Shown here: in pieces, positions 1 to 64,000 of the stretch
Position numbering within the stretch: position 1 is the first letter of the stretch
Layout: each line of letters begins with the position of its first letter
Assembly: GCA_965204675.1 (NCBI GenBank)
Contig: OZ242003.1
Coordinates: forward strand, 5,901,295 to 5,965,294
DNA: 64,000 bases
Source: Vicinamibacterales bacterium
Lineage (GTDB): Bacteria > Acidobacteriota > Vicinamibacteria > Vicinamibacterales > UBA8438
Direction of reading: 5' to 3'
Made by a program: the position numbers and the translations under genes
The notes under the pieces: generated by a model
Told to the model about the DNA's origin: nothing
What the model saw: the letters and a program-made list of their open reading frames with translations, nothing else
Database searches by the model: none

Positions 1-149
1 TGAACGTGATGATCGACACGGAACCGTAGGCACCGCCCGGCGGACCCTGTCGTTCAGCGGCTTCCACGAATACGAGAGTCGGCTCCGGCAGAACCCCCAC
101 GGGCTCGAGCCGCGCGACCGCACCGCCGCGGAGCCGCCGACCTCCTGAG

Positions 150-1301
150 ATGCCGATGATCTACCTGGACCACAACGCGACGACGCCCCTCGCCCCGCGG
201 GTCCTCGACGCGATGCTGCCGTTCCTCACCGATCGCTTCGGCAACGCGGCGAGCCGGCACCACGCCCTGGGCTGCGACGCGGCGACCGCCGTCGAGACCG
301 CACGCGGGCAGGCGGCGTCGGTCATCGGCGCCGATCCGCGGGAGATCGTGTGGACGAGCGGCGCGACCGAGTCGGACAACCTGGCTCTGCAGGGGGTGGC
401 GCACGCGCCGGCGTACGCCAAGAAGCGGCACCTCGTGACGGTGACGACCGAGCACCGCGCCGTCCTCGACACCTGCGAGCAGCTCGAGGGTCAGGGGATC
501 GACGTCACCTACCTGGGCGTCGACGGCGATGGGCGCCTCGATCTGGACCGCCTCGCCGCGGCGATCACCGACCGCACGCTGCTCGTCTCGATCATGCACG
601 CCAACAACGAGACCGGCGTCCTGCACCCCATCGCCCGCATCGGCGCCCTGTGCCGGGAGCGCGGGGTCCTGTTCCACACCGACGCAACCCAGTCGTACGG
701 CAAGGAGCGGATCGACGTGAACGCGATGCACGTCGACCTGCTGAGCGCCAGCGCCCACAAGATCCACGGGCCGAAGGGCGTCGGCATGCTCTTCGTCCGG
801 CGCCGCGGACCCCGGGTGCGGTGCGAGCCCCTGTTGCGCGGCGGCGGACACGAGCGCGGCCTGCGGTCGGGCACCCTCAACGTCCCCGGCATCGTGGGCA
901 TGGGGGCTGCGGCCGCGCTGGGCGCCGAAGACGACGCCGTACGCGCCCTGCGGGACCGCCTGGAGACCGGCTTGCAGTCCCGGTTGGACGGCGTCGAGGT
1001 CAACGGCAGCCGAACCGAGCGCCTCGAGAACACCACGAACCTCAGCTTCTCGGGGGTGGACGGGGCAAAGCTGATGAAGGCGATGCCGGCGCTGGCGGTG
1101 TCGTCGAGCTCCGCCTGCACCAGCGCCGCCCTCCAGCCCAGCTACGTCCTCGGGGCGATGGGCTGCGACGACGCGCGCATCCGCGGCAGCGTCCGCTTCT
1201 CGCTCGGTCGGTTCAACACCGCCGCCGAGATCGAGACCGCCATCGAGACCGTCGCCGCCGCGGTGGCGGCGCTGCGGAGCGGCCCGACCGGGGTCCCGTG
1301 A
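150..1301 (+). CDS. iscS: Cysteine desulfurase (IscS/NifS group I)
   Basis: IYLDHNATTP N-terminus, WTSGATESDN, HANNETG, SASAHKIHGPKG (PLP lysine) and SSSSACTS catalytic Cys loop. Confidence 0.92.
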   Translation: MPMIYLDHNATTPLAPRVLDAMLPFLTDRFGNAASRHHALGCDAATAVETARGQAASVIGADPREIVWTSGATESDNLALQGVAHAPAYAKKRHLVTVTTEHRAVLDTCEQLEGQGIDVTYLGVDGDGRLDLDRLAAAITDRTLLVSIMHANNETGVLHPIARIGALCRERGVLFHTDATQSYGKERIDVNAMHVDLLSASAHKIHGPKGVGMLFVRRRGPRVRCEPLLRGGGHERGLRSGTLNVPGIVGMGAAAALGAEDDAVRALRDRLETGLQSRLDGVEVNGSRTERLENTTNLSFSGVDGAKLMKAMPALAVSSSSACTSAALQPSYVLGAMGCDDARIRGSVRFSLGRFNTAAEIETAIETVAAAVAALRSGPTGVP

Positions 1302-1370
1302 TAGGCTGGCGCGTGCGGCCGCGACGCCGGCACACCGCGAATCGCTGGATGACGAGAGAAGGAGCATGGC

Positions 1371-2066
1371 ATGACCGCCAGACGGCTGCTCGGCGTGGTC
1401 GGACTCGCAATCGTGCTGTGCCTGCCCCTTTCCGCCGGGGCGCAGGAGACGACCCGGGGCTACGCCCCCGCGACGCTCCCGGGCACGATCCCGATCTTTC
1501 CGCTGCCGGACGTCATGCTCTTCCCGGGCGCCACCCGCCCCCTGCACATCTTCGAGGCGCGCTACCGCGAGATGATCGCGGACGCCCTGGAGGGCGACCG
1601 GCTGATCGGGATGGTGATGCTGCAGCCCGGCTACGAGGCCGACTACGAGGGGCGCCCCCCCGTCCATGCCGTCGGCTGCGTCGGGGTCATCGCCGAGGCC
1701 ACCGAGCTTCCGGACGGCCGCTACAACATCCTGCTCGGCGGCCTGACCAAGTTCCGCATCCTGCGCGAGGACGACAGCCGCGCCTACCGGCTGGCCGACA
1801 TCGAGCCCATCAGCGACGCCATCAGCACCGCCGACCGCAACCGGCTGCGCGACGTGCGGGAGGACCTCGCGGCCCTGATTCCCCTCGGCATCCCCGGGCT
1901 ACAAGTGCCGGACGGCCTCGACGACGAGGACCTCGTCAACGGCATCTCGCAGCTCATCGACATCGCCCCCGCCGACCGGCTGGGGCTGCTCGAGCAGCCG
2001 GGGCCGCTGGCCCGGGCGGAAGCGCTCATCGACCTCATCTACATCCGCTCCGCCCTCCGGCAGTGA
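1371..2066 (+). CDS. Stand-alone Lon protease substrate-binding (N-terminal) domain protein with apparent signal peptide
   Basis: IPIFPLPDVMLFPGATRPLHIFEARYREMI, VGCVGVI and LPDGRYNILLGG match the Lon-N domain. There is no AAA or protease domain. The N-terminus is RR plus a hydrophobic stretch plus AGA-Q. RBS GGAG lies upstream. Confidence 0.8.
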   Translation: MTARRLLGVVGLAIVLCLPLSAGAQETTRGYAPATLPGTIPIFPLPDVMLFPGATRPLHIFEARYREMIADALEGDRLIGMVMLQPGYEADYEGRPPVHAVGCVGVIAEATELPDGRYNILLGGLTKFRILREDDSRAYRLADIEPISDAISTADRNRLRDVREDLAALIPLGIPGLQVPDGLDDEDLVNGISQLIDIAPADRLGLLEQPGPLARAEALIDLIYIRSALRQ

Positions 2067-2929
2067 ACGCCGACGACCGTGAGGCCGCTCGTCCACGGTC
2101 GCGCGTCGTTCGCGAGCCTGCCTTGGTGCGTCCAAACGGCGGCGCCGGCGCCGCACCTCGCCCGGCCCTTCGACCGCACCGGCGACCTTCCGCGAAGCTG
2201 TTCGTCTACCTGTGGGCGCCGTTCGCGAACCTGCTCTGGTACGCGCACACTGTGGTCATGGCGAGCCTGTCGTTCCTCATCTGGCCCTTCGACCCGACCG
2301 GCGACCGGCAGTTCTGGTGCGCACGCTGGTGGTGCCGGCTCGTGGCGTGGTCCATCTTCGCCCGCATCCGCGTGCACGGCGCCGAGCGGGTGCGGCGGGA
2401 CCGGAGCTACGTGTACGTGGCGAACCACGCGAGCCTCATCGACACCCCGGCGCTGTTCGCGTACCTGCCGCACCCGTTCCGCATCGTGGCCAAGCGCAGC
2501 CTCTTCTACGTCCCGTTCATGGGCTGGCACCTCTGGACGGCCGGCCACTTCCCGATCGACCGCGGCGATGCGCGCAAGACCGCGCGCAGCCTGCGGCGGG
2601 TCATCGACGGGGTTCGGAACGGCCGGTCGCTGGCCGGGTTCCCCGAGGGCACGCGGACCCGCGACGGCCGTCTCCAGACGTTCCAGCCGGGCCTCTTCCG
2701 CATCGCCCTCAAGGCCGGCGTGCCCGTCGTCCCCGTCACCATCCTGGGCACGTTCGCCCTCCTGCCCCGGACGACGCTGGCCCCGCGGCCCGGCGCGGTC
2801 GACGTGATCGTCGGACAACCGATCGCCACCTCCGACTACCGCGAGCGGGGGGTGGACCGATTGATCGACCGCACCCGGGCGGTGATGCAGCAGACGCTCG
2901 AAGCGGGTCCGCCCGGCCGGCGCGGGTGA
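2063..2929 (+). CDS. plsC: 1-acyl-sn-glycerol-3-phosphate acyltransferase
   Basis: VANHASLID (HX4D), FPIDRG and FPEGTRT motifs in the 3' part of ORF 350..2929. The GTG start overlapping the upstream TGA is inferred. Confidence 0.85.
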   Translation: MNADDREAARPRSRVVREPALVRPNGGAGAAPRPALRPHRRPSAKLFVYLWAPFANLLWYAHTVVMASLSFLIWPFDPTGDRQFWCARWWCRLVAWSIFARIRVHGAERVRRDRSYVYVANHASLIDTPALFAYLPHPFRIVAKRSLFYVPFMGWHLWTAGHFPIDRGDARKTARSLRRVIDGVRNGRSLAGFPEGTRTRDGRLQTFQPGLFRIALKAGVPVVPVTILGTFALLPRTTLAPRPGAVDVIVGQPIATSDYRERGVDRLIDRTRAVMQQTLEAGPPGRRG

Positions 2930-2999
2930 GGGCGTCGATGACGGGCGCGGGCGCCGGAGTGTCGGAACGTCGCCACGCGCCGGGTCGGAGCGGCCGGGC

Positions 3000-3028
3000 T
3001 TGCCAATCCCCCGTACAACGGGTAGCCT
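3000..3028 (+). promoter_or_regulatory. Possible sigma70-type promoter of the DUF411 gene, with a palindrome in the spacer
   Basis: TTGCCA-17 nt-TAGCCT. The spacer contains the inverted repeat CCCGT-aca-ACGGG. Confidence 0.4.
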
Positions 3029-3057
3029 GATACCGCGACAACCACGAAGGAGCCTTC

Positions 3058-3513
3058 ATGCGCACGCTGCTCGCCGTTCTCTCGTTGCTGGTGGTCGGCC
3101 TCGGGGTCCACACCGCGGTGCAGACCCAGGAGCCGGTCATCGAGGTCTACAAGTCACCCACCTGAGGGTGCTGCGTGGGATGGGTCTTGCATCTCAAGGA
3201 AGCGGGTTTCAACGTAAAGACGACCGACGTGCCTGACGTGACGCCGCTCAAGCAGGAGAAGGGGATTCCGCAGCGGCTCTTCTCGTGCCACACCGGCCTC
3301 GTCGACGGCTACGTCATCGAGGGTCACGTGCCGGCCGAGGACATCCGCCGGCTGCTCGACGAGCGCCCCGACGTCGCGGGCATCTCGGTGCCGGGCATGC
3401 CCGTCGGATCGCCGGGCATGGAGGGGCCCAAGTCCCTCTACCGGGAGTACCCGGTGATCTCGTTCACCGACGACGGCGAGCTGGCGCTCTACAACACCCA
3501 CATGCCGCAATAG
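3058..3513 (+). CDS. DUF411 (CopG-like metal-binding) protein, probable selenoprotein (in-frame TGA 3163-3165)
   Basis: RBS GAAGGAG, ATG at 3058 and a signal peptide, then EVYKSPT-TGA-GCCVGW continuing in frame into SCHT, YVIEGHVPAEDIRRLL and VPGMPVGSPGME. The family motif is YKSPTCGCC. Confidence 0.82.
3177..3195 (+). promoter_or_regulatory. Candidate bacterial SECIS element
   Basis: Stem GGGAUG/CAUCUC (6 bp, one G-U) closes loop GGUCUUG. GGUCU starts 17 nt after the UGA, compared with 18 nt in the E. coli fdhF SECIS (GCAGGUCUGC). Confidence 0.6.
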
Positions 3514-3722
3514 CGGCGGCCGCGGACCGGAGCTGCGCGCCCTCGGGGAAGCCATGGTGAAGCACCGTTCCTCGAGGGCGCGTTTCCTTGTACGCATCGT
3601 ACGCATCCGGCGCGTCGCCGCGCGGGACGCCGCCCGCGTCAGCCGTTCGCGCCCCGGCCGCCGACGCCCTCGTCCCGCCGCCGGGTGGCGGCTGCCGGCC
3701 GCCGTCTCCTGACGAGGGCGGA

Positions 3723-4166
3723 ATGCCCCGGCACCCGTATCCGCCCGGCGACCGACCATCGCAACAGGCGGCGGCCATCCCTTTCAGGTTCCGCGAAGGC
3801 GAAGTGGAGATCTGCCTGATCACGACCGTCAGGGCCGGCCGATGGACCGTTCCCAAGGGGTTCATCGATCCCGGGGAGACCGCGCCGGAGACCGCGGTCA
3901 AGGAGGCTCGCGAGGAAGCGGGCCTTCACGGGCGTGTCGCGGGCGGCCCGGTCGGTTACTATGACATCGCCAAGGAGGGCGGTCGCTACCGCGTCGCCGC
4001 CTACCTGATGCACGTCGACCGGGTGGACGACGCCTGGGAGGAGCAATCGGTCCGGAAGCGGCGCTGGACCACGGTTCGTCAGGCGGAGGAACTGCTTGCC
4101 GGCCGGCCCATCGAGGCCGTGTTCCGGCGGGCGCTGACCCAAATCACCAGCAAGGAGCCATCATGA
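3723..4166 (+). CDS. NUDIX hydrolase
   Basis: QAAAIPFR, WTVPKG and the Nudix box GETAPETAVKEAREEAGL. Confidence 0.85.
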   Translation: MPRHPYPPGDRPSQQAAAIPFRFREGEVEICLITTVRAGRWTVPKGFIDPGETAPETAVKEAREEAGLHGRVAGGPVGYYDIAKEGGRYRVAAYLMHVDRVDDAWEEQSVRKRRWTTVRQAEELLAGRPIEAVFRRALTQITSKEPS

Positions 4167-4603
4167 CCATCAAGACCCGCCATCTCGTCGTCTTCGTCAC
4201 CGCGGTGTTCGTCGCCGGCTTCGCGGCCGGAACGCTGTGGCAGGCCGACACCGCCGTCCACGCCCAGGGCGACAAGGTCTTCGAGCTGAGGACGTACACC
4301 GCCCCGGAGGGCAAGCTGCCGAACCTGGAGGCCCGGTTCCGCGACCACACGACGCGGATCTTCGAGAAGCACGGCATGAGCAACGTGGGCTACTGGGTGC
4401 CGCAGGACGCCCCCGCCTCGGACAACACGCTCATCTACATCATCTCGCACGACAGCCGCGAGCAGGCGGCGGAGAACTGGGACAGCTTCCGCGCCGACCC
4501 CGAGTGGCAGGAGGTGTCCCGCGCGTCGCAGGTCGACGGCCGCATCGTGAGCGGCGTCGAGGCGGTGTTCATGGACGCGACCGACTACTCGCCGCTGAAG
4601 TAG
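4163..4603 (+). CDS. NIPSNAP family protein, exported
   Basis: VFELRTY, RFRDHT, NTLIYI and WDSFRADPEW motifs; signal peptide; ATGA overlap with the NUDIX gene. Confidence 0.85.
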   Translation: MTIKTRHLVVFVTAVFVAGFAAGTLWQADTAVHAQGDKVFELRTYTAPEGKLPNLEARFRDHTTRIFEKHGMSNVGYWVPQDAPASDNTLIYIISHDSREQAAENWDSFRADPEWQEVSRASQVDGRIVSGVEAVFMDATDYSPLK

Positions 4604-4690
4604 CCCGCCGGCGTCGCCCCTGCGGCTCGTGGCCGCGCAACCGACCCGCCGGGAGCCCGCGCCCCTTCACCGGCGCGGGCTCCCGGCCGG
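4601..4690 (+). repeat. Structured intergenic element, copy 1 (diverged)
   Basis: Starts at the TAG stop. Leader GCGTCGCC..CGGCTC..CCGC.CAACCGACCC. Perfect 15-bp inverted repeat 4649-4663/4672-4686. Homologous to 13797-13887 and 36108-36198. Confidence 0.7.
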
Positions 4691-4709
4691 GATCACCCCG
4701 GGGAGAACC

Positions 4710-4985
4710 GTGAGCGAGGCGGACGGATACGTCGTCATCACCATCGTGCAGGGCCAGTTCGTCGAGGCCCAGATCAAGGCGTTCCTCGAGGCCCACGGCA
4801 TTCCCTGCCAGCTTCGCGGCGAGGCCCTGCGGGTGACCCACGCCATCTCCGTCGACGGCATCGGCGCGGCCGAGGTGCTGGTGCCGGCGGACCGGGCCGA
4901 GGAGGCGCGCGACCTCCTGGCGCGGGCCGACCGCGGCGAGCTCGCCATAGACGATCCACCGGCGGAACCGCCCGCCGAGTCCTGA
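4710..4985 (+). CDS. DUF2007 (putative signal-transducing) protein
   Basis: EAQIKAFLEAHGIPC and EVLVPADRAEEARDLL pattern; GTG start after GGAG. Confidence 0.7.
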   Translation: MSEADGYVVITIVQGQFVEAQIKAFLEAHGIPCQLRGEALRVTHAISVDGIGAAEVLVPADRAEEARDLLARADRGELAIDDPPAEPPAES

Positions 4986-4994
4986 CCGCGACCG

Positions 4995-5696
4995 ATGAAC
5001 GAATCCGTCCAGCTCATCCCCCTGACCCGGCTCGCCCTCGCGTTCCTGCCCGTCCTCGCCGTCCTCGTCATCATCCACCGCTGGTCGCTGGGTACCCGCA
5101 CCGCGGTGGTCGCGGTGCTGCGCATGGTCACCCAGCTTCTGCTGGTGGGCTACGTGCTGACGTTCATCTTCGGGTCGGAGCGGGCGATGGTGACCCTCGC
5201 GGTGGTCGGCGTGATGCTCGCCGTGGCCGGCTGGATCGCGCTGCGTCCGCTGGGAGACGAACGGGCGGGCCGTTATCCGACGGTGCTCGCGGCCATCGGC
5301 CTCGGCGCCCTGACGGTGCTGGCCCTGGTGACCCAGGGCGTGCTCGGCGCGAGCCCCTGGCACGACGCCAGCGTGGTCGTCCCCCTCGCCGGCATGATCA
5401 TCGCCAACTCGATGAACACCGTCAGCCTCGCGGCCGAACGGTTTCAGGCCGAGCGCCGGCGCGGCGCCGCCTACCCCGAGGCGCGGCACGCGGCCATGAG
5501 CACGGCCCTCATTCCGATGACCAACTCGCTGCTCGCGGTGGGCCTGGTGTCGCTGCCGGGGATGATGACCGGCCAGATCCTGTCCGGCGTCGCCCCCCTC
5601 GTGGCGGTGCGCTACCAGGTCCTCGTGATGTGCATGATCTTCGGGTCGGCGGGCCTGGCCACGAGCTGCTACCTCGTGCTGCAGCGACCCCGCTGA
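4995..5696 (+). CDS. UPF0014/FetB-like ABC transporter permease
   Basis: RMVTQLLLVGYVL, PLAGMIIANSM, GLVSLPGMMTGQILSG and AVRYQ motifs. Confidence 0.82.
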   Translation: MNESVQLIPLTRLALAFLPVLAVLVIIHRWSLGTRTAVVAVLRMVTQLLLVGYVLTFIFGSERAMVTLAVVGVMLAVAGWIALRPLGDERAGRYPTVLAAIGLGALTVLALVTQGVLGASPWHDASVVVPLAGMIIANSMNTVSLAAERFQAERRRGAAYPEARHAAMSTALIPMTNSLLAVGLVSLPGMMTGQILSGVAPLVAVRYQVLVMCMIFGSAGLATSCYLVLQRPR

Positions 5697-5732
5697 CGCC
5701 GCCGCTGGGTGGGCGCTGCCCGGCAACGCAAC

Positions 5733-5827
5733 TCGACGGCGCGGTCGGCCGCCGGCGGAGCCGCCGGGTCCGTCGCCAGCGTCTCGAAGAAGCCGGCCGA
5801 GACGAAGTGGCAGTGGGGTCGTCGAGC
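5733..5827 (-). pseudogene. Relic copy of the 5' end of the amidohydrolase gene
   Basis: Aligns to 9726-9821. Encodes [24 protein letters not shown] versus [24 protein letters not shown] in the intact gene. Confidence 0.8.
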
Positions 5828-6105
5828 CGCCCGGCGGGGCCCTGCCCAGGTGACGAGCGTCGCCGCAATGTCCGGCGAGTTCCGGCGATGCCGATGCGGG
5901 GCGCCTCGGAGTCGACGCGCATCGACGCGCATCGGCACGCCCCCGAACCCGCAACCCCGTCCAGCCCACGCCGCCCTGTCCTTGTTTACCGAGAGGAACA
6001 GTGCCACAATACACGGTAACCGAGAGGATCGGGACCATCGAGGCAACCATCGGGTGACCGGACCGTCGTACCTTGCACGGGACGGCTGACTGACGGAGGA
6101 GGGTC

Positions 6106-8787
6106 ATGCCTTTCGAGCGATGGCTGTACGCATGGCGGGTCCGCTCGCGGATGCTCCTCGACCGTGATCGGGTCGACCGGGAGCTGGACGACGAGCTGCG
6201 ACACCACGTCGCGCTCGACACCGAGGCCCGGCGCGCGCAGGGCGTCCCCCCGATGGAAGCGCGCCGCCAGGCGCTGGCGACCCTCGGCGGGCTGGAGTCG
6301 GCCCGCAACCACGTTCGCGAGGCGCGTTTCGGGGCGGCGCTCGAGCACGTGCTCCAGGACGTGCGCTACGCCCTGCGGGTCCTGCGGCGGAACCCGGGCT
6401 TCACCGCCACCACCGTCCTCACCCTGAACCTGGCCATCAGCGCCACCACCGCGACCTTCTCGGTGGTGGACGCGGTGCTCCTCCAGCCGCCGTCCTTTCC
6501 CGAGCCGGACCGTCTCGTCACGCTGTGGGAGACCGACCCGGAAAACGGCAACCGGCCGACCGGGGTCGCCTCCGCGAACTTCCTCGACTGGCGCGAGCAG
6601 GCGACGAGCTTCGAGGGCGTAGCGGCCCTCGACCCGTGGTCGGTCGACCTCACCGGCGCCGACACGCCCGAGGTGCTCTACGGGTGGCAGGTCACCGAGG
6701 GCTTCTTCGAGACGCTCGGGGCCGGCGCCGCCCGAGGCCGGACGTTCCTGCCCGACGAGCACCGTCCGGGCAGCGGCGTCGTCGTCCTGACCGACGGGCT
6801 GTGGCAACGCCGCTTCGGCGGCGACCCCGGCATCCTCGGCCGTTCGCTGGTGCTGGACGGCGAGCCGCACACGGTGGTGGGGGTGCTCGCCCCGAGCTTC
6901 GAGCTCCGCCTCGAGGGCGGCCGCGGCGACCGCGACTTCTTCCTGCCCAAGGCCATCGCCGAGTACGAGACGTTCATACGCGCCGGCGGCTGGTGGCCGG
7001 TGGTGGGACGGATGCGCCCCGACGTCACCCTCGCGGAGGCGCAGGCCGAGCTGGACGCCGTCGCCGCCCGGCTCGCCGCCGACCATCCACGCACCAACGC
7101 GGGGGTCGGGGCGCGGGTCATCCCGCTGCAGACCCGCCAGGTCGAAGGGGTGCGGCCGGTGCTGCTGCTGCTGTGGGGCGCGGTGGTCTTCGTCCTCCTC
7201 ATCGCCTGCGTGAACGTCGCCAACCTCATGCTGGCCCGCTACGCCCGGCGCCAGCAGGAGTTCGCGGTCCGCGCGGCGGTGGGCGGCGGGCCCGCGCGCC
7301 TGCTGCGCCAGCTCCTGACCGAGAGCGTGGTGCTCGCGGCCCTCGGGGGGCTGGGCGGCCTGGCGGCCACGGCCTACGCGCTCGATCTGCTGGTGGCGAT
7401 CATCCCCGCCGACGTCCCGCGCCTCGCGCGGATCGCGGTGAACGAACGGGTCCTGGGGTTCACCGCCGGCCTCGTCGTCCTGACCGCCCTGGGGTTCGGG
7501 TGCGCGCCCGCCGTCCGGATACTCCGGCAGGACGTCAACAGCTCCCTCGGCCGGGGTGGGCGCCGCGCCGGCGACACCGTGGGCCAGCAGCGGCTGCGCC
7601 GCCTACTGGTGGCGGCCGAGGTCGCCCTCGCCCTGGTGCTGCTGGCCGGCGCGGGCCTGCTGCTGCAGAGCTTCGTGCGGCTGGTGAACGTGGACCTGGG
7701 GTTCGCCCCCGGGAACGCCGCGACCCTGCAGGCGTTCCACTATGCCGACGACGGCACCGGCGTCGAGGCCACCCCCAACTTCTTCCGTGACACCCTCGAA
7801 GGCATCCGCGCCCTCCCCGGCGTCACCGCGGCCGGCGCCACCTCGGCGTTCCCGCTCGGCCTCGCCGACATGACCATCCGGAGCCCCCTGACCCTGCACG
7901 ACCGGCCGCCGCCCCCGCCCGGCGAGGAGCCGACGACGACCGTCTCCATGGCCACGCCGGGCTACCTGGACGCGATGCGCATCCCCCTGCGGGCCGGACG
8001 CTGGTTCGACGAGCGCGACGACGCCGGGGGGCCCGCCGTCGCCGTCGTCAACGAGACGCTGGCGCGGCAGCACTGGCCGGACGCGGATCCGATTACGCGC
8101 CGGGTGGCCGTGCGGCTCTCGAGGGGACAGGCGTTCACGGGGGACTTCGAGGTGGAGATCGTCGGGGTCGTCGGCGCGATGCGTCCGCGGGGCTTCGACA
8201 GCCCCCCGAGCCCCGAGCTGTTCCTCCCCCACGCGCAGGCGCCGAACGGCGCGATGACCTACGTCGTTCGCACGGCGGGGAATCCCGCGGCGAGCATCCC
8301 CGCCATCCAGGACGCCGTCTGGACCGTCGCGCCGGACCTCGCCTTCTACAGCGTCTCGACCGTCGACGCGCTCCTGGCGAGGACGCTCGCGACGCGGCGG
8401 TTCACGACGACGCTGCTCGCGCTCTTCGGCGTGGCCGCCCTGACGCTGGCCGGCCTCGGCATCTACGGGGTGATCGCGGTCGCCACGGCCCAGCGCACCC
8501 GCGAGATCGGCCTGCGCATGGCGATGGGAGCGCAGCCGCGGAACATCACGTGGATGGTCGTCCGCGGCGCCGTCGGTCTCGCCGCCTCCGGGGTGGTGAT
8601 CGGGCTGCTCGCGTCGCTGCTGTTCTCGCAGACGCTCACGAGCCTGCTCTTCGACGTCACGCCGTTCGACGCCGCGACGCTGGCCGGGGTGTCGCTGCTG
8701 CTGCTCGCGCTGGCCGCGGCCGCCGCCTGGTCCCCGGCCCGGCGCGCCAGCCGGGTGGATCCGCTCGTCGCGCTTCGCACGGAGTAA
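6106..8787 (+). CDS. ADOP-type duplicated MacB/FtsX ABC permease (orphan)
   Basis: ELDDELRHH N-terminal domain, QDVRYALRVLRRNPGF, two MacB-PCD/FtsX repeats and ARRASRVDPLVALRTE C-terminus. Confidence 0.9.
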   Translation: MPFERWLYAWRVRSRMLLDRDRVDRELDDELRHHVALDTEARRAQGVPPMEARRQALATLGGLESARNHVREARFGAALEHVLQDVRYALRVLRRNPGFTATTVLTLNLAISATTATFSVVDAVLLQPPSFPEPDRLVTLWETDPENGNRPTGVASANFLDWREQATSFEGVAALDPWSVDLTGADTPEVLYGWQVTEGFFETLGAGAARGRTFLPDEHRPGSGVVVLTDGLWQRRFGGDPGILGRSLVLDGEPHTVVGVLAPSFELRLEGGRGDRDFFLPKAIAEYETFIRAGGWWPVVGRMRPDVTLAEAQAELDAVAARLAADHPRTNAGVGARVIPLQTRQVEGVRPVLLLLWGAVVFVLLIACVNVANLMLARYARRQQEFAVRAAVGGGPARLLRQLLTESVVLAALGGLGGLAATAYALDLLVAIIPADVPRLARIAVNERVLGFTAGLVVLTALGFGCAPAVRILRQDVNSSLGRGGRRAGDTVGQQRLRRLLVAAEVALALVLLAGAGLLLQSFVRLVNVDLGFAPGNAATLQAFHYADDGTGVEATPNFFRDTLEGIRALPGVTAAGATSAFPLGLADMTIRSPLTLHDRPPPPPGEEPTTTVSMATPGYLDAMRIPLRAGRWFDERDDAGGPAVAVVNETLARQHWPDADPITRRVAVRLSRGQAFTGDFEVEIVGVVGAMRPRGFDSPPSPELFLPHAQAPNGAMTYVVRTAGNPAASIPAIQDAVWTVAPDLAFYSVSTVDALLARTLATRRFTTTLLALFGVAALTLAGLGIYGVIAVATAQRTREIGLRMAMGAQPRNITWMVVRGAVGLAASGVVIGLLASLLFSQTLTSLLFDVTPFDAATLAGVSLLLLALAAAAAWSPARRASRVDPLVALRTE

Positions 8788-8893
8788 CGGTCACCGCCGT
8801 GCCGAACACCGACGACCCGTTCCCCACGCCGGACGGATGCACGGGATCTACGACCGGTTGGTCGAGCGCGACGGCCGGGTCGCGGCCCCCTGA

Positions 8894-9823
8894 TCAGGAC
8901 GAATCGACGCGCTCCTCCGCGGTCGCGGCGCCGAAGACGCGCTCGAAGTTCCCGGCGAAGATCGCGGCCTGCCCCGGGGCGTCGAGGCCGAGGGCGTCCA
9001 TCACCCCGCGTTGCGCCTCCCAGACCGGCCGCTGCCATCCCCGCGGAAAGAACGACGAGTCCGAGCCGAACAGGATCCGCTCGGGGCCGAGGACGGCGAG
9101 GGCCTGCCGGAACACGCCGTCGAGGGTGAGGGGTGGCGCCTGGTACTTCACCCAGCCGTTCGAGCTCGACGTGTCGACGTGGACGTTCGGGCAGAGGTCG
9201 GCCGCCATCAGCGTCTCGCGGAAGAGACCGGCCCCGAAGTGCGGAATGATGACCGGCACCGACGGGAACGCCGCCGCGGCGGGCACGAGGTCGAGCGGGT
9301 TGCCCCGCCGCACGTCGAACCGGCACGGCAGGCCGAGCTTGCGCCGGACCCCGACCGACAGGACCCCGCAGTGCACGAACACCGCCCGGCCGTGCCCGGC
9401 CGCCGCCTCGAAGACCGCGAACACCCGCGCGTCGTCGAGCGCGAAGTGGTGCATGGCGGGAAAGAGGCAGGCGCAGCCCAGCCCGTGCTCGCCGTACGCC
9501 CGGGCGAGGCGACCGGCCGCGTCGGGCGCCGTCGGGTTGAACATGAAGCTGCCCGCGAGCCGCGCCGGATGCCGGGCCACCGCCGCCGCGACCGACGCCT
9601 CGTCGCCGGGGACGCTCGCCATCAGCGCCGCGCGCGCCACCCCGTGCCGGTCGAGCTCGTCCACCCAGCGGTCCGCGAGCGCCGCGGGGCTCCCCGGCGC
9701 ATCCCAGCCCAGCCGCGCGGGCAGATCGACGGCGGGGTCGGCGGCCGGCGGCGCGGCCGGGTCCCGGGCCAGCGTCTCGAAGAAGCCGGCCGAGAAGAAG
9801 TGGCAGTGGGCGTCGTTGAGCAT
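8894..9823 (-). CDS. Amidohydrolase family protein (amidohydro_2)
   Basis: DAHCH (HxH), [22 protein letters not shown] and ILFGSD motifs. Confidence 0.85.
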
Positions 9824-9881
9824 GTCCGGCTCGATGTTAGCCTGCCGGCCGGCGCGAGTCGAATCGACCGGTCATGCCGTC

Positions 9882-10066
9882 GATCTCGACGCGCAACCGG
9901 CGGACCCCGCCGGTGTCAGGGCTTCGACCCGAGCTCGCGGGCGCCGACACTCCTCAGGGGCAGGACGGTGGACGATCTCGACGCGCAAACCGGCGCACCC
10001 CCCGGCCGGCGTCAGGACGTCGGCCCGAGCCCGCAGGCGCCGACACTCCTCAGGGGCAGGGCGGTG
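9882..10066. repeat. Diverged tandem duplication, ~92-nt period
   Basis: 9882-9970 and 9974-10066 share GATCTCGACGCGCA...GGCGCCGACACTCCTCAGGGGCAGG.CGGTG. Confidence 0.85.
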
Positions 10067-10155
10067 ATGGCGTCGGCGAGCGGATACTCCCGCTCGCCGG
10101 GATAGACGACCCACAGGTGCTCGAGCCCCAGGTCGTCGATGACGACGTGCGCCAA
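10012..10155 (-). pseudogene. C-terminal remnant of an AAA/DUF4143-type ATP-binding protein
   Basis: HVVIDDLGLEHLWVVYPGEREYPLADAITALPL resembles the conserved C-terminus of that family (recognised from memory). The rest of the gene is absent. Confidence 0.6.
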
Positions 10156-10347
10156 TGGGCGGCTACAATACGTGCATGCCGCCCAGGACGAACACCTTCG
10201 CCGGAACGGCTGGGAACGCTCGCTCCACCGCCGGCTCCATCCCCGCCCCGTCAGGCGCAACAGCACTCCCCCGGTGGGACACGAGGCGCGGCGCGCCGGC
10301 CGCGGCAACGACGGTATGTGGACGCTGACCGAAGGAGGGCTGCGGGC

Positions 10348-11652
10348 GTGATCGACCGCCTTGTCATCGAGAACTTCAAGAGCCTTCGGCGGGTCGATCT
10401 GGCGCTCGGCCGGATGAACCTCCTCGTCGGCGCGAACGGCAGCGGCAAGTCGAACCTGCTCGACGCGTTGCGGGTGTTGCAGGGCATCGGCAGCGGCTTC
10501 ACGATCAGCGAGATTCTGGACGGCAAGCCGAGAAGCGCGACCAGCGTGGCGTGGGAGGGCATTCGCGGGGGAAGCGGCCTGGCCTGCTTCGCCGACGGCC
10601 GCGGAAACGCCGGAACCGGTGACTTGACTTTCAGGGTGCATGGACGGCTGGCCAGCCGCCCCGGTCGGGGTCGGGTCGGGCCGGACGACCTGCCCTGGGA
10701 GCTTCTGATCGCGTTCTCGCCGAAATCGGGCTGGGTGACGCGCGAGCGCCTCGAAGTGGGGGGGACGGTCATCTACGATACGGATCTCGTTGAGGACTTT
10801 TCGCAGAAAAACCCGGTATGGTGCACCATAGCGGCAGCGCCGGACTTTGCCGTCCAGTTGCAGCGGACACGTCCGGCACTGGGACAACTGGCCGGCCCGT
10901 GGCGCCACGACGGTAGTAGCACGGGAAGCGCAGACGACGATCCGAGTCTTGACGTGCTGCCGGCAGACAACGGCTTTGTTTGGGGCCATCTGGCGGGCGA
11001 AGTGGTCGGATTGCTGGCCGACATCCAGCAGGTGGACCCGGAATCGCGTTTGCTGCGGGAGTACTCTCAAGTGGCTCAAGTCCGCCAGATGGGCAACCGA
11101 GGGGAGAATTTTGCCGCCCTGGTGCACGCGATATGCGAGGACGAAAAGGCCAAGGACGCCTATCTGGCGTGGCTTCGGCAACTTCGTCCTGAGGAAATCG
11201 ACGACGTCGGGGTGCTGCGCGGCGCGGTCAACGAACCGCTGTTCATGCTGCAAGAGAAGGGCAGAACGTTTCCCGCGATGGTCCTGAGCGACGGCACCCT
11301 GCGCTTCGCCGCACTCACGGCCGCGTTCTTCCAGCCCGACATGCCCGATCTCATGATGATGGAGGAGATAGAGAACGGCGTTCCCGCGAGCCGGGCGCGG
11401 CTGCTGCTCGAGTTGCTGCGCAGCCAGTCCGTGGCTGCGGAGACGCAAGTCGTTGCGACGACGCACTCGGCGACGGTCCTCGACTGGCTCGGGGAGGAAG
11501 ACTACAAGACGACGTTCGTCTGCAAGCGGGACGAGGAGACCGGCGAATCGCGGATCTGCGCCTTGGCGGACGTGCCGCATTTCGGGAACGTCGTGAAGAA
11601 GCGCCCCGTGTCCGAGCTGTTCTCGGAGGGCTGGCTGGAAGCGGTGTTGTGA
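10348..11652 (+). CDS. ABC-type (AAA_21/AAA_15-like) ATPase
   Basis: RBS GAAGGAGG and GTG start; IENFKS, Walker A GANGSGKS, LSDGTLRF signature, MMEEIENG Walker B and ATTHS H-loop. Confidence 0.88.
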   Translation: MIDRLVIENFKSLRRVDLALGRMNLLVGANGSGKSNLLDALRVLQGIGSGFTISEILDGKPRSATSVAWEGIRGGSGLACFADGRGNAGTGDLTFRVHGRLASRPGRGRVGPDDLPWELLIAFSPKSGWVTRERLEVGGTVIYDTDLVEDFSQKNPVWCTIAAAPDFAVQLQRTRPALGQLAGPWRHDGSSTGSADDDPSLDVLPADNGFVWGHLAGEVVGLLADIQQVDPESRLLREYSQVAQVRQMGNRGENFAALVHAICEDEKAKDAYLAWLRQLRPEEIDDVGVLRGAVNEPLFMLQEKGRTFPAMVLSDGTLRFAALTAAFFQPDMPDLMMMEEIENGVPASRARLLLELLRSQSVAAETQVVATTHSATVLDWLGEEDYKTTFVCKRDEETGESRICALADVPHFGNVVKKRPVSELFSEGWLEAVL

Positions 11653-12218
11653 GCTTCAAGGTGCTCGTCGTCCCGGAAGACCCGATCCTGGACGGACACA
11701 TCCTCAAGCCCCTGGCGGAGGCGTTGCTGGACGATGCGGGGAAGCCCAATGCCAAGGTGAGAGTGCTCGACAGCCCTCGCGTCCGCGGGTACGACCACGC
11801 CGTGCGGGCCATCCGTAGCGACAATCTTCACGCCAGCTATGCGTTCTACGACCTCTGGCTGTTCTTTCCCGACGCTGACCGTGCGCCCTCCGACGCCATG
11901 GACGACCTGGAAGCCAGGTCGCGTTCCCGAGGAGTCTCGCTACTCTGCTGTCCGGCCCAACCCGAAGTCGAGATCTATGCCTGTGCCGCGTTCCGCGAAG
12001 AGCTGCACCAGACGTGGGAGGACGTTCGCACCCATCCCCGGATGAAGGAGGAAGTGTTCGAGCCCCTCCTCGCGAAACATGGACACCCGCGCCGGCCGGG
12101 TAGAGGCCGGGATGTGATGATCGCGAAGTCTCTCCGGAACCTTCCGCGACTGCTCCGGTTGTGCCCGGAGACGAAACGCCTCCGCGACCGAATCGCGGCG
12201 CATCTTCGAGTTCGCTGA
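11649..12218 (+). CDS. TOPRIM-like (DUF4276/RloB-related) partner of the ATPase
   Basis: GTGA overlap with the ATPase; N-terminal LVVPED, FFPDADR (DxD) and QPEVEIY. Confidence 0.6.
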   Translation: MSFKVLVVPEDPILDGHILKPLAEALLDDAGKPNAKVRVLDSPRVRGYDHAVRAIRSDNLHASYAFYDLWLFFPDADRAPSDAMDDLEARSRSRGVSLLCCPAQPEVEIYACAAFREELHQTWEDVRTHPRMKEEVFEPLLAKHGHPRRPGRGRDVMIAKSLRNLPRLLRLCPETKRLRDRIAAHLRVR

Positions 12219-12362
12219 CGCGCGAGCGCCACCAGCCGCCGTCCGATGCCCCGGCGCGGTTGCCGTACGGGTTCCCCTGCCGGCACGGCCCGCGATATGA
12301 TCACGACCCGTTGCGGCCATCCGCGACGTCCGCAATCCACCACACAGCCAACGGAGCCCGTC

Positions 12363-13799
12363 ATGCACTTCGCACGAACGCTCGGAACGACCGTCCTGAT
12401 CATCACCGCCGCGGCCCTTCCGGCCGCGGCGCAGGTGGAGCCCCTGGCCGACCCCATTCCCGACCCGATCCTGAAGGGCGACCTGGTCGTGGCAGCGACC
12501 CCGTTCGTCCGCGCCCCGCGGACCGCGGACTCGGCCGTGGACGCGATGACGAACGAGGCCTACGCGCGCATCCAGTACCTGACGCCGATCGGGGACGGCT
12601 CGGGGCGTCTCGTCCTGAACGACCTGCGCGGGCTGCTGTACATCACCGACGAGAACGGGGCGGAGCCGGTGATCTACATGGATGTCCGCACCCTCGACAT
12701 CGGCTTCGACGACTCGATGTTCCCCAACGAGACCGGCCTCGTGGGGGTGGCGTTCCACCCGCAGTTCGCCGACGCCGGCACGCCGGGGTTCGGCAAGTTC
12801 TACACTGCGTACAGCGCCCGGTCGGACAGCGGCACCGCCGACTACCTGGACGACGACGCCGGGAGCCACGAGAGCGTGATCCGGGAGTGGACGGTCGACG
12901 ATCCGGCCGCGAACGCGTTCAGCGGCACGTCGCGCGAGGTCTTCCGCATCGGCCAGTTCGCCCCCAACCACAACGTCGGCACCATCGCGTTCAATCCGAA
13001 CGCGGCCCCGGGGTCGCCGGAGTACGGGTTGCTCTACGCCAGCCTCGGGGACGCCGGGGCCGCCCACGATCCCCGCGACTTCGGCCAGTCCCTCGCCGCG
13101 CCCCACGGCGCGATCATCCGCATCGACCCCCTCGGCGGCGACGGCAGCCGGGGCTACGGCGTTCCCGCCGACAATCCCTTCGTGGGCGAGGCGGGCGTCG
13201 CCCCCGAGATCTGGGCCTACGGCCTGCGGCACGCGCAGCAGTTCTCGTGGGACACGGACGGCCGGATGTTCATGGGCGACATCGGCCAGAACGTGGTGGA
13301 AGAGGTCAACCTGGGCGTGCCGGGCGCCAACTACGGCTGGCGCCTTCGGGAGGGCACGTTCGCCACCGGCTACACGCTCACCCCCCGGCGACCGGGACCC
13401 GTGTACCCGCCGCCGGCCGAGGACGACCATCCCTTCGTGCACCCGGTGGCCCAGTACGACCACGACGAGGGCTACGCCGTGAGCGGCGGGTTCGTCTACC
13501 GCGGCGAGGCCATCCCCGAGCTGCGGGGCCAGTACGTCTTCACCGACTTCCCGCGGGGCCGGGTGTTCTACATCGACGCCGACGGGCTCGTGCCCGGCCA
13601 GCTCGCCGAGATCCGGGAGCTGCGGCTGGTCATCGACGGCGAGGAGCGCGACCTCGTCGAGGCCGCCGGGATACGCAACACGTACGCCCCGGGCGACCGG
13701 GCCGACGCCCGCCTGGGCATCGACTCCGCGGGAGAACTCTATCTGCTGACGAAGAGCGACGGCTGGGTCCGGAAGCTGGAGCCGGTGGGAGCACGCTAG
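12363..13799 (+). CDS. Exported PQQ-dependent sugar dehydrogenase (GSDH/sorbosone-type beta-propeller)
   Basis: Signal peptide; GLVGVAFHPQF, NHNVGTIAF, IPADNPF-like motif, EIWAYGLRH, DIGQNVVEEVN and GANYGW. Confidence 0.85.
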   Translation: MHFARTLGTTVLIITAAALPAAAQVEPLADPIPDPILKGDLVVAATPFVRAPRTADSAVDAMTNEAYARIQYLTPIGDGSGRLVLNDLRGLLYITDENGAEPVIYMDVRTLDIGFDDSMFPNETGLVGVAFHPQFADAGTPGFGKFYTAYSARSDSGTADYLDDDAGSHESVIREWTVDDPAANAFSGTSREVFRIGQFAPNHNVGTIAFNPNAAPGSPEYGLLYASLGDAGAAHDPRDFGQSLAAPHGAIIRIDPLGGDGSRGYGVPADNPFVGEAGVAPEIWAYGLRHAQQFSWDTDGRMFMGDIGQNVVEEVNLGVPGANYGWRLREGTFATGYTLTPRRPGPVYPPPAEDDHPFVHPVAQYDHDEGYAVSGGFVYRGEAIPELRGQYVFTDFPRGRVFYIDADGLVPGQLAEIRELRLVIDGEERDLVEAAGIRNTYAPGDRADARLGIDSAGELYLLTKSDGWVRKLEPVGAR

Positions 13800-13887
13800 C
13801 CCGGAGAGCGTCGCCTACGGCTCCGCTCACCGCCCAACCAACCCTGCCAGGAGTCTGCACCGTTCTACGGCGCCGACTCCTGGACCG
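13797..13887 (+). repeat. Structured intergenic element, copy 2
   Basis: Starts at the TAG stop. Hairpin CCAGGAGTC...CCGT-TCT-ACGG...GACTCCTGG. Highly similar to 36108-36198. Confidence 0.85.
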
Positions 13888-14067
13888 GCAACGGCGATCA
13901 GCCCGTCCGCGCCGAGCCGGTCTCGATCCGACGCTGGACCGAGTCGGCAGATCTCATGAGGCGATTCACCGGTCCGGCGCGGATCGACGCGGGGCAGCGG
14001 CGGAACCCACAGGCCGGCCCTGCTGCGAACGCCCGATGGCTCCCGGACGTATGTATTTCAGGGAACG

Positions 14068-14865
14068 ATGGCCACTCCGCACCCACTGGTGGGCCGTTAC
14101 GGACTGTTGAGGAAACGCCGGCTGACGATTCTGCTCGCCGGCGGCGTGCTCGGGGCCGCGGCCCTGGTCGGCGCCGGTCTCGCGTCCGGCCTCCTGGGCG
14201 AATCGCCTGCGCCGGAAGACGCGCCGGCGGTCATCCTGGCCCACGGCCTGGGCCGCACCCCGGCGTCGATGGCAATCCTCGCCAACCGTCTCGAGGAGGC
14301 CGGGTTCCGGGTCGTCCGGTTCGGGTACCCGTCGCGTTCGGAGCCGATAGAGACCCTGGTCGAGCGCCTGCGAGACGAGGTCGAGCGCTGCTGCGGGAAC
14401 GATTCCCGACGCGTGCACTTCGTCACCCACTCGATGGGCGGCGTGCTGGTGCGCAGCTACCTCTCCGAGCGCCCCGAGCCGCACGAGGGACGCGTGGTCA
14501 TGCTGAGCCCCCCGAACCAGGGCAGCGAGATCGTCGACGCGTTCGCCGACTCCGAGCTGCTGCGGTCGTTCCTCGGCCCGGCGGGCGCGCGGCTGGGAAC
14601 CAGCCCGGACGGGATCGCGAGCCAGCTCCCCCCGGTTCGGTTCAGCCTCGGCATCATCACCGGCAGTCGGAGCATGAACCCCATCGGTTCCTGGCTCATC
14701 CCCGGCCCCGACGACGGCACCGTCGGCGTCGACCGGGCGAAGGTCGAGGGTGCGTCATTCCTCGTGCTGCCGGCCACCCACACGTTCATCATGAACCGCC
14801 GCGACGTCGCCGAGGAAGTGGTGCATTTTCTCCGGCACGGTCGATTTCGGAAGGATGAAGCCTGA
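14068..14865 (+). CDS. Alpha/beta hydrolase (lipase/esterase-like)
   Basis: ILAHGLGR, nucleophile elbow THSMGG, LSPPNQGS, DDGTV and THTFIM; N-terminal membrane anchor. Confidence 0.85.
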   Translation: MATPHPLVGRYGLLRKRRLTILLAGGVLGAAALVGAGLASGLLGESPAPEDAPAVILAHGLGRTPASMAILANRLEEAGFRVVRFGYPSRSEPIETLVERLRDEVERCCGNDSRRVHFVTHSMGGVLVRSYLSERPEPHEGRVVMLSPPNQGSEIVDAFADSELLRSFLGPAGARLGTSPDGIASQLPPVRFSLGIITGSRSMNPIGSWLIPGPDDGTVGVDRAKVEGASFLVLPATHTFIMNRRDVAEEVVHFLRHGRFRKDEA

Positions 14866-14890
14866 GCCGGCAGGTCCGTTACCCGCTTCG

Positions 14891-14984
14891 CGGAAGACGC
14901 GCCGCCCGGCAACACCCCACAACCCGCAACCGGGCAGCGGAAGACGCACCGCCCGGCAACACCCCACAACCCGCGATCGGACAG
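14891..14984. repeat. 47-nt tandem repeat, two copies
   Basis: CGGAAGACGC(G/A)CCGCCCGGCAACACCCCACAACCCGC... at 14891 and 14938. Confidence 0.85.
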
Positions 14985-15017
14985 CAACCGACCGCGGGCG
15001 CCGTCACGGCGCAGGTC

Positions 15018-15251
15018 AGCCCATCGTCGTCCGTCGACCCCAGTCAACCTGCGGATCGTCGGCGCTCGCCTCTATCGCGTACAGGTAGCTGGTGGCGCGC
15101 AGGAGGATCTGCCCGTCGGGACACCGCGATCGAACGCGGAGCCCATCGTCGTCCGTCGACCTCAGTCGCCCACGGACCGTCGGCGTTCGCCTATCGCGTA
15201 GAGATGGCCGGTGGTGCGCAGGAAGATCTGCCCGTCGGACACCGCGATCGA
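15018..15251 (-). repeat. Diverged tandem duplication (122-nt period) of the 3' end of the beta-propeller gene
   Basis: 15018-15133 versus 15140-15251. They encode DGQILLRATSYLYAI versus [15 protein letters not shown]. Confidence 0.85.
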
Positions 15252-16502
15252 GCTGAGGACGTAGTCGTCGAGGTCGTTCTCGGCGAGCAACTCGAACGCG
15301 GGCCCCGCCCGGAAGACGCTGGTCAGACCGCCCTCGCTGGTGATGTAGACCTTGCCGTCGGCCAGCACCGGCGAGGCGCTGTAGGTACCCGGCCGCAGAC
15401 GCTGGCGGCCGTAGATCTCCTCCCCGGTACGCGCGTCGAGCACCCACACGATGCCCTGGTCGTTGACGGTGTAGAAGTACTCGCCGTCAGTCACCGGGGT
15501 CGGCACGTCGGGCCCGTTGTCGGTCTTCCACACGAGGTGCGAGGTGGTGACGTCGCCCCGGCCGCCGGCCCGGAGGGCGAGGAGGGGGCGGACCCGGGTC
15601 GGCGCGTAGATCATGTCGCCGTGCACGACCGGCGACGCGATGATTCGGTAGGCGCCGTTGTTGCGCGGGTTGAGGCCGTCGGCCCGCCACAGCTCGCGCC
15701 CCGTGGCGAGGTCGTGCCCGGTCACGACGTCGCCGCCGGTGATCACGATCTCGCGCGCGCCGTCGTACTCGAGGAGGGCGGGCGTGGTGTACGAGTCGGG
15801 CGACTCGCGGCGGGCGTCGGTGGGGCGCTCGACCCGCCAGACGGTCTCGCCGGTGTGGCGGTCGATGCGCAGCACGTAGGACGGGTCGTCGGTGCGCATG
15901 CCGTGGATGACCTGGACGAACAGGGCGTCGTCGACCAGGAGCGGCGACGACGCGTAGCCCCAGTTCAGCCCGAACCGGCCGTACGACGCCTGGATGTCGC
16001 GCTGCCACAACGGGTTGCCGTCGAAGTCGAAGGCGGTCAGCCGGCCCGTCCCCGTCATCACGTAGACGTGCTCGCCGTTGGTCACCGGCGACGGCGACGA
16101 CATGTTCTGCTTCCGCAGCCGCCGGTCGCCGTCGCTCAGGTGTCGCACCCACAGCGTCTCGCCACGGTTCCGATCGAGGCACCACAGGGTGATGTTCTCG
16201 CCGTCGGCGACGTTCAGGAAGATGCGCTCGCCCCAGACGATCGGCGTCGACCCCGTCCACGCGGGCATCTCCACCTTCCAGGCCACGTTCGTGTCCGGCC
16301 CCCACGTCACCGGCAGGCCGGTCTCGGCGCTGATGCCGTTGGCGGACGGCCCCCGCCAGTGCGGCCAGTTCTCGCCCGCCCCGGCGGCGGTCGCGGCGGT
16401 CAGAGCGGCGAGCATGGCCACCGCTACGGCCCCGACCCGGACCCCGTGCACCCCTGTACCGACTCCAATGGCAACACCCGGCGTCCACTGCATCCGCATC
16501 AC
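15162..16502 (-). CDS. PQQ-binding-like beta-propeller repeat protein (exported)
   Basis: [36 protein letters not shown] and [12 protein letters not shown] repeats. The start codon is uncertain. Confidence 0.85.
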
Positions 16503-16600
16503 GTCAGTCGTCCCCTTGGAGAAGCCCGCGGCAAGAGCCGACGGACGGAGACCCCGCCACTACTGCCTGACGGAGCCGTGGTCTGGTCTGGTCCGGCCAA

Positions 16601-16626
16601 CCCCGGCACCGTCGGCGGTGCCGGGG
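16601..16626 (-). terminator. GC hairpin downstream of the 16637-17656 gene
   Basis: Perfect 11-bp stem CCCCGGCACCG/CGGTGCCGGGG with a 4-nt loop; no long U-tract. Confidence 0.35.
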
Positions 16627-16636
16627 CCCGCCGCCG

Positions 16637-17656
16637 CTACTGCTGCTCGGTGGCCGCGGCCCGCTCCTCCGCCCGCGCGCCGCTCAGCAGGTTGAACATG
16701 CCGTGGTTGCCCTCGTGGCAGGCGTACTCGTAGAGGGGCGCGTCGGACCGGTTCAGCGGGAACCGGCCCGTGAACGGCGCCGTCCACGTGTCGGGATCGT
16801 CGACCGTGAACTCGTAGCGGATGGTGTCGCCGTCCACCCGGGTGAACCGCTCGACGAGGCGCGTGTTCTCGGCCGACCCCCAGGAGACGAACGAGGTGTT
16901 GAAGCTGCCGGTCCCGTTCGTGAAGTTGGTCGTCTCGACCACCAGGGTGTCGCCCTCCCACCGGCCGCGCGAGCTCCCCAGCCACTGGCGGACGTCCGAC
17001 GGCAGCGCGTCGCGCCCGTCCATCGGCACGACCCGCACGTCGTGCACCATCTCGTGGAGCAACACCACGTAGCCCGGCGCCTGGAAGATCTGCACGTTGT
17101 TGTTGTAGCCGCCCGGCAGCATCGGCGGCCCGGTGCTGAAGCCGAGCAGGCACCGCTCGGCCACCCCGCGCGCCTCGGGGCCGTCCTCGTTGAGGCCGCC
17201 CACCCGCACCCGCACCGGGTAGCCGCCGCCCGCGCGGTGCGCCTCGGCCGACTCCTCGGCCGCCGCCGTCAGCGTCGGCAGCCGGCCGTCCGGCGGGTCC
17301 ACGAGCAGCGACGCCTGGGTCAGCGCCGTCGGCCGCGCCCGGTCCGTCCACACCTCCTGGCTGTACCCCCCGGGGTCGCCCGGCGGCGGGCCGTCCGCGT
17401 CGCGGGCCAGCGCCGCATCGGTGCCGCGCTGGCCGACCACCGCCGCCTCCTCGGCCGTCAGCTCGCCGCGCTCGCCGAACTCCTCGGGCCTCTCGAGCGG
17501 CGTGAACGTCCAGTAGTCCCAGACCCCCTGCAGGTCCGGATCTCCCCACGGCGTGCGGGGCCCCTCCGCCCCCGTCTGCCCCGCCGCGGGCACCGACGAC
17601 AACGACAACGCCGCGGCCAGCGCCGCAACCCCTGCCAATCTGGACAATCGCTTCAT
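16637..17656 (-). CDS. Exported conserved hypothetical protein (PRTPWGDPDLQGVW family)
   Basis: Signal peptide; PRTPWGDPDLQGVW, ERCL, YNNNVQIFQ, WLGSSRGRWEGDTLVVETTNF and YEYACHEGN. Confidence 0.8.
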   Translation of the reverse strand: MKRLSRLAGVAALAAALSLSSVPAAGQTGAEGPRTPWGDPDLQGVWDYWTFTPLERPEEFGERGELTAEEAAVVGQRGTDAALARDADGPPPGDPGGYSQEVWTDRARPTALTQASLLVDPPDGRLPTLTAAAEESAEAHRAGGGYPVRVRVGGLNEDGPEARGVAERCLLGFSTGPPMLPGGYNNNVQIFQAPGYVVLLHEMVHDVRVVPMDGRDALPSDVRQWLGSSRGRWEGDTLVVETTNFTNGTGSFNTSFVSWGSAENTRLVERFTRVDGDTIRYEFTVDDPDTWTAPFTGRFPLNRSDAPLYEYACHEGNHGMFNLLSGARAEERAAATEQQ

Positions 17657-17828
17657 CACGGATCCCCTTTCCCGCCAGCCATCCCTCCGAACCCGGCACC
17701 GGGTCGAGTCGACTTCCGATTCCTGCAATTATGACTCATCCCGGGTCGCCTGCCGGCGCCGGTCGCTCACGGGCATGGGCGCCGCAAGACGCGGTCGCCC
17801 GCCACCTGCATCGAAGGAGTTGTGATAA

Positions 17829-17845
17829 GTTGTCATTTTGACAAC
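17829..17845 (+). promoter_or_regulatory. Palindromic operator upstream of the TA pair
   Basis: GTTGTCA-ttt-TGACAAC perfect inverted repeat just before the RBS. Confidence 0.6.
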
Positions 17846-17859
17846 CGAGAAAGGCGACC

Positions 17860-18135
17860 GTGGCGACAACGACCGTCGGTGTCAAGCTGGATGACGAGAC
17901 GCGCGCCCGCCTCAAGAAGCTGGGCAGCGCCAAGCAACGCTCCACCCACTGGATGGTGAAGGAGGCGGTGGCGCGGTACGTCGAGGTCGAAGAACGCTAC
18001 GAACGGGAGAAAGCCGAGGACCTGGTCCGCTGGGAGCGCTACATCGAGACCGGCCGCGCCGTTCCGCACGAGACCGTCACGGCGTGGCTCGACGGGCTCG
18101 CCGCCGAAGCCGACCGACGGACCGGCGACACATGA
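17860..18135 (+). CDS. CopG/ribbon-helix-helix antitoxin
   Basis: TTTVGVKLDDETRARLKKLG..RSTHW..KEAVARYV RHH pattern; VPHETVTAWL tail. Confidence 0.85.
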   Translation: MATTTVGVKLDDETRARLKKLGSAKQRSTHWMVKEAVARYVEVEERYEREKAEDLVRWERYIETGRAVPHETVTAWLDGLAAEADRRTGDT

Positions 18136-18413
18136 CCGTCCGCTGGCTCCCCGCGGCACTGGACGACATCAGGCGTCTCTACGACTTCCTGCTCGACAAG
18201 GATCCCGCCGCCGCCGGGCGCGCGGCCCGCGCGATACGCGCTGGCGCCGACCGGCTCCTCGACTCGCCCGAGATCGGCCGGCCGCTGGCTGACGGCACCG
18301 GCCGCCGGGAGCTGGTGATTCCCTTCGGCGCGGGCGCCTATGTCCTGCGCTACCGGATCCACGACGACACCGTCGTGGTGATCCGCGTCTGGCACGGGCG
18401 CGAAGCCCGATAG
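18132..18413 (+). CDS. RelE/ParE family toxin
   Basis: ATGA overlap; WLPAALDDIRRLYDFL, PEIGRP, RELVIPFGAGAYVLRYRI and VIRVWHGRE. Confidence 0.88.
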   Translation: MTVRWLPAALDDIRRLYDFLLDKDPAAAGRAARAIRAGADRLLDSPEIGRPLADGTGRRELVIPFGAGAYVLRYRIHDDTVVVIRVWHGREAR

Positions 18414-18462
18414 ACGACCGCCGCCATCGGACAGAACGCCGCGCTGCCGTCGACAGTCGAAG

Positions 18463-20631
18463 CTACGCCAGCCCCGCCTGACGGAGCAGGAACGCGTACT
18501 GCAGCGCTGTCTCGCGGTAGCGGCGGTAGCGGCCGGAGACGCCGCCGTGGCCGGCGTCCAGGTTGGTCTTGAGCAGCAGCGGACGGGTGTCGGTCTTCAG
18601 GGCGCGCAGCTTCGCCACCCACTTCGCGGGCTCCCAGTACTGCACCTGGGAGTCGTGCAGGCCGGCGAGGACGAGCAGGGCGGGATAGTCGCGGGCAGTG
18701 ACGTTGTCGTAGGGCGAGTAGGCGAGGATGTCGTCGAACGCGGCGCGCTCGCGGGGATTGCCCCACTCGTCGTACTCGCCGGTGGTCAGGGGAATGGAGT
18801 CGTCGAGCATGGTCGTCAGCACGTCGACGAACGGGACCTGGGCGACCGCGCCGGCGAAGAGGTCGGGGCGCAGGTTGAGGACCGCGCCCATCAGCAGCCC
18901 GCCGGCGCTGCCGCCCATGGCGTAGAGGCGGTCGGACCGCGTGTAGCCCTGGCGGACGAGGTGCTCGGCGCAGGCGATGAAGTCGGTGAACGTGTTCCGC
19001 TTGCGGCCCAGGCGCCCGTCGTCGTACCAGTGCCGGCCGAGCTCCTGCCCCCCGCGCACGTGGGCGATCGCGAACCGGAAACCGCGGTCGAGCAGGCTCA
19101 GCCGCGCCGAGTTGAACGCGGGGTCCATCGAGATCCCGTAGGCCCCGTACCCGTACAGCAGCAGCGGTCGCGTCCCGTCCCGCGGCGTGCCGGCCCGCGC
19201 GACGAGCGAGATGGGCACCTGCCGCCCGTCGGAGGCGGTCGCGAGCACCCGCTCGGCCGCGTAGTCCGCCGGGTCGAAGCCTCCCAGCACCTCCTGACGC
19301 TTCAGCAGGGTGCGCGAGCGCGCCTCCATGTCGTAGTCGTAGGTCGACCGCGGCGTGGTCAGCGACTCGTAGCCGAACCGCAGCAGGCGGGTGTCGGCCT
19401 CGCGGTTCACCGACACGTGCACGTCGTAGACCGGCTCGTCGAAGGCGATGTCGTGCGCGCCGTCCCCCGACCAGGGACGCACGTGCAGTCGGCTCAGGCC
19501 GCCGCGACGCTCCTGCAGCACGAGATGGCCGCGGAACAGCGCCAACGACTCGAGGAGCACGTCGTCGCGGTGCGGCACCACCTCGACCCACCGCTCGGGC
19601 GGGGTCCCGGCGGCGCCGGTTTCCATCAACCGGAAGTTGCGGGCGCGGTGGTTGGTGCGCACGTAGAAGCGGTCGCGATAGTGGTCGACGTCGTACTCGT
19701 GGTCGCGCTCGCGGGGCCAGAACACGTCGAACGCGCCGTCGGGCCGGTCGGCGTCGAGCAGCCGGTACTCGGTGGACACCGTCTGCGCCGACGCGATCAG
19801 CAGGTAGCGTTTCGACCGGCTTTTCCCCACCTCGCAGTTGAACGTCTCGTCCGCCTCCTCGTAGACGAGGACGTCCTCGGCCTGCGGGGTGCCCAGCGTG
19901 TGCCGCCAGACCTGGTGCCAGCGCAGCGTCTCGGGATGCTGGCGCGTGTAGAAGAGGGTGCGGTTGTCGTTGGCCCAGACGAGGTTGCTCGTCACGCCCG
20001 CCAACTCGTCCTCGAGCAGGGCATCGGCGGCCAGGTCCTTCACACGGATGGTGTGGATGCGGCGGCCTTCGACGTCGATCGCATAGCCGAGCAGGCGCCC
20101 GTCGGGGCTGACCTCCAGCGCCGACACCTGGCAGAAGTCGTGCCCCTCGGCCAAGGCGTTGACGTCAAGCAGAACCTGCTCCTCATCGACCGCTGTCGGG
20201 GCGTCAGCCAGCCGCCGGCAGTGGATGGGGTACTCCCGCCCGTCCTCGTATCGGGTGTAGTAGAGGTGCTCGCCCTCCCGGTACGGCACCGACATGTCGG
20301 TCTGCTTGATGCGCCCCTTGATCTCGGTGAACAGGGTCTCCTGCAAGTCCTCGGTCGGCGCCATCACCGCCTGCGTGTAGGCGTTCTCGGCCTCGAGATG
20401 GGCGGTGACGGCGGGGTCGCCGCGCTCGCGCAGCCAGTGGTAGTCGTCGACGCGCACCACGCCGTGCGTCTCGTGGCGCACGGGAGAGACCCGCGCCCGC
20501 GGCGCGGGAATCCCCGCCGTGGAGAGCGCCGCCGGCGAGGGAGGCCCGACCGCCGTCACCGCGTCTTCACCGGCAACGTCCCCGGCGGGTGGAGCACCTG
20601 CCGGACGTGTCGAAGGCTCGCCCGCCGTCAC
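18463..20631 (-). CDS. ptrB: Oligopeptidase B (peptidase S9A)
   Basis: RVDDYHWLR, LYGYGAYG, HVRGGQELG, GGSAGG (Ser), YDEWGNP, GLHDSQVQYWEPAKW and AGHGG. The start is GTG 20631 or 20559. Confidence 0.92.
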   Translation of the reverse strand: MTAGEPSTRPAGAPPAGDVAGEDAVTAVGPPSPAALSTAGIPAPRARVSPVRHETHGVVRVDDYHWLRERGDPAVTAHLEAENAYTQAVMAPTEDLQETLFTEIKGRIKQTDMSVPYREGEHLYYTRYEDGREYPIHCRRLADAPTAVDEEQVLLDVNALAEGHDFCQVSALEVSPDGRLLGYAIDVEGRRIHTIRVKDLAADALLEDELAGVTSNLVWANDNRTLFYTRQHPETLRWHQVWRHTLGTPQAEDVLVYEEADETFNCEVGKSRSKRYLLIASAQTVSTEYRLLDADRPDGAFDVFWPRERDHEYDVDHYRDRFYVRTNHRARNFRLMETGAAGTPPERWVEVVPHRDDVLLESLALFRGHLVLQERRGGLSRLHVRPWSGDGAHDIAFDEPVYDVHVSVNREADTRLLRFGYESLTTPRSTYDYDMEARSRTLLKRQEVLGGFDPADYAAERVLATASDGRQVPISLVARAGTPRDGTRPLLLYGYGAYGISMDPAFNSARLSLLDRGFRFAIAHVRGGQELGRHWYDDGRLGRKRNTFTDFIACAEHLVRQGYTRSDRLYAMGGSAGGLLMGAVLNLRPDLFAGAVAQVPFVDVLTTMLDDSIPLTTGEYDEWGNPRERAAFDDILAYSPYDNVTARDYPALLVLAGLHDSQVQYWEPAKWVAKLRALKTDTRPLLLKTNLDAGHGGVSGRYRRYRETALQYAFLLRQAGLA

Positions 20632-23600
20632 GGCGTCTTCACCGGCGGGGCGGGGCGCGTGGGCAGCGGCCGCGGGTCCTCCCGGATCATCCGGGTGATC
20701 TCCGCGATGGCCCGCTCGAGTTGGGGGTCGCCGCCCGCGATGACCGACTTCGGGTCGTTCTCGACCTCGATGTCGGGCTCGACCCCGTAGCCCTCGATGA
20801 CCCAGCTCCCGTCGCGGCCGGCGGTGCCGAACTCGGGCACGTTGACGGAACCCCCGTCGATGAGCGGCCCGCGGTTGGTGATGCCGATGACGCCGCCCCA
20901 CGAGCGCTTCCCGATGAGCGGCCCGAGGCCCGCCGCCTTGAAGCGGGCGGGGAAGATGTCGCCGTCCGAGGCGGAGTCCTCGTCGAGGATGCACACGAGG
21001 TGGCCGGTGAACACCGTCGTGGGATAGGTCTCGGTGTTCTCCACCGTCCGCGAGAAGCCGGTGCCGAGGAGCTCGCGGCTCAGGCGCTGGATGAGCATCG
21101 CCGACACGTTGCCGCCCCCGTTGCCGCGCACGTCGATGATCAGGCCGTCCTTGCGGATCTGGCCGTAGAAGTACTTGATGAACTCCTGGATGCCGGCGAC
21201 GCCCATGTCGGGGATGTGCAGGTAGCCGACCCGCCCCTCCGTCGCCGCGTCGACCTTCATCCGGTTCGCGGTCACCTCGTCGAGGTAGCGCAGGTTGGTC
21301 TCGCTCGTGACGGGCCGGATGGTCACCTCGCGCGCCGCGCCCTCGGCGGCGGGGAACGCCGGCGCCGTGCTCAGGGTCAGCCGCACCGGGCGGTCCGCCT
21401 TGTGCCGCAGCAGGCGGTAGGGGTTGTCGCCGCCCGCGAGCTCCTCGCCGTCGATGGCGAGCACGTAGTCGCCGACGCCGGCGTCCACCCCGACCTCGGT
21501 CAGCGGCGCCCGGTAGCGCGGCTCCTCGTTGTGCCCCTCGAAGATCTCGGCCAGCCGGTAGCGGCCGGCGTCGCGGTCGAGCTCGAACACGGCCCCCGGC
21601 AGGGCCACCGGGGGCCGATCCGGGGTCTCCCAGTCGCCGCCGGCGATGTAGGCGTGGCTGACGCTCAGCTCCGCCACCATCTCGCCGATCACGTAGTTCA
21701 GGTCCGACCGGTGGGCAACGTGCTCGAGCCACGGGCGGTACTGCTCGCGCAGGGCCTCCCAGTCGTAGCCGTGCATGTTGTCGACGTAGAAGAAGTCGCG
21801 GAAGCGCCGCCACACCTCGTCGAAGATCTGCTCCCACTCCTCGGCCGGCACCCGGTCCACCATCAGCCCCGCCGTGGACACGGTGTCCGGGTCGCCGGCG
21901 CCCGAGGCGTTGTGCAACTGGAAACGCCCCCCGGTGGCGACGAGCACCTTCTCGCGGTCGCCGGACACCGCGTAGCCGCCGACGTTCGCGGCCAGCGTCT
22001 CGGTCTCGCGATCCTCGAACGAGAAGGTCTGCACCTCGGTCGGGACGTCGCCGCCGCGCCCGTAGAACTGCGCGCCGGTGCGGATGAAGAACACCCGGTC
22101 GTTGCCGGCGCTCAGCCCCACGTAGTTGTCGAACGTGACGGGCAGCCGGACGACCCGCCGCGCGAGGCCGTCGAACTCGATGCGGATCGGCCCCTCGTCG
22201 TCACCGTCGGCCGACGCGTCGTCGTCCCCGTCGTCCCCGCCCTCGTCCCCGGCGTCGTCGTCCGCCTCCACCGTCACCTCGTCGCTCTCCGGCGGCAGGG
22301 GGTGCGGCACGTCCTTCCGCAGGGCCAGCGCGTAGATGCCGGTCTCGCGGTCGACGAGGTAGTTCCACTCGAACGACCCGAGCTGGGGGGTGAACGAGCG
22401 GTCCGACAGGTAGTAGAGGTACTCGCCGTCGGGGTCCCAGGCCGGGTTCCACTCGTGGAACAGGTCGCTCGTCACCTGGCGCGACTCCCCGCCGGCCCGC
22501 TCCCAGACGTGGATCGAGCTGAAGCCGGTGTCGTCGGTCAGCGAGAACGCGAGGTAGCCGCCGCGCGGCGACCACACGTGGTCCTGGAGCTGCCCGTTCG
22601 CCTCGTCGGCGACGAGCGTCGACTCCCGCGACTCGACGTCGAGGACGTAGAGGCGGCCGTCCTTGTCGCTGAACGCCAACTGGTCCCCGTCGGGTGACCA
22701 CGACGGCGCGTACCGCATCGCCTCGCCGCCGTCCGTGAGCTGCTCGGCGGGGCCGCTGCCGTCCTGCGGCACGACGTAGATCTCGTCCTCGCCGTCGCGG
22801 TCCGAGACGAACGCGATGCGCGAGCCGTCGGGCGACCAGCGCGCCCACTTGTCGTGGGCGTCCGAGCTGCGGGTGAGGTTGCGGGTCGGGCCGTTCTCGA
22901 TCGGCGCCGTGAACACGTCGCCGCGGGCCACGAACAGGGCGCGCTCGCCCTTGGGGCTCAGCTCGAAGTCCTCGATCTGCCCCGCCGCCGACACCCGCGC
23001 CGGCCGCGCCGCCACCCCGTCGTCGGGCACCACGATGGGAATCGGCCGCGACTCGCCGCCGTCGATGCTGTAGAGGTGCAGCTCGCCGTTCATCTCGTAG
23101 ACGATCCGGTTCGCGCCGTCGTCGCCGGGCCACCGCACGTCCCACTGCGTGCTGTCGGTGAGCTGCGCGGTCTGGCCGCCGCCGAGGTCGAACCTGTACA
23201 GGTTCAGGGTGCCGTCGCGGTCGGACGTGAAGTAGATGGCGTCGCCGATCCACATCGGGTCGCGGTCGGCGCGCGGATGGTCGGTGACCCGCTCGACGTC
23301 GTGGGTCTCGCGGTCGAACACGTAGAGCTCCTGCGCCCAGCCCCCCTCGTAGCGCTTCCACGTCCGGAAGTCGCGGAACAGCGGCGAGTACACCACCCGG
23401 GTGCCGTCCGGGGAGAGGTCCCCCGCGCCCGACTCGGGCATCGGCAGGGGCACGGGGAGCCCCCCGTCGGTCGAGGCGAGGAAGAGACGGCTGTCCGACA
23501 GGTCGGTGCTGTAGCGCAGCGACCGGAACAGCACCGACCCCCCGTCCGGGGTCCAGTCGTAGACCTGGTTGTCGTAGCCCCAGCGCGGCGCGAGCGGCCC

Positions 23601-23924
23601 GCGGGCCGGATACCACGTCAACTGCCGCGGCACGCCGCCCGCCGTCGGCACGACGTAGACCTGCTCGTCGCCGTCGTACTGACCCGTGAACGCGATCCAC
23701 TGCCCGTCGGGAGAGAACTTCGGGAAGATCTCCAGCCCCGGGTGGGCAGTCACCCGCACGGCCGTACCGCCCGCCGTCGGCACGGTCCACAGGTCCCCCG
23801 CGTACACGAACACGATGCGGTCGCCGTGCACGTCCGGGAACCTCAACAGCCGGGTCTGGGCGCCGGCCGGCGCTGCCATCGCGACGAGCGTTACCAATGC
23901 CGCCAGATATCGAACTGTCCTCAT
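20628..23924 (-). CDS. Tricorn-type protease (S41), exported
   Basis: Signal peptide; LLRFPDVHGDRIVF, TolB-like propellers, PDZ region, GYLHIPDM, IDVRGNGGG and SASDGD. Confidence 0.92.
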   Translation of the reverse strand: MRTVRYLAALVTLVAMAAPAGAQTRLLRFPDVHGDRIVFVYAGDLWTVPTAGGTAVRVTAHPGLEIFPKFSPDGQWIAFTGQYDGDEQVYVVPTAGGVPRQLTWYPARGPLAPRWGYDNQVYDWTPDGGSVLFRSLRYSTDLSDSRLFLASTDGGLPVPLPMPESGAGDLSPDGTRVVYSPLFRDFRTWKRYEGGWAQELYVFDRETHDVERVTDHPRADRDPMWIGDAIYFTSDRDGTLNLYRFDLGGGQTAQLTDSTQWDVRWPGDDGANRIVYEMNGELHLYSIDGGESRPIPIVVPDDGVAARPARVSAAGQIEDFELSPKGERALFVARGDVFTAPIENGPTRNLTRSSDAHDKWARWSPDGSRIAFVSDRDGEDEIYVVPQDGSGPAEQLTDGGEAMRYAPSWSPDGDQLAFSDKDGRLYVLDVESRESTLVADEANGQLQDHVWSPRGGYLAFSLTDDTGFSSIHVWERAGGESRQVTSDLFHEWNPAWDPDGEYLYYLSDRSFTPQLGSFEWNYLVDRETGIYALALRKDVPHPLPPESDEVTVEADDDAGDEGGDDGDDDASADGDDEGPIRIEFDGLARRVVRLPVTFDNYVGLSAGNDRVFFIRTGAQFYGRGGDVPTEVQTFSFEDRETETLAANVGGYAVSGDREKVLVATGGRFQLHNASGAGDPDTVSTAGLMVDRVPAEEWEQIFDEVWRRFRDFFYVDNMHGYDWEALREQYRPWLEHVAHRSDLNYVIGEMVAELSVSHAYIAGGDWETPDRPPVALPGAVFELDRDAGRYRLAEIFEGHNEEPRYRAPLTEVGVDAGVGDYVLAIDGEELAGGDNPYRLLRHKADRPVRLTLSTAPAFPAAEGAAREVTIRPVTSETNLRYLDEVTANRMKVDAATEGRVGYLHIPDMGVAGIQEFIKYFYGQIRKDGLIIDVRGNGGGNVSAMLIQRLSRELLGTGFSRTVENTETYPTTVFTGHLVCILDEDSASDGDIFPARFKAAGLGPLIGKRSWGGVIGITNRGPLIDGGSVNVPEFGTAGRDGSWVIEGYGVEPDIEVENDPKSVIAGGDPQLERAIAEITRMIREDPRPLPTRPAPPVKTP

Positions 23925-24003
23925 GACGTTTTCTCCGGGCGCCCGGCCAGCCGCGCCGGACCGCCCCTTGCTTCTCCGGTGGGCTCCCCCCACCGTTTCC
24001 GTC

Positions 24004-27000
24004 CTACTCGGACCGCAGCGACGCCAACAGCGGCGACCGCACCGCGGCGGCGGTGGCGGCCAGCGACGAGGCGAGGCCGGCCGCGGCCACCGCGAGCAGC
24101 ATGCCGCCCAGCCCCACGACGGGGAACTGGCCGCCCCGCTCGATCCACGCCGGGGCTATCGCCACGACCGCGCACACCGTGCCGATGGCGAGGCCGCCGA
24201 ACAGGAGCAGGCCGTTCTCGACCAGCACCATCAGCGACACGTGCCGCGTGTCGTAGCCCACGGCGCGCAGCAGGGCCAGCTCGCGCCGCCGCTCCAGCAC
24301 GTTCCTGAGCAGCACCGCCCCCAGCCCCAGCGTCCCCAGCAGGAGGCCGAGGGCCCCCAGGGTCTGGAACGTGGCGAGGTAGGTGTTGTTGACGCGGTGG
24401 AAGGCGGCGAGGCGCTCCGGCGTCGAGGTGACGTCGAACCCGTAGTCGGCGAGCCGGTCCTCGAGGGCCGCGGTCGCCTCCGCGGTCCGGTCCACCGGCG
24501 TGTCCACGAGGAAGAAGCGGTACCCGTCGTGCTCGGGGAACAGGCGCAGGAACGCCGCCTCGCCGACGATCAGCTCGCGCTGGAAGATGCTGTCGGAGAG
24601 GGCCGCGACGATGCGCAAGGTGACGGGGTTGTCGCTCTCCCGGTTGAGCACGAAGTCGTCGCCCACCGAGAGGTGCAGCGCGTAGGCCAGCGACGTCGCG
24701 TCGGCGATGGCGGGGACCGCCCCGTCGTCGAAGACGCGGTCGAGGAGCAGCCAGGGGTTGGCGGCCTCCTCTTCCGTCTCGGCCAGCGTCGCCCCGAACC
24801 GGAAGCGCCCCTCCGGCAGGAACGCCGCCTCGGGCGCGAGCAGCCGCGGGTCCTTCGCCTGGTAGAGGTTGAGGCAGCTCGTGTCCTCGCCCGGCCGCAG
24901 ACGGAACCGCGCGTAGGACACATCGGCGAAGATCTCGTCGTCGAACGACGACACCCCCAGCTCTTCCCGCTCGTCCTCCGACCCGAGGTCGCGGACGATC
25001 GGCAGCAGCGACTCGGCCAGGAGCGGATAGCCGCCGGTGCCCGACGACCGGCCGCCGACGTCTCCCCCACCCTCGAGATGGAAGGCGTCGACGGCCACGA
25101 TGATGAACGAGGCGAACGCGATGAGGGTGATGCACAGGACGGAACGGCCGGGGCGGGCCGTGGTGTTGCGCAGTCCGACCCGGGACACCGTCCACGTCGA
25201 CGGCGCCGCCACGCCGGCCGGCGCCTGCCGGCCCAGCCACGACCACGACAGCGTGAGCAGCGACGCCAGCAGCAGCATGCCCGCCCCGAAGAAGCCGGCG
25301 GTGTCGCCGACGACGCCGGCCACGGTCACCGCAAGCACGGCTGCGCCGAGCAGCCCGAGGACGGCGGGGGCGTGGCGCGCGGCGGCGGCGGCGCGCGAAG
25401 GCGGCGCGTCCCCGTCGCCATCGCCGGGCGACGCGACGGCCCCGGACGAGGGCAGCACGCCGTGGATGAGGGCGCGCGGGGTCGCCCGCGCCACCATGCG
25501 CAGGCTCCACGCGATGGACACCACCGCCGCCGCCATGCCGCCGCCGATGCCCGCGGCGAGGGCGACGGGCGACACGTGCAGCACGAGCAGGGTGGTGCCC
25601 ACCGCGTCGACCCACCACGTGCGCAGGCCCCACATGATCAGCTCGGCGTAGCCCACCGCGCCGGCCGCCCCCACGAGCCCCCCGACGAGAGAGAGGGCCC
25701 CCGCCTCCGCCCAGAACAGCCGCCGCACGCTCCCCTCGTCGAAGCCGAGGGCGCGCAGGGCGCCGATCTCGCGCAGGCGCTGCTCGACCCCGAGGCGGAA
25801 GAAGAGGCTCGCGAGCAGCAGGGCCGACACCACGAGGAAGAAGCTGAAGTAGGTGAAGTACTCGCCGAAGTCGGTCACCCCGGCCGACGCCTCGAGGGCG
25901 AGGTCGCGGGCGGGATAGACGACGAAGCCGGCCCCGAGGGGATCGAGCCGGGGCCGGAGCGCGTCGCGGAAGGCCGCCGCCGCGAGGTCCGAGACCCCGT
26001 CCGGCGGAAAGACCCGTAGCGAGGTCACCTGTCCCCACCGGGAGCCCCAGAGCCGCTGGCCGTCCTCGAGGGCGATGAACCCCTTCGACGCGGTCCGATA
26101 CTCGTCCCAGTAGTCCTCGTCCTTCGGGCGCACGAGGCCGAGGTCGATGGGGAACGGCGGGTCCCAGTCGGACAGGTCCGTGGCCTCGGTGATGCCGGGG
26201 TACTCCGGCGCGAGGTCCTGGTCGACGGCCAGCCCCGCCATCGGCACCACCCCGGCCACCCGGAAATCGGCGGTCTCGGTGACCAGCGCGCCCGCCTCTT
26301 CCCACAGGTAGTACTGCAGGGTCACCGTATCGCCGGGCGCCGCCTCGAGATCGTCGGCCGTCCACGCGTTCAGCCAGATCGGCGGCGGTGCCTCGTCGGC
26401 CGCCTCGCCGCCGGCGACAGGGGCGGTCGGCGCCACCGCGGCGACGGGCGGCGCGACCTGTCCGCGAGCCGGGTCGGCGCCACCGCGCGGGCCGGCGCCG
26501 AGCGGGGTCCCCGCGGCGGGCGGCGCGACCTGTCCGCCGGCCGGGCCGGCGGCCCCGCCCGGGTCGGGGCCGAGTGGAACCCCCGCGCCGGACGCCGCGT
26601 CTCCCGGCGGGGCGACGCCCAGCGACGCGAGATCCAGCGCGGTCACCAGCGAGTACGGCGTGACCCGCTCGCCCCGCCGGATCTCGTTGGCCAGATAGGT
26701 CAGGATGGGTTGCTCGCCCAGGTCGCCGCCCGCGGTCGCGGCCCGCGCGGCGGCGACGACGTCGTCGTTCAGCAGCCCCGCCGTCGACTCCACCGCCAGG
26801 GCGCCCGGCCCCGGAAGCGCCCGCACCCGCAGACCGAGGTCGCCGAGCTGCGTGGTGGCCCGCAGGGCCGCCTCGATGCCGGCCACCGCCGGCGCCCCCG
26901 CTCCGACCCCCGCTAGCAGCAGGGTGTTGGCTTCGCGGCCCAGCTCGAGGTCGCGCTGCATGCGCTCGAGATTGACGAAGACGGCGCGCGAGAACCCCTG

Positions 27001-27702
27001 CTGGGGCCGGAACGAGAACTCCCCCAGGTCGGCGGGGGCGAGCACCTCGCGGATGCCCAGCCGCATCGTGCTCCCCAGGTCGTCGCGCCGCCCGTGCAAC
27101 GAGCTGACGGGGATGGCCGAGGGCTTCTGCACCCGAACGAGCAGCGTGTCCTCGGCCGCCGCGCCGAGCTCGCGGGCGAGGCCGCCGCTCACCAGCACCT
27201 CGCCGGGCCCGGGTCCGCGCCCGCCGTCCAGGGCCGCGCCGTCGGGCCTGCCGTCTGGCCCGCTGCCAAGCCCGCCGTCAGGCCCACCGTCAGTTGTGTT
27301 GAAGGCCCAGAACCGGTCGTCCACCCCGTAGACCTGGATGCCGCCGGCGCGGCTGCCGCTCTCCTGGTGGGTGACGAAGCCCTCGAGCGCGATCATCGGC
27401 ACCGCCGTCGCCGCCGCAGGCGACCCTGCCGCCGGCGACGCGCCGGCCGCGGAGCCGCCGAGCGCGTCGGAGGCCACCACCTCCTCGGCGAGCGCCTCCC
27501 GAAAGAACGCGCCGGCCGTCACGACGTGGTCGACGCTCCCCAGCCGCTGCAGGGCGAGGTCGCGCAGGCTGGCCCGCACCGACGTCCCCACCAGGAACGC
27601 CCCCGCGAGCACCGACACCGCCACGCCGACCCCGGCGACCACCGCGAGGTTGATCCGCCAGAAGTGGGTCAGGCTCCGGAGCAGCAGGGTGATGGAGGTC
27701 AT
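24004..27702 (-). CDS. Large fused double FtsX/MacB-like ABC permease
   Basis: FWRINLAVVAGV TM start, large periplasmic domains, EQRLREIGALRALG and ERRRELALLRAVG FtsX motifs. Confidence 0.85.
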   Translation of the reverse strand: MTSITLLLRSLTHFWRINLAVVAGVGVAVSVLAGAFLVGTSVRASLRDLALQRLGSVDHVVTAGAFFREALAEEVVASDALGGSAAGASPAAGSPAAATAVPMIALEGFVTHQESGSRAGGIQVYGVDDRFWAFNTTDGGPDGGLGSGPDGRPDGAALDGGRGPGPGEVLVSGGLARELGAAAEDTLLVRVQKPSAIPVSSLHGRRDDLGSTMRLGIREVLAPADLGEFSFRPQQGFSRAVFVNLERMQRDLELGREANTLLLAGVGAGAPAVAGIEAALRATTQLGDLGLRVRALPGPGALAVESTAGLLNDDVVAAARAATAGGDLGEQPILTYLANEIRRGERVTPYSLVTALDLASLGVAPPGDAASGAGVPLGPDPGGAAGPAGGQVAPPAAGTPLGAGPRGGADPARGQVAPPVAAVAPTAPVAGGEAADEAPPPIWLNAWTADDLEAAPGDTVTLQYYLWEEAGALVTETADFRVAGVVPMAGLAVDQDLAPEYPGITEATDLSDWDPPFPIDLGLVRPKDEDYWDEYRTASKGFIALEDGQRLWGSRWGQVTSLRVFPPDGVSDLAAAAFRDALRPRLDPLGAGFVVYPARDLALEASAGVTDFGEYFTYFSFFLVVSALLLASLFFRLGVEQRLREIGALRALGFDEGSVRRLFWAEAGALSLVGGLVGAAGAVGYAELIMWGLRTWWVDAVGTTLLVLHVSPVALAAGIGGGMAAAVVSIAWSLRMVARATPRALIHGVLPSSGAVASPGDGDGDAPPSRAAAAARHAPAVLGLLGAAVLAVTVAGVVGDTAGFFGAGMLLLASLLTLSWSWLGRQAPAGVAAPSTWTVSRVGLRNTTARPGRSVLCITLIAFASFIIVAVDAFHLEGGGDVGGRSSGTGGYPLLAESLLPIVRDLGSEDEREELGVSSFDDEIFADVSYARFRLRPGEDTSCLNLYQAKDPRLLAPEAAFLPEGRFRFGATLAETEEEAANPWLLLDRVFDDGAVPAIADATSLAYALHLSVGDDFVLNRESDNPVTLRIVAALSDSIFQRELIVGEAAFLRLFPEHDGYRFFLVDTPVDRTAEATAALEDRLADYGFDVTSTPERLAAFHRVNNTYLATFQTLGALGLLLGTLGLGAVLLRNVLERRRELALLRAVGYDTRHVSLMVLVENGLLLFGGLAIGTVCAVVAIAPAWIERGGQFPVVGLGGMLLAVAAAGLASSLAATAAAVRSPLLASLRSE

Positions 27703-28418
27703 GGTCGTCCGCTCCCCGTCGTCTCGCCGCCGGCGGCGACGTTCTCGTCACCGTCCACGCGCTTCAGCCCCAGGCCCTCGAGCCGGTAGCGGATGGGGCA
27801 CCGCGCCGCCAGCTCGACGTTGTGGGTCACCACCAGCAGCACCGTCTCCTGCCCCCCGTGCAGGTCGAACAGCATGTCGGCCACGACCTCGCCGGCGGCG
27901 CGGTCGAGGTTGCCGGTGGGCTCGTCGCACAGCAGCAGCGGCGGGCGGCGGATCAGGGCGCGGGCGAGGGCGACGCGCTGGCGCTCTCCCCCGGACAGCT
28001 CGGCGGGACGGTGGTCGAGCCGGTCGGCGAGGCCCGCCCGCCCCAGCAGCTCGCGGGCGCGGTCCCCCGCCCCGTCCACCGGGTCCCCCACCAGGGTCGG
28101 CACCAGCACGTTCTCGAGCACCGTGCACTGCGGCAGCAGCAGGTGGTCCTGGAAGACGAAGCCGACGCGGCGGTTGCGAAACGCCGCGAGCTCGGCCGAC
28201 GCGAGGGCGAACGGGTCGACGCCGTCGAGGGTGACGCTGCCCGCGGTGGGCGGCTCGAGGGCGCCCAGGATGTAGAGCAGGGTGCTCTTCCCGCTGCCCG
28301 ACGGCCCCACGATGGAGGCCGCCTCACCGGGTCTCAGCGCGAAATCGACCCCGGAGAGGATGTCGAGGGCGCCCCGCGGCGTCGGATACGACTTCGCGAG
28401 GCCGGTGACTTCGAGCAC
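27699..28418 (-). CDS. LolD/MacB-type ABC ATP-binding protein
   Basis: GPSGSGKST, GFVFQDHLL, LSGGERQR and LLCDEPTGNLD; ATGA overlap with the permease. Confidence 0.92.
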   Translation of the reverse strand: MLEVTGLAKSYPTPRGALDILSGVDFALRPGEAASIVGPSGSGKSTLLYILGALEPPTAGSVTLDGVDPFALASAELAAFRNRRVGFVFQDHLLLPQCTVLENVLVPTLVGDPVDGAGDRARELLGRAGLADRLDHRPAELSGGERQRVALARALIRRPPLLLCDEPTGNLDRAAGEVVADMLFDLHGGQETVLLVVTHNVELAARCPIRYRLEGLGLKRVDGDENVAAGGETTGSGRP

Positions 28419-28461
28419 TGGGACCTCCAGGGCCGGGCCGACCAGCGCCCGGCCAACCGGG

Positions 28462-29886
28462 CTACGACGCCTGCTGGAACGCCCGGGGACGGAACAGGAA
28501 GTCCACGATGTTCCCCTCGTGCGGCTGCAGCCAGTTGAGCCGGGTCGTGGGCACGGGGCCGAGGTTGAGCCGGTCGATGTTGCGGGCGTCGAGCAGGGCC
28601 CGCGAGAACGCCGGGTCCCCGGTCAGGCCGGTCGCCACGAGGGTCGTCCCGATCGCCCGGATCATCTTGTCCTGCGGGCACTCGACGACGGTGACGAAGG
28701 GGTACATGTACTCCTTCTTGGCCATCGCAACGTCGGGCGAGCCGCAGTGCACGACGGTGGGGCGCAGGTAGTCGCAACGCTCCATCGAGACGAGGCGGCC
28801 GCCGTCCTGGTGGCGCGCCGACACCTCCTCGACCCCGTCCTCCTTGAGGGCGTTGTCGATGTCGGCGGAGACCGCCGGCGCCTGCCCCGGCACCGTGAAC
28901 GCGGCCAGCTCGGCCTTGGGGTCGTCGGGGGGCAGGGGGGCGATGGGGCCGATGCGCTCGGCCACCGCCTCGGCGATCTTGCGGGTGTGCCGCGACGCCC
29001 AGATGCCCGAGCAGTTGATGCAGCCCCGCCCGCTGTTGATGGCCACGCTCTCGACCATCAGGTCGAGATACCGCTCCCAGTCGTCGACCACGTCGTCGCC
29101 GATGAGGATCTTGCTGAACCCGGGCCCGTGCACCTGGACGCCGGGGTTGGCGGCGTACTGCTCGACGGTGGCGGTGCCCCCGAAGATGAGGCTCCGCGGC
29201 GAGTTGTTCAGCACCGCGGCGCCGACCTCGCCGAGCCCCGGGTAGAGGGCGATGGCCTCGCGCGGCACCCCCGCCTGGAAGAACGCCTGGGCCATCCGCC
29301 ACGGGGTCCACGGCTCCTGCGGCCCCGGCTTCAGCACCAGCCCGATCTGCAGCGGGATGATCGGCAGCCACAGGCTGTGCACCCCGGGCGAGTTCGACGG
29401 CAGCACCATGCCGAGCACCGGCGTCGTCGCCTGGTAGCTGCGCATCACCCCGTCCTCCTCCCCGTAGCCGCGGGTGAGGATGTCGTAGTCGAGGCGGCGG
29501 GTCAGCGAGCGCAGGACGTCGTCGAGGTGGGTCAGCACGTACTCGAGCTTGCCCATGTTCATGCGGCACAGGTGCTCGGGCAGCCCCGTCGTGGCCGACT
29601 GCTGGCGCACGAAGTCGTCGGGCGTCTGCACGCCGTCGCCCAGCGGCAGATCCGCCGACTTGAAGAGCTCGCCGCCCTTCTTGACCATCGCCAGCAGGTC
29701 CGCGCACGGAATCTCCCGCAGCACGTCGCGGGCCCGGTTCGCCCCCTTCCTCAGGTCCCGGGCGACGATGCCGGGGTTGGCCTGGCTGACCTCGGCCACC
29801 GGCTCGCCGGTCAGGAAGTGCTCGACCTTGGCGAGCTCGAGGCTCTTGTACTCCTGTCCCCAACGCAGAATCGGAAAGTGGATCAC
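28462..29886 (-). CDS. Aldehyde-dehydrogenase-fold acyl reductase (EhpG/GriD/LuxC-like)
   Basis: VLPSNSPGV, LVLKPG, IFGG, HGPGFSK, NSGRGCINCS (catalytic Cys position) and EYMYPF. Confidence 0.75.
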   Translation of the reverse strand: MIHFPILRWGQEYKSLELAKVEHFLTGEPVAEVSQANPGIVARDLRKGANRARDVLREIPCADLLAMVKKGGELFKSADLPLGDGVQTPDDFVRQQSATTGLPEHLCRMNMGKLEYVLTHLDDVLRSLTRRLDYDILTRGYGEEDGVMRSYQATTPVLGMVLPSNSPGVHSLWLPIIPLQIGLVLKPGPQEPWTPWRMAQAFFQAGVPREAIALYPGLGEVGAAVLNNSPRSLIFGGTATVEQYAANPGVQVHGPGFSKILIGDDVVDDWERYLDLMVESVAINSGRGCINCSGIWASRHTRKIAEAVAERIGPIAPLPPDDPKAELAAFTVPGQAPAVSADIDNALKEDGVEEVSARHQDGGRLVSMERCDYLRPTVVHCGSPDVAMAKKEYMYPFVTVVECPQDKMIRAIGTTLVATGLTGDPAFSRALLDARNIDRLNLGPVPTTRLNWLQPHEGNIVDFLFRPRAFQQAS

Positions 29887-29887
29887 G

Positions 29888-30994
29888 TCAGTACACTCCC
29901 ACCGTGGTCGCCGACGCGAGCCGGCTGAACGGGCGCACCCCGCTCACCCCGTCCCATGGATACTGCTCGCACGGCGGCTCGCGCTCGCCCTCGTCGCGCT
30001 CCTGGAAGCGCGGCACGAAGAACTCCTTCGTCAGCGTCGTCAGCATCACCCGGCCGGTCTCGCCGTACCCGACCACGCGGTCCGCGTCGTCGGGGTCCAC
30101 GACCTGCAGGACGGCCCGCGGCTGCGGCGCGTAGTAGGTGATCTTGTAGCCGTTCTCGGGGCCGCTCGGGGGGCTGCCGGCGAGGCCCATGAGGGTGTTG
30201 CCGTAGGTCGGTGTCATGTAGATGCCGTCGAGCAGCTCCTCGTGGGCGAAGCGGTTCCACTGCGGCGTGAACTCGGTGCCGCCGGCGAAGATGCCGGTGA
30301 TGCCGGTGTCCTTCAGGCACGACCCGTCGGCCTCGAGGCGGTTGGCGAGGGCCTCGAGCAGCTTGGGGGTCGAGAACAGGCACCTGATGTCGTGCCCGGC
30401 CGACAGCACCGTGATCGCCTGGTCGATGACGTGGTCCTGGTAGGCCTTCAGGTGCTCCATCCAGCCCTTCTTGATGAGCTTGATGACCCACCGTGGATCG
30501 AGGTCCACGCAGAAGCAGATGCCGCCCCGGTGCTGGGCGAGGTGCTCGACCGCGAGCCGCAGCCGCCGGGGGCCGCTCGGCCCCAGCATGAGCCAGTTGC
30601 TGCCCTTCGGGAAGTGCTCGTCGGGCAGGGTCTCCGAGAACAGCTCGTAGTCGATGCGGAAGTCCTCCTGGGCGACCCGGCTCTTGGGGATGCCGGTGGT
30701 GCCGCCGGTCTCGAACACGAACGTCGGCCGGTCGGCGTAGGCCCTGGGCACCCAGCGGCGGACGGGGCCGCCCCGCAGCTTCTCGTCCTCGAAGTGGGGG
30801 AACTTCGCGAGGTCGTCGAACCCGTGGACCTCGCCCCGCGGGTCCCACCCCGCGTCGCGCGCCCAGTCGAGCCAGAACGGACACCCGGTGTCGGGGTTGA
30901 AGTGCCACTCGACGATCTCGCGCACCCAGGCGTCGAGCGCCGTCCTCGCCTGGGCCGCCCTGGTCTCAGCCGTGCTGCTCTCCGTAGTCATCAA
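29888..30994 (-). CDS. EhpF/GriC-like adenylate-forming enzyme (truncated ANL fold)
   Basis: WHFNPDTGCPFW, FETGGTTGIPK (P-loop), DLDPRWV, GGTE, TYGNT, GETGRVMLT and ERD. These motifs match my recollection of Pantoea EhpF (WHFSKETGSPFW, ESGGTTGAPK, DIDPRWV). Confidence 0.75.
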   Translation of the reverse strand: MMTTESSTAETRAAQARTALDAWVREIVEWHFNPDTGCPFWLDWARDAGWDPRGEVHGFDDLAKFPHFEDEKLRGGPVRRWVPRAYADRPTFVFETGGTTGIPKSRVAQEDFRIDYELFSETLPDEHFPKGSNWLMLGPSGPRRLRLAVEHLAQHRGGICFCVDLDPRWVIKLIKKGWMEHLKAYQDHVIDQAITVLSAGHDIRCLFSTPKLLEALANRLEADGSCLKDTGITGIFAGGTEFTPQWNRFAHEELLDGIYMTPTYGNTLMGLAGSPPSGPENGYKITYYAPQPRAVLQVVDPDDADRVVGYGETGRVMLTTLTKEFFVPRFQERDEGEREPPCEQYPWDGVSGVRPFSRLASATTVGVY

Positions 30995-31069
30995 CCCATG
31001 ATCCTACACTAGTAGTCGACGGCGCGGCCCGGGGTGGTGGTCCGGCCGACAATCGGGGAGCGTGAACGA

Positions 31070-31546
31070 ATGGGACGTCTGGAACGGATCTGGGTGAAAC
31101 GGTTCCACCGCGGCCCGATGGACCCGGTTGACGCCGCCGACCTCCGGCGAGGCGCCGGCATCGTGGGCAACGCCAACCAGGGGGGCTGGCGACAGGTCAC
31201 GATCATCGCGGCCGCCGACTGGGACCGCGTCGTCGAGGCGCTCGCGACGGCGGTCGACCCTGGAGAGAGGCGCGCCAACCTGCTCGTCAGCGGGGTCGCC
31301 CTCGCGCACACCCGCGACCGCGTCCTGCAGGTGGGCGGCTGCCGGCTGCGGGTGCGCGGCGAGACCCGCCCCTGCGAGCGGATGGACGAAGCCGAGCCGG
31401 GCCTGCGCGCCGCCCTCGACCCCGGGTGGCGGGGAGGCGTGTTCGCCGAGGTGCTCGACGACGGCCGCATCGTCGTCGGCGACCCCGTCGCGTGGACGGA
31501 ACCGGCGCCGTCAGGCGAGGGCCGCGGTCAGACCGACTCGAGCTGA
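31070..31546 (+). CDS. MOSC domain protein
   Basis: RQVT, RRANLLVSG, ETRPCERM and GGVFAEVLDDGRIVVGD. Confidence 0.85.
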   Translation: MGRLERIWVKRFHRGPMDPVDAADLRRGAGIVGNANQGGWRQVTIIAAADWDRVVEALATAVDPGERRANLLVSGVALAHTRDRVLQVGGCRLRVRGETRPCERMDEAEPGLRAALDPGWRGGVFAEVLDDGRIVVGDPVAWTEPAPSGEGRGQTDSS

Positions 31547-31863
31547 TCCGTCTTGGCCGCGAAGACGAAGTCGCTCTCCGTCAGGCCGTCGATCTTGTGC
31601 GTCCAGATGGTGACGGTGGCCCGACCCCACGCCAGCAGGATGTCGGGATGGTGGCCCTGCTCCTCGGCCATCTCGCCGACCCGCACCGTGAAGTCGAGGG
31701 CCCGGCGGAAGTCCTCGAAGCGGTAGGTCTTCTCGAGGTGGTGCCCGTCGACCACCTCCCAGCCCCCGCCGAGCTGCCGCTGGTACCCGGCCAGCTCCTC
31801 GCCGGCGAGGGGCGGGACCCCGCCCCGGCAGGGCACGCACTGCTTCGACGCGAGCTCGCTCAT
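31528..31863 (-). CDS. phhB: Pterin-4-alpha-carbinolamine dehydratase
   Basis: LASKQCVPC, KTYRFEDF, GHHPD and WTHKIDGLTESDFVFAAK. Confidence 0.92.
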   Translation of the reverse strand: MSELASKQCVPCRGGVPPLAGEELAGYQRQLGGGWEVVDGHHLEKTYRFEDFRRALDFTVRVGEMAEEQGHHPDILLAWGRATVTIWTHKIDGLTESDFVFAAKTDQLESV

Positions 31864-31950
31864 GCGTCTTCCTCCGATGCCGGTCATGCCGGCACAGGCA
31901 CTATCATAGTGGGTTGGACTGCCGATCGCGACTCCTCAGGAGGCTCACCG

Positions 31951-32385
31951 ATGCCCGACCAGAAGCAGAACTTCGACAACCACGTCCGTTTCGTGCCCAT
32001 CTTCCACTACGTCGCCGCCCCCATCCTCCTCGTCAACCTCGTCTGGGCGGTCTGGCAGCTCCGGGCTCCGTCGTTCCCGGCCCTGCTCGACGTGCTGGTG
32101 GCCGTCGCCCTGCTCATCCTCTTCCTGTGCGCGCGGGTGTTCGCCCTCAAGGCGCAGGACCGCGTGATCCGAGTCGAGATGCGCCTGCGCATGCGCGAGC
32201 TGCTGCCCGAGGACCTGCAGGGCCGGATAAACGAGTTCACGCCGACCCAGATGGTGGGCCTGCGGTTCGCCGGCGACGCCGAGCTGCCCGACCTCGCCCG
32301 CAAGGTGCTCGACGAGAACATCACCGCGGCGACCCCCATCAAGAAGCTCGTCACCGACTGGCAGGGGGACTACTACCGCGTCTAG
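31951..32385 (+). CDS. Conserved membrane protein (DUF6526-like)
   Basis: QNFDNHVRF, QDRVIRVEMRLR, LRFAGDAEL and W..DYYRV; RBS AGGAGG. Confidence 0.7.
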   Translation: MPDQKQNFDNHVRFVPIFHYVAAPILLVNLVWAVWQLRAPSFPALLDVLVAVALLILFLCARVFALKAQDRVIRVEMRLRMRELLPEDLQGRINEFTPTQMVGLRFAGDAELPDLARKVLDENITAATPIKKLVTDWQGDYYRV

Positions 32386-32813
32386 CGCCCTGGTGCGCGC
32401 GTCGCACCGAGCCCGGAGAGGCCCTCGAGGGCCGTGAGACGCCCGTGCGACTGGGCGTGACGAGCGAGCGATGGAACAAGCGACGCGGTGGCATCGTCCA
32501 TTCGGGCGAAGCGCCGGGACGGAGGGGCCTGCGAGGCGGCGAGCGGGCGGTCCCCACGACCGACGCAGATGCTGTCTGCACCGGCCCGGGCACGGAGGCG
32601 CCTGCGAGGCGGCGACGGGGGCGATGCAATAAACGGCGCCGCCGAGTCGTCTAGTACCATTGGGGAGGTTGCGCCTCGTCCCGGAATCCGGCGGCGGGCG
32701 CGTTCCCCCTGGAATACGAGCCCAGTTCAAGCCTGCCACGCTCATGCGTCGGCGCGGCGCGGTTCGCATTCTCACTACGGCTCCGGGACGGAATCACGGA
32801 AAGGGAAGCACTC

Positions 32814-35800
32814 ATGAAGGGCGGGATCGCCTGGTTCGCCCGCAATCCGGTCGCCGCGAACCTCATGATGATCTTCATCATCATGAGCGGCGCGATTGCG
32901 ACCACCGCGGTCAAGGAAGAGATCTTCCCGGAGATCGAGCTCGACCGGGTCAGCATCAACATCCCCTATCTCGGCGCGGCGCCCGAGGAGGTCGAGTCGG
33001 GGGTGATCCTCCGCGTCGAGGAGGCCATCCAGGGCATCGACGGCATCAAGGAGATTCAGTCGACCGCGTCCGAGGGCAGCGCCTCGGTCATGGTCGAGCT
33101 CGAGCTCGGCGCCGACGCCCGGCGCGTCGTCGACGAGATCAAGAACCAGGTCGACGCCATCACCACGTTCCCCATCGAGACCGAAGAGCCCATCATCCGC
33201 GAGCTCATCGCCCGCAACCAGGTCACCGACATCGCCATCTCCGGCGCCACCGACGTCTTCACCCTCAAGGCGATCGCCGAGCAGGTGCGCGACGAGCTGA
33301 CCGTGCTGCCCGAGATCACCCAGGTCGACATCGTCAGCGCCCCCCCCTACGAGATCTCCATCGAGGTCTCCGAGACGGCGCTGCGGCGGCACGGCATGAC
33401 CTTCGACCAGGTCGCCGACGCGGTGCGCCGCTCGTCGCTCGACCTGCCCGGCGGCTCGGTCCGCACCGACGGCGGCGAGATCCTGCTGCGCACCATCGGC
33501 CAGGCCTACCGCGGGAACGAGTACGAGGCCCTGGTGCTGCTGACCCGCGCCGACGGCACCCGCCTGCGGCTCGGCGACGTGGCGACCATAATCGACGGCT
33601 TCGCCGAAACCGACCAGCAGGCCCGCTTCGACAGCGACACGACGGTGATGGTCTCGGTGTTCCGCACCGGCGACCAGAGCGCCCTCGACATCGCGGCGGC
33701 GGTGGAGCGCTACGTCGAGGACATGCAGGCGCAGGTCCCCCGGGGCATCTCGCTCACCATCTGGCAGGACCAGGCCGAGATACTCGCCGACCGGCTGACC
33801 CTGATGGTGCGCAACGGCGCGACCGGGTTCGTGCTCGTCTTCATCGTGCTCGCCCTCTTCCTCCAGTTCCGCCTGGCGTTCTGGGTCAGCCTGGGCATCC
33901 CCATCTCGTTCCTCGGCGCCATCGCCCTGATGCCGGGGCTCGACGTCTCGGCCAACGTCATCTCGCTGTTCGCGTTCATCCTCGTGCTGGGCATCGTGGT
34001 CGACGACGCGATCATCGTCGGCGAGAACATCTTCCGGCACCAGGAGAACCACGGGGAGGCCCTGCGGGGCTCCATCGAGGGGGCGCACGAGATCGCCAAG
34101 CCGGTGACCTTCGCGGTCCTGACGACGGTGGCGGCGTTCATGCCGCTGATGTTCGTGCCCGGCATGATGGGGAAGATCTTCCGGGTCATCCCCCTCGTCG
34201 TCATCCCCTGCCTGCTCTTCTCGCTGATCGAGTCGCTCGGCATCCTGCCCGCCCACCTCGCCAACATGCGCGAGCGCCGCACGTCCGGTCCGTGGCACCG
34301 GTTCCAGCAGTTCTTCGCGAACGGCCTGAAGGACTTCGTCCGGACCGTCTATCAGCCGCTGCTCGAGACCGCGCTGCGCTGGCGCTACGTGACCGCCGCG
34401 GTGGGGCTCTCGACCCTCATCGTGACCGGGGGCATGGTGCTCGGCGGGTGGACCAACTTCCACTTCTTCCCCTCGATCGAGGCCGACTTCATGGCCGCGT
34501 CGCTCACCATGCCGCAGGGCACGCCGGTCGAGTCGACGTCGCGGGCGGTCGAGAAGCTCGAGGCGGGGGCGGCGCGGCTGCGCGCCCGGTTGCAGCGGGA
34601 AACCGGCATGGACTACTTCCGCCACGTGTCGGCGTCGGTCGGCGACCAGCCGATGATGTCGCGCGGCGGCGGCCCGATGGGGCCGATGGAGGTGGCCAGC
34701 GCCGCGAACCTCGGCGAGGTGACGGTCGAGCTCGCCCCGGCCGAGACCCGGGCGTTCACGAGCGAGCAGCTCGGCCTGATGTGGCGCGAGGCGACCGACC
34801 CGATCCCCGAGGCGGTCGAGGTCAACTTCGACATGTCGATGATGGCGCCGGGCGACGACGTCGACGTGCAGCTCGCGGGGCCCGACCTCGAGCGGTTGCG
34901 CGCCGCCGCCGACGAGGTCAAGCGCCGGCTCGCGGCCTACGCCGGCGTCTACGAGATCTCCGACTCGTTCCGGGCCGGCAAGGTGGAGATGCAGCTCGGC
35001 ATCAAGCCCGCGGCGGAGACCCTCGGCCTGACCCTGCAGGACCTCGGCCGGCAGGTGCGGCAGGCCTTCTACGGCGAGGAGGCCCAGCGCATCCAGCGCG
35101 GGCGCGACGACATCCGGGTCATGGTGCGCTACCCGCGGGACGATCGCCGCTCGCTCGGCGACCTCGAGAACATGCGCATCCGAACCCCGAACGGCGGCGA
35201 GGTGCCGTTCGGCCAGGTCGCGCAGGTGGAGCCGGGGCGCGGCTTCGCGTCGATCAAGCGGGTCGACCGCAACCGGGCCGTCAACGTGACCGCGTCCGTC
35301 GACCCGGCCGTGACGTCGGCCGGGGCGGTCATCGGCGATCTGCAGGCCCGCATCCTGCCCGAGGTCCTCGCCGACTACCCCGGCGTGTTCTACACCTTCG
35401 AGGGGGCCCAGGCCGAGCAGGTCGAGGCGGTCGGCGGCCTGCAGTGGGGGTTCGCGCTGGCGCTCCTCATGATCTTCGCCCTCCTCGCGGTGCCGTTGCG
35501 CTCGTACGTGCAGCCGCTCATCATCATGGCGGCCATCCCCTTCGGCCTCGTCGGGGCCATCTGGGGCCACATGGTGATGCGGCTCGACGTCACCATGATG
35601 TCGATGTTCGGCCTCGTCGCGCTGACCGGGGTCGTCGTGAACGACAGCCTCGTGATGGTCGACTTCATCAACCGCGCCCGGAAGGTCCACGCCGACGTGG
35701 GCGCCAAGGTGCGCCAGGCCGGGGGGCAGCCGCGGGACCGCCACGCGTTCGAATCGGCGGGCCTGCAGCTCGCGATCCGCGAGGCGGGGGGCAACCGGTT

Positions 35801-36110
35801 CCGGCCCATCCTCCTCACGTCGCTGACGACGTTCTTCGGCCTCGCGCCGCTGATGCTCGAGCGCAGCATGCAGGCGGCGTTCCTGGTGCCGATGGCGGTG
35901 TCGCTGGCCTTCGGGGTGCTGTTCGCCACCTTCATCACGCTGATCCTGGTGCCGACGGCGTACCTCATCCTCGACGACGTCCAGCGGACGATGCGGCGGC
36001 TGTTCGGGCGGGAAGAGCCGGCGTTCGCCCCCGAGGCGCCGCCCCTGACCGGCGAAGCGGTGGTGGCGGGCGGCGCGCAGGCGGCGAGGACCGCCGAGGC
36101 GGCGTCGTAG
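32814..36110 (+). CDS. RND efflux permease (AcrB family)
   Basis: IAWFARNPVAANLMM, GIVVDDAIIVGE, GVVVNDS and RFRPILLTSLTT. Confidence 0.93.
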   Translation: MKGGIAWFARNPVAANLMMIFIIMSGAIATTAVKEEIFPEIELDRVSINIPYLGAAPEEVESGVILRVEEAIQGIDGIKEIQSTASEGSASVMVELELGADARRVVDEIKNQVDAITTFPIETEEPIIRELIARNQVTDIAISGATDVFTLKAIAEQVRDELTVLPEITQVDIVSAPPYEISIEVSETALRRHGMTFDQVADAVRRSSLDLPGGSVRTDGGEILLRTIGQAYRGNEYEALVLLTRADGTRLRLGDVATIIDGFAETDQQARFDSDTTVMVSVFRTGDQSALDIAAAVERYVEDMQAQVPRGISLTIWQDQAEILADRLTLMVRNGATGFVLVFIVLALFLQFRLAFWVSLGIPISFLGAIALMPGLDVSANVISLFAFILVLGIVVDDAIIVGENIFRHQENHGEALRGSIEGAHEIAKPVTFAVLTTVAAFMPLMFVPGMMGKIFRVIPLVVIPCLLFSLIESLGILPAHLANMRERRTSGPWHRFQQFFANGLKDFVRTVYQPLLETALRWRYVTAAVGLSTLIVTGGMVLGGWTNFHFFPSIEADFMAASLTMPQGTPVESTSRAVEKLEAGAARLRARLQRETGMDYFRHVSASVGDQPMMSRGGGPMGPMEVASAANLGEVTVELAPAETRAFTSEQLGLMWREATDPIPEAVEVNFDMSMMAPGDDVDVQLAGPDLERLRAAADEVKRRLAAYAGVYEISDSFRAGKVEMQLGIKPAAETLGLTLQDLGRQVRQAFYGEEAQRIQRGRDDIRVMVRYPRDDRRSLGDLENMRIRTPNGGEVPFGQVAQVEPGRGFASIKRVDRNRAVNVTASVDPAVTSAGAVIGDLQARILPEVLADYPGVFYTFEGAQAEQVEAVGGLQWGFALALLMIFALLAVPLRSYVQPLIIMAAIPFGLVGAIWGHMVMRLDVTMMSMFGLVALTGVVVNDSLVMVDFINRARKVHADVGAKVRQAGGQPRDRHAFESAGLQLAIREAGGNRFRPILLTSLTTFFGLAPLMLERSMQAAFLVPMAVSLAFGVLFATFITLILVPTAYLILDDVQRTMRRLFGREEPAFAPEAPPLTGEAVVAGGAQAARTAEAAS

Positions 36111-36198
36111 CCCGGAAATCGTCGCCTTCGGCTCCGATTGCCGCCCAACCGACCCTGCCAGGAGTCTGCACCGTTCTACGGCGCAGACCCCTGGACCG
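36108..36198 (+). repeat. Structured intergenic element, copy 3
   Basis: Starts at the TAG stop. Hairpin CCAGGAGTCTGC..CCGTTCTACGG..GCAGACCCCTGG. Highly similar to 13797-13887. Confidence 0.85.
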
Positions 36199-36227
36199 AT
36201 CTCGATCCCCGCAATCTCCTGATATAG

Positions 36228-36653
<426 letters not shown>

Positions 36654-36782
36654 AAGCCGGTGAAGCCCCGCGCCGCGGCGGGCCCGCCACGCGACGGCGG
36701 CGGTCCGGCGAGGCGCAGGGGCGGGTGAAGCGTCTGAACGGATTCCCGCGTCTCGGACCCTGTCTGGAGTAGGAGGATACGC

Positions 36783-38078
36783 ATGACCTTGAAGTCGAAG
36801 ACGATTCTGGTCGGACTGGCCGGTGCGTTTGCCGTCACCCTCCCCCGCGCGGCCTGGGCCCAGGACGGCCTGAGCTCCGGCGACACCGCGTGGATGCTCA
36901 CGTCGAGCGTGCTCGTCCTGTTCATGACCATCCCCGGGCTCTCGCTCTTCTACGCGGGCCTCGTGCGGGCCAAGAACGTCCTGTCGGTGATGATGCAGTG
37001 CTTCGTCATCACCTGCCTGGTGACGCTCATCTGGACCGTGTACGGGTACGGCCTCGCCTTCGGCGACGGCGGCGGCCTCAACGCGTTCGTCGGGGTCGGC
37101 AACTTCTTCCTGTCCGGCGTCGGCGTCGACACCGTCTCGGGCTCGATCCCCGAGTCGGTGTTCCAGATGTTCCAGCTCACGTTCGCCATCATCACGCCGG
37201 CCCTCATCGTCGGCGCGTTCGCCGAACGCATGAAGTTCTCGGCCATGCTGCTGTTCATGGCCCTGTGGGTCACCATCGTCTACGCGCCGGTCGCCCACTG
37301 GGTCTGGGGCGGCGGCTGGCTCGGCGAGATGGGGGTCCTCGACTTCGCGGGGGGCACCGTCGTCCACATCAACGCGGGCGTCGCCGCCCTCGTGCTCTGC
37401 ATCGTGCTCGGCAAGCGCCAGGGCTACCCGACGACCCCGATGGCGCCGAACAGCCTCGTCCTGACCGTGGTCGGCGCCTCGATGCTGTGGGTGGGCTGGT
37501 TCGGGTTCAACGCCGGCAGCCAGCTCGCGGCGGACGGCGTGGCGGGCATGGCGATGACCGTGACCCACATCGCCACCGCCACCGCGGCGCTGGCGTGGAT
37601 GACCACCGAGTGGATGATCCACGGCAAGCCGAGCGTCCTCGGTATCGCCACCGGCGCCGTCGCCGGCCTCGTCGCCATCACCCCCGCCTCGGGCTTCGTG
37701 GGGCCGGTCGGCGCCCTCGCCATCGGCCTGGCGTCGGGCGTCGTCTGCTACTGGGCGGCGAGCAGCCTCAAGCGCAAGATGGGCTACGACGACTCGCTCG
37801 ACGTCTTCGGGGTCCACGGGGTGGGCGGCTTCATCGGCGCCATCCTGACCGGCGTGTTCGCGGCCGAGGCGTTCGGCGGCTCGGGCCTCGACAACGGCAT
37901 CGGGTCGCAGCTCGGCCTGCAGTTCATCGGCGCCGCGGCCACCATCGCCTACTCGGGCGTGCTCACCTTCATCCTCGCCAAGGCGCTCGACGCCACGATG
38001 GGCCTGCGCGTCACGGCCGAGGAGGAGTCGGAAGGCCTCGACCTCGCGCTGCACGACGAGCGCGGGTTCAGCCTGTAG
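36783..38078 (+). CDS. amtB: Ammonium transporter
   Basis: GDTAWML, FYAGL, DFAGGTVVH, LWVGWFGFNAGS and DDSLDVFGVHG. Confidence 0.96.
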   Translation: MTLKSKTILVGLAGAFAVTLPRAAWAQDGLSSGDTAWMLTSSVLVLFMTIPGLSLFYAGLVRAKNVLSVMMQCFVITCLVTLIWTVYGYGLAFGDGGGLNAFVGVGNFFLSGVGVDTVSGSIPESVFQMFQLTFAIITPALIVGAFAERMKFSAMLLFMALWVTIVYAPVAHWVWGGGWLGEMGVLDFAGGTVVHINAGVAALVLCIVLGKRQGYPTTPMAPNSLVLTVVGASMLWVGWFGFNAGSQLAADGVAGMAMTVTHIATATAALAWMTTEWMIHGKPSVLGIATGAVAGLVAITPASGFVGPVGALAIGLASGVVCYWAASSLKRKMGYDDSLDVFGVHGVGGFIGAILTGVFAAEAFGGSGLDNGIGSQLGLQFIGAAATIAYSGVLTFILAKALDATMGLRVTAEEESEGLDLALHDERGFSL

Positions 38079-38094
38079 GACGAGGTCCGGCGGG

Positions 38095-38148
38095 CCGACC
38101 GGGCCCGGCGGGCCGCGGTTCTACGCGGCCCGCCGGGCTACCGGTCGG
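38095..38148 (+). terminator. Long hairpin after amtB
   Basis: 15-bp perfect stem 38103-38117/38124-38138 with loop GTTCTA, plus an outer 8-bp stem; no U-tract. Confidence 0.45.
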
Positions 38149-38165
38149 AAAGCGATACCCGGGGC

Positions 38166-38198
38166 ATGCGCACCGTCAACATGCACGAAGCCAAGAGC
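38166..38198 (+). pseudogene. Truncated Phd/YefM antitoxin start
   Basis: MRTVNMHEAKS is a typical Phd N-terminus. The similarity stops after about 10 codons. Confidence 0.55.
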
Positions 38199-38242
38199 GG
38201 TTGCGGCGACATCGACGACCAGCCGGCGAAGCCCTGGCGGGT

Positions 38243-38698
38243 TCAGTCGCCCGCGGTTCCGAAGAGCTCCCGGAGCACGACGCGGCGGTACTCGAAGATG
38301 CGCTCGATGTCGGGCCGCACCAGCAGGCGGTCGACGATGCGCCCTCCCCAGACCGCGTAGCGCACGTGATCACTCGCCACCGTGCACCCGTCGCGCTCCT
38401 CGAAGCGGTGCTCGTGGACCCAGAGCCGGTAGGGGCCGCGCCGCTGCTCGTCCACGAACCGGCCCGGCGGCTCCCACACGGTGATCTCGCTCCGCCACGG
38501 GATCGGCACGCCGCGCAGCCGCAGGCGGTAGTCGATGGTGGCGCCCGGCCGCATCTCGATCGGCCCCGGCGTCAGCACCGAGAAGCGGAGCCACGGCGGC
38601 GTCAGCCGCTCGAGGTTCCGGGCGCCCGCGAAGAACGGGAACACCTCGGCCCGTGGCCGGGGCAACGTGACCTCGCTGGTCAGCTCGAATGTACGCAC
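38243..38698 (-). CDS. SRPBCC family protein
   Basis: RBS GAGGAGG and GTG start; EVFPFF..ARNLERLTPPW, IDYRLRLRGVP..W, FVDEQRRGPY and WVHEHRF. Confidence 0.88.
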   Translation of the reverse strand: MRTFELTSEVTLPRPRAEVFPFFAGARNLERLTPPWLRFSVLTPGPIEMRPGATIDYRLRLRGVPIPWRSEITVWEPPGRFVDEQRRGPYRLWVHEHRFEERDGCTVASDHVRYAVWGGRIVDRLLVRPDIERIFEYRRVVLRELFGTAGD

Positions 38699-38977
38699 CG
38701 CCCCTTGCACCTCCTCGGTTCCGCCGCCCCCGGCCGTCGCGCGCCGAGCACCCTCTCCCCATCTACCGGTCCCGGAACGGGTGGGACTTCCGCAGCACGT
38801 CGACCTCGCCCACGCCCGTTCCCGGCAGCGTCCGCCAAGCCGAAACGGCTCAGTGCCGGCCAGACGCCGAACGTCCCAACCGCGGAGGAGCCAAGACTGG
38901 AGGTGTGGACGACCGCACGAGAGACGCTGCCCCCCCGACTCGGAACCGCCGGCGCGTACCGCCAAGCCGGCGCTAGA

Positions 38978-39367
38978 CTAGAGCCAACACACAGGGGCCG
39001 GATAGCGCGCGATCCAGGGGTCCGGCGTCACGATTGTCAGGCCACGCAAGATCGCTTGCGAAACCAGGCCTCGGTCGAACGGATCCCGGTGATGGGCCGG
39101 CAGCACGACGTCGTGCGCCGCATCCCGCTCATCGAACACCAGCGGCTCGATCTGCAGGTGCTGCCGACGACTGGCAACGAATGACTCCGGTGATTCGGGC
39201 AGGGGCAACCGGCCAAGTCGATACTTGATCGCTATCTCCCACGTCGAGAGCGCACTGAGGTACACCGCGTTCGCTGGATCGCGACAGTCTCTCCTGACGC
39301 GAAGCGGCAGTCGCCGGTCCTCGGACACCAGCCAGAGAAAGGTGCAGGTGTCGAGCAGAAGCGTCAT
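38978..39367 (-). CDS. vapC: PIN-domain toxin
   Basis: LLLDTCTFLW, SALSTWEIAIK, HHRDPFDR and TIVTPD. Confidence 0.9.
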   Translation of the reverse strand: MTLLLDTCTFLWLVSEDRRLPLRVRRDCRDPANAVYLSALSTWEIAIKYRLGRLPLPESPESFVASRRQHLQIEPLVFDERDAAHDVVLPAHHRDPFDRGLVSQAILRGLTIVTPDPWIARYPAPVCWL

Positions 39368-40296
39368 CGGGACACTCCACGCCAGCGGTCAGGGACAGGC
39401 CATGGAGCTCCGTCTCGTGCTTCGATCGCCTGTTGGGAGCGAGTGCCGTAGCCGCCCAACCAGCGGGTGACCAGCGGCGCGCTCTTGTCGGTCCGATGGA
39501 GACTGGCGCCGACCATTCGCGAACCTGCCGACGAGGCGGACGCGTCACCTGCACCTCGCACCAGTACACCCGTTTCGCACAACCGGTCAACGACGCCGGA
39601 GAGGATCATGGCCTCGTCCAGTGAGTGCGCGATGAACAACACCGCGGTGTCATCTTCGGATTTCAAGATCCGCGCTCCGGACCCGCGGCGGGCGTCGTCC
39701 TCTGCCGGGATGCTCAGCAACTGGAGCTCGTCGTCGGGCGCAAGGCCATGTATGGCCGCCTCGACCTCTTCCTCATGAACCGACCGGTTGCCCCAGTAGT
39801 GCGGCTCGCCGGGCCATCCCCTGACGAGTTCGATCTCGACCCCCTCGCCGTTCGTGCTCCGTTCTACGGCTTCCGCACTCCTGAGCGTCGTCGGGCCGGC
39901 TCCCTCCGGCGAGAGTGAGTACAGGCACTGCAAGGCGCAGCCTGAACGAGAAGGCCATGAGACGAGATCGGAGAGCGGTTCACTGGCCTCGACTCGAAGA
40001 AGGTTCGGCAGAATCTCGGGGTCGAGTGCCGGTTCAATCCGATCGACATCCAGATCGAGCGACTGGCCCCTGCCCCAACCCGCACGGTGCAACGTAAGGT
40101 CGAGCAACCTCCTGCTCACCTCGCGCGCCTCCCGGTCGCCGCCAGCAGGAACTTCTCGGCACTCGCCAGAAGCGATTCCCGGTCTGCGGATTGCGGCGCC
40201 TGCAGGCGAGCGATGACGTCGGTCAGCTTCAGCGGGTCTTCGTGCCGCGGTGAGCGGTGCTTCTGGTCGTAGAACGCCCTCAGCTTGCCGGCCCAT
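39364..40296 (-). CDS. Hypothetical ORF between phd and vapC (possibly degraded or frameshifted)
   Basis: The stop overlaps the vapC ATG (ATGA). The central part looks protein-like, but I recognise no domain. The start is uncertain and overlaps the antitoxin extension. Confidence 0.35.
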   Translation of the reverse strand: MGRQAEGVLRPEAPLTAARRPAEADRRHRSPAGAAIRRPGIASGECREVPAGGDREAREVSRRLLDLTLHRAGWGRGQSLDLDVDRIEPALDPEILPNLLRVEASEPLSDLVSWPSRSGCALQCLYSLSPEGAGPTTLRSAEAVERSTNGEGVEIELVRGWPGEPHYWGNRSVHEEEVEAAIHGLAPDDELQLLSIPAEDDARRGSGARILKSEDDTAVLFIAHSLDEAMILSGVVDRLCETGVLVRGAGDASASSAGSRMVGASLHRTDKSAPLVTRWLGGYGTRSQQAIEARDGAPWPVPDRWRGVSR

Positions 40297-40595
40297 TGCC
40301 GTTTCGATTGCTCGAAGGGGCTCGCGCCCTGCTGGCTCGCCGGTTCTGCCGGGGGCGAGGCACGGCCCTCGAACGCGTCGAGCAGATCGTCAGGAAGGGG
40401 ATCGAAGAAGCTATCCGGGACCACGAGGTCGGGGTCGGTGCCGATGGGACGAGGTTGGGTGAGGGGTTTCGGTAACGGGCGAATCTCGGCCACGGGAACG
40501 TTGCGTCTGCAGAGAATCACCGTTTCCCCACGCTCCACACTGGCGAGGTACTGGGAGAGTCGCGCCTTGGCGACGGCCACATTCACCCTGATCAT
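40116..40595 (-). CDS. Phd/YefM antitoxin with a C-terminal extension
   Basis: MIRVNVAVAKARLSQYLASVERGETVILCRRNVPVAEIRP..RPIG..VPDSFFDPLPDDLLDAFEG, followed by about 80 extra residues. Confidence 0.8.
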   Translation of the reverse strand: MIRVNVAVAKARLSQYLASVERGETVILCRRNVPVAEIRPLPKPLTQPRPIGTDPDLVVPDSFFDPLPDDLLDAFEGRASPPAEPASQQGASPFEQSKRQWAGKLRAFYDQKHRSPRHEDPLKLTDVIARLQAPQSADRESLLASAEKFLLAATGRRAR

Positions 40596-40607
40596 GGGTC
40601 CTATTGT

Positions 40608-40627
40608 TGACCATCAAGATGACCATC
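40608..40627 (-). promoter_or_regulatory. Tandem operator-like repeat upstream of phd
   Basis: TGACCATC-aaga-TGACCATC direct repeat just upstream of the ATG. Confidence 0.4.
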
Positions 40628-40780
40628 GTCAAGCCGCCGGACTCCGGCCGTCGGGTAGAACGACGATCGTGGCGCGAGTCTTTGCGGCCGGAGCCCGCCG
40701 GAAGCCGCTCGACAGCCGTTCGACGGCATGCTATGCGGCGCCGGCGGAAGGAGCGGTCGGCCAGCGCTGGATTGGTCGCA

Positions 40781-40846
40781 AAAAGGGAACACCTCGGCCG
40801 GCGGCGCAGGCCGCAGCACTCCGCCGGTCAGCTCGAGCGTACGCAC
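40781..40846 (-). pseudogene. Relic copy of the SRPBCC gene 5' end
   Basis: Encodes (V)RTLELTG...PAEVFPF versus (V)RTFELTS...RAEVFPF at 38698. Shares the exact block GGGAACACCTCGGCC. Confidence 0.75.
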
Positions 40847-40854
40847 CGGCGCGT

Positions 40855-43800
40855 CTACTCCTCCTCAAACTCATGCGACCGGAACTTGAGCGTCTTGCAG
40901 TTCTCGTTGACAATACGCTGGACGCTCTCGCTCAGACCGTCCTTGACGGTGGCCGAGATCTCCACCGACACCTCTACCGCCGCCCCCGGCAGCACAGTCA
41001 GGTGCCTCACGACTTCCTCGGTTACGACGCTCATGTCGCGGCCGGCGCGGATCGGGTCGAGCCGGATCGTCCCGAAGAAGCGGCGTGGCAAGCGCTGCTG
41101 GATGACCGGGGGCTTGTCAGCGCCTCCAGGTTGTGTTCCTGGATCCGTCCCGGCGTCCGTCGACGGCGTTTCCCCCTGGTCGGTCGATCCCTTCGTCGAC
41201 GCTTGCTCGGCCTCGCGTTGGGCCTTCGCAACATCAGGTTTCACGAGCACGCTCGTCGCATCGAGATAGACGGAGGTCGACGAGCCGAGCGTCAGGCCCT
41301 CGTAGCGGCCCTGCTCCGAGACACTGGTGGCGTACCCGAAGTAGTCGCCGCTTTCTAGCCCCGCCCGGAGCGTGCTCTCGAAGACGGACTGGTCCCGCAA
41401 GCGGGGCAGGTAGCAGTACGCGCACAGCGCATCCCAGACCTGCTTGACGGGGACATGCTTCCGGTCCTTCCAGAACCAGCGGTCGAGTTCCATCTTCAGG
41501 AGCGCCGGCGACCACTGGACGATCAGGTGCTCGCTCGACCGCATGCGCTGCGAGACGCGGGCCGCGATGGCATCGCCGCCGCCCGCCACCTGTTCGACCT
41601 CCCATTCGAGTCCGCTCACGCCCTCGGCCGATGCGTGCTGGACGGGAACGAGCAGCCAGCGCCACGCCTCGCTCAGACGAAGCCGCGCGGTCTCGTCGCT
41701 CGCCTTCTCGCCGTCGGCGGCCTCGCGGCGCTGGTGGGCGTCGAGATTCAGCGCCTCGTGGTCGCGCACCACCGACCGCCACGCCAGGAAGCGCCGCGCT
41801 TCCTGCTCGAGTCCCTCCGTCACCTCCCGGTCGGGCGCGAGGAACGCGAGCATGTTCTGGTGCTTTCGCGGCCCCTTGCCGCGGCTGGAGAGCAGGTCGC
41901 GGGCCGATTCCAGGGCGGCGCTGCGGGCGTCCTTGTCTGCGTGCGTGGCGCCGGGAGCAAGGACCACGAGCCGCGCCGCCGGCTCGTCGGGCACGTCGGC
42001 TGACGACCCGGGGCAGACGTGCACGGCCTGGAAGTCGCCCCGGCCCCGGCGCGACGCTTCGCGCACCCGGCGCTCGATCTCCTGCTCGACGTCGTCTCCG
42101 CTGAACTGCTGCGCCCGCTCAGCCACGGTGCGCCGCAGGTTGGGTCGCGTGTCGTACCACGAACGATGCCCCTTGCGGTAGAGATAGGTGAGCCGGTCGG
42201 CGAGCTGCGACGCGGCGTCGTTGAAGACGGCGACCTGTTCTCCGGGCTGGACCGCGCCGAGCCGCAGCCGGACGTCTTCGAGGCCGCGCACCTGCTGCTG
42301 CGCCACGTGCGGCGCGCTGCCGAGGAAGATGGTCCGGGCCACGCGGCGGGCCGCCACGATCTGGCCGAAGCGCGGGTTCTCGGCATCGACGCGGAACGGC
42401 CCGGCGTTGGGGCCGTCCACGTCGCCTTCGAGCACCGGCGTCCAGCCCTCGGGCAGATAGCGGGTCAACTCGTCGCGCACCGCGGGGGCGTCGAGCCCGA
42501 TGGAGCCCGGCAGGATCACGAAACCCGCGTCGTCGCGCACCCACAGGTCGTGAATGACGGCGGCCATCAGGCGCAGCACGCCGCGCGTGCGCTGAAAGCG
42601 CTCCAGCGTGGACCAGTCGCTGTACAGCCGCTCGAAGACCTCCGGGTGGATGGGGTAGCACGCCTTCAGGCGCTCCAGATACCGCCCCTCCCTGCATTCC
42701 GCGGGAAAGTCGGCGCCGTTCTCGCGGTACAGGGCGGCGAACGCCCGGCACACCTCGTCCCGCGCCGGCTCGTCGTCGATGGGCAGAAAGAGGCGCCGGC
42801 GCACGACCTCGAACCCCTCTTCCGAACCCACCGGCTTCCAGACCGCCTCCATGCGCCCGAAGGTGTGTTCGATCCGCGCCAGGGTCTCGCGACCCGCGTC
42901 GCCCCCGATCTCGATGTCCGACTCGGGAATGGTCGCGACGACCACGGTGTTGCGGCTGGCGCGCACCGCTTCCGTCAACTCCTGAATGAAGGTCTGCACC
43001 GCGTCGAAGCTGCCGGAGGGCAGCCCGTCGACGCCGTAGATCTTCCGCGCATACGCGACCAGCTCGTCAACGAGGATGAGGCACGGACCGCACGCGTCGA
43101 ACAGCCCGCGCAGGGCATCCGACCCGGGCGGCACCCCCTTGCGATCGGCCGACCGCACCCGGTTGAAGAGCTTCGGGTCGCCGGCCTGCTCGGCGAGCTG
43201 GGCCGCGATCTCACCCCAGAGGGTGCGGATTGTGATGCCCGGCAGGTTCGCCGGCCGGCGTTCTCTCGTGGGATTGATGGCGGTACCGACCACGACCGCT
43301 ACCCGTGCCGGCGTCGGCCGCCCGATGCCGGCCTCCTTCAACAAGTCGTCGACGCCGCGAAGCTTGTCGAACGCCACTCGCCCCCGCAACAGGTGGTACA
43401 GGGCGAGCAGGGAATGCGTCTTGCCGCCGCCGAACGCCGTCTTGAGCTGGATGACCGGCTCGCCGCCCTGCCGGGCGATCCGTCGCAGGGCCTGGGTCAT
43501 CAGCTCGCGCATGCCGTCGGTGACGTAGGTGCGGGCGAAGAACTCGACCGGATCCTGGTACTCGGCTTCCGCGCGCCCCCGCGCCACCTGCGAGAGATCC
43601 GCCGCGAACTCCGCCTGCCGGTAACGGCCGGCGGAAACGTCGGGATGCGGCCTCGCCACGTCCTTCCACGGTCTCAGTCCGTGCCGAGAGACGGCCGTGA
43701 GCACGCCGCCCCGATCCGCTCTCACCGGCACTGCATTCGTCGGCGGCTCGACCTCGGTCACCGACGTCGACGGGCCCTCCGTGCCGTAGCGCACCGTTCG

Positions 43801-44244
43801 CGCCAGGGCCCGCAGCCGCTCCGTCGCATCGGCGTCGATCTGCTCGACGAGCCGGGTCATCGTGTCGAGGGCCCGCCACGCGTCCTCGTCCGCCATGCCG
43901 AGCAACTCGGGATGCGCCCACTTGTTGCGCGTCGAGATCAACTCCTTGATCCACGTGCGGTGGTCGCGGCTGAGCTTGTGCCGGAAGAGCTCGTTCCACC
44001 GCACGTCCATGAGCCGCAGGCACCTCGCAGCGTCGAGCTTGGCCGTCAGCTCGTCGTCCTCCCCCCGGACCGGAAGGCCGCGCTGCTGGCTCTCGTGGAG
44101 GACGCCCAGGACACCGCGGATCCACCACTCGTCTCCCAATTCCGCCCGCAGCTCCTGCGCCACGTAGGGCGCGAGAACCCCCGTGAGGGTCCGCAACCCC
44201 TCCGTGACGCGCTGGTAGTTCGTGTCGGTCGTGGCGGTAGTCAT
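40855..44244 (-). CDS. Swt1-like HEPN + DUF499 AAA+ ATPase
   Basis: N-terminal RNKWAH (Rx4H), YRQAEFAADL, QLKTAFGGGKTH (Walker A), LILVDELVAY (Walker B), YPIHPE and FQRTRGVLR. Confidence 0.88.
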   Translation of the reverse strand: MTTATTDTNYQRVTEGLRTLTGVLAPYVAQELRAELGDEWWIRGVLGVLHESQQRGLPVRGEDDELTAKLDAARCLRLMDVRWNELFRHKLSRDHRTWIKELISTRNKWAHPELLGMADEDAWRALDTMTRLVEQIDADATERLRALARTVRYGTEGPSTSVTEVEPPTNAVPVRADRGGVLTAVSRHGLRPWKDVARPHPDVSAGRYRQAEFAADLSQVARGRAEAEYQDPVEFFARTYVTDGMRELMTQALRRIARQGGEPVIQLKTAFGGGKTHSLLALYHLLRGRVAFDKLRGVDDLLKEAGIGRPTPARVAVVVGTAINPTRERRPANLPGITIRTLWGEIAAQLAEQAGDPKLFNRVRSADRKGVPPGSDALRGLFDACGPCLILVDELVAYARKIYGVDGLPSGSFDAVQTFIQELTEAVRASRNTVVVATIPESDIEIGGDAGRETLARIEHTFGRMEAVWKPVGSEEGFEVVRRRLFLPIDDEPARDEVCRAFAALYRENGADFPAECREGRYLERLKACYPIHPEVFERLYSDWSTLERFQRTRGVLRLMAAVIHDLWVRDDAGFVILPGSIGLDAPAVRDELTRYLPEGWTPVLEGDVDGPNAGPFRVDAENPRFGQIVAARRVARTIFLGSAPHVAQQQVRGLEDVRLRLGAVQPGEQVAVFNDAASQLADRLTYLYRKGHRSWYDTRPNLRRTVAERAQQFSGDDVEQEIERRVREASRRGRGDFQAVHVCPGSSADVPDEPAARLVVLAPGATHADKDARSAALESARDLLSSRGKGPRKHQNMLAFLAPDREVTEGLEQEARRFLAWRSVVRDHEALNLDAHQRREAADGEKASDETARLRLSEAWRWLLVPVQHASAEGVSGLEWEVEQVAGGGDAIAARVSQRMRSSEHLIVQWSPALLKMELDRWFWKDRKHVPVKQVWDALCAYCYLPRLRDQSVFESTLRAGLESGDYFGYATSVSEQGRYEGLTLGSSTSVYLDATSVLVKPDVAKAQREAEQASTKGSTDQGETPSTDAGTDPGTQPGGADKPPVIQQRLPRRFFGTIRLDPIRAGRDMSVVTEEVVRHLTVLPGAAVEVSVEISATVKDGLSESVQRIVNENCKTLKFRSHEFEEE

Positions 44245-44273
44245 CGCATCCCCCGAGTCACCCGAACCGCTCC

Positions 44274-47201
44274 TCACTCCGCAGCCCCGAGCGCCAAGTC
44301 GCCCTGCTCGCCGGCGCCGGCGCCGAGCCGAGCGGCTTCCGCCTGAATCTGCGGCCAGGACGTCACGAGGACATTGTAGGCGTACGCTTCGTCAGCCCAC
44401 TTCCGGCGATCGGCGAGCGCGTACAGCCGGTACGCGAGTGCACGGGCCTTTTCCGCCCGCTCGCCGCCCATCGCAAGCACCAGACGAGCCGCTTCGGCGA
44501 CCCCGCCACCCTGCTCCGCCGTGAGCGCCCGGGTCAGATGCTGCGCACCCTCCCAGTCGGCGACGCGCCTGTCGCTCGCCGGGTCCCAGTCCGAGTCGAG
44601 CTCATCGCGGCCCCTGATCCGGACCTTCCCCTTGCCGCCCACGATCACGCCAGCGCTTCGCAAGCCCTCGAACGACGTGTTCTTGGCGTTGAACAGAACC
44701 TCCGCCTCCCCGTAGGCACGCTCCGCCATTCCGTACTGTTCGTACCAGGCCACGCAGAAGCGCGTGTCCGCGTCCAGATCGCCCTCCTGCCTCGCCAGCG
44801 TCTCGTCCAGCATTCTGTTGATCTCGACGAGAGCCGACCGCACCGACATCCGGGAACCATCGGCTTCGAGCACCTGCCCATAGCGCGTGAAGACAGCCAT
44901 GCCAGGGCCGATAGCCGCTTGCGCCAAGTCGACCGGCGCGATGTTGCTCGCCTGCAGATCGGCGAGCGCCGCAGGCAGCTCCGACCGAAGCGCCGCTAGG
45001 AACTGCCGCCGGGAAGCCATCTCCGCATCGGCCGATCGACGGCGGCACACCAGAACGATGCTCGAGGCAAGGGCGTTAGCCTCTTGATTCCGCTTTCTGT
45101 TCTCGCGTTCTGTGCGCACGGGCCACGTTCCGGTGATCCCGAAGCCAGCCTGGATGACGGCTTCCAGAAACGTCTCCCAGCCGGTGCTGGTCGTGCCGGT
45201 GCCACCTCTCGTTTCGGATTGCTTGAAGGCGTAGTAGATCGTGACGGGGAATGCCGGATGTGCCTGTTGGGAGAGCTGGCGCATGGCCTGAGTCATGCCA
45301 TCCAGGAAGAATCGCTCCGCTTCCGCCTTGTTGCCGTGGCGACGGGGCGTGGCGACCAACTCTTCGCCCTTTGGCACCGCCACCGTCGAGAAGAGCTCCG
45401 GCAACATCAGTTTCAGGGCACGGCGGAGCCAGACATAGAAGAAGTCGGACAGGTCGGCGTAGCCGATGTTGTCGTAGTACGGTGGGTCGGTGGACAGGAC
45501 CCTGTCGCGGCTCACCGCTTGGGTTGCCGCGTCAGCCTGACTCGCTGTTCCGCAGGAATTCCGGTTCGCGCCATTCGACACCAGACCTGCCGCGGTGTTC
45601 TGAACCATGCTCTCGAATGAACCGCTGGGCCCGTTCAACGTGTTCGCCTCCGCGTAGTCCCATGACATGGGAAGCGCCTGTCGTCCGAATGTATCTCCAG
45701 GACACTCAACCCCGATCTTGAAGGTACAGAGCATGCTCGAACGATTGGCCGTCTTGCTCGTCGCGAGACCCAGGTACACTGCCACGGCCTCCGCGTACTC
45801 AATCCCGCGGGCACGCCCGCGGGCACGCCCGCGGTGGCCCGGTCCGTCGTCTCGCAAGCCCGCGGCGCGCGCATCGTGCCGAACGCGGTCCATGGTGTCC
45901 GTTACCAGGTCGGAGAGAGTCGTCAAGACGACGAGTTGGCGGCGCGTGAAGAGGTCGCTCCACTTCGTCATCCCGTAGTTGCCCACTCGAAAACCAAGAG
46001 CCTGCTGGAAGAACTCGACATCTGGCCTCCACTCAGGAATAGCTCGGCGCGCGGCGTGTTCCTGTTCTGCAAGCGGGGGCAAGTGGACCCGGCGTCTATC
46101 GCCCTGGGCGACGATCGCCATCAGTCGGGCGCCGATGCGGCCGCGCTGCCCCTCGGCCATGATGTAGTCGCCCGCGACCGGCGAGCCGGACATCAGGCAA
46201 CGGAAGTTCGCCCCGCTCGACAGCTTGGTTCCCGCCCTGGCGGCTTCCAGGTCGGGCGGGGCGCCGACCTTCACCGTAAATCGGTAGCCCCGTCCGTCGA
46301 CCACGGGCTCGACGTACGCCTGCTTCCCCTTCTTCGTCGACAGCATGAACGTCGACACGAGGGGCACGTCGACGTCGGCGAACGCGGGGTTGGGGCTCCT
46401 GACGGTCCGCGCCCAGAGCCACGCGATGACAGTGAGCTTTCGGCCCTCGTAGGGCTTCAGATCGGGCCGCTCCTGTACCAGCTCCGGCGTGATCTCGACC
46501 GGCGGATAGAGATGGCCGATGCGCTTCTCCGCCTCGTCGCGCATCCAGCGGCCATAGTAGCGCACGTCGTCGGCCAGCCCCTGAGCCCCGTGCCACGTCT
46601 TGGCAACGACCGTCTGCTCGGCCCGGGACACCGGGTTCACCGGCGGCCGGCCGGCGAACCCCGGCGGGATCTCGATCATCGCCTTGTTGATCAGCACCGC
46701 CACCGGGTTGAGATCGCTGGCGTGTGCTTCGAGTCCGAGCCTCTGCGCCTCCAGGGTTAGTGCTCCACCACCCGCGAAGGGGTCATGGAAGGCCGGCAGC
46801 CGGTCGGAATCGAACAGCTCCGCCGCCCGCGGATGTGCCGCGTTGTCGGCGCACGTGCGGCGCCAGCTCTCCCGAATCTCCTCCAGCGCCTGTTCCAGCA
46901 CGGCCTCGTTGGTCGTGTTCTCCCACTTGACGAGCTCCTGGACGATGCCGAACAATCGCTTGCGCTCCTGCTCCTGGGCCTTCTCGGTCGGAAACAGCTC
47001 TGGATGGCCCGACGGATCGTCCACCAGTTGCGCGAAGATCACGGCGCGCGCCGCGGCCAGAGGCCGTCTCGCCCACCACAGATGTAGCGTGCTCGGATGC
47101 CCGCGGCGAATCGACTTCTCGTGCACACTGGCGGCGTTGATGTCGTCGAGCGGCAGGGCGACCTCGATCAGCTTTTTTCGGGTCCTGGTTTCGAATTTCA
47201 C
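44274..47201 (-). CDS. DUF1156 adenine DNA methyltransferase (in frame with the upstream domain; has its own SD and GTG at 47201)
   Basis: KKLIEVALPL, HLWWARRPL, DPFAGGG (SAM motif I) and TDPPYYDN (motif IV). Confidence 0.9.
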   Translation of the reverse strand: MKFETRTRKKLIEVALPLDDINAASVHEKSIRRGHPSTLHLWWARRPLAAARAVIFAQLVDDPSGHPELFPTEKAQEQERKRLFGIVQELVKWENTTNEAVLEQALEEIRESWRRTCADNAAHPRAAELFDSDRLPAFHDPFAGGGALTLEAQRLGLEAHASDLNPVAVLINKAMIEIPPGFAGRPPVNPVSRAEQTVVAKTWHGAQGLADDVRYYGRWMRDEAEKRIGHLYPPVEITPELVQERPDLKPYEGRKLTVIAWLWARTVRSPNPAFADVDVPLVSTFMLSTKKGKQAYVEPVVDGRGYRFTVKVGAPPDLEAARAGTKLSSGANFRCLMSGSPVAGDYIMAEGQRGRIGARLMAIVAQGDRRRVHLPPLAEQEHAARRAIPEWRPDVEFFQQALGFRVGNYGMTKWSDLFTRRQLVVLTTLSDLVTDTMDRVRHDARAAGLRDDGPGHRGRARGRARGIEYAEAVAVYLGLATSKTANRSSMLCTFKIGVECPGDTFGRQALPMSWDYAEANTLNGPSGSFESMVQNTAAGLVSNGANRNSCGTASQADAATQAVSRDRVLSTDPPYYDNIGYADLSDFFYVWLRRALKLMLPELFSTVAVPKGEELVATPRRHGNKAEAERFFLDGMTQAMRQLSQQAHPAFPVTIYYAFKQSETRGGTGTTSTGWETFLEAVIQAGFGITGTWPVRTERENRKRNQEANALASSIVLVCRRRSADAEMASRRQFLAALRSELPAALADLQASNIAPVDLAQAAIGPGMAVFTRYGQVLEADGSRMSVRSALVEINRMLDETLARQEGDLDADTRFCVAWYEQYGMAERAYGEAEVLFNAKNTSFEGLRSAGVIVGGKGKVRIRGRDELDSDWDPASDRRVADWEGAQHLTRALTAEQGGGVAEAARLVLAMGGERAEKARALAYRLYALADRRKWADEAYAYNVLVTSWPQIQAEAARLGAGAGEQGDLALGAAE

Positions 47202-47867
47202 GTTATGCCTTCTCTCCGGGGAGGGACCATTCGGCCAACCGCCACCACTCGACGAAGCGGAGGGAAACCAGCCTTGCAGCAAGTCCTTGAGCCGCAGGAA
47301 GGCGCGGTCCCTACAGTCTGCCGTGTTCACCTTGCGCGCGAGCCTGCGGAAGAGTGAGGCCGAACGGCTCTTCCCCGTCCGCCCCAGAATGTACTCGATG
47401 GCCGCCTTCGGATCGATGGGTTTCGCGTCCGCGGCCACCCATAGATTCCGTTCTTCGAGAGCCTCGCGGATGGGGGGCCAAGACGGCTTCCAGCCGAGCA
47501 CGTCCGGGACGTGGGGCGAGGCGCTGAAGACCCACGCCTCCAGCTCGGGCTCGATGACGACGGGGACGGCCCAGTCGGACATGCCCGCCTCTTCAAGCTT
47601 CTCGTCGATGAGCGCTTCGAGCGCGACGCCGGACGCGGCGGGAACGCCTTCCCACGCATGGTCGAGGACGATCAAGGCGTGTTCGGCGGCGCTCCGGTAG
47701 CCGCGCAAGAGGTCCGCGGGACGGGCGTAACAGCCGGGGTCGTGATGCGGATGCACGAGGATCTCGGCTTCCACCGATCGAATGCCGAGCGCCCGGGGTC
47801 GAAGCAGCAGTTCCTCGAGTGTCGCCGCGATCTGTCTGTCGGCGACGACGCAGACGAGGTCCTTCAT
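47202..47867 (-). CDS. MAD4-like TOPRIM-type domain; no stop codon, reads through into the methyltransferase
   Basis: MKDLVCVVAD, ALGIR, HPHHDPG, HALIVLD, IEPELEAWV and WFP. The MAD4 resemblance is from memory. ATGA overlap with the upstream ATPase. Confidence 0.65.
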
Positions 47868-49141
47868 CCGAGGACCCCGCTCGCGTGCAGCAGGCCGAGG
47901 TCCACGACGCCGGGCCAGTCGCGCAGGCGCGGATGGACGGAGCCGGCCACGACGTCGGTGCCATTCTGGTCGTCGCGGGCGAAGCACAACAACTGGTCCG
48001 TCGTGACTTGGCGTACGACGGCCGGTGAGTGGGTCGCCACGAGAATCTGGGCGCCGTAGATGGAGGAGAGCGAATCCATCAGCGTTTCGACGTTGCCAGG
48101 GTGTATACCGTTCTCGGGCTCCTCGATGAGATAAGGGCCCTCCGGATACGGCAGGTAGGCGGGCAGCGTGAGCGCGAGAAACCGCAACGTGCCGTCAGAG
48201 ACGAGCCAGGACGGCGCTTCCAGTCCGTTACGGTAGTGGACCACGAGATAGCGATGCCCATCTTCCGGACGCTTGATGGTGGTGATGTTCTCGACGTCGG
48301 GAAGCGCTTCGCGGACATGGCAGAGCCAGTCCGCGTAGCGCTCAGGGGTCTCGATGGCCACGGCGTCGATGACGTGCGGCAGATTCGAAGCGTCGGGACG
48401 ATAGAAGTCGGAGCTGCTGGATGGGCTAGGACGACGCATGGCGTCGCCCCAGGGCGCGATGCGCCCCACGCCGGCGACGAGCATCCGCCAGAAACGGTCT
48501 GCAACTGGGAAGACCTCCGCGTCACCGGGTCGCGTGGCAAGTGCGGGCCTGTCCGCCGGCAGGCTGAACGTGATGGGCCGCGCAGATGTCTCGGCGCGGA
48601 AAGTAACGCGCTCGGGCTCGCTGCCCCGGGAGACGATCCTCTTCCAGCCGGCCGGCGCACGCTGCGCCGGATCAGCCACGATTCGGGCCGGCGGGTCCGG
48701 CGGGTCCGGGAAGTCCGTTCCCTCGCGTTCGGGGACGGCTCCGCCGTCCGGTTTCAGCCACAGGGTCTCCTTTGCGATCCGGAGTGGCTGCGACACGTCG
48801 ATCGCAACTTCGTAACGGCAGATGCCGGCGCGCCTGTCCTTCAGGCGTTCCCGAAGGTCATCGGGAATGGTCGCCTCCACGGCCAGCTCGAACGTCGAGC
48901 CGCGCCGCATCCAGGTCAGGTGTTGCGGGTCGACCGCCCGCAACGGAACATCCTGCGTTGCGTTGCCGGTGATCGCCTGCCCGACGCCGACCCGCTGCAG
49001 GTCGCCCAGAAAGGCCAGGACATCGAGGAACGCCGACTTGCCGCTGGCGTTGGGTCCCACGAGGACGTGGAACGGCCCGAGCCGTTGCGAAACGTAGCGC
49101 AGGGATCGAAACCCGAGGGCCTCGATCCGAGTCACGATCAT
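47864..49141 (-). CDS. ABC-type ATPase (MAD3-like/AAA_21)
   Basis: RIEALGFRSL, GPNASGKS, VSDGTLRFL, LIEEPENGIHP and VATHSP. Confidence 0.85.
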   Translation of the reverse strand: MIVTRIEALGFRSLRYVSQRLGPFHVLVGPNASGKSAFLDVLAFLGDLQRVGVGQAITGNATQDVPLRAVDPQHLTWMRRGSTFELAVEATIPDDLRERLKDRRAGICRYEVAIDVSQPLRIAKETLWLKPDGGAVPEREGTDFPDPPDPPARIVADPAQRAPAGWKRIVSRGSEPERVTFRAETSARPITFSLPADRPALATRPGDAEVFPVADRFWRMLVAGVGRIAPWGDAMRRPSPSSSSDFYRPDASNLPHVIDAVAIETPERYADWLCHVREALPDVENITTIKRPEDGHRYLVVHYRNGLEAPSWLVSDGTLRFLALTLPAYLPYPEGPYLIEEPENGIHPGNVETLMDSLSSIYGAQILVATHSPAVVRQVTTDQLLCFARDDQNGTDVVAGSVHPRLRDWPGVVDLGLLHASGVLG

Positions 49142-49309
49142 GCCTTGACCTCCGACTTGAGGCGCGTGCTCCCGCTCAGTCCGCGGAGAACGGCCGCCGC
49201 ACCGCCCGCGCTACACTCCAGCCGGTGGACGACCCAGCGGAAACAGTCTAGCGGATCATCCCTGCGAGGTCTTGGCGTCGACCGTGAGTCGCCAGGCGGA
49301 GTCGCGTAC

Positions 49310-52300
49310 CTACCGCGGCGCCTCCGACCTGGCCAGCAAGTCCTTCATCCCGTAGTTCACGCTCGCGGCGCCGAAGTCCGGCTCGCTCTGGAACGGCCGG
49401 CGGACGTAGCGGACGCGGTGCGTGTCGTCGTCGCGGAACTCGACGATGGCGAGGATGAAGTCGTCCGGCTTGTTCAGCGAGCAGAGGATCTCGTTGCGGG
49501 TGACGGTGATGGTCTCGGCATCGCTCCGGCGCCCCTTGACCTCGATGAACCGCAGTCGGCCGGTGCCGGGGATGCGGCTCTCGATGTCGTACCCGAGCTT
49601 CTCGAGCTCGCGGTCCTTCGGGTCGAAGCCGAGGCGTCGCTCGGTGTCCATCACGGCGGCGCGCGCCCGGGCGGCGGAAGCCTGGGTGTCGACGGGCGGC
49701 TCGGGAGCTGGATCGACACGTCCCGCCATCCTGTCGATCAGGCCGCGCGGCACGACCAGGAGACCGCCGAGGACGACCGGCGGCCGAGGCGCGATCTGCC
49801 CGTCCCGGTTCAGCTCCGCGCTCCGCTTCTGCAGGCGGAGCTGCAGCGTGTCCGCCCGCCGGCGCGCTTCGCCCGAGTTGAGACGGGCGCCGGTCTTGCC
49901 GGCCTCCTCGTCGAGCTTGAGCTGCTCGGCGCGGTGGTCCCAGTAGGAGATCTCCTTGGTCAACCGGTCCTTCACCGCCGCTTCTGTCTTCGCGATGAGG
50001 GCGAGCCGGGCGTCGCGGACCTCGGCGAGGTGCTCGGGCACGACGTGGGCGACGGCGTAGGCCTGGGCCGTCTCCTCCAGGTCGCGGCCGATCCAGGAGC
50101 ACTCGTCGCGGGCGAGGATGGCGTCGACCGCCGGCTCGTCGTCGGTCAGCGGCCGGTAGTCGAGATACGGGGCGTAGTGAAGCTGGCGGGTGACGCCGTC
50201 GGCGGCGAGCTCGACGTAGAGCACCCGCTTCGAGATGACCCGCCGCTCGCCGGCGCGGGTGACGCTGCCGTCCTGCAGCGCGTGCTCGACGGAGAAGAGG
50301 ACGCGAGGCGCCGTGCCCGTGTCGCGGTCGTCGACGAGGACCGCGCCGTGCCTCAGCAGGTCGCGGTAGCGCTCGAGCGTCACGTCGATGACCGCGTCGA
50401 GCAGTGGATGGCCGGGGCAGACGAAGGCGGCGAGCGGCTGGCCGGGCGGCGCCACCAGCGGCTTCTCGAAGGCGATGCGCTCGTAGCGCGGCAGGACCGG
50501 CTCTCCGACCCCGATCATCCGGTCGCGGCTGCGGACGAGGGCCGGGACGTGCGTCACCTCGTAGCGGCGCGCCTCGCGTTGCCGCACGGTCCCGCCGAGC
50601 CGCCGGAACGCCTCGCGGAAGAACGACTCGATGTAGTGCGGCTGGAGACGGCGCGCCTCCGCCCGCTCCATCTCTTCGCGAACGCGCTGCACACGGGTGG
50701 CGTCCATCGCGTCGTGGACGAGCTGCCGCTCCTCCAGGAGGTCCTGCAGCGCGCCCGGGTCGAAGGCGTGGTCGACGGCGGTGTCGAGGCGCGCCCGCAC
50801 CTCGGGCCGCTCGCCGTACCGGATGGCATCGAGCAGCAGCTCGCGCAGAGGCCGCCCCTCGAACTCCAGCTTCCCGAGCACGTCGAACACCTGGCCGCCG
50901 AGCGTCTGCCGAGCCCGCTCCAGCTTCTCGAGCAGCCGCCGGTAGACGTCGCCCTCGCGCGTGTCGTCGGCGACCAGGTTCCACAGGTGGCAGACCTCCG
51001 TCTGGCCGATCCGGTGGATGCGCCCGAAGCGCTGCTCCAGCCGGTTCGGGTTCCACGGCAGGTCGTAGTTGACCATCAGGTGGGCCCGCTGCAGGTTGAT
51101 GCCCTCGCCGGCGGCGTCGGTGGCCAGCAGCACCTGCACGTCGGGGTCGTGGCGGAACGCCTCCTGCACCGCCAGCCGTTCCTCGCGGCCGATGCCGCCA
51201 TGGATGACGACGACCGCCTGTTCGCGGCCCAGCAGGGTGGCGATGCGCTTCTGCAGATAACGCAACGTGTCGCGGTGCTCCGTGAACAGCACCAGCTTCT
51301 GCCGCGGGGAGGGCGACGGCGGCGGAATCTCCCCGGCGCCGTACGGAACGTCCGTCTCCCTGACCTGTCCCCCCAGCCCCGCCGCCGTGAAGAGCTCACC
51401 GAAGAGACTCGCGAGCTCCAGCCACTTCGTATCCCGCCCCGCCCGTCGCACCTCCAGCGCCAGGGCTTCGAGCCGCTTCAGCGTCTCGATCTCCGCCTTC
51501 AGCTCCGCGATGGAGCGTGCCGCCGTCGCCTGATCGAGGATCCGCGCCTCGGCGTCCTCGACCTCCTGCTCGGGCGCGTCGTCGAGCTCATCGAGATCGT
51601 CTGCGTCGAGCTCCGGGACCGTGAACGGAACCGCCCCGGATGGCTGCCCGCCGCGCTGCAGGACCTCCAGCTCGCGCAAGCGCCCCTCCAGCCGCTCGCG
51701 CCGCCGTCGCAACGACTGATAGATCGCCTCCGACGACGAGGCGAGGCGCCGCTGGAGAATCGTGAGCGCGAAGCCGACCGTGCCCGCCCGCTTGGCGTTG
51801 GCCAGGGCGTCGGCCCGGTTGAACTCGTCCCGCACATAGTCCGTGACGGCCGCGTAAAGGCGGGCCTCCTCGTCTGACAACTGGTACGGGATGGTGTGGG
51901 CGATCCGCTCTGGAAACAGCGGCTTGCCGTCGAACTTCAGCAGCCGCTCCTTGACCATGCGCCGCATCAGGTCCGAGACGTCCGCCGTGTGGACGCCGTC
52001 CCGGAACCGCCCCTCGAAGCGGTCGCCGTCGAGCAGGGCCAGGAAGAGCTGGAAGTCCTCCTCCTTGCCGTTGTGCGGCGTCGCCGTCATCAGCAGCAGG
52101 TGCCGGGTCAACCCCGACAGCAGTTGGGCGAGCCGGTAGCGCTTGGTGTACTTGATCTCGCCGCCGAAGAACGTCGCCGAGAGCTTGTGGGCCTCGTCGC
52201 AGACCACCAGGTCCCAGCCTGCGTCCGGCGCCTGCAGCTTCTGCTGCACGTCCTCGTCACGCGACAGCTTGTCGAGCCGCGCGATGACGAGGTCCGTCTC

Positions 52301-52888
52301 CAGGAACCAGTTCCGGGTCCGCGCGGCCTCGAGCTTGTCGTTGGTCAGGATCTCGAAGGGGAGCTGGAACCGTCGGTACAGCTCGTCCTGCCACTGCTCG
52401 GCGAGGCTCCCCGGGCAGACGACCAGGCACCGCTCCAGGTCTCCGCGGGCGATCAGCTCCTTGATGAGGAGGCCCGCCATGATCGTCTTGCCCGCGCCGG
52501 GGTCGTCGGCCAGCAGGAAGCGCAACGGCTGGCGCGGCAGCATCGCCTCGTAGACGGCGGTGATCTGATGAGGCAGCGGATCTACCACCGATGTGTGGAC
52601 GGCCAGCACCGGGTCGAACAGGTGCGCGAGGCGGATGCGCTGAGCCTCCGACACCAGCCGGAACAGCGCCCCGTCGCCATCGAAGCTCCACGGGCGCCCC
52701 TCGGCGACGAGTTCCAGCCGATCTTCGTCGTGACGGTAGAGCAGCTCGTTGGCGACCGCGCCCTCCGGCGTCTTGTAGGTCAGCTCGAGCGCGTCCCCGC
52801 CGAACCAATGAACGCTGACCACCGTCACCGCTCCGTCGGGATGAACGCCCCTGACGGCGCCGCGCGGCTGCAGATCCTCAAGTTGCAT
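49310..52888 (-). CDS. SNF2-family helicase with C-terminal DUF3883 PD-(D/E)XK nuclease-like domain
   Basis: LLADDPGAGKT, DEAH, TATPH, TDAAGEGINLQ, EQRFGRIHR; C-terminal GYDIES..RFIEVKG. Confidence 0.92.
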   Translation of the reverse strand: MQLEDLQPRGAVRGVHPDGAVTVVSVHWFGGDALELTYKTPEGAVANELLYRHDEDRLELVAEGRPWSFDGDGALFRLVSEAQRIRLAHLFDPVLAVHTSVVDPLPHQITAVYEAMLPRQPLRFLLADDPGAGKTIMAGLLIKELIARGDLERCLVVCPGSLAEQWQDELYRRFQLPFEILTNDKLEAARTRNWFLETDLVIARLDKLSRDEDVQQKLQAPDAGWDLVVCDEAHKLSATFFGGEIKYTKRYRLAQLLSGLTRHLLLMTATPHNGKEEDFQLFLALLDGDRFEGRFRDGVHTADVSDLMRRMVKERLLKFDGKPLFPERIAHTIPYQLSDEEARLYAAVTDYVRDEFNRADALANAKRAGTVGFALTILQRRLASSSEAIYQSLRRRRERLEGRLRELEVLQRGGQPSGAVPFTVPELDADDLDELDDAPEQEVEDAEARILDQATAARSIAELKAEIETLKRLEALALEVRRAGRDTKWLELASLFGELFTAAGLGGQVRETDVPYGAGEIPPPSPSPRQKLVLFTEHRDTLRYLQKRIATLLGREQAVVVIHGGIGREERLAVQEAFRHDPDVQVLLATDAAGEGINLQRAHLMVNYDLPWNPNRLEQRFGRIHRIGQTEVCHLWNLVADDTREGDVYRRLLEKLERARQTLGGQVFDVLGKLEFEGRPLRELLLDAIRYGERPEVRARLDTAVDHAFDPGALQDLLEERQLVHDAMDATRVQRVREEMERAEARRLQPHYIESFFREAFRRLGGTVRQREARRYEVTHVPALVRSRDRMIGVGEPVLPRYERIAFEKPLVAPPGQPLAAFVCPGHPLLDAVIDVTLERYRDLLRHGAVLVDDRDTGTAPRVLFSVEHALQDGSVTRAGERRVISKRVLYVELAADGVTRQLHYAPYLDYRPLTDDEPAVDAILARDECSWIGRDLEETAQAYAVAHVVPEHLAEVRDARLALIAKTEAAVKDRLTKEISYWDHRAEQLKLDEEAGKTGARLNSGEARRRADTLQLRLQKRSAELNRDGQIAPRPPVVLGGLLVVPRGLIDRMAGRVDPAPEPPVDTQASAARARAAVMDTERRLGFDPKDRELEKLGYDIESRIPGTGRLRFIEVKGRRSDAETITVTRNEILCSLNKPDDFILAIVEFRDDDTHRVRYVRRPFQSEPDFGAASVNYGMKDLLARSEAPR

Positions 52889-53284
52889 GACTCCCGATCA
52901 CCCCAACACCATGCACGCGCCGGCCCAGCCCTGCACGCAAGACGCTCTTGTGCTGACTCCATGCACGATGAAGAACCGCAGCCGCACGAATCGTACGTTG
53001 GGTTGACCGGACCACCTCTATGGCTGAGCGATTCGAACACAAAGCCTGGAAGGAGACTGATGGCGACAATTGGACATGGTCCCGAATCAGCCGCTCCAAG
53101 ACTGCGGGCATCCGCGAGAACGGAAACACCGTGAGGCAGCAGCACCTCGCTGGTCAGATCGAACATCGGCACCCCTGCAACGCGCCTAACACCCGGCGCT
53201 GCAAACGCACCACACAACCACCACTCCGCTGCCCCTCCTGCGTGCACACCCTGACGCGCAGCGCCACCGACATCACCGCCAGCT

Positions 53285-54949
53285 TCACTCCAGCCGCCAC
53301 TCCCTTTTCAGTCTGGCCACCAGAGCGTCCTGGCGACGCCTCAAGACGGCCGGTGTCCATTCCTGCTCATTGAGTACCTGCGTGGTCAATGCAAACGGGG
53401 ACACGCCGCCCCGAGTGAAGTACCGGGTCGTCTTCTCTTCAAAATCCAAATTGGAGGCCCCGCTGTTCTTGCGGCGCGACAGAAGCACCAGATTCGCCAA
53501 TCGATGCGTCCACGACGCGCGCTCCTCATCATCCGCAAACCACCGAAGCCATGTCGAATCCTCCCTCGGGCGTTGAGGCAGCACGTGTTCGATCGAAATA
53601 ACCGAATGCTCGTAGCGCGCACCCGCGCCGACCAGCAAGCCGTCAAGCCTCAGCAGAAGCGGTTTCGGAACGCGCGGCAGCGTGTACACCGGCCCGTTCA
53701 GCGCATGCACGATGGCTTCCTTCTCTTCAGCTCGAAGCTGGAGGTGGCCTTCAGGCTCCAAGATGTCGTCGCCCTCCTCCATGGACTGGAGTATGGCAGC
53801 GTAACGGTTCACTCGCTCGTTGATGTTGGCACGCCGAATGAAAAGACCGTAGGCCAACCTCTCCAGATCGGCGATGAACTGCCTGCGTCGGTCCGAATCA
53901 GCCGAATTGGCGCGGAGGAACGCCATAGCTGGCGGGACCCAATCATAGTTGTCAAGACGACGCAAACTACCGAGGCATGCAACCGTTCTGTCGTCGCCGG
54001 CCGTGCCCTCCGACATCCCCAGCACGGATTCGTACGCCTCGGCGTACGGCTCGAGGATGTTGTCGATGAAATCCGTACTTCTGGAATTCTTCAGCACAAA
54101 ATCCTGGAACTCGTCCTGCAGATTGCGACGCGCCTTGGCCTTGGCATACACCATCCGTATGTGGACAAAAAGATCGCTGAATCTGCTTCGGCCCAACTCT
54201 TGCTCGATGTCCTCCCACTTGTCGCTGTACTCCTGGCGCCTTATCTCCTCGATACTCCCAATGATCTGGGCCTTCAGAATATCGGTCGGACCTAGATTGA
54301 GCCCGCGATCATTCATGACCGAGAAAATCCGATAGGCAGAGCCTATGTCGGACGTCGAAACGACCACCAGGTAGCAATGCTGGATGATGAACCGAGACAA
54401 GGAGTCCCGATCCCCGCTCGCTAAGTCGGACAGCTTCCTGTACAGGTGCCCCGCATTTTCGACTATCCGTAGCTGGCTGTCCGTGGCGACCTGCCCGCCG
54501 GTCGTCTCCAGCAACCTTGGGATCGCGCCATTGGTCTGAATGTTCGCGTGAAAAAAGGCCTGATCTCGATCTCGGAGCCGCAACCGAACCTCTTCCTCTG
54601 CGCCGATCAGCTCATCAGGAGGTTGCCGCACGCGCCTGTCCAAATCGGTCCTAATCGGCTCCTCAGCCAGGTCCCGAAGCGTACAAAGCAGAATCGTGAG
54701 CGTCGTCAGCCGCTGCTGACCGTCGATGACCTTGCTGTCTGGACCGTCGCCCTTGATGAGAACAATGCTACCGAGGAAATAGGGAACATCCTTTTCTCTG
54801 CCCATGGCGAACAACAGATCGTCCAGCAGTTCGCCGACCTCGTCGGTAGTCCAAGCATACGGGCGTTGGTAATGGGGAATCTCGAACACGTAGTCGTCGC
54901 AGAACACCTTGTTCAAGTTCTGTTCACTGGCCTTGATTGTCTCTGGCAT
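53285..54949 (-). CDS. GmrSD-type DUF262 + DUF1524 (HNH) restriction endonuclease
   Basis: IPHYQRPYAW, FLGSIV, IDGQQRLTT, F..MNDRGLNL, SIEHVLPQ and LANLVLL..RKN. The sequence is visibly more AT-rich than the flanks. Confidence 0.9.
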   Translation of the reverse strand: MPETIKASEQNLNKVFCDDYVFEIPHYQRPYAWTTDEVGELLDDLLFAMGREKDVPYFLGSIVLIKGDGPDSKVIDGQQRLTTLTILLCTLRDLAEEPIRTDLDRRVRQPPDELIGAEEEVRLRLRDRDQAFFHANIQTNGAIPRLLETTGGQVATDSQLRIVENAGHLYRKLSDLASGDRDSLSRFIIQHCYLVVVSTSDIGSAYRIFSVMNDRGLNLGPTDILKAQIIGSIEEIRRQEYSDKWEDIEQELGRSRFSDLFVHIRMVYAKAKARRNLQDEFQDFVLKNSRSTDFIDNILEPYAEAYESVLGMSEGTAGDDRTVACLGSLRRLDNYDWVPPAMAFLRANSADSDRRRQFIADLERLAYGLFIRRANINERVNRYAAILQSMEEGDDILEPEGHLQLRAEEKEAIVHALNGPVYTLPRVPKPLLLRLDGLLVGAGARYEHSVISIEHVLPQRPREDSTWLRWFADDEERASWTHRLANLVLLSRRKNSGASNLDFEEKTTRYFTRGGVSPFALTTQVLNEQEWTPAVLRRRQDALVARLKREWRLE

Positions 54950-55036
54950 TTGACGTGGACCCCAACAAACTGACGCAGTGAAGGGTCACGCGGAAGCGAC
55001 GCGTCGCACGGGCCGGCGCGCCGCCCCCTAACGCTC

Positions 55037-56740
55037 CTACGGCAAGGCGAACACGAACAACGCATTCCCCTGCCGCGGATTCCGCATCTCCCGGAGCAGA
55101 TCGGCAGGCAGGATGCTCGTCCAGCTCGAGCCGCCGAGGGGGCCGCCGGCGCTGAACGCGATGTACTGCTTGCCGTCGACCGCGTAGGTGATCGGGTAGC
55201 CGTTGGACATGGTGGTGAGCCGGCTCTGCCAGAGCTGCTCGCCGCTCGCGGCGTCGTAGGCGAAGACGTAGCGCTCCCAGTCGCCGACGAAGACGAGGCC
55301 GCCGGCGGTGGTCAGGGCCGCGGTGTTGTAGGGGGCGCGGCGGCGGTGCTTCCACAGGGTCTCGCCGGTGCGGATGTCGAGGGCCTGGAACTCGCCCATC
55401 TGGTCGGGCGCGTCGGGGTGGAAGTGGTTGAGCCGGCCACGGACGCCGCCGGTGCCGCCGCCGCCGAGACGGCGCTCGACGGGGCCGAACGCGGCGGTCT
55501 CGCAGTTGAGGTTGAGGGGGATGTAGAGGGCGGTCGTGTCGGGGTGGTAGGCCATGGCGCGGAGGCTCTTGAAGCCGCCGGTGCTGGGGCAGAAGAAGAG
55601 CTCCTCGCCCACGCCCGAGACCATGCCCTCGCGGTAGGTGAACTCACCCGTCGCGGGGTCGACGTCCGCCAGGTTCTGGTAGCCGAGGTCGACGGCGCTG
55701 GTGAACGCGCCGCTGGCGCGGTCGAGCTCCCAGAGAATGGCGAGCTTGCCCATGCTGAAGACCGACTGCTTGCCGTCGTAGTCGATCAGGATGCGCTCGA
55801 ACGTCTCGTCCATGTCGTGGCTGTCGCCGGGGATGTGCTGGAAGTACCAGGCCATCTCGCCGGTGGCGGGGTCGAGGGCGAGGGTCGAGTTGCTGTAGAG
55901 GGCGTCGCCGTCGGTGCCGCGGGCGTCGCGCGACCACGGCTTGGCCTGGGCGGTGCCGTAGAAGACGAGCCCGGTCGCGGGGTCGTAGCTGCCGGGAATC
56001 CACGCGTCGCTGCCGGCGCGGAAGAGCAGCGGCAGGTCGCCCCAGGTGTCGCCGCCGCGCTCGCCTGGGCGGGCGATGGTGGACGTGCGCCACAGTGCCT
56101 GCCCCGTGCGGGCGTCGAGGCCGACGATGTAGCAGGTGTCCTCGCGGAACCGCTCGCAGCCGCGGAGCCCCGCCACGACGACGCCGTTGGCGATGACCGG
56201 ACCGCTCGAGAAGCCGTAGCCCTCCTCCTCGGGGATGACCGGGGTCTCCCAGCGCACGTCGCCGGTGCGGGCGTCGAGGCCGACGACGTGGGCGTCGACG
56301 GTGTTCAGGATGATGAGGTCCTCGTAGATGGCGAGGCTGCGCATCTGGGCGGCGGGCCGGCGCGCCTCCTCCATCTCGCGCCGGTACTCCCAGATGAAGT
56401 CGCCGCTGTCGGCGTGCAGCGCCTGCACGACGTTGCCGGGGTTGGCGAGGTAGAGGATGCCGTCGTGCACCATCGGCGTCGTCTGCGACACGCCGGGCTC
56501 CATGCCCCACGACCACGCGAGCCGCAGATCGCCGACGTTGCCGCGGTCGATCTCGTCGAGGGGGCTGTAGCCCCACCCGTCGAGGGTGCGCCGCCAGCTC
56601 AGCCAGTCGGCGGGATCGGGGTCCTGGAGCACGGCGTCGGTGACCGGCGTCAGCTCCTCGACCTGCGCGTGCGACGCCTCCCCCGCCCCGAACAGCACCA
56701 CGACGCTTGCACATGCGACGAACCAGGCACGAACTGTCAT
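55037..56740 (-). CDS. Exported PQQ-dependent dehydrogenase (quinoprotein alcohol/sugar dehydrogenase-like)
   Basis: Signal peptide; DWLSWRRT..GWGYSPL..I, QTTPMV, YDPATGLVFYGT, WYFQH.PGD.HDMD and PITY.VDGKQY. Confidence 0.85.
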   Translation of the reverse strand: MTVRAWFVACASVVVLFGAGEASHAQVEELTPVTDAVLQDPDPADWLSWRRTLDGWGYSPLDEIDRGNVGDLRLAWSWGMEPGVSQTTPMVHDGILYLANPGNVVQALHADSGDFIWEYRREMEEARRPAAQMRSLAIYEDLIILNTVDAHVVGLDARTGDVRWETPVIPEEEGYGFSSGPVIANGVVVAGLRGCERFREDTCYIVGLDARTGQALWRTSTIARPGERGGDTWGDLPLLFRAGSDAWIPGSYDPATGLVFYGTAQAKPWSRDARGTDGDALYSNSTLALDPATGEMAWYFQHIPGDSHDMDETFERILIDYDGKQSVFSMGKLAILWELDRASGAFTSAVDLGYQNLADVDPATGEFTYREGMVSGVGEELFFCPSTGGFKSLRAMAYHPDTTALYIPLNLNCETAAFGPVERRLGGGGTGGVRGRLNHFHPDAPDQMGEFQALDIRTGETLWKHRRRAPYNTAALTTAGGLVFVGDWERYVFAYDAASGEQLWQSRLTTMSNGYPITYAVDGKQYIAFSAGGPLGGSSWTSILPADLLREMRNPRQGNALFVFALP

Positions 56741-56779
56741 CCCGAACCTCCTCACGTCTTCCGAACCAGACAAGCGCGC

Positions 56780-57841
56780 CTAAGCGATCCCGGCCCCGCG
56801 CACGCCCACGTACACCGAGAAGAGCGACTGGCTGGCGGTCATGAACAGCCGGTTGCGCTTCTCCCCGCCGAAGCAGACGTTGGCGCACACCTCGGGCAGG
56901 CGGATGACCCCGATGGTGTCGCCGTCCGGGGCCACGATCTGCACGCCGGGGCGGGCGCCGGCCCAGATGTTGCCGTCGACGTCGCAGCGCATGCCGTCGG
57001 CGCCCGATATGGTGTCGGGATCGCCGGGCATGGTGAGCTGCACGTGCCGCCGGCCGTTGCGGAGGCCGGTCCCGTCGACGTCCCAGACCCGGATCTCCCG
57101 CCCGCTGCCGGTGTCGGCCACGTACAGGCGCTCGTAGTCGGGCGAGAAGCAGATGCCGTTGGGCGCCCCGATGTCGTCGGTGACCCGCGCGATCTCGCCG
57201 GTCTGCCCGTCCACGCGGTAGACCGAGAGCGGCAGCTCGGCCTCGGCCCGGAAGCCCTCGTAGTCGCCGCGCACGCCGTAGGGCGGGTCGGTGAACCAGA
57301 TGCTGCGGTCGGGGTGCACCACCACGTCGTTGGGCGAGTTCAGCCGCGTCCCCTCGAAGCTGTCGGCGATGACCGTCACCTCGCCCGACTGCTCGTAGCG
57401 GACCACCCGGCGCCCCCCGTGCTCGCACGAGAGCTGCCGGCCCTCGTGGTCGAACGTGTTGCCGTTGCTGTAGCCCGACGGGTTGCGGAACTCGGTGACC
57501 CGGCCGTCGTCCTCGATCCAGCGCATCTGGCGGTTGTTGGGGATGTCGCTCCACACCAGGTAGCGACCCACGCCGTTCCAGGCCGGCCCCTCCGCCCAGA
57601 GGGTGCCGGTGTAGTGGCGCCGGATCGGGGTGTTGAAGAGGATGTAGCGGCGGAACCGGGGGTCGAGGGCGATGATGTCCGGATCGGGGTAGCGGAGCGG
57701 CGTGTTCCCCGACCAGTCGCGCGGCTGATACGGCGGAATGGCAGCCTGCTGGCGCGCCAGCGCGGGGACGGCGGCGGCACCGGCGGCGCCGGCGGCGAAC
57801 ACGGACAGAAACGTGCGACGGTCTACGGATCGGCGGTTCAT
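56780..57841 (-). CDS. SMP-30/gluconolactonase with Tat signal
   Basis: DRRTFL twin-arginine motif; WAEGPAW, SNGNT, LNSPND, FTDP, PNGICFSPD and DGMRCD. Confidence 0.9.
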   Translation of the reverse strand: MNRRSVDRRTFLSVFAAGAAGAAAVPALARQQAAIPPYQPRDWSGNTPLRYPDPDIIALDPRFRRYILFNTPIRRHYTGTLWAEGPAWNGVGRYLVWSDIPNNRQMRWIEDDGRVTEFRNPSGYSNGNTFDHEGRQLSCEHGGRRVVRYEQSGEVTVIADSFEGTRLNSPNDVVVHPDRSIWFTDPPYGVRGDYEGFRAEAELPLSVYRVDGQTGEIARVTDDIGAPNGICFSPDYERLYVADTGSGREIRVWDVDGTGLRNGRRHVQLTMPGDPDTISGADGMRCDVDGNIWAGARPGVQIVAPDGDTIGVIRLPEVCANVCFGGEKRNRLFMTASQSLFSVYVGVRGAGIA

Positions 57842-57843
57842 GG

Positions 57844-59088
57844 TCACCTCATCAACTCGGCGAGGGCGGCGACGGCCTCGGCCGGAAACAGCTCGTCGGT
57901 CTCCTGCGGCTGCACGCCCAGGGCGTTGAGCGACATCGACACCAGGCGGTAGTTGGCCACCGTCATCACCACGCTCATCATCTCGCGGGTGTCGTACTGC
58001 GAGGCCAGGTCCGCCCACGTGTCGTCGGCAATGATACCGTCCCGGTAGATCTCGTCGGCGGCCCGCACGTGGGCCTGCTCGAACGGGTCCCACCCGGCGT
58101 CGCGCCCGAGGGCGATGCGCTCCGGCTCGAGGCCGTGGTCGCGGGCGCGGCCCACGCTGCCCACGTGCTTCGCCCACTCGTAGACGGCCTGGCAGTTCCA
58201 GCCGATGCGCAGGATGAGCAGCTCGCGGAAGTAGGGGGTGAGCGGCGAGACCCGGTTCACGTAGCCCGACTGCCCGCTGCGCGCCGCCTGCATCCGGGGA
58301 TGGCGCCCGAAGGTGCGGCCCACCCGGATGCCCTCTCCCTCGAGGGGCGCCACCCGCGGCTCGCGCAGGGGCGGCTCGGGGTCGGCCACGTCGAGGCGCC
58401 GGGGCACGTCGGCGGGCCAGCGGGCGAGGGCGTCGCCGTCGGGCTGGACGCCGAACGAGTTGAGCAGCATCGCCAGCAGGGTGGTCTGGTTGACGGTCAT
58501 CACCGCGTCGACGAGCTCGAGCAGGTCGTAGCGCTCGTCGAGGGCGGCCCACACCGCGTCGCGGACCGACGAGTTGCGGTACAGCTCGTCGGCGAGCCGC
58601 AGCAACGCCGCCTCGAAGGGCGACCACCCCGGGGCGGCCGGTCCCTCCGCGATCCGGCTCACCTCGTCGGCGGTGAGGCCGACGAGGCGGGCCGTCGGCG
58701 CGTGGTCGGCCCACAGATGGCGGTTCTGCGTGAGCCACGCCGTGCGCAGGATCAGCAGCTCGCGGTGGCGGGCGGGAATCGTCGTCTCGCGGGTGATGTA
58801 GACGCGGAACGGCATCACCGCGTCGACCAGCTCGGGCACGTGCAGCAGGGTCCGGAAGGCGTTGCCGATGCGCACCTCGGGGGCCCACCGGTTCACCCGG
58901 GCGCGGTGCTCGTCCGTCCACTGCGACTCCGGCAGGGGGGCGATGCGCGGCTCGGTCAGGCGGACCGCCTCGGTCGTGCCGGGGGGATCCGGCCGGAGCT
59001 GCGCCGATGCGGGCTCGGCGGCGAGCAGGGCGGCACCGGCGAGGGCGAGGAAGACGGCGACCCGGGCGGACGAGGAGGCTGCGGTCAT
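57844..59088 (-). CDS. Tandem carboxymuconolactone-decarboxylase/AhpD-like domain protein with signal peptide
   Basis: Two repeats: RHRELLILRTAW..H and FRELLILRIGW..YEWAKH; N-terminal hydrophobic leader ending ASA-Q. Confidence 0.75.
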   Translation of the reverse strand: MTAASSSARVAVFLALAGAALLAAEPASAQLRPDPPGTTEAVRLTEPRIAPLPESQWTDEHRARVNRWAPEVRIGNAFRTLLHVPELVDAVMPFRVYITRETTIPARHRELLILRTAWLTQNRHLWADHAPTARLVGLTADEVSRIAEGPAAPGWSPFEAALLRLADELYRNSSVRDAVWAALDERYDLLELVDAVMTVNQTTLLAMLLNSFGVQPDGDALARWPADVPRRLDVADPEPPLREPRVAPLEGEGIRVGRTFGRHPRMQAARSGQSGYVNRVSPLTPYFRELLILRIGWNCQAVYEWAKHVGSVGRARDHGLEPERIALGRDAGWDPFEQAHVRAADEIYRDGIIADDTWADLASQYDTREMMSVVMTVANYRLVSMSLNALGVQPQETDELFPAEAVAALAELMR

Positions 59089-59361
59089 CAGGGCGTCCTT
59101 TCGTGGGAGCGCGAACGCGGTCGCGCACGATCCGAACATGCTAACAGCCCCCGGCGCAAGCCTCGATGCGCTCGACCGGCGATGCGCCCCGCAAATCGGT
59201 TTCGGCGCCGGCCGGGGAGACCACCACGGGCAGCGGCCCTCGCGGTGGGTCGTCGCCATCGGAAGACTCCGGATGGTCGAGGCCAACCCGATGCACTACC
59301 ATAGATTGTTTGCCGTCACGTTCGAGGGCCTCGCCGTCCGCCTCGAAGTCCGACCACTTCA

Positions 59362-62300
59362 ATGACCCGCGCCGCACGCGCTCTCGCCGCTTGTCTCCTG
59401 CTGCTGCCGCCGGCCGCCGGCGGCGTCCGCGCGCAGGAACCGGTCCCGGTGCGTGGCTCCCATCCGATCGCGGTGCTCCCGTTCACCAACCTGTCGCCCG
59501 ACCCGGCGGACGCCTGGCTGGGTGACGGCATCGCCGAGACCCTCACGGTGGAGCTGGCGGCGCGAGGCCTGACGGTCGTCGGCCCCGCCGGGCTTCCGAT
59601 CGTAGCCCCCGGCGGGGCGATGGGCGGCGAGGACGCCGGCGGAGACCTCGGACGGCTGTACCGCCGGCTCGGCGCCCGCCGGGCGGTCACCGGCAGCTAC
59701 CAGCAAGTCGGCCAACGCCTCCGCATCAACGCCCGGATCGTCGAGCTGCCTTCCGCGGTCGTGATCCACGCGGTCAGGACCGACGGCGGCCGCCACGAGA
59801 TCTTCGCGCTGCAGGACCGCATCGCCGGCGAGCTCGCGGCCGGCCTGTCCACGGGACGATTCCGCACCGGGATGCTCCAGCCGGCCCGGCCTCCGTCGGC
59901 CGGCGGCCGGCGTGCCGAAATCGTGCCGCCGGGGCCTCGCGTCGAGCCGCCGCTTCCCTTCTCTGCCCCGCCCTCGACACGCCGGCCGACGGCGGAGGCC
60001 GCAGCGGTCCCGGGCGCAGTCGCCGGACGCGAATCGCTGGAGACCGCGCCCGCGCCGACGGCCGCGATGGCGAGACGGAACCCGGCCCCGGCGCCGGCCG
60101 GAGGGGGCGTCCCGGGCCGGGCCTCGGCCGGCGCCGGGGTCCCGAACCCGGCCGGCGGGGTCGCGGGCCTCGGCATCGCCAGCGGCGCCGGCATCCTGAC
60201 CGGCCGCCCGAGCGTGCGCCCCCAACGCACCACCGCGGCCCCCCGCATCGACGGGACCCTCGACGATCCCGTGTGGGAGCGGGCCACGCGCATCGCCGAT
60301 TTCGTGCAGCAGCGCCCCCTCGACGGCGCCCCCGCCACCGAGGACACCGAGGTCTACATCGCTTACGACAACGACAACCTCTACTTCGGCGTCCACGCGC
60401 ACTACTCCGACCCCGGCCTGATCCGCGCCAACCGCGCCGACCGCGACCAGACGTTCATCGACGACACGGTGGCCCTCTACTTCGATCCGTTCCTCGACCA
60501 GCAGCGCGCCTACGTCTTCTCCGTGAACGGCTACGGCGTGCAGGGCGACTCCCTCCTCGAGTCGAGCGCGGAGCGCTCGCCCGGCGGCGGGGGCGGAGGC
60601 GGGGGAGGCGGGGGGCGACCCGGCGGCGGGGGACGGTCGCCGGGCGCCGGACGCGGGGGCATGAGCGCGGCCCTCGCCGCGTCGCTGGGGGCGCCGCCCA
60701 CCGGCGACCTCTCGTGGGACGCCCTCTTCGAGTCGGGGGCCCGGCTGGTCGACGACGGCTGGACGGCGGAGATGGCGATCCCGTTCAAGAGCCTGCGCTA
60801 TCCGGAACGCGGTCCGGGCGAGCCGCACCGGTGGGGCTTCCAGATCGTGCGGACGATCTTCGGCAAGGACGAGGCCGACGTGTGGTCCCCGGTGTCCCGC
60901 GGGCTGGCGGGCTTCCTCACCCAGATGGGCGTGCTCGACGGGCTCACGAACCTGTCGACGAGCCGCAACCTCGAGATCCTGCCGACGGTCACCGCCATCC
61001 GCATCGGATCGCTCGACGCCTCGACCGGAACGTTCGACGAGGCGACCCATCCCGAGGGCGCGGTGAACGTGAAGTACGGGGTGACCCCGAACCTGACCGC
61101 CGACTTCACCTACAACCCCGACTTCTCGCAGATCGAGTCGGACACCCCCCAGATCGAGGTCAACCAGCGGTTCCCGCTCTTCTATCCCGAGCTGCGGCCG
61201 TTCTTCCTCGAGGGCCAGGAGGTCTTCACGGTGCCGGGGCAGGTGAACCTGCTCCACACCCGCACCATCGTCGATCCGCGCTACGGGGGGAAGCTCACCG
61301 GCAAGGTCGGCAACACCACCCTCGGGGTGCTGGTCGCCAACGACGAGGCGCCGGGCCGGCGCGACGATCTGCCCCTCGACGCCATCGGCAAGACGTCGCA
61401 GGTGTTCGTGGGGCGGGCCCGCTACGACCTCTACGCGGAGTCGTCGCTCGGGGTGATGGCGACCGGCCGCGAGTTCCTCGACGCCTACAGCCGGGTCGCC
61501 GCCGTCGACGGCCGCTTCCGCCTCGGCCGCACGTCGTCGCTGACGATGCTCTACGCGGGGTCGCAGCACCGCGACGAGGACGGGGCGGAGCGGACGGGGC
61601 CCACCGCCCACGTCGCCTGGAACCGGCAGGGACGCAACCTCAGCTACGGCGCGTCGTTCGACACCGTGGACCCGAACTTCCGGACCGACACCGGGTTCCT
61701 GCAGCGGGTGGACACGCGCACGGCCCGGGCCAACGCCGCGTGGCGCTGGTGGCCCGACAACCTCGTCATCAACTGGGGCCCCTACGCCAGCTACGGCCGC
61801 ATCTACGACTTCGGCGGCATCCTGCAGGACGAGCAGTCCGGCCTCGGGGTGCGGGCCACCCTCGCCAACGGCATCATCACCGTCGCCAATGTCAACCGCG
61901 ACATGGAGCGCTACGGCGGCATCGACTTCCACAAGAGCTCGGCGTTCATCGGCGGCGGGGCCAGCGCCAGCCGCAGGGTCTCGTTCGGGGGCTTCCTCAA
62001 CTGGGGCGACCAGATCCGCTACCACGAGACCGACCCGTTCCTGGGCCGGTCGGTCAACACCACGGTGTTCGCCAACCTGCGCCCCACGAGCCGGCTCAGC
62101 GCCGACCTGACCCTCATCACCAGCCGCCTGCACGACCCGATGACCGAGGACCTCGTCTTCGACGTCAAGATCCTGCGCACGTTCACGACCTACCAGCTCA
62201 CCAACCGCCTCGCCCTCCGCAACATCATGGAGTTCAACTCGCTGAACCGCACCCTCGGCGCCAACGTGCTGTTCACCTACCGCGTCAACGCCGGCACCGT

Positions 62301-62430
62301 CTTCTTCGTCGGCTACGACGACCACTACCGGCAGGGCAACCTGATCGACGACGTGCGTTTCCCCACCACCGCGCTGCGACAGACCAATCGGGCGTTCTTC
62401 ACGAAGCTGTCGTATCTTTTCCGGTACTGA
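59362..62430 (+). CDS. TolB-N/FlgO-like domain + Pro/Ala linker + CBM9-like/DUF5916 outer-membrane protein
   Basis: AVLPFTNLS..GIAETL and GSYQQVGQRLRINARIV; APRIDGTLDDPVW; WTAEMAIPFKSLRY; NPDFSQIESD; KLSYLFRY C-terminus. Confidence 0.8.
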   Translation: MTRAARALAACLLLLPPAAGGVRAQEPVPVRGSHPIAVLPFTNLSPDPADAWLGDGIAETLTVELAARGLTVVGPAGLPIVAPGGAMGGEDAGGDLGRLYRRLGARRAVTGSYQQVGQRLRINARIVELPSAVVIHAVRTDGGRHEIFALQDRIAGELAAGLSTGRFRTGMLQPARPPSAGGRRAEIVPPGPRVEPPLPFSAPPSTRRPTAEAAAVPGAVAGRESLETAPAPTAAMARRNPAPAPAGGGVPGRASAGAGVPNPAGGVAGLGIASGAGILTGRPSVRPQRTTAAPRIDGTLDDPVWERATRIADFVQQRPLDGAPATEDTEVYIAYDNDNLYFGVHAHYSDPGLIRANRADRDQTFIDDTVALYFDPFLDQQRAYVFSVNGYGVQGDSLLESSAERSPGGGGGGGGGGGRPGGGGRSPGAGRGGMSAALAASLGAPPTGDLSWDALFESGARLVDDGWTAEMAIPFKSLRYPERGPGEPHRWGFQIVRTIFGKDEADVWSPVSRGLAGFLTQMGVLDGLTNLSTSRNLEILPTVTAIRIGSLDASTGTFDEATHPEGAVNVKYGVTPNLTADFTYNPDFSQIESDTPQIEVNQRFPLFYPELRPFFLEGQEVFTVPGQVNLLHTRTIVDPRYGGKLTGKVGNTTLGVLVANDEAPGRRDDLPLDAIGKTSQVFVGRARYDLYAESSLGVMATGREFLDAYSRVAAVDGRFRLGRTSSLTMLYAGSQHRDEDGAERTGPTAHVAWNRQGRNLSYGASFDTVDPNFRTDTGFLQRVDTRTARANAAWRWWPDNLVINWGPYASYGRIYDFGGILQDEQSGLGVRATLANGIITVANVNRDMERYGGIDFHKSSAFIGGGASASRRVSFGGFLNWGDQIRYHETDPFLGRSVNTTVFANLRPTSRLSADLTLITSRLHDPMTEDLVFDVKILRTFTTYQLTNRLALRNIMEFNSLNRTLGANVLFTYRVNAGTVFFVGYDDHYRQGNLIDDVRFPTTALRQTNRAFFTKLSYLFRY

Positions 62431-62448
62431 ACTCGTGAGGAGGCTCCC

Positions 62449-64000
62449 ATGAGGTCGCTGCTTCGACTGCTGCCGCACTCCGCCCTGACCGGCATGCTCG
62501 CCGCATCCATGCTGCCGGCGCCCACCCTCGCACAGACCACGGGCACGATCGACGGGTCGGTCACCGACATCGGGGGCGGCGCCCTGCCCGGGGTCACCGT
62601 CGCGGTGACCGGGGGGCCGCTCCCCGCCGCCCGGCTGGCCGTCACCGGCCTCGACGGCGGCTTCGTCTTCGACATGCTGCCGGCGGCCGAGTACGTGGTG
62701 CAGTTCAGCCTCCCCGGCTTCGAGACGCAGGAGATGCGCGTCGCGGTCGAGGCCGATGCCGCCGTCTCGCTCGACGTCGTGCTCGAGATCGAGCGGCTGC
62801 TCGAGGCGGTGTCGGTGATCGCCGACGAGCCGACGATCTTCGCCACCAACGTCGTCGCCGAGCCGATGCTGGAGCAGCAGGCCGCCATCACCAGCGTCGT
62901 CGCCGTCGTCGACAACCTCCCGGGGGTGTCGGTGCAGGAGGGCGACACCTACGGGTTCGACGACTGGTCGAGCTCGGTCGCCGTCCGCGGCTTCCAGACC
63001 AACATCAACGAGGCGCAGATCGGCACCACCATCGACGGGTTCCCCAACGGCACGTCCGACTACTGGAGCGGGGCCAAGGCGAACCGCTTCGTCGACCCCG
63101 CGAACCTCGGCGGGGTCGAGGTGTCGCAGGGCACCGCCGACGTCGCCTCGCGCTCGGTCGAGGCCCTGGGCGGCACCTTCAACTTCCTCACCGACGCGCC
63201 CGAGACCGAGCGCACCTACACCGCCTCGGTCACCCTCGGGGAGAACGACGGCGAGCGCTACTACATGCGGGTCGACACCGGCTCGCTGTTCGACCGCGAG
63301 ACGTACGCGTGGCTCTCGGCGGGGCGGCAGACCGCCACCGACTGGGTGCACGGCGCGGCCCGGAACGAGCGCGAGCACGTCGCGGCCAAGCTCGCGTCGT
63401 CGCACGGACGGCTCGAGCTGACGTCCTACTTCTCGTACGACCAGATCCGCGAGGACGTCTACCAGCGCCTCTACTCGGCCGCCGACTTCGAGGCCGCCCC
63501 CCGCTGGGACCGGCTCCTCGACGACTGGCCCGGCGTGCCCTACCTCAACCAGTTCTACCGGCGCGGCTGGTCGACGTACCGCAAGAACACGTTCGGCTAT
63601 CTGAAGGCCGACTGGGCGTTCAACGACGCCACCAGCCTGAGCCTCGGCGCCTACTACCACCGGAACCGCGGCCGCGGCGACTGGCTGCCGCCGTACGTCG
63701 TCGACGTGACCGACGACGGCGGCGGCCCCGAGTCGGAGCTGATGGGAGGGCCGCCGGTGCGGGGCGGCGCCATCCTCGGGCAGCTCCGCTTCGTCGACCG
63801 GAACCTCGTGGCGGTGGCGCCGCAACCCGGCTGCACGTCGTCGTTCATCTTCAACTACTACGGGGCGGGCGGGCCCGAGGTCGACCCCGCGTGCCACCCC
63901 GGGGCCACCGCGGTGCAGTCGTTCCGCCACAGCCACTACGGCAAGGACCGATTGGGCCTCACCCTCGACGAGGAATGGACCGGCGCCATCGGCGCCGCCG
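62449..64000 (+). CDS. TonB-dependent receptor (5' part; runs off the window)
   Basis: RBS GAGGAGG and ATG at 62449; signal peptide; carboxypeptidase-regulatory-like domain (GTIDGSVTD..LPGVTV); plug region LPGVSV..VRGF..IDG.P. Absent from the ORF track because it has no stop in the window. Confidence 0.88.
   Translation, partial: MRSLLRLLPHSALTGMLAASMLPAPTLAQTTGTIDGSVTDIGGGALPGVTVAVTGGPLPAARLAVTGLDGGFVFDMLPAAEYVVQFSLPGFETQEMRVAVEADAAVSLDVVLEIERLLEAVSVIADEPTIFATNVVAEPMLEQQAAITSVVAVVDNLPGVSVQEGDTYGFDDWSSSVAVRGFQTNINEAQIGTTIDGFPNGTSDYWSGAKANRFVDPANLGGVEVSQGTADVASRSVEALGGTFNFLTDAPETERTYTASVTLGENDGERYYMRVDTGSLFDRETYAWLSAGRQTATDWVHGAARNEREHVAAKLASSHGRLELTSYFSYDQIREDVYQRLYSAADFEAAPRWDRLLDDWPGVPYLNQFYRRGWSTYRKNTFGYLKADWAFNDATSLSLGAYYHRNRGRGDWLPPYVVDVTDDGGGPESELMGGPPVRGGAILGQLRFVDRNLVAVAPQPGCTSSFIFNYYGAGGPEVDPACHPGATAVQSFRHSHYGKDRLGLTLDEEWTGAIGAA

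Follow-up and report, generated by a model that had tools for sequence, protein, structure and literature searches.

The window analysed here, a 64,000-nucleotide stretch of the genome of a soil acidobacterium (Vicinamibacterales; 6.77 Mb, 71% GC, a single contig, 97.6% complete), contains three copies of a short element on the + strand, each starting at the TAG stop codon of the open reading frame upstream. As the initial annotation had described, the three copies have a common leader followed by a 3' hairpin. The ends it gave (4690, 13887 and 36198) needed correction, since the conserved unit stops four bases earlier, at 4686, 13883 and 36194. The parts of the three copies are as follows.

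4600-4603, + strand: left 4-mer of copy 1, GTAG, with the TAG at 4601-4603 forming the stop of a NIPSNAP-domain gene (4163-4603)
4604-4648, + strand: left module of copy 1, a diverged hairpin 1 and the linker CAACCGACCC
4649-4686, + strand: 3' part of copy 1, with an internal CCGG, hairpin 2 GAGCCCGCGCC...GGCGCGGGCTC at 4653-4682 and the right 4-mer CCGG at 4683-4686
13796-13799, + strand: left 4-mer of copy 2, CTAG, with the TAG (from 13797) forming the stop of a glucose/sorbosone-dehydrogenase-like (GSDH-like) gene (12246-13799)
13800-13846, + strand: left module of copy 2 (subfamily A), hairpin 1 CGGAGAGCG-TC-GCC-TAC-GGC-TC-CGCTCACCG at 13802-13832 and the linker CCCAACCAACCCTG
13847-13883, + strand: 3' part of copy 2, with the internal CCAG at 13847-13850, hairpin 2 at 13851-13879 and the right 4-mer CTGG at 13880-13883
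36107-36110, + strand: left 4-mer of copy 3, GTAG, with the TAG (from 36108) forming the stop of an AcrB-family transporter gene (32814-36110)
36111-36157, + strand: left module of copy 3, hairpin 1 CGGAAATCG-TC-GCC-TTC-GGC-TC-CGATTGCCG at 36113-36143 and the linker
36158-36194, + strand: 3' part of copy 3, with an internal CCAG, hairpin 2 GAGTCTGCACCGT TCT ACGGCGCAGACCC at 36162-36190 and the right 4-mer CTGG at 36191-36194

Mean column identity among these three copies is 77%. Copy 1 is old and is common to the sister species G014, and hairpin 2 of copy 2 consists of the fused IS1182-type inverted repeats GAGTCTGCACCGT / ACGGCGCCGACTC.

What had been taken for a three-copy element was found at hundreds of places. 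An nhmmer scan of the whole 6.77-Mb genome gave 471 matches, which resolved into 426 non-overlapping copies on both strands (about 430); 334 of these are close to full length. Divergence is 10-25% for most copies, with decay of the 4-mers at their ends; four units at scattered loci are 100% identical with all three CTAGs intact, and such identical dispersed copies are the product of recent mobility. The family includes 51 head-to-tail doublets and 8 triplets, with 67 adjacent pairs on the same strand versus 2 on opposite strands. Neighbouring units in these arrays have one 4-mer in common, and adjoining units are more similar to each other than are randomly drawn pairs; the arrays may grow mainly through local duplication. 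As expected of a MITE, the 84-nt element is small, non-coding, multi-copy and insertion-polymorphic between relatives. The suggestion that the family was undescribed was borne out, as the repeat was absent from the literature searched in full text and Rfam 15 gave no match to the whole window at gathering thresholds. When four copies were searched against Rfam with E values up to 1, the sole matches were an unrelated tRNA and a microRNA, the latter by chance.

The 84-nt unit consists, in order, of a CTAG-like 4-mer, a 46-nt left module (hairpin 1 followed by the linker CAACCAACCC, also given as CCCAACCAACCC), a second CTAG-like 4-mer, the 29-nt hairpin 2 and a third CTAG-like 4-mer, so that the 4-mer occurs at both ends and once internally, and the sequence belonging to each unit is 80 nt plus one 4-bp CTAG-type site. 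The site of the family is CTAG and not GTAG, since 84% of copies have C just before TAG. The flanking 4-mers decay via transitions to CTGG, CCAG or CCGG, with a heavy skew on the right (99 CTGG, 6 CCAG) and none on the left (35 CTGG, 25 CCAG). About 8 solo left modules occur in the genome, along with about a dozen convincing solo 29-nt hairpins built of the two inverted repeats and flanked by CTAG-like 4-mers, by our own reading of 64 candidates. Only these solo hairpins have inverted repeats at both ends, as a MITE does; the 84-nt unit lacks such a terminal pair, and its 5' end (CCCGG...) resembles neither repeat of the IS considered below.

The compensatory pairing noted in the window copies held across the family, and the covariation is confirmed as real in both hairpins. 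Mutual information in a structure-blind HMM alignment (303 copies) was highest for stem pairs of hairpin 1, one position of which carries three Watson-Crick pair types. Among 60 copies, 85.5% of cells were paired compared to at most 42.5% when the partners were slid, sliding likewise lowered the covariation score from 0.171 to 0.059 or less, and 94 double-sided changes were observed against 41.7 +/- 4.7 in shuffled data, a count reached in 0 of 500 shuffles. On both strands the folds are more stable than shuffled sequence (z -3.7 to -5.4). Direct reading of the sequence found no U-tract after hairpin 1 or hairpin 2.

Comparison with empty sites in relatives, which the initial annotation had put forward, yielded four filled/empty pairs. 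Copy 3 of the window is filled and the sister species G007 is empty (GTC-CTAG-GCGGATCTCG). Conversely, the window is empty at 29888-29891 (CACG-TCAG-TACAC) while the nearest relative, G014, is filled with CTAG on both sides (CACG-CTAG-...-CTAG-TACAC). The other two sites are filled in G000 and empty in G014, one at 5846916-5847004 and one at about 4915929-4916016, the latter reading GCCGTT-CTAG-80 nt-CTAG-GGCATCC when filled and GCCGTT-CTAG-GGAGCCC when empty. This genome gained a unit after its split from G014. The pairs show an insertion per event of 80 nt plus one apparently duplicated 4-mer, which is CTAG in the cleanest pair, and they show that the whole unit inserts at CTAG, or occasionally at NTAG, with the 4-mer then present at both ends. 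The sequence would fit either a true 4-bp target duplication or a 3' CTAG carried by the element.

This target explains the position behind genes. CTAG occurs at 1360 sites in the genome, with an observed/expected ratio of 0.08 by base composition (about 12-fold under-represented) and of 0.22 under a second-order Markov model, and 291 of the 1360 sites, at least a fifth, lie at called TAG stops. Since CTAG is so rare and so often forms part of a TAG stop, insertions accumulate right on stop codons, whichever way the unit is oriented. A gene's stop codon is supplied by at least 83 units, 27 with their left end and 56 with their right end, and selection then retains the flanking TAG as the stop. 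Orientation is biased as well: in co-directional spacers 107 units are antisense and 29 sense, and units abutting a stop are oriented 56 to 27, a transcription-related bias larger than the replichore bias of 59:41. Divergent, promoter-bearing spacers hold 11 units and convergent spacers 51.

In hairpin 2 the two arms correspond to the inverted repeats, left and right and here fused, of an IS of 1.58-1.6 kb found in G088 and in the genus; this IS has the structure CTAG-GAGTCTGCGCCG(C/T)AG...CT(G/A)CGGCGCAGACTC-CTAG. Its transposase scores 366.4 bits against NF033551 (IS1182 family; cut-off 270) and contains the DUF772, DDE_Tnp_1 and DDE_Tnp_1_6 domains, and the IS is a bona fide member of the IS1182 family. 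Copies of the IS have a CTAG at each side, and where they lie in tandem they have one CTAG in common, the same pattern as in the units; judging from these flanking CTAGs, unit and parent IS appear to use the same target site with the same duplication. Of 22 genus genomes, 14 encode an intact IS1182 transposase, G014 among them. In this genome only a fragment was found, and an 85-nt IS end lies as a relic after a left module, exactly at the position of hairpin 2. We therefore consider it probable that all three elements belong to a non-autonomous "tailed" MITE, atypical in form and akin to IS of the IS1182 family. An IS1182-family DDE transposase acting in trans would be the mobiliser, and hairpin pairing would be kept because only copies that can fold continue to be copied. 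The copies here may now be largely stranded, because just a transposase fragment remains in the genome.

The structure of the unit is unusual for such a MITE. Because both inverted repeats lie at one end and the left end has none, hairpin 2 alone would be mobile in a DDE reaction of the canonical two-end kind, and because the internal CTAG is intact in young copies, blocked inner cleavage cannot explain why the tail travels along. Further observations weigh against the explanation by an IS1182-derived MITE: the fit of the sequence to an element-borne 3' CTAG as well as to a true target duplication; the difference in skew between right and left 4-mers; the 107:29 orientation bias, which a palindromic target does not predict; the recent gain of a unit despite the lack of an intact IS1182 transposase here; and seven other genus genomes that have hundreds of units though no IS1182 transposase homologue was found in them, among them G013, where many copies are 97-99% identical to the young subfamily.

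A rival explanation is that an enzyme other than the IS1182 transposase moves the 84-nt unit, namely a recombinase or transposase aimed at CTAG that would recognise, on a single strand, two distinct folded hairpins. The likeness of hairpin 2 to the IS would then go back to a nested insertion long ago, when an IS1182 mini-MITE entered the CTAG of a 46-nt element to which it is unrelated, or to mimicry of a host site by both IS and unit. The left end without an inverted repeat, recent insertions and identical copies despite the lack of an intact IS1182 transposase in the genome, the seven IS1182-free genomes, the strong covariation of hairpin 1, which is not IS-derived and carries three Watson-Crick pair types at one position, and the solo left modules and solo hairpin 2 copies expected of two separable parts all speak for such an enzyme. 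Nevertheless, we regard this as unlikely, since no candidate was found: the genome has no Y1 transposase, and its IS630-like and IS1634 elements have ends unrelated to the unit, even though the IS630-like IS also lies in CTAG (its ends are GTGGTGTGTCCC). Moreover, unit and IS have in common the arms of hairpin 2, flanking CTAGs and tandem junctions with a shared CTAG, and loss of the IS after a burst of MITE copying, or provision of the transposase by a plasmid missing from the assembly, would be an ordinary alternative.

It is less probable still that the unit is first of all a functional RNA or DNA signal that would be retained by the host behind genes, for instance to stabilise 3' UTRs, to act as a hairpin resembling an intrinsic terminator or to bind a protein, with mobility secondary. 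The compensatory changes in both hairpins, folds far more stable than shuffled sequence, the orientation biases in excess of that of the replichores and the scarcity in divergent relative to convergent spacers are what such a signal might produce. However, hairpin pairing might just as well be maintained in the DNA, for the sake of transposition, and the position behind genes is already explained by the CTAG target. The genes upstream (NIPSNAP, GSDH, AcrB) are unrelated, presence varies at orthologous sites of sister species, most copies are diverged with decaying ends, and there is neither a U-tract after either hairpin nor an Rfam match.

The initial annotation had viewed the family as REP/MITE-like, of which the MITE-like, mobile part stands and the link to REP elements, GTAG and RAYT does not. 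That the units are GTAG-class REP/BIME-type elements which a RAYT (TnpA-REP) tyrosine transposase has spread is highly improbable, for all that they form a short, abundant extragenic palindrome family with GTAG at the start of two of the three window copies. RAYT genes are typically flanked by REPs, and the proposal is refuted for this genome by a search for the Y1 HUH transposase (PF01797), which gave 0 matches in this 97.6%-complete single contig while the control search matched 6 of 14 reference genomes. In addition, the family 4-mer, CTAG, has the behaviour of a duplicated target site instead of a tag recognised by a RAYT, the pairs are head to tail and not inverted doublets, and the palindrome arms are the ends of a DDE-type IS. 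An IS200/IS605-derived palindromic element (PATE), which depends on a Y1 TnpA transposase and inserts 3' of a fixed tetra- or pentanucleotide with no duplication, was likewise rejected, there being no such transposase in the genome.

Similar elements are known from other bacteria. The REP/BIME/REPIN sequences of E. coli, Pseudomonas and Stenotrophomonas also comprise hundreds of short extragenic palindromes behind genes, with compensatory stem changes and a conserved tetranucleotide adjoining the palindrome, but the acidobacterial family has no RAYT gene, uses CTAG as an insertion site instead of a cleavage tag, forms tandem head-to-tail units and takes its arms from a DDE-type IS. The Correia elements of Neisseria and RUP of pneumococcus are CTAG/TA-targeting MITEs of IS630/Tc1 and IS5 type that reach high copy number, have hairpin-forming transcripts and occasionally provide stop or start signals for neighbouring genes. 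Both of their ends bear inverted repeats corresponding to those of IS630- or IS5-type partners; insertion at TA/CTAG is shared with the acidobacterial unit, while the two-ended repeats are not. MITEPye1 of Paracoccus yeei is an IS1182-derived MITE with 4-bp direct repeats; both of its termini are inverted repeats of 18 bp, and it has 1-3 copies in the chromosome (PMC11578231). Like it, the acidobacterial unit is small, non-coding and intergenic, has a stem-loop fold and 4-bp direct repeats, matches IS1182-family inverted repeats with its ends and is presumed to be mobilised in trans; unlike it, the unit has both repeats fused in a 29-nt hairpin at one end and a 46-nt structured tail without an inverted repeat at the other, targets CTAG specifically, and occurs in about 430 copies and in head-to-tail arrays. 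Reports on members of the IS1182 family describe action on palindromic or stem-loop DNA, a location just 3' of genes and duplicated terminal sequences, and IS1272 of this family targets stem-loops and replaces them with no target duplication (PMC5678879). The acidobacterial IS and its derivatives differ in using the 4-bp palindrome CTAG, which is left on both sides.

Our verdict is that the family is an undescribed, atypical IS1182-related MITE and not a REP element. A bolder reading, possible and offered only tentatively, is that the 84-nt unit, moved whole without an inverted repeat at one end, represents an undescribed kind of mobile element. Its mobiliser would be either an IS1182-type DDE transposase that reads the hairpin with both binding sites and takes the covarying, non-IS hairpin as a surrogate end, or another enzyme present in genomes without that transposase, and it would aim at CTAG with a transcription-related orientation preference. 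If this reading of whole-unit mobility is true, the aim at CTAG would in practice be an aim at TAG stop codons.

Each of the three window copies, all on the forward strand, begins at the TAG that ends the open reading frame upstream, and the three stretches match the initial annotation in having a common leader and, after it, a strong hairpin on the 3' side. No relationship links the three genes upstream.

Copies in the window and the genes upstream of them
4163-4603, NIPSNAP-domain gene, upstream of copy 1
about 4601 to 4686, forward strand, copy 1
12246-13799, glucose/sorbosone-dehydrogenase-like gene, upstream of copy 2
about 13797 to 13883, forward strand, copy 2
32814-36110, AcrB-family transporter gene, upstream of copy 3
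about 36108 to 36194, forward strand, copy 3

On either strand, the window copies fold more stably than shuffled sequence, by 3.7-5.4 standard deviations. A search of Rfam with curated (gathering) and permissive thresholds gave no match to the element, and the family was not described in the full-text literature searched on IS1182 and the CTAG target site and on repeats, transposases and MITEs of Vicinamibacter (as a word stem). The spacer that follows copy 3 (36195-36314, with orthologous loci L157-L170) lies upstream of P-II (glnB-like) and ammonium-transporter genes and varies greatly in length among species of the genus. In all of them a conserved CTGATATAGTG box stands at its end, with GATCTCGATCC-like repeats ahead of the box, and this region may be a regulatory site.

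The initial annotation was right that the elements are real and wrong that there are three of them. The host genome is a single contig of 6.77 Mb with 71% GC, in which copy 3, used as a BLAST query, found dozens of copies at 85-94% identity. Two rounds of nhmmer gave 471 hits, reducing to 426 non-overlapping copies on both strands, of which 334 are near full length; at 84 nt apiece, the roughly 430 copies make up about 0.5% of the genome. Of the arrays, 51 are doublets and 8 are triplets, while 300 copies stand alone; 67 adjacent pairs run head-to-tail and 2 are inverted. When one genome per species was scanned with a pattern, more than 112 loci matched, nearly all in MAGs labeled Vicinamibacterales or Vicinamibacteria (phylum Acidobacteriota), the matches under other labels being three MAG records named "Acidobacteria bacterium" and one bin labeled Gammaproteobacteria. 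BLAST across 81 genomes of the order confined the family to three genera of the GTDB family to which the window belongs. When part of the region from 5.6 to 6.2 Mb was compared with the nearest relative, the sister species G014, many arrays had only one flank represented in the fetched 400-kb sister stretch, and on this partial comparison copies may frequently border variable or rearranged segments.

Each unit spans 84 nt (consensus GCCCGccaAtCGTCGCCtgCGGCTCCGcttGgCGCCCaaCCaAcCCgCCaGGAGTCcGCgCCGTtCcaCGGCGCaGACtCCtgG), with conservation at background level directly outside it, and consists of a 46-nt left module with hairpin 1, an internal 4-mer and the 29-nt hairpin 2. Three CTAG-like 4-mers accompany each unit, and in tandem arrays one 4-mer is common to both neighboring units.

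CTAG-like 4-mers of the unit, with counts
Left flank: CTGG 35, CTAG 31, CCAG 25, CCGG 24, GTAG 10
Directly before hairpin 2: CCAG about 133, CCGG about 100, CTAG 13
3' end: CTGG 99, CCGG 81, CTAG 45, CCAG 6

The empty-site comparison with related genomes proved productive, yielding four orthologous filled/empty pairs (hyphens separate flanks, 4-mers and unit).

Pair 1: copy 3, GTC-GTAG-80 nt-CTGG-ACCGATCTCG; empty in the sister species G007, GTC-CTAG-GCGGATCTCG
Pair 2: G014, CACG-CTAG-unit-CTAG-TACAC; empty in the host genome (window 29888-29891), CACG-TCAG-TACAC
Pair 3: host genome 5846916-5847004, GG-CTAG-80 nt-CCAG-GAGCC; empty in G014, GG-CTAG-AGGCC
Pair 4, the cleanest: host genome, GCCGTT-CTAG-80 nt-CTAG-GGCATCC; empty in G014, GCCGTT-CTAG-GGAGCCC

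These pairs indicate a gain of 80 nt plus one extra 4-mer, which could be either a 4-bp target duplication or a CTAG carried by the element, since the sequence alone would fit both.

This choice of target accounts for the anchoring on TAG, which the initial annotation located correctly, without implying a function linked to stop codons. CTAG occurs 1360 times in the genome, which is 0.08 of what base composition predicts and 0.22 of what a second-order Markov model predicts, and at least 291 of these sites overlap the TAG stop of a crudely called gene. Under a strict test (an open frame of 60 codons or more, GC3 no lower than 0.8 and GC1 greater than GC2), 27 units supply a stop at their left end, and the right end of 56 further units gives a stop on the other strand; looser counts at the level of arrays were 28-35 left-end and about 79 right-end stops. 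A TAG that serves as a stop is retained while the preceding base is free (CTAG 10, GTAG 8, ATAG 2), and 4-mers not serving as a stop decay by transitions. Across all called genes, the base before TAG stops is G in 1045 and C in 299, although third positions are rich in both. At stop codons, too, CTAG seems to be avoided. The deficit of C could come from the general depletion of CTAG or from a cost to sites that serve as insertion targets.

The arrays are also oriented with respect to transcription. With gene context judged by a GC3-phase test on the flanks, the ratio in co-directional spacers was 107 to 29, and 51 arrays lay in convergent spacers versus 11 in divergent ones. A replication-strand bias was rejected as the cause, the replichore ratio of 59:41 being weaker than the bias related to transcription.

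In a structure-blind alignment of 303 copies, the pairs with the highest corrected mutual information were stem pairs of hairpin 1, among them 8-34 (C-G 165, G-C 75) and 10-32 (A-T 90, C-G 55, G-C 46). The same signal was apparent in 60 copies compared with slid partners or shuffles.

Covariation in 60 copies, with controls
Cells in which the partners form a standard pair: 85.5%; slid partners 42.5% or less
Covariation score: 0.171; slid partners 0.059 or less
Pairs changed on both sides: 14; shuffles 9.7 +/- 1.6
Cells changed on both sides: 94; shuffles 41.7 +/- 4.7, with 0 of 500 reaching 94

Much of this covariation tracks subfamilies (for example GGAGAGCG/CGCTCACC, GCCAATCG/CGCTTGGC and GGAAATCG/CGATTGCC), so that independent events are fewer than the cell counts imply. 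At the foot of hairpin 2 the 4-mers vary as complements of each other (CCAG opposite CTGG, CCGG opposite CCGG), whereas the unpaired left 4-mer decays symmetrically, a difference which argues that pairing is favored. Such pairing may act on the DNA, in mobility, or on an RNA, as both would fit these sequences.

The arms of hairpin 2, GAGTCyGCrCCGT and ACGGyGCrGACTC, are the inverted repeats (IRs) of an IS1182-family insertion sequence (IS) joined head to head. Insertion sequences of about 1.58 kb with these ends and CTAG flanks were present in 14 of 22 genomes of the genus, and the transposase of the nearest relative scored 366 bits against NF033551 (IS1182 family; cut-off 270). G088, from another genus of the same family, carries 12 copies of a 1605-bp IS of the form CTAG-GAGTCTGCGCCGCAGG...CTGCGGCGCAGACTC-CTAG. 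At two G088 loci, L205 (C1:2001500-2008500) and L206 (C1:3401500-3408500), full-length copies lie head-to-tail with one CTAG in common. Several G088 copies adjoin the left-module end of an 84-nt unit, above the rate predicted from the share of CTAG sites that are next to units, an excess that hints at insertion near existing units.

Traces of the same ends exist in the host genome. Outside the window, at G000:C1:1034396-1034610, a left module is followed directly by an 85-nt remnant of an IS1182 end, which takes the position of hairpin 2, and beside that remnant is an IS derivative with an internal deletion, about 110 nt in length (GAGTCTGCGCCGTGGAAC...TTTCCTACGGCGCA). Judged by eye among 64 candidates, about a dozen solo 29-nt IR-IR hairpins between CTAG-like 4-mers were convincing, and there are about eight solo left modules in this genome. 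Its IS1182 transposase is reduced to a 157-residue fragment, with no intact gene and no PF13751 domain. A search of this genome for long elements with the hairpin arms at their ends gave output dominated by GC-rich noise. The left module aligned weakly and inconsistently to an internal IS region (z 2.6-3.4) and to the right subterminal region (p 0.006-0.02 before correction for multiple tests).

Random copies are 78% identical and a copy is typically 90% identical to its nearest neighbor in sequence, so most copies are old. Units next to each other are more similar (median 88%; at least 95% in 6 of 43 pairs), which suggests local duplication as the main way in which arrays grow. Four dispersed units match one another at 100% identity, each with its three CTAGs intact, and one of them is missing from G014 at a locus with 94-98% flank identity. 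Units 97-100% identical to this young subfamily are found in several species (G013, G003, G099 and others), with flanks only about 76-96% identical at the two loci compared, a pattern that would fit continuing activity or horizontal spread.

The best account of the unit is a non-autonomous element related to IS1182 that targets CTAG and has an unusual "tailed" architecture; in the host genome it is mostly stranded. The kind of element is already known and its architecture is a variant. Published parallels are MITEPye1, an IS1182-derived MITE with 4-bp direct repeats (PMC11578231), and IS1272, an IS1182-family member that targets stem-loops (PMC5678879). The left end has no inverted repeat, and the unit therefore fails a defining feature of MITEs; the one unusual point is that both putative transposase-binding repeats are in one terminal hairpin beside a structured tail that has none.

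The missing left repeat, the lack of an intact transposase, the unrelated resident insertion sequences and the orientation bias together leave room for three other explanations. A standard two-end DDE reaction would move hairpin 2 only, and a mechanism using a surrogate end may move the whole unit. The mobilizing enzyme may be other than an IS1182 transposase, no homologue of which was found in seven unit-rich relatives in the genus, including G013 with dozens of units of the young subfamily that is 97-100% identical between species. Selection on a role as RNA would be the third. The host genome is very poor in intact insertion sequences beyond an IS1634-family IS (304782-306743; 22-nt terminal inverted repeat GGCTTACTAGTCGGAAGTTTCA) and an IS630-like IS (3386134-3387277; terminal inverted repeat GTGGTGTGTCCC, in CTAG), and both were rejected as partners because their ends are unrelated to the unit. 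The proposal that the tail is taken along because a mutated internal CTAG prevents cleavage was discarded, since the youngest, identical copies have that CTAG intact, and the REP/RAYT reading of the initial annotation was abandoned in the absence of a RAYT/IS200 Y1 transposase from the host genome.

What looked like a regulatory RNA linked to stop codons is thus explained by a rare palindromic target, CTAG, that funnels a mobile element onto TAG stops. Vicinamibacterales are very common soil bacteria, and these hairpins will mislead searches for RNA motifs and terminators in them. Element sites differ between sister species, so the family marks variable positions. The whole unit transposes despite its repeat-less tail, a variant that merits a test at the bench. 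If the IS1182 transposase moves it, the unit would be a simple substrate for the poorly understood stem-loop-directed transposition of this family; if not, another mobilizing enzyme is still to be found.

Follow-up and report, generated by a model that had tools for sequence, protein, structure and literature searches.

What are a putative carboxylate-reducing enzyme pair, an ABC transporter, and two peptidases doing in a single run of genes? The question is raised by six co-directional minus-strand open reading frames, in the order A, B, C, D, E, F, at positions 18463 to 30994 of a 64,000-nt stretch of DNA from a Vicinamibacterales bacterium (here, the window). The original prediction linked all six genes in one route to a peptide or acyl aldehyde, with export by the ABC genes and maturation or resistance through the peptidases, and it added that the peptidases may be unrelated neighbors.

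Organization of the locus

All six open reading frames carry a coding signature, with GC3 of 0.95 to 0.98 in a genome of 71% GC. Read from the sequence, the junctions are a 1-nt gap (A/B), 43 nt (B/C), a 4-nt overlap (C/D), 79 nt (D/E), and a GTGA overlap in which the GTG start of F at 20631 overlaps the stop codon of E at 20628 to 20630; every gap and overlap originally given for the run agrees with these figures. A 33-nt direct repeat (20542..20646, no strand; 91% identity, spacing 72 nt) is a second copy of the E-stop/F-start junction, so that gene F could start in frame at either of two GTG codons, that at 20631 or another within the downstream copy of the repeat (20542 to 20574). A consensus scan found no sigma-70-like promoter at any of the junctions. 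No convincing intrinsic terminator was found at any junction, and the four weak terminator-like sites are not above the shuffled expectation of 2.8. In the window's genome, E, F, and the gene that follows F, which encodes a 363-aa secreted protein without a Pfam family (16637..17728, minus strand), are probably cotranscribed with A to D.

Genes A and B likely encode an acid-to-aldehyde pair

Gene A (29888..30994, minus strand; 368 aa) encodes a predicted EhpF/GriC-type adenylate-forming enzyme. Its only Pfam match is AMP-binding, at 22.5 bits, and it gives a full-length match to the EhpF structures (PDB 3L2K/3HGU; E = 2e-41, residues 12 to 357 of A on 13 to 354 of the 366 residues of EhpF). 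Like EhpF, A is a C-terminally truncated ANL adenylase, consisting of the N-terminal domain only, and its P-loop FETGGTTGIPKS at residues 94 to 105 is invariant in 15 orthologues and paralogues. The window's genome has one copy of A, and identity is 59 to 99% across Acidobacteriota and approximately 72% to Planctomycetota. Gene B (28462..29886, minus strand; 474 aa) encodes an ALDH-superfamily partner (Pfam Aldedh, 61 bits), the presumed acyl-AMP/thioester reductase. In an alignment to the ALDHs 3B4W and 4PZ2, B retains Asn165 and Cys289, the latter aligned with the ALDH nucleophile, and has His253 in place of the general-base Glu. At the loci examined, B adjoins A or lies within a few kilobases essentially wherever both genes are found.

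The pairing of an adenylase with an adjacent ALDH-superfamily protein that carries a catalytic Cys is shared with two ATP-dependent carboxylic acid reductases of two proteins each, GriC/GriD (grixazone, Streptomyces griseus; chemistry summarized in PMC10179220) and EhpF/EhpG (D-alanylgriseoluteic acid, Pantoea agglomerans). Judged from these sequence comparisons, A and B likely form a two-component carboxylate reductase of the EhpF/GriC type that converts an acid to an aldehyde. The setting differs from that of the known pairs. No phenazine or AHBA genes lie near A-B, and such aromatic secondary-metabolite genes were absent among the recurrent neighbors in our first neighbor census; A is near-housekeeping in its conservation; and A is tied to a GT4 glycosyltransferase, an Fe-alcohol dehydrogenase (Fe-ADH), a thioesterase, a radical-SAM enzyme (rSAM, HemN-like), a type VII ABC transporter, and periplasmic propellers. 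Plasmids of Streptomyces, Burkholderia, and haloarchaea also carry A and B homologues side by side, some of them annotated as "arylcarboxylate reductase"; A is only 35 to 40% identical to plasmid homologues annotated in that way or as "AMP-binding protein." The wider gene set shares the three-part logic of the LuxCDE fatty-acid reductase: a thioesterase to free the acid, an adenylating enzyme to activate it, and an ALDH-like reductase to produce the aldehyde. However, the nearest structure to A is EhpF. We rejected a LuxC or LuxE identity for A and B given that there was no match to Pfam LuxC (PF05893) or LuxE (PF04443).

Genes C and D encode a type VII ABC transporter

Gene C (27699..28418, minus strand; 239 aa) encodes an ABC ATPase of the LolD/YbbA kind. 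It scores 232.9 bits against LolD (TIGR02211, under the 307.75 cutoff), 201 bits against YbbA (NF007879), and 143 bits against the DevA family; its best PDB match is LolD, at 186 bits, with YbbA (9GE6) at 179 bits. Gene D (24004..27702, minus strand) encodes a fused double-FtsX permease of 1,232 aa, with two Pfam FtsX domains, approximately 9 to 10 transmembrane (TM) segments predicted by a hydropathy scan, a first periplasmic domain of approximately 570 aa with Ala/Gly/Pro-rich inserts, and a second of approximately 235 aa. Its match to DevC is weak. We modeled residues 760 to 1232 of D with AF2 (pLDDT 76), and the best Foldseek matches of the model were MacB (E = 1e-9), LolE, and YbbP (9GE6/9GE7, TMq 0.46 to 0.48), with YbbP giving the best superposition by TM-score; the model also matches the isolated periplasmic domains of MacB and LolE. 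As modeled, the C-terminal half of D has the MacB/LolE/YbbP fold. Together, C and D are a type VII (MacB/LolCDE/YbbAP) ABC transporter, composed of a LolD/MacB-type ATPase and an FtsX permease in which TM1 and TM2 flank a periplasmic domain.

Type VII ABC transporters function together with partner proteins in the periplasm, a hydrolase included, and YbbAP-TesA of Escherichia coli combines a transporter of this type, with a fused double-FtsX permease, and a periplasmic hydrolase partner (PMC12646458). C-D resembles YbbAP in carrying both FtsX modules on a single polypeptide and in the likeness of C to YbbA, and a thioesterase is present in the wider gene set, as in YbbAP-TesA. The differences are also clear: D is longer than YbbP (1,232 versus 804 aa), its first periplasmic domain is far larger, and the two show no sequence-level match; the thioesterase of the wider set is a cytoplasmic-type 4HBT hotdog protein, whereas TesA is a periplasmic SGNH enzyme; and the conserved gene downstream of D encodes a beta-propeller. 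LolCDE and MacAB-TolC are likewise related to C-D through the best structural match of C and the fold of D but, unlike in MacAB-TolC, no MacA-type adaptor was among the recurrent neighbors in the first census. We rejected an assignment to the housekeeping LolCDE system, because scores fall under the cutoffs both for TIGR02211 and for TIGR02212 (LolCE; 15.7 versus 362) and because the transporter is present in only approximately 30% of the phylum (D in 76 of 251 genomes).

The propeller gene, D2 (15162..16502, minus strand), encodes a periplasmic PQQ_2 (BamB-like) beta-propeller (Pfam PQQ_2, 102 bits); a signal peptide is present, and a lipobox is absent. In most lineages D2 lies downstream of D, with orthologues of 61 to 72% identity following D at 14 of the loci compared, and its phyletic pattern is like that of D. 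Given that other families have D2 immediately behind D, it is a likely candidate for a conserved periplasmic partner of the transporter.

A to D are conserved and co-occur with a wider gene set

In the first census, which covered 36 Acidobacteriota loci, the recurrent neighbors were only B, PQQ propellers, GT4, C, and D; Fe-ADH, rSAM, and the thioesterase emerged in later comparisons, 26 Planctomycetota loci among them. Families across the order, and other lineages of Acidobacteriota as well, keep the gene order A-B-(GT4)-C-D. The full arrangement A-B-GT4-C-D-D2 is found in no fewer than 10 of the order's families and also elsewhere in the phylum. An A-B-FeADH-propeller arrangement is found in Planctomycetota and at loci L054 to L057, where L056 has a single operon with nearly all parts, and the Fe-ADH gene lies directly downstream of B in two phyla. 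Where A-B is elsewhere in the genome, Fe-ADH and rSAM can stand beside GT4-C-D, as in at least four of the genomes. The 4HBT thioesterase is found in the same gene neighborhoods and has homologues in the window's genome, in which GT4, Fe-ADH, rSAM, and the other partner genes are scattered.

We counted the co-occurrence of these genes in 251 Acidobacteriota genomes. Gene A is present in 71, D in 76, and GT4 in 74; all three are present in 68, none in 173, and at least one in 78. A and D occur together in 69 genomes, with two having A without D and seven having D without A; in a few genomes (G243, G280, and G128), GT4 and D are present but A is missing. These genomes are not phylogenetically independent, a limit on the counts that is eased by families f2 and f9, within which the genes are present or absent in concert. 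The co-occurrence of A, D, and GT4 persists where the genes are megabases apart. The partners follow the same pattern: D2 occurs in 58 genomes, all within the 78 positive for A, D, or GT4; Fe-ADH in 64, of which 63 are within that set; and rSAM in 62, all within it, as read by eye from the list. Of the A-positive genomes that record titles place outside Acidobacteriota, mostly Planctomycetota, 11 of 11 also have GT4. Overall, synteny and co-occurrence support the linkage of A-B to C-D, and A to D are a widespread system conserved across Acidobacteriota lineages. Of the proposed single unit, the tie between the reductase pair and the ABC genes stands, and the inclusion of the peptidases does not.

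A proposed pathway

The co-occurrence of Fe-ADH, GT4, the 4HBT thioesterase, and rSAM suggests an aldehyde intermediate that undergoes reduction and glycosylation. The likely chemistry turns an acid into an aldehyde, then an alcohol, and finally a glycoside, which would be extracted from the membrane. The genes for the thioesterase, Fe-ADH, and GT4 are elsewhere in the window's genome but share one operon in other genomes. A carboxylic acid, which the 4HBT thioesterase could free, would be adenylated by A; B would load the acyl group on Cys289 and reduce it with NAD(P)H to the aldehyde, by the logic of GriC/GriD and EhpF/EhpG; Fe-ADH could convert the aldehyde to an alcohol; and the CxxC-bearing GT4 could glycosylate the alcohol. 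C-D would then pull the amphiphilic product out of the inner membrane at its outer face and hand it to the periplasmic PQQ-type beta-propeller. We infer the direction of catalysis, the order of the steps, and the handover to the propeller. Because several families of the order have A-B-GT4-C-D-D2 without Fe-ADH or rSAM, the alcohol step is not universal.

In the heterocyst glycolipid pathway, a glycosyltransferase acts on a reduced acyl chain (an alcohol), and the resulting glycoside leaves through a DevBCA-type ABC exporter. The logic proposed here is the same, an alcohol glycosylated and then exported by a DevA/DevC-like ABC system; in contrast to that pathway, our gene set has no PKS and no DevB adaptor, and a lipid substrate for A to D is putative only.

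On balance, we favor the view that A to D and D2 are the local part of a multilocus biosynthetic system of Acidobacteriota and Planctomycetota, on which E, F, and the 363-aa protein gene form a later layer. A more specific version is tentative and may well prove wrong: A, B, C, D, D2, and the scattered Fe-ADH, rSAM, halogenase-like flavoenzyme, 4HBT thioesterase, and CxxC-bearing GT4 would constitute one undescribed pathway in approximately 30% of Acidobacteriota and some Planctomycetota, yielding an alcohol glycoside, such as an envelope glycolipid or a related amphiphile, that a YbbAP-like extractor passes to periplasmic beta-propeller carriers, with E and F also recruited in the window's clade. 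Members of both phyla abound in soil, ocean, and sponge habitats, and little is known of their envelope chemistry. The gene set has an adenylase approximately 72% identical between phyla, is present or absent as a block, and joins a two-protein carboxylate reductase to a type VII ABC extractor; this block conservation and combination of functions point to a conserved, uncharacterized cell constituent or exported compound.

Some operons also contain a TonB receptor, an SSF symporter, and a Trp-halogenase-like flavoenzyme, which are typical of utilization loci and would equally fit a locus for uptake and catabolism. Under such a scheme, Fe-ADH and then B would oxidize an imported alcohol or aldehyde, A would be an acid-activating ligase that feeds later metabolism, and the role of C-D would be unrelated to product export; the many periplasmic propellers are consistent with this. 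We consider this scheme unlikely, because B lacks the general-base Glu needed for hydrolysis of a thioacyl-enzyme, A, like EhpF, lacks the ANL C-terminal domain for thioester formation, and a cytoplasmic GT4 with a type VII extractor fits export better than import.

The peptidases are later additions to the locus

Gene E (20628..23924, minus strand) encodes a tricorn protease homologue with a Sec signal peptide; its coordinates are taken from the ATG preceding the signal peptide MRTVRYLAALVTLVAMAAPAGAQ. Its Pfam domains are PD40, Tricorn_C1, PDZ_Tricorn, and Peptidase_S41, and it matches Thermoplasma tricorn (1K32/1N6D) over its full length (residues 25 to 1092, E = 3e-106). The alignment places SVSHAY of E over RTSHSY of tricorn, and the E motif SASDGDIF would correspond to tricorn AGSDGDI, which lies at the cut end of the alignment; we take these motifs to contain the catalytic His and Ser. 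By domain content and alignment, E appears to be a full-length tricorn protease with beta-propellers and C1, PDZ, and S41 domains, one of three paralogues in the window's genome. Gene F (18463..20631, minus strand) encodes the sole oligopeptidase B (OpdB) orthologue in this genome. It matches Serratia OpdB (7YWP) at 737 bits (E = 2e-220) versus 261 bits for prolyl endopeptidase, and it scores 729 bits against NF007511, under the NCBIfam equivalog cutoff of 1313. F has an S9 N-terminal propeller and a catalytic domain, the Ser-Asp-His motifs GGSAGG, HDSQV, and AGHGG, and no obvious signal peptide. We therefore class F as a predicted true oligopeptidase B (S9A), closer to OpdB than to prolyl oligopeptidase.

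We read the distribution of the peptidase genes on a tree of A, B, and C. E and F adjoin D only in one clade (families f1 and f17), in which GT4 has moved out of the operon. In the proposed history, the ancestor of this one Vicinamibacterales clade would have gained E, F, and the 363-aa protein gene by insertion between D and D2. Within it, the arrangements DEF, DF, DE, and neither peptidase are interleaved, and the locus has several times lost E, alone or together with F, with A to D kept. E is missing from six clade members, three of which have a D/F spacer of 10 nt or an overlap, and one of which (G111) has an unlinked F and yielded no E orthologue. Orthologues of both genes are unlinked to A to D in six genomes, on other contigs or megabases away; in a further genome (G023), E is unlinked, at 2.7 Mb, and F lies approximately 10 kb downstream of A. 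E and F are thus clade-specific, often lost additions and not part of the A-to-D system; the caveat attached to the original prediction is the better reading of the peptidases. Because they are tightly packed with D and have been kept beside it over considerable divergence within the clade, they may have a clade-specific functional tie to D.

The distribution also bears on whether the six genes are one unit for a leupeptin-like aldehyde made independently of an NRPS, exported by C-D, with E and F as maturation enzymes or self-resistance targets. The genes are co-directional, tightly packed, and free of convincing terminators at their junctions, F or E is kept next to D across the whole clade, and OpdB is a trypsin-like enzyme of the kind inhibited by peptide aldehydes. 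Nevertheless, we regard this arrangement as highly improbable, and a peptide aldehyde as an unlikely product: peptide-bond-forming enzymes (NRPSs, stand-alone ligases, ATP-grasp enzymes) are not among the recurrent neighbors at the 36 Acidobacteriota and 26 Planctomycetota loci, the genes that do co-occur encode an alcohol dehydrogenase and a glycosyltransferase, and A-B-C-D occurs without peptidases in most lineages, as does A-B in Planctomycetota. In practice, annotation should leave the tricorn and OpdB genes out of any biosynthetic cluster, and genome mining for peptide-aldehyde (protease-inhibitor) clusters should pass over this locus. Equally hard to credit is E as the hydrolase partner of C-D in this clade, like TesA with YbbAP or EnvC with FtsEX, with the A-B chemistry unrelated to proteolysis: type VII systems do have such partners (PMC12646458), and E has a signal peptide and follows D by 79 nt here and 14 to 90 nt in congeners, but a PQQ propeller gene rather than a protease gene follows D in most other lineages, and several clade members lack E.

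Two further neighbors have narrower distributions. The 363-aa protein gene was seen only in the window's genus. A pterin-4a-carbinolamine dehydratase homologue upstream of A (31528..31887, minus strand; Pfam Pterin_4a, 96 bits) is a conserved neighbor only in a family-level clade, and it lies upstream of A at 20 of the loci compared.

Layout of the six-gene run

Six minus-strand open reading frames span positions 18463 to 30994 of the window (GC content, 71%), with third-position GC of 0.95 to 0.98. In order, they encode an EhpF/GriC-type adenylase (A), an ALDH-type reductase (B), a LolD/YbbA-like ATPase (C), a 1232-aa double-FtsX permease (D), a tricorn protease (E), and oligopeptidase B (F). 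The junctions consist of a 1-nt gap (A/B), 43 nt (B/C), a 4-nt overlap (C/D), 79 nt when counted up to ATG 23924, ahead of the signal peptide (D/E), and a GTGA overlap with the GTG of F at 20631 (E/F), in exact agreement with the gene order and spacings in the original prediction. Because the genes are tightly packed in the window, their arrangement suggests that A to F are likely cotranscribed. A consensus scan found no sigma-70-like promoter. It detected four weak terminator-like sites, a number that does not exceed what shuffled sequence gives, and all four fell away from the junctions.

A 33-nt stretch holding the junction between the E stop and the F start is present as two in-frame direct repeats (20542-20574 and 20614-20646; 91% identity; spacing, 72 nt), which gives F two candidate GTG starts; in the longer form, homology to OpdB starts only at residue 43. 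Upstream of A lies an orphan pterin-4a-carbinolamine dehydratase gene (31528-31887, minus strand), with no phenylalanine hydroxylase gene found near it. This gene is kept upstream of A across a family-level clade, not beyond, and in some relatives is separated from A by just 33 to 160 nt (L064, L065, L069, L072, and L024).

Conservation and co-occurrence of the reductase and ABC genes

We extracted the 20-kb region surrounding the A orthologue in 35 genomes, drawn from the order and the phylum, added 80 loci taken from a one-genome-per-species scan, and mapped the window proteins onto all loci. Wherever both A and B were found, they were adjacent or within a few kilobases of each other, including in Planctomycetota, where A is still approximately 72% identical. 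Across most families of the order, as well as several other lineages of Acidobacteriota, the genes run A-B-X-C-D-D2, in which X is a GT4 glycosyltransferase of approximately 440 aa with an N-terminal CxxC and D2 is a periplasmic PQQ_2 beta-propeller (window orthologue at 15162-16502). The operon of the window's clade lacks X, whose orthologue lies 540 kb away adjoining another propeller gene; between D and D2, this clade has E, F, and a secreted protein of 363 aa. No relic of GT4 or DUF4399 was found within the window, the 1-nt and 43-nt gaps included. The 363-aa protein (16637-17728, minus strand), which has no Pfam family, occurs between F and the propeller gene in the window's genus only and is 85 to 88% identical in L033 to L035. 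A His-rich DUF4399 lipoprotein with an HHHxG motif lies between A and B in L021, L022, L024, and several of L064 to L073; in the window's genus it is not in the operon, and two paralogues are located elsewhere in the genome, at 6.48 and 2.57 Mb.

Each protein was searched against the same 251 Acidobacteriota genomes, an evenly drawn sample, with the C-terminal 433 aa of D serving as its query. A was detected in 71 genomes, D in 76, and GT4 in 74; all three occurred together in 68, and at least one of them in 78. The partner proteins largely follow this set: the D2 propeller was found in 58 genomes, all within the 78, an Fe-alcohol dehydrogenase (Fe-ADH) in 64 (63 within the 78), and a HemN-like radical-SAM protein in 62, all within the 78 by reading the listing by eye. 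A and D were common to 69 genomes, with A alone in two and D alone in seven; these exceptions are mostly incomplete genomes or involve a divergent A paralogue. Co-occurrence persists at a distance, with A and D 1.2 Mb apart in one genome (G184) and on separate contigs in another (G262), and presence and absence agree inside families f2 and f9. The counts lack phylogenetic independence, so the Fisher P values (~1e-51) overstate the association. In several genomes, some matches to GT4 or propeller orthologues contain a single in-frame stop, of mixed types overall (TGA, TAG, or TAA), presumably from alignment overrun at gene ends.

Inheritance alone accounts less readily for crossed linkages among the partner genes than for the counts. 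In Planctomycetota, the operon runs A-B-FeADH-propeller, and the same Fe-ADH directly follows B in four Acidobacteriota loci. Where A-B is elsewhere, Fe-ADH and the radical-SAM gene lie beside GT4-C-D (G107, G120, G184, and G262), and a 4HBT thioesterase gene lies beside GT4 in both phyla. Almost the whole set forms a single co-directional run in the acidobacterial locus L056: propellers; A, B, and Fe-ADH; the radical-SAM protein; a Trp-halogenase-like flavoenzyme; an SSF symporter; GT4; and the thioesterase. Outside the phylum, as judged from record titles, GT4 was present in 11 of 11 A-positive genomes, which are mostly from Planctomycetota (two are titled Acidimicrobiia and Clostridia). In the window's own genome the partners are dispersed, with Fe-ADH at 4.56 Mb and GT4 and a propeller at 5.39 Mb (GT4 at 5.387 Mb). 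Genes for a PQQ propeller, a HemN-like radical-SAM protein, a Trp-halogenase-like FAD enzyme, and a 4HBT thioesterase are co-directional at G000:C1:5864291-5868791, 33 to 37 kb before the window start; in L055 and L056, these families are found together with A-B and GT4 in a single operon.

Peptidases at the end of the run

E is a complete tricorn homologue with a Sec signal peptide; in the alignment, its SVSHAY lies over RTSHSY of tricorn, and its SASDGD motif falls past the end of the displayed alignment. F is a true oligopeptidase B, scoring 737 bits against Serratia OpdB versus 261 bits against prolyl endopeptidases. In a concatenated A+B+C tree, all loci in which E or F lies near D are confined to a single clade (family f1 plus f17); the sister lineages of this clade carry X within the operon and lack a peptidase there. 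Arrangements interleave within the clade: D-E-F in the window's genus and L022; D-F-D2 in L069, L070, and L072; D-F in L064 and L132; D-E in L066, L068, and L073; and neither peptidase in L065, L067, and L071. The simplest history is a single gain followed by repeated loss, with A to D retained.

Elsewhere, the E and F orthologues are on other contigs than A in G055, G072, and G088; E is on another contig in G033, where no F was found; F is on another contig in G262 and 528 kb from A in G111, with no E found in either; and in G023, E is 2.7 Mb from A and F is approximately 10 kb downstream of it. In G224, from an unrelated member of the Acidobacteriota, the orthologue of OpdB (61%) is far from A-D and adjoins, in divergent orientation, a tricorn paralogue (39%; G224:C1:3703019-3708999). 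Tricorn and OpdB may form a recurring pair independent of A-D.

The original prediction speculatively treated the six genes as one unit linking the reductase pair, the ABC exporter, and both peptidases, and allowed that the peptidases may be unrelated neighbors. Its link between the reductase pair and the ABC genes is borne out by the shared A-B-X-C-D-D2 order and by co-occurrence in the 251 genomes. Neighborhood conservation does not extend to the peptidases, which lie near D in one clade only. Because they are restricted to that clade, were repeatedly lost while A to D stayed, and have orthologues mostly unlinked to A-D elsewhere, the peptidases behave as passengers rather than as part of the pathway.

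Relationship to known systems and proposed pathway

A (368 aa) aligns with EhpF crystal structures along its whole length (E value, 2e-41) and, as in EhpF, is without the mobile C-terminal ANL subdomain; Pfam gave only a weak AMP-binding match. B (474 aa) is an ALDH-superfamily protein by Pfam, and alignment to ALDHs of known structure indicates that it retains the nucleophile Cys289 and the oxyanion Asn165 and has His253 at the general-base Glu position of hydrolytic ALDHs. This replacement would be expected of an enzyme that reduces, rather than hydrolyzes, a thioacyl intermediate. The pair thus has the architecture of the EhpF/EhpG and GriC/GriD reductases, but its genomic context differs. 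A minority alternative, that the gene set is catabolic rather than biosynthetic, draws on the TonB receptor and symporter in some operons, and is opposed by the absence of the general-base Glu from B and by the truncation of the ANL architecture in A. Membership of A-B in LuxCDE is ruled out by the Pfam results. One candidate yardstick for EhpF/EhpG, a phenazine-like cluster on a Streptomyces plasmid that encodes a B homologue (28% identity), was dropped because the neighboring protein, of 366 aa, is not related to A.

C is a LolD/YbbA-like ATPase that scores under the LolD equivalog cutoff. D has two FtsX domains by Pfam and approximately 9 to 10 predicted transmembrane segments. Against the PDB, the single D sequence gave no match and a D profile gave weak FtsX matches, with YbbP not among them; because these searches gave little, a fold comparison was needed. 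The predicted model of the C-terminal half (pLDDT, 76) matches MacB, LolE, and YbbP, with the top query TM-scores for Escherichia coli YbbP. On this model, C-D has the fold of type VII ABC transporters, and it resembles YbbAP in its fused permease. Unlike in MacAB, no MacA-like adaptor recurs near C-D. A housekeeping LolCDE is ruled out by the sub-cutoff model scores and the distribution among the 251 genomes. Long Ala/Gly/Pro-rich inserts, probably disordered, occupy D residues ~85 to 100, 145 to 175, and 360 to 440 in the first periplasmic domain. With these inserts, D exceeds most of its orthologues by approximately 80 to 120 aa, and the insert sequences show poor conservation even among members of the genus.

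As a unit, the six-gene run is not a new system; at its core, it combines known kinds of system in a variant form. Among the papers searched, none dealt with the combined Acidobacteriota/Planctomycetota system, and for EhpF/EhpG and GriC/GriD there were secondary mentions alone.

Under the biosynthetic reading, the 4HBT thioesterase would free a carboxylic acid, from which A would form an acyl-adenylate. Cys289 of B would then accept the acyl group for reduction to an aldehyde, by homology to GriC/GriD, whose chemistry is outlined in a summary within PMC10179220. Operon position suggests that Fe-ADH would convert the aldehyde to an alcohol, which GT4 may glycosylate. By analogy with YbbAP-TesA and LolCDE-LolA (PMC12646458), C-D, as a YbbAP-like type VII ABC machine, would extract the product from the inner membrane and pass it to the D2 propeller. 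In three planctomycete genomes (L152 to L154), the GT4 orthologue adjoins a polyprenyl synthetase-DUF116 fusion, with a protein of approximately 190 to 250 aa without a Pfam family also beside it; this arrangement may hint at an isoprenoid acceptor.

Follow-up and report, generated by a model that had tools for sequence, protein, structure and literature searches.

A probable EhpF/EhpG-type two-protein carboxylate reductase as the proposed core of an envelope-linked multi-gene system in Acidobacteriota

To our knowledge, the described carboxylate reductases of the EhpF/EhpG type are rare and confined to tailoring steps in two antibiotic or pigment pathways; little work has been done on their mechanism (a single subunit structure and a single enzymology paper). 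In Pantoea agglomerans, EhpF (~366 aa, without the C-terminal domain of ANL enzymes; PDB IDs: 3HGU, 3HGV, and 3L2K) is followed by the ALDH-fold protein EhpG (~473 aa); both are encoded on a plasmid, within the phz-type cluster for the phenazine D-alanylgriseoluteic acid. In the grixazone pathway of Streptomyces griseus, GriC forms the acyl-AMP of 3-amino-4-hydroxybenzoate (3,4-AHBA) and GriD reduces this acyl-AMP to the aldehyde (PMC10179220). The same mechanism is proposed below for P0001 and P0002, the products of two adjacent genes in a window of 64,000 nucleotides (the whole stretch of DNA that was analysed). Streptomyces homologs annotated as 'arylcarboxylate reductase', which stand in here for GriC/GriD, are 35-37% identical to P0001; their genes lie in aromatic secondary-metabolite clusters, and some adjoin a type I PKS gene, not an ALDH gene.

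Two other systems are comparable in their chemistry. LuxE and LuxC, a short acyl-activating enzyme and a reductase of the ALDH superfamily, convert a free acid to an aldehyde without CoA and follow the same functional logic as P0001/P0002, while the luciferase and LuxD of the lux system are absent here. Single-polypeptide CAR enzymes (A-PCP-R, e.g., Nocardia Car) employ a phosphopantetheine arm and an SDR-type R domain. Their net reaction is the one proposed here (acid + ATP + NADPH -> aldehyde), whereas P0001/P0002 have no carrier domain and the reductase has an ALDH fold with a catalytic Cys.

The two-gene layout of EhpF/EhpG is reproduced at the present locus (Table 1), with the absence of the ANL C-terminal domain from the first subunit and homology over the full length of both proteins (31.5% and 24% identity, respectively). 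A single base (29887) separates the stop codon of P0001 from the start of P0002, and the coding signal is strong in both frames (third-position GC of 0.96-0.97), far beyond chance. Translation of P0001 from a TTG gives 368 aa; the ATG one codon further on (30991) is probably the true start, yielding 367 aa, which is the length of nearly all P0001 homologs. The host is a sponge-associated acidobacterium with a complete 6.77-Mb genome, and the pair is chromosomal.

Table 1. Features of the locus and their positions in the window
Feature	Position	Strand	Basis
P0001, EhpF-like adenylating subunit	29888-30994	minus	ORF, ANL N-terminal domain only
P0002, EhpG-like ALDH-fold reductase subunit	28462-29886	minus	ORF from GTG, 474 aa
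ABC ATPase, LolD/YbbA/MacB type	27699-28418	minus	Pfam ABC_tran 4e-34
Giant double-FtsX permease, 1232 aa	24004-27702	minus	two FtsX domains and hydropathy profile
Tricorn-type protease	20628-23993	minus	Pfam Tricorn_C1, PDZ_Tricorn, Peptidase_S41, PD40

An adenylation-type protein of 368 aa with the motifs GGTTGIPK, YG.T, and ERD had been described in an earlier note on this DNA, and both the ORF and the motifs are present as described (ETGGTTGIPKS, TYGNT, and QERDEGE); TGGTTGxPK, YGxT, and ERD are kept throughout the family of EhpF-like adenylases. In the adenylase alignment of 89 clade members, 135 of the 368 positions are at least 97% invariant. At E <= 0.1, the only Pfam match of P0001 is AMP-binding, which is weak; the usual ANL C-terminal domain is absent in the Pfam scan, and P0001 ends at the same point as EhpF. 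As a single sequence, P0001 matches EhpF (PDB IDs: 3L2K/3HGU) with an E-value of 2e-41 over residues 12-357 of 368, while the family profile reaches 1e-126 against the same structure. EhpF is the sole strong solved relative, the next-nearest solved family, PaaK and the coenzyme F390 synthetase-like ANL enzymes, following with the family profile at only 2e-9.

PaaK itself has a C-terminal domain and produces CoA thioesters. That domain (AMP-binding_C_2) is not found in P0001 by Pfam, the NCBIfam models of the PaaK type give 11.7-27.6 bits against cut-offs of 300-700 (27.6 against 458.7 in one case), and a PaaK-like protein of the host genome is extremely distant from P0001 in the tree. Neither LuxE (PF04443) nor LuxC (PF05893) matches P0001 or P0002 in Pfam at E <= 0.1. 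Membership in either the LuxE/LuxC or the PaaK group is ruled out by the Pfam and NCBIfam scores, the PDB ranking, and the tree, so the distinction of the pair from ordinary PaaK/LuxE enzymes is upheld, as is its assignment to the EhpF/EhpG (GriC/GriD) type.

The partner protein bears out the description of an ALDH-fold protein with a Cys in an NSGRGC motif, encoded 1 nt from the adenylase gene: it carries NSGRGCINCSG, its only Pfam match at E <= 0.1 is Aldedh (8e-17), and its AlphaFold2 model (mean pLDDT of 91.5) superposes on many ALDHs with TM-scores of 0.75-0.80 at 14-19% identity. P0002 is related to EhpG from end to end (BLASTP E-value of 1e-26, residues 56-470) and also aligns end-to-end with its haloarchaeal counterpart (1e-35). 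The catalytic Cys289, the oxyanion Asn165, and Glu392 are invariant family-wide; for Cys289 and Asn165, the comparison covered 80 clade members, EhpG, and the partners from Burkholderia, Streptomyces, and haloarchaea. EhpF/EhpG and P0001/P0002 share invariant residues, among them the reductase Cys. The general-base Glu of ALDHs (Glu268 in ALDH2 numbering, within the ELGGKS motif) falls in a gap of P0002 when aligned with PDB ID: 3B4W. The site reads H253-G-P-G-F-S-K in P0002 and (H/Q/Y)GPGxSK in the whole EhpG-like family, and P0002 therefore appears from its alignment to lack the Glu responsible for hydrolysis.

P0001 and P0002 are read here, with a probability of roughly 0.7, as a two-protein carboxylate reductase of the EhpF/EhpG-GriC/GriD type that forms the conserved core of a multi-gene, envelope-linked system. 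Judging from their sequences, the two proteins very probably convert a carboxylic acid to an aldehyde. The analysis establishes homology, conservation of the catalytic residues, coupling of the genes, and co-inheritance. By analogy with GriC/GriD and with the fusion proteins mentioned below, the reaction would use ATP and NAD(P)H and require no CoA. P0001, an ANL core without the C-terminal lid, would convert the free carboxylic acid to an acyl-adenylate, the acyl group would be moved onto Cys289 of P0002, and the resulting thioester, in an enzyme without the hydrolytic Glu, would be reduced by NAD(P)H with release of the aldehyde. Indirect support for an aldehyde-forming role comes from the apparent loss of the general base, from the fusion of distant family members to a class-III aminotransferase or a Zn-ADH (both aldehyde-consuming enzymes), and from an Fe-ADH gene that directly follows the pair in Planctomycetota and many Acidobacteriota. 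The aldehyde would then most likely be reduced to an alcohol by the Fe-ADH and glycosylated, the product being handled by an ABC/FtsX machine at the envelope.

The clade of P0001 is set apart from EhpF by 100/100 tree support and a long stem, which is also separate from the aryl-acid enzymes; identity within the clade is 58-99%. It is a distinct, slow-evolving clade common to Acidobacteriota, Planctomycetota, and Aminicenantes, present in about a quarter of the Acidobacteriota genomes (77 of 301) and about a fifth of those of Planctomycetota (41 of 201). Homologs of P0001 and P0002 adjoin each other in loci from 100+ genomes of other species, with identities of 58-99% (adenylase) and 61-99% (ALDH partner). 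In 88 of 99 loci the two genes are neighbours and often overlap; they are also adjacent in Pantoea, Burkholderia, S. goshikiensis (Streptomyces), and the haloarchaeal genus Halalkalicoccus. The literature search yielded no publication dealing with the clade, with 'arylcarboxylate reductase', or with DUF4399 in this context.

At the A4-like motif, members of the P0001 clade contain GPRRLRL in place of the GPH(I/V/F)VG of EhpF (GPHIVG) and of the Streptomyces and Burkholderia proteins, and therefore their substrate may differ and may have an extra negative charge. The Arg-rich motif might be situated in the acyl pocket; this placement relies on other ANL enzymes because the profile alignment of the P0001 family to 4-chlorobenzoate-CoA ligase stopped short of the A4 region. 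Every annotated relative examined lies among genes of chorismate-derived or polyketide aromatic pathways, i.e., DAHP synthase, anthranilate/ADC synthase, isochorismatase, or phz genes, or else a type I PKS accompanied by aromatic hydroxylases. Our best guess for the substrate, at somewhat less than even odds, is an aromatic acid that may be halogenated, the chief alternative being an aliphatic acid that is small and anionic. The long stem apart from the aryl-acid enzymes, the GPRRLRL motif, the likeness of the Fe-ADH to reductases of small hydrophilic aldehydes, and the recurrent symporters speak against an aromatic substrate.

The pair heads a tight operon with an ABC ATPase, whose gene begins 43 nt past that of P0002, and a double-FtsX permease, whose gene overlaps the ATPase gene by 4 nt. 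The ATPase scores 3e-69 with the LolD and 2e-59 with the YbbA model of NCBIfam, both under the respective cut-offs. Extracytoplasmic domains of ~570 and ~240 aa are predicted in the permease from its hydropathy profile. Among the 99 loci, the ATPase gene neighbours the pair in the same direction in 37, and the permease gene is co-directional with the pair in 50. The wider surroundings of the pair comprise the ABC/FtsX system, peptidases, MOSC, PCD (pterin-4a-carbinolamine dehydratase), and AcrB. No phz, PKS, or NRPS gene had been noted in the window, which holds for every large ORF scanned. The genome search for phz genes that had been proposed shows PhzA/B (PF03284) to be absent from the complete genome, in contrast to the phz-type surroundings of the Pantoea genes, and a phenazine link is rejected on this basis. 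Neither the neighbours nor the PhzA/B search revealed a phenazine, 3,4-AHBA, or other chorismate-derived cluster around the pair, which concerns its context only and leaves the enzyme type unaffected.

The partners of P0001/P0002 are unlike those of EhpF/EhpG and include, besides ABC/FtsX, a glycosyltransferase and beta-propellers. In raw counts without phylogenetic correction over 301 Acidobacteriota genomes (77 EhpF-positive and 224 EhpF-negative), a CxxC-type GT4 glycosyltransferase is found in 74 of the 77 EhpF-positive genomes (p = 2e-61), and a HemN-like radical SAM enzyme (rSAM) in 63 (p = 5e-47). On the same uncorrected basis, orthologs of the giant permease, searched for with its C-terminal 598 aa, occur in 75 of the 77 EhpF-positive but 7 of the 224 EhpF-negative genomes. 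The rSAM module is not obligatory, since 14 EhpF-positive genomes are devoid of it. In the host genome, the partner orthologs are scattered: the rSAM gene sits together with those of a flavin halogenase and an exported propeller in one module, and the Fe-ADH ortholog is located elsewhere. The halogenase matches CndH (1e-66) and contains the WxWxIP motif and the Lys. All parts of the system are united in one cluster in loci L093-L101. The pair is the most conserved element of this multi-gene system, which includes the CxxC-type GT4, the LolD-like ATPase with the double-FtsX permease, and exported PQQ-like beta-propellers, and to which most genomes add the Fe-ADH, the HemN-like rSAM, and the CndH-type flavin halogenase.

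The pair had been called an orphan in the earlier note, a description which is misleading. Its position at the head of an operon with the ABC ATPase and the FtsX permease, its wide conserved clade, and its genome-wide co-inheritance make it part of a dispersed multi-gene system and not the remnant of a secondary-metabolite cluster. As the characterised relatives are limited to EhpF/G and GriC/D, which tailor antibiotics or pigments, the pair might be considered an orphan tailoring enzyme of a strain-specific phenazine- or grixazone-like metabolite whose cluster is elsewhere or lost. This is largely refuted and highly improbable: the complete genome has no PhzA/B, conservation of 58-99% over two phyla in 20-25% of the genomes is the opposite of what a strain-specific cluster would show, and the pair is inherited along with the GT4, FtsX permease, and rSAM genes. 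It is extremely improbable that there is no joint reductase at all, with P0002 oxidising aldehydes as a conventional dehydrogenase and P0001 working independently as a ligase. Such a separation would agree with the completeness of the ALDH fold of P0002, in which the catalytic Cys and Asn are present, and with the absence from P0001 of a C-terminal domain normally needed by ANL enzymes, but the general-base Glu for thioester hydrolysis fails to align in the whole EhpG-like family, the genes are adjacent from bacteria to haloarchaea, and GriC/GriD are reported to act jointly.

Two further readings retain the reductase but assign it another role. Sodium:solute symporter genes recur beside the pair, both in bacteria and in Halalkalicoccus, and such a symporter (with a TonB receptor) could import a small anionic carboxylate (a dicarboxylate, or a hydroxy, sulfo, or amino acid), which the pair and the Fe-ADH would convert to a hydroxy compound serving as the GT4 acceptor or as a carbon source. 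The clade-specific Arg-rich motif fits an anionic substrate, the Fe-ADH scores best against ErcA and the lactaldehyde, sulfoacetaldehyde, and 4-hydroxybutyrate enzymes (i.e., reductases of small hydrophilic aldehydes), and GT4 relatives such as BshA, which are weak matches, take hydroxy acids as acceptors. This assimilatory or catabolic role is nevertheless unlikely, as catabolic pathways do not usually invest ATP in the reduction of a growth substrate, aromatic tailoring better accommodates the halogenase, the HemN-like rSAM, and the PaaK-like ligase, and the acyl-pocket location of the Arg motif is taken from other ANL enzymes. The symporters and the TonB receptor in turn suggest a soluble substrate, and this counts against a lipid version, quite unlikely in our view, in which a fatty or other membrane-lipid carboxylate would be reduced by the pair to the level of a fatty aldehyde or alcohol and then glycosylated by the GT4, and ABC/FtsX would extract or export the glycolipid, comparable to DevBCA and the heterocyst glycolipids. 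A short adenylase with an ALDH-fold reductase is indeed the architecture of LuxE/LuxC, linkage and co-inheritance with the GT4 and the type VII ABC system (MacB/Lol/YbbP-like) are tight, and the ATPase also scores against DevA (9e-42). However, LuxE/LuxC Pfam matches are absent, the annotated relatives are all in aromatic-acid contexts, no conserved fatty-acid or ACP genes lie beside the pair, and the halogenase inherited with the pair belongs to the phenol/pyrrole type.

Returning to the carboxylate reductase at the core of an envelope-linked system, no named pathway fits, so the pathway is undescribed, as had been supposed; a known enzyme type is found within a new, undescribed system. A bolder version, which is doubtful in its entirety, places the pair, as the best-conserved part, at the core of a hitherto unrecognised envelope system that is dispersed over the chromosome and shared by Acidobacteriota, Planctomycetota, and neighbouring phyla. 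An acid (probably aromatic, and halogenated and C-methylated where halogenase/HemN-like modules exist) would be reduced, glycosylated by the CxxC-type GT4, and passed by the double-FtsX ABC machine to the exported PQQ-like beta-propellers, the product being a new small-molecule cofactor, redox shuttle, or envelope constituent and not an antibiotic. Acidobacteriota and Planctomycetota are abundant, poorly understood phyla of soil, marine, and symbiont communities, and the EhpF/EhpG type gains in them a far larger and much more conserved branch, which in Acidobacteriota is accompanied by a glycosyltransferase and an ABC machine of the envelope. Identification of the substrate would bring to light a metabolite or a constituent of the envelope that is widespread in these bacteria, and a catalyst of acid-to-aldehyde conversion independent of CoA and carrier would be of biotechnological interest. 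The co-inheritance counts supply a concrete gene set for joint knock-out or expression.

Some neighbouring genes are probably extraneous. The gene of the Tricorn-type protease lies 10 nt past that of the FtsX permease, a position kept in the closest loci only, so its membership in the system is doubtful; the protease and a downstream prolyl oligopeptidase, conserved in the nearest relatives only, were rejected as system parts. The PCD gene lies just upstream, with an opposite-strand MOSC gene between it and the pair. As a pointer to an aromatic amino-acid substrate it was rejected: the genome has no pterin-dependent hydroxylase (PF00351) and the MOSC gene intervenes, and therefore the link looks like a matter of lineage synteny or of the molybdenum cofactor. 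The promoter and terminator scan gave nothing over the shuffled background. At a likeness of 90-99%, sponge and coral metatranscriptome contigs, which derive from relatives of this strain and may include DNA, span all four genes (the pair, ABC, and FtsX), and one such contig of 1485 nt joins the ALDH and ABC genes.

The products of two adjoining ORFs in the window are well supported by sequence comparison as a two-protein carboxylate reductase of the EhpF/EhpG type, and the motifs quoted for them in the earlier note are present in their translations. For the adenylating protein P0001, Pfam returns only a weak AMP-binding match and NCBIfam only sub-threshold PaaK/F390 matches. A PDB search gives a full-length match to EhpF (E 2e-41), with the next chains at about 0.01, which bears out the EhpF-type assignment made in that note; a profile of 20 family members retrieves EhpF at 1e-126 and PaaK at 2e-9. 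The GPRRLRL stretch of the P0001 clade, aligned where other family members have G-P-H-(I/V/F)-V-G, is presumably the ANL motif A4, lining the acyl pocket. The EhpF-like family is represented by only 296 sequences at E <= 1e-30 in a library of 1.84 billion proteins. Two distant members (P0229, 824 aa, and P0257, 725 aa; 35-36% identity) are C-terminal domains of fusions to a class-III aminotransferase and a Zn-ADH, both of which are aldehyde-consuming enzymes.

The partner P0002 belongs to the ALDHs but is divergent (Pfam 8e-17; best PDB chain 2.5e-13); its AlphaFold2 model (pLDDT 91.5) displays the complete ALDH fold, with TM 0.75-0.80 to ALDHs at 14-19% identity. EhpG, from the ehp cluster of Pantoea, aligns with its residues 56 to 470 at 24% identity (E 1e-26), and the partner of a haloarchaeal homolog aligns with it end to end. 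Cys289, the oxyanion residue Asn165 and Glu392 are invariant among 80 clade members, EhpG and the Burkholderia, Streptomyces and Halalkalicoccus partners. The general-base motif of hydrolytic ALDHs, ELGGKS, is replaced by HGPGxSK in the alignments. Retention of the nucleophile with apparent loss of the water-activating base is the pattern expected for an enzyme converting a thioester to an aldehyde. In the grixazone pathway, GriC forms the acyl-AMP, which is then reduced to the aldehyde by GriD (PMC10179220).

In the maximum-likelihood tree, P0001 is placed in a clade of MAG sequences with 100/100 support. A long stem separates this clade from EhpF, from the Streptomyces and Burkholderia proteins and from a haloarchaeal protein; the PaaK-like outgroup lies far away. 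Members of the clade share 58-99% identity with P0001 (median 76%), and invariance of at least 97% is reached at 135 of the 368 positions. A scan of genome contigs yields at least 589 relatives (72-99% identity), hosted by MAGs of Vicinamibacterales, other Acidobacteriota, Pirellulales, Gemmataceae and Aminicenantes. Among the whole genomes searched, 77 of the 301 from Acidobacteriota and 41 of the 201 from Planctomycetota carry the gene, nearly always as a single copy. One acidobacterial locus (L084, G218:C4:20700-40699) encodes two EhpF-like proteins (73% and 67% identity to P0001), their genes 3.7 kb apart with a GT4 glycosyltransferase gene between them. A literature search found no publication on the clade.

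The pair opens a co-directional gene run, picked out with a third-position GC filter in this 71% G+C window. The start of P0001 is most likely the ATG one codon past the TTG, since its homologs have 367 aa. In some relatives the S9 peptidase gene adjoins the FtsX gene directly, while in the window the tricorn-type gene lies between them.

Features of the window and, where marked, of the rest of its genome
Feature	Position	Strand	Remarks
P0001, EhpF-like	29888-30994	-	368 aa; first of run
P0002, ALDH-fold	28462-29886	-	474 aa; 1 nt after P0001 gene
ABC ATPase	27699-28418	-	239 aa; 43-nt gap to P0002 gene
Giant FtsX permease	24004-27702	-	1232 aa; 4-nt overlap with ATPase gene
Tricorn-type protease	20628-23993	-	1121 aa; 10-nt gap to FtsX gene
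Prolyl oligopeptidase (S9)	18463 to about 20600	-	about 720 aa
MOSC-domain protein	31034-31546	+	beside PCD gene
Pterin-4a-carbinolamine dehydratase (PCD)	31528-31887	-	
PQQ-type dehydrogenase propeller, true type	55037-56779	-	PF01011, 202 bits
Soluble glucose/sorbosone dehydrogenase-like protein	12219-13799	+	
Second, ordinary MacB-type FtsX permease	6094-8787	+	MacB periplasmic core domain
Propeller - radical SAM - FAD enzyme - PaaK-like ligase module	genome C1:5864291-5870218 (L104:8291-14218)		about 64 kb upstream of pair
DUF4399 lipoprotein ortholog	genome, about 6483883		away from pair

The link between the pair and ABC/FtsX in the window's operon is a system-level one, because the genes are co-inherited across 301 Acidobacteriota genomes searched with four queries (EhpF-like, GT4, FtsX and the HemN-like radical SAM enzyme). 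With counts and Fisher p values that ignore shared ancestry, FtsX and the EhpF-like gene occur together in 75 genomes (EhpF-like only 2, FtsX only 7, neither 217), GT4 and the EhpF-like gene in 74 (3, 4 and 220, respectively; p 2e-61), and the radical SAM and EhpF-like genes in 63 (14, 3 and 221; p 5e-47). Carriers come from dozens of families, with non-carriers interspersed even inside one order. GT4 is part of the same core as the pair and ABC/FtsX; the radical SAM enzyme is frequent yet dispensable, and its ortholog is present in 5/5 tested genomes from Pirellulales, Gemmataceae, Aminicenantes and Thermoanaerobaculia. Four Acidobacteriota (G242, 99% complete, G182, G207 and G262) carry GT4 and giant FtsX orthologs without an EhpF-like gene, two of them also with the radical SAM gene; either the reductase has been replaced by something else or the gene was missed. 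Metatranscriptome assemblies (sponge, coral, marine) contain contigs 90-99% alike over the EhpF-like, ALDH, ABC and FtsX genes, one of which (1485 nt) joins ALDH and ABC and another spans the ABC/FtsX junction, showing the four genes in RNA libraries of close relatives, strains other than the window's.

Clustering the ORFs of 99 loci gives as co-directional neighbours the ALDH partner (88 loci), giant FtsX (50), PQQ_2-type beta-propellers (49), ABC ATPase (37), GT4 with N-terminal CxxC (24), an alcohol dehydrogenase, Fe-ADH (14), and the radical SAM enzyme (12). A gene for a small, His-rich DUF4399 lipoprotein, likewise co-directional, separates the EhpF-like gene from the ALDH gene in 21 of the 99 (e.g., L013:11198-11692 and L023:11219-11746). 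Several Acidobacteriota (L093-L101) hold a single cluster, ordered as follows: propeller, propeller, EhpF-like, ALDH, Fe-ADH, propeller, radical SAM, propeller, TonB-dependent receptor, FAD enzyme, sodium:solute symporter, GT4 and ABC. The orthologs of these genes are scattered in the window's own genome, where two large propellers lie upstream of the pair at a distance of about 160 kb, GT4 with a propeller is 0.5 Mb away and Fe-ADH 1.3 Mb away. In the four-gene module of this genome the propeller is of the exported PQQ_2 type, and the FAD enzyme (CndH at 1e-66; further matches Bmp2, PltA and CmlS) has the motifs GWFWYIPL (WxWxIP), the Lys and FLDPVFSSG, which identify it at the sequence level as a genuine CndH-type flavin halogenase homolog. 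Propeller, radical SAM enzyme and halogenase share a cluster with the pair in other genomes. In L069, a homolog 58% identical to the module's PaaK-like ligase is encoded about 5 kb away from the pair. A flavin amine-oxidase-like gene follows the module.

An aromatic acid is one of three candidate substrate classes, suggested by precedent in the EhpF/EhpG-type family and by the accompanying phenol/pyrrole-type halogenase, HemN-like enzyme and PaaK-like ligase. The plasmid-borne annotated relatives sit in aromatic pathways, next to phz/ehp genes in Pantoea, to DAHP synthase, isochorismatase and an anthranilate-synthase-like gene in Burkholderia, and to DAHP synthase, ADC synthase, isochorismate synthase or a type I PKS in Streptomyces; they are only 31-40% identical to P0001. 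A small anionic acid is the second candidate, to which the Arg-rich motif of the clade, the symporters adjoining the pair in bacteria and archaea, and an Fe-ADH whose closest matches are reductases of small hydrophilic aldehydes all point. A lipid has the weakest support among these candidates.

That the pair is a remnant of a phenazine cluster is rejected, as the complete single-contig genome has no PhzA/B. The large ORFs of the window include no PKS or NRPS, as the earlier note had stated. The PCD gene, next to that of the MOSC-domain protein, is an 'orphan', because a pterin-dependent hydroxylase of aromatic amino acids (PF00351) is missing from the complete genome. In 19 Vicinamibacteria loci, PCD is located directly upstream of the EhpF-like gene and co-directional with it.
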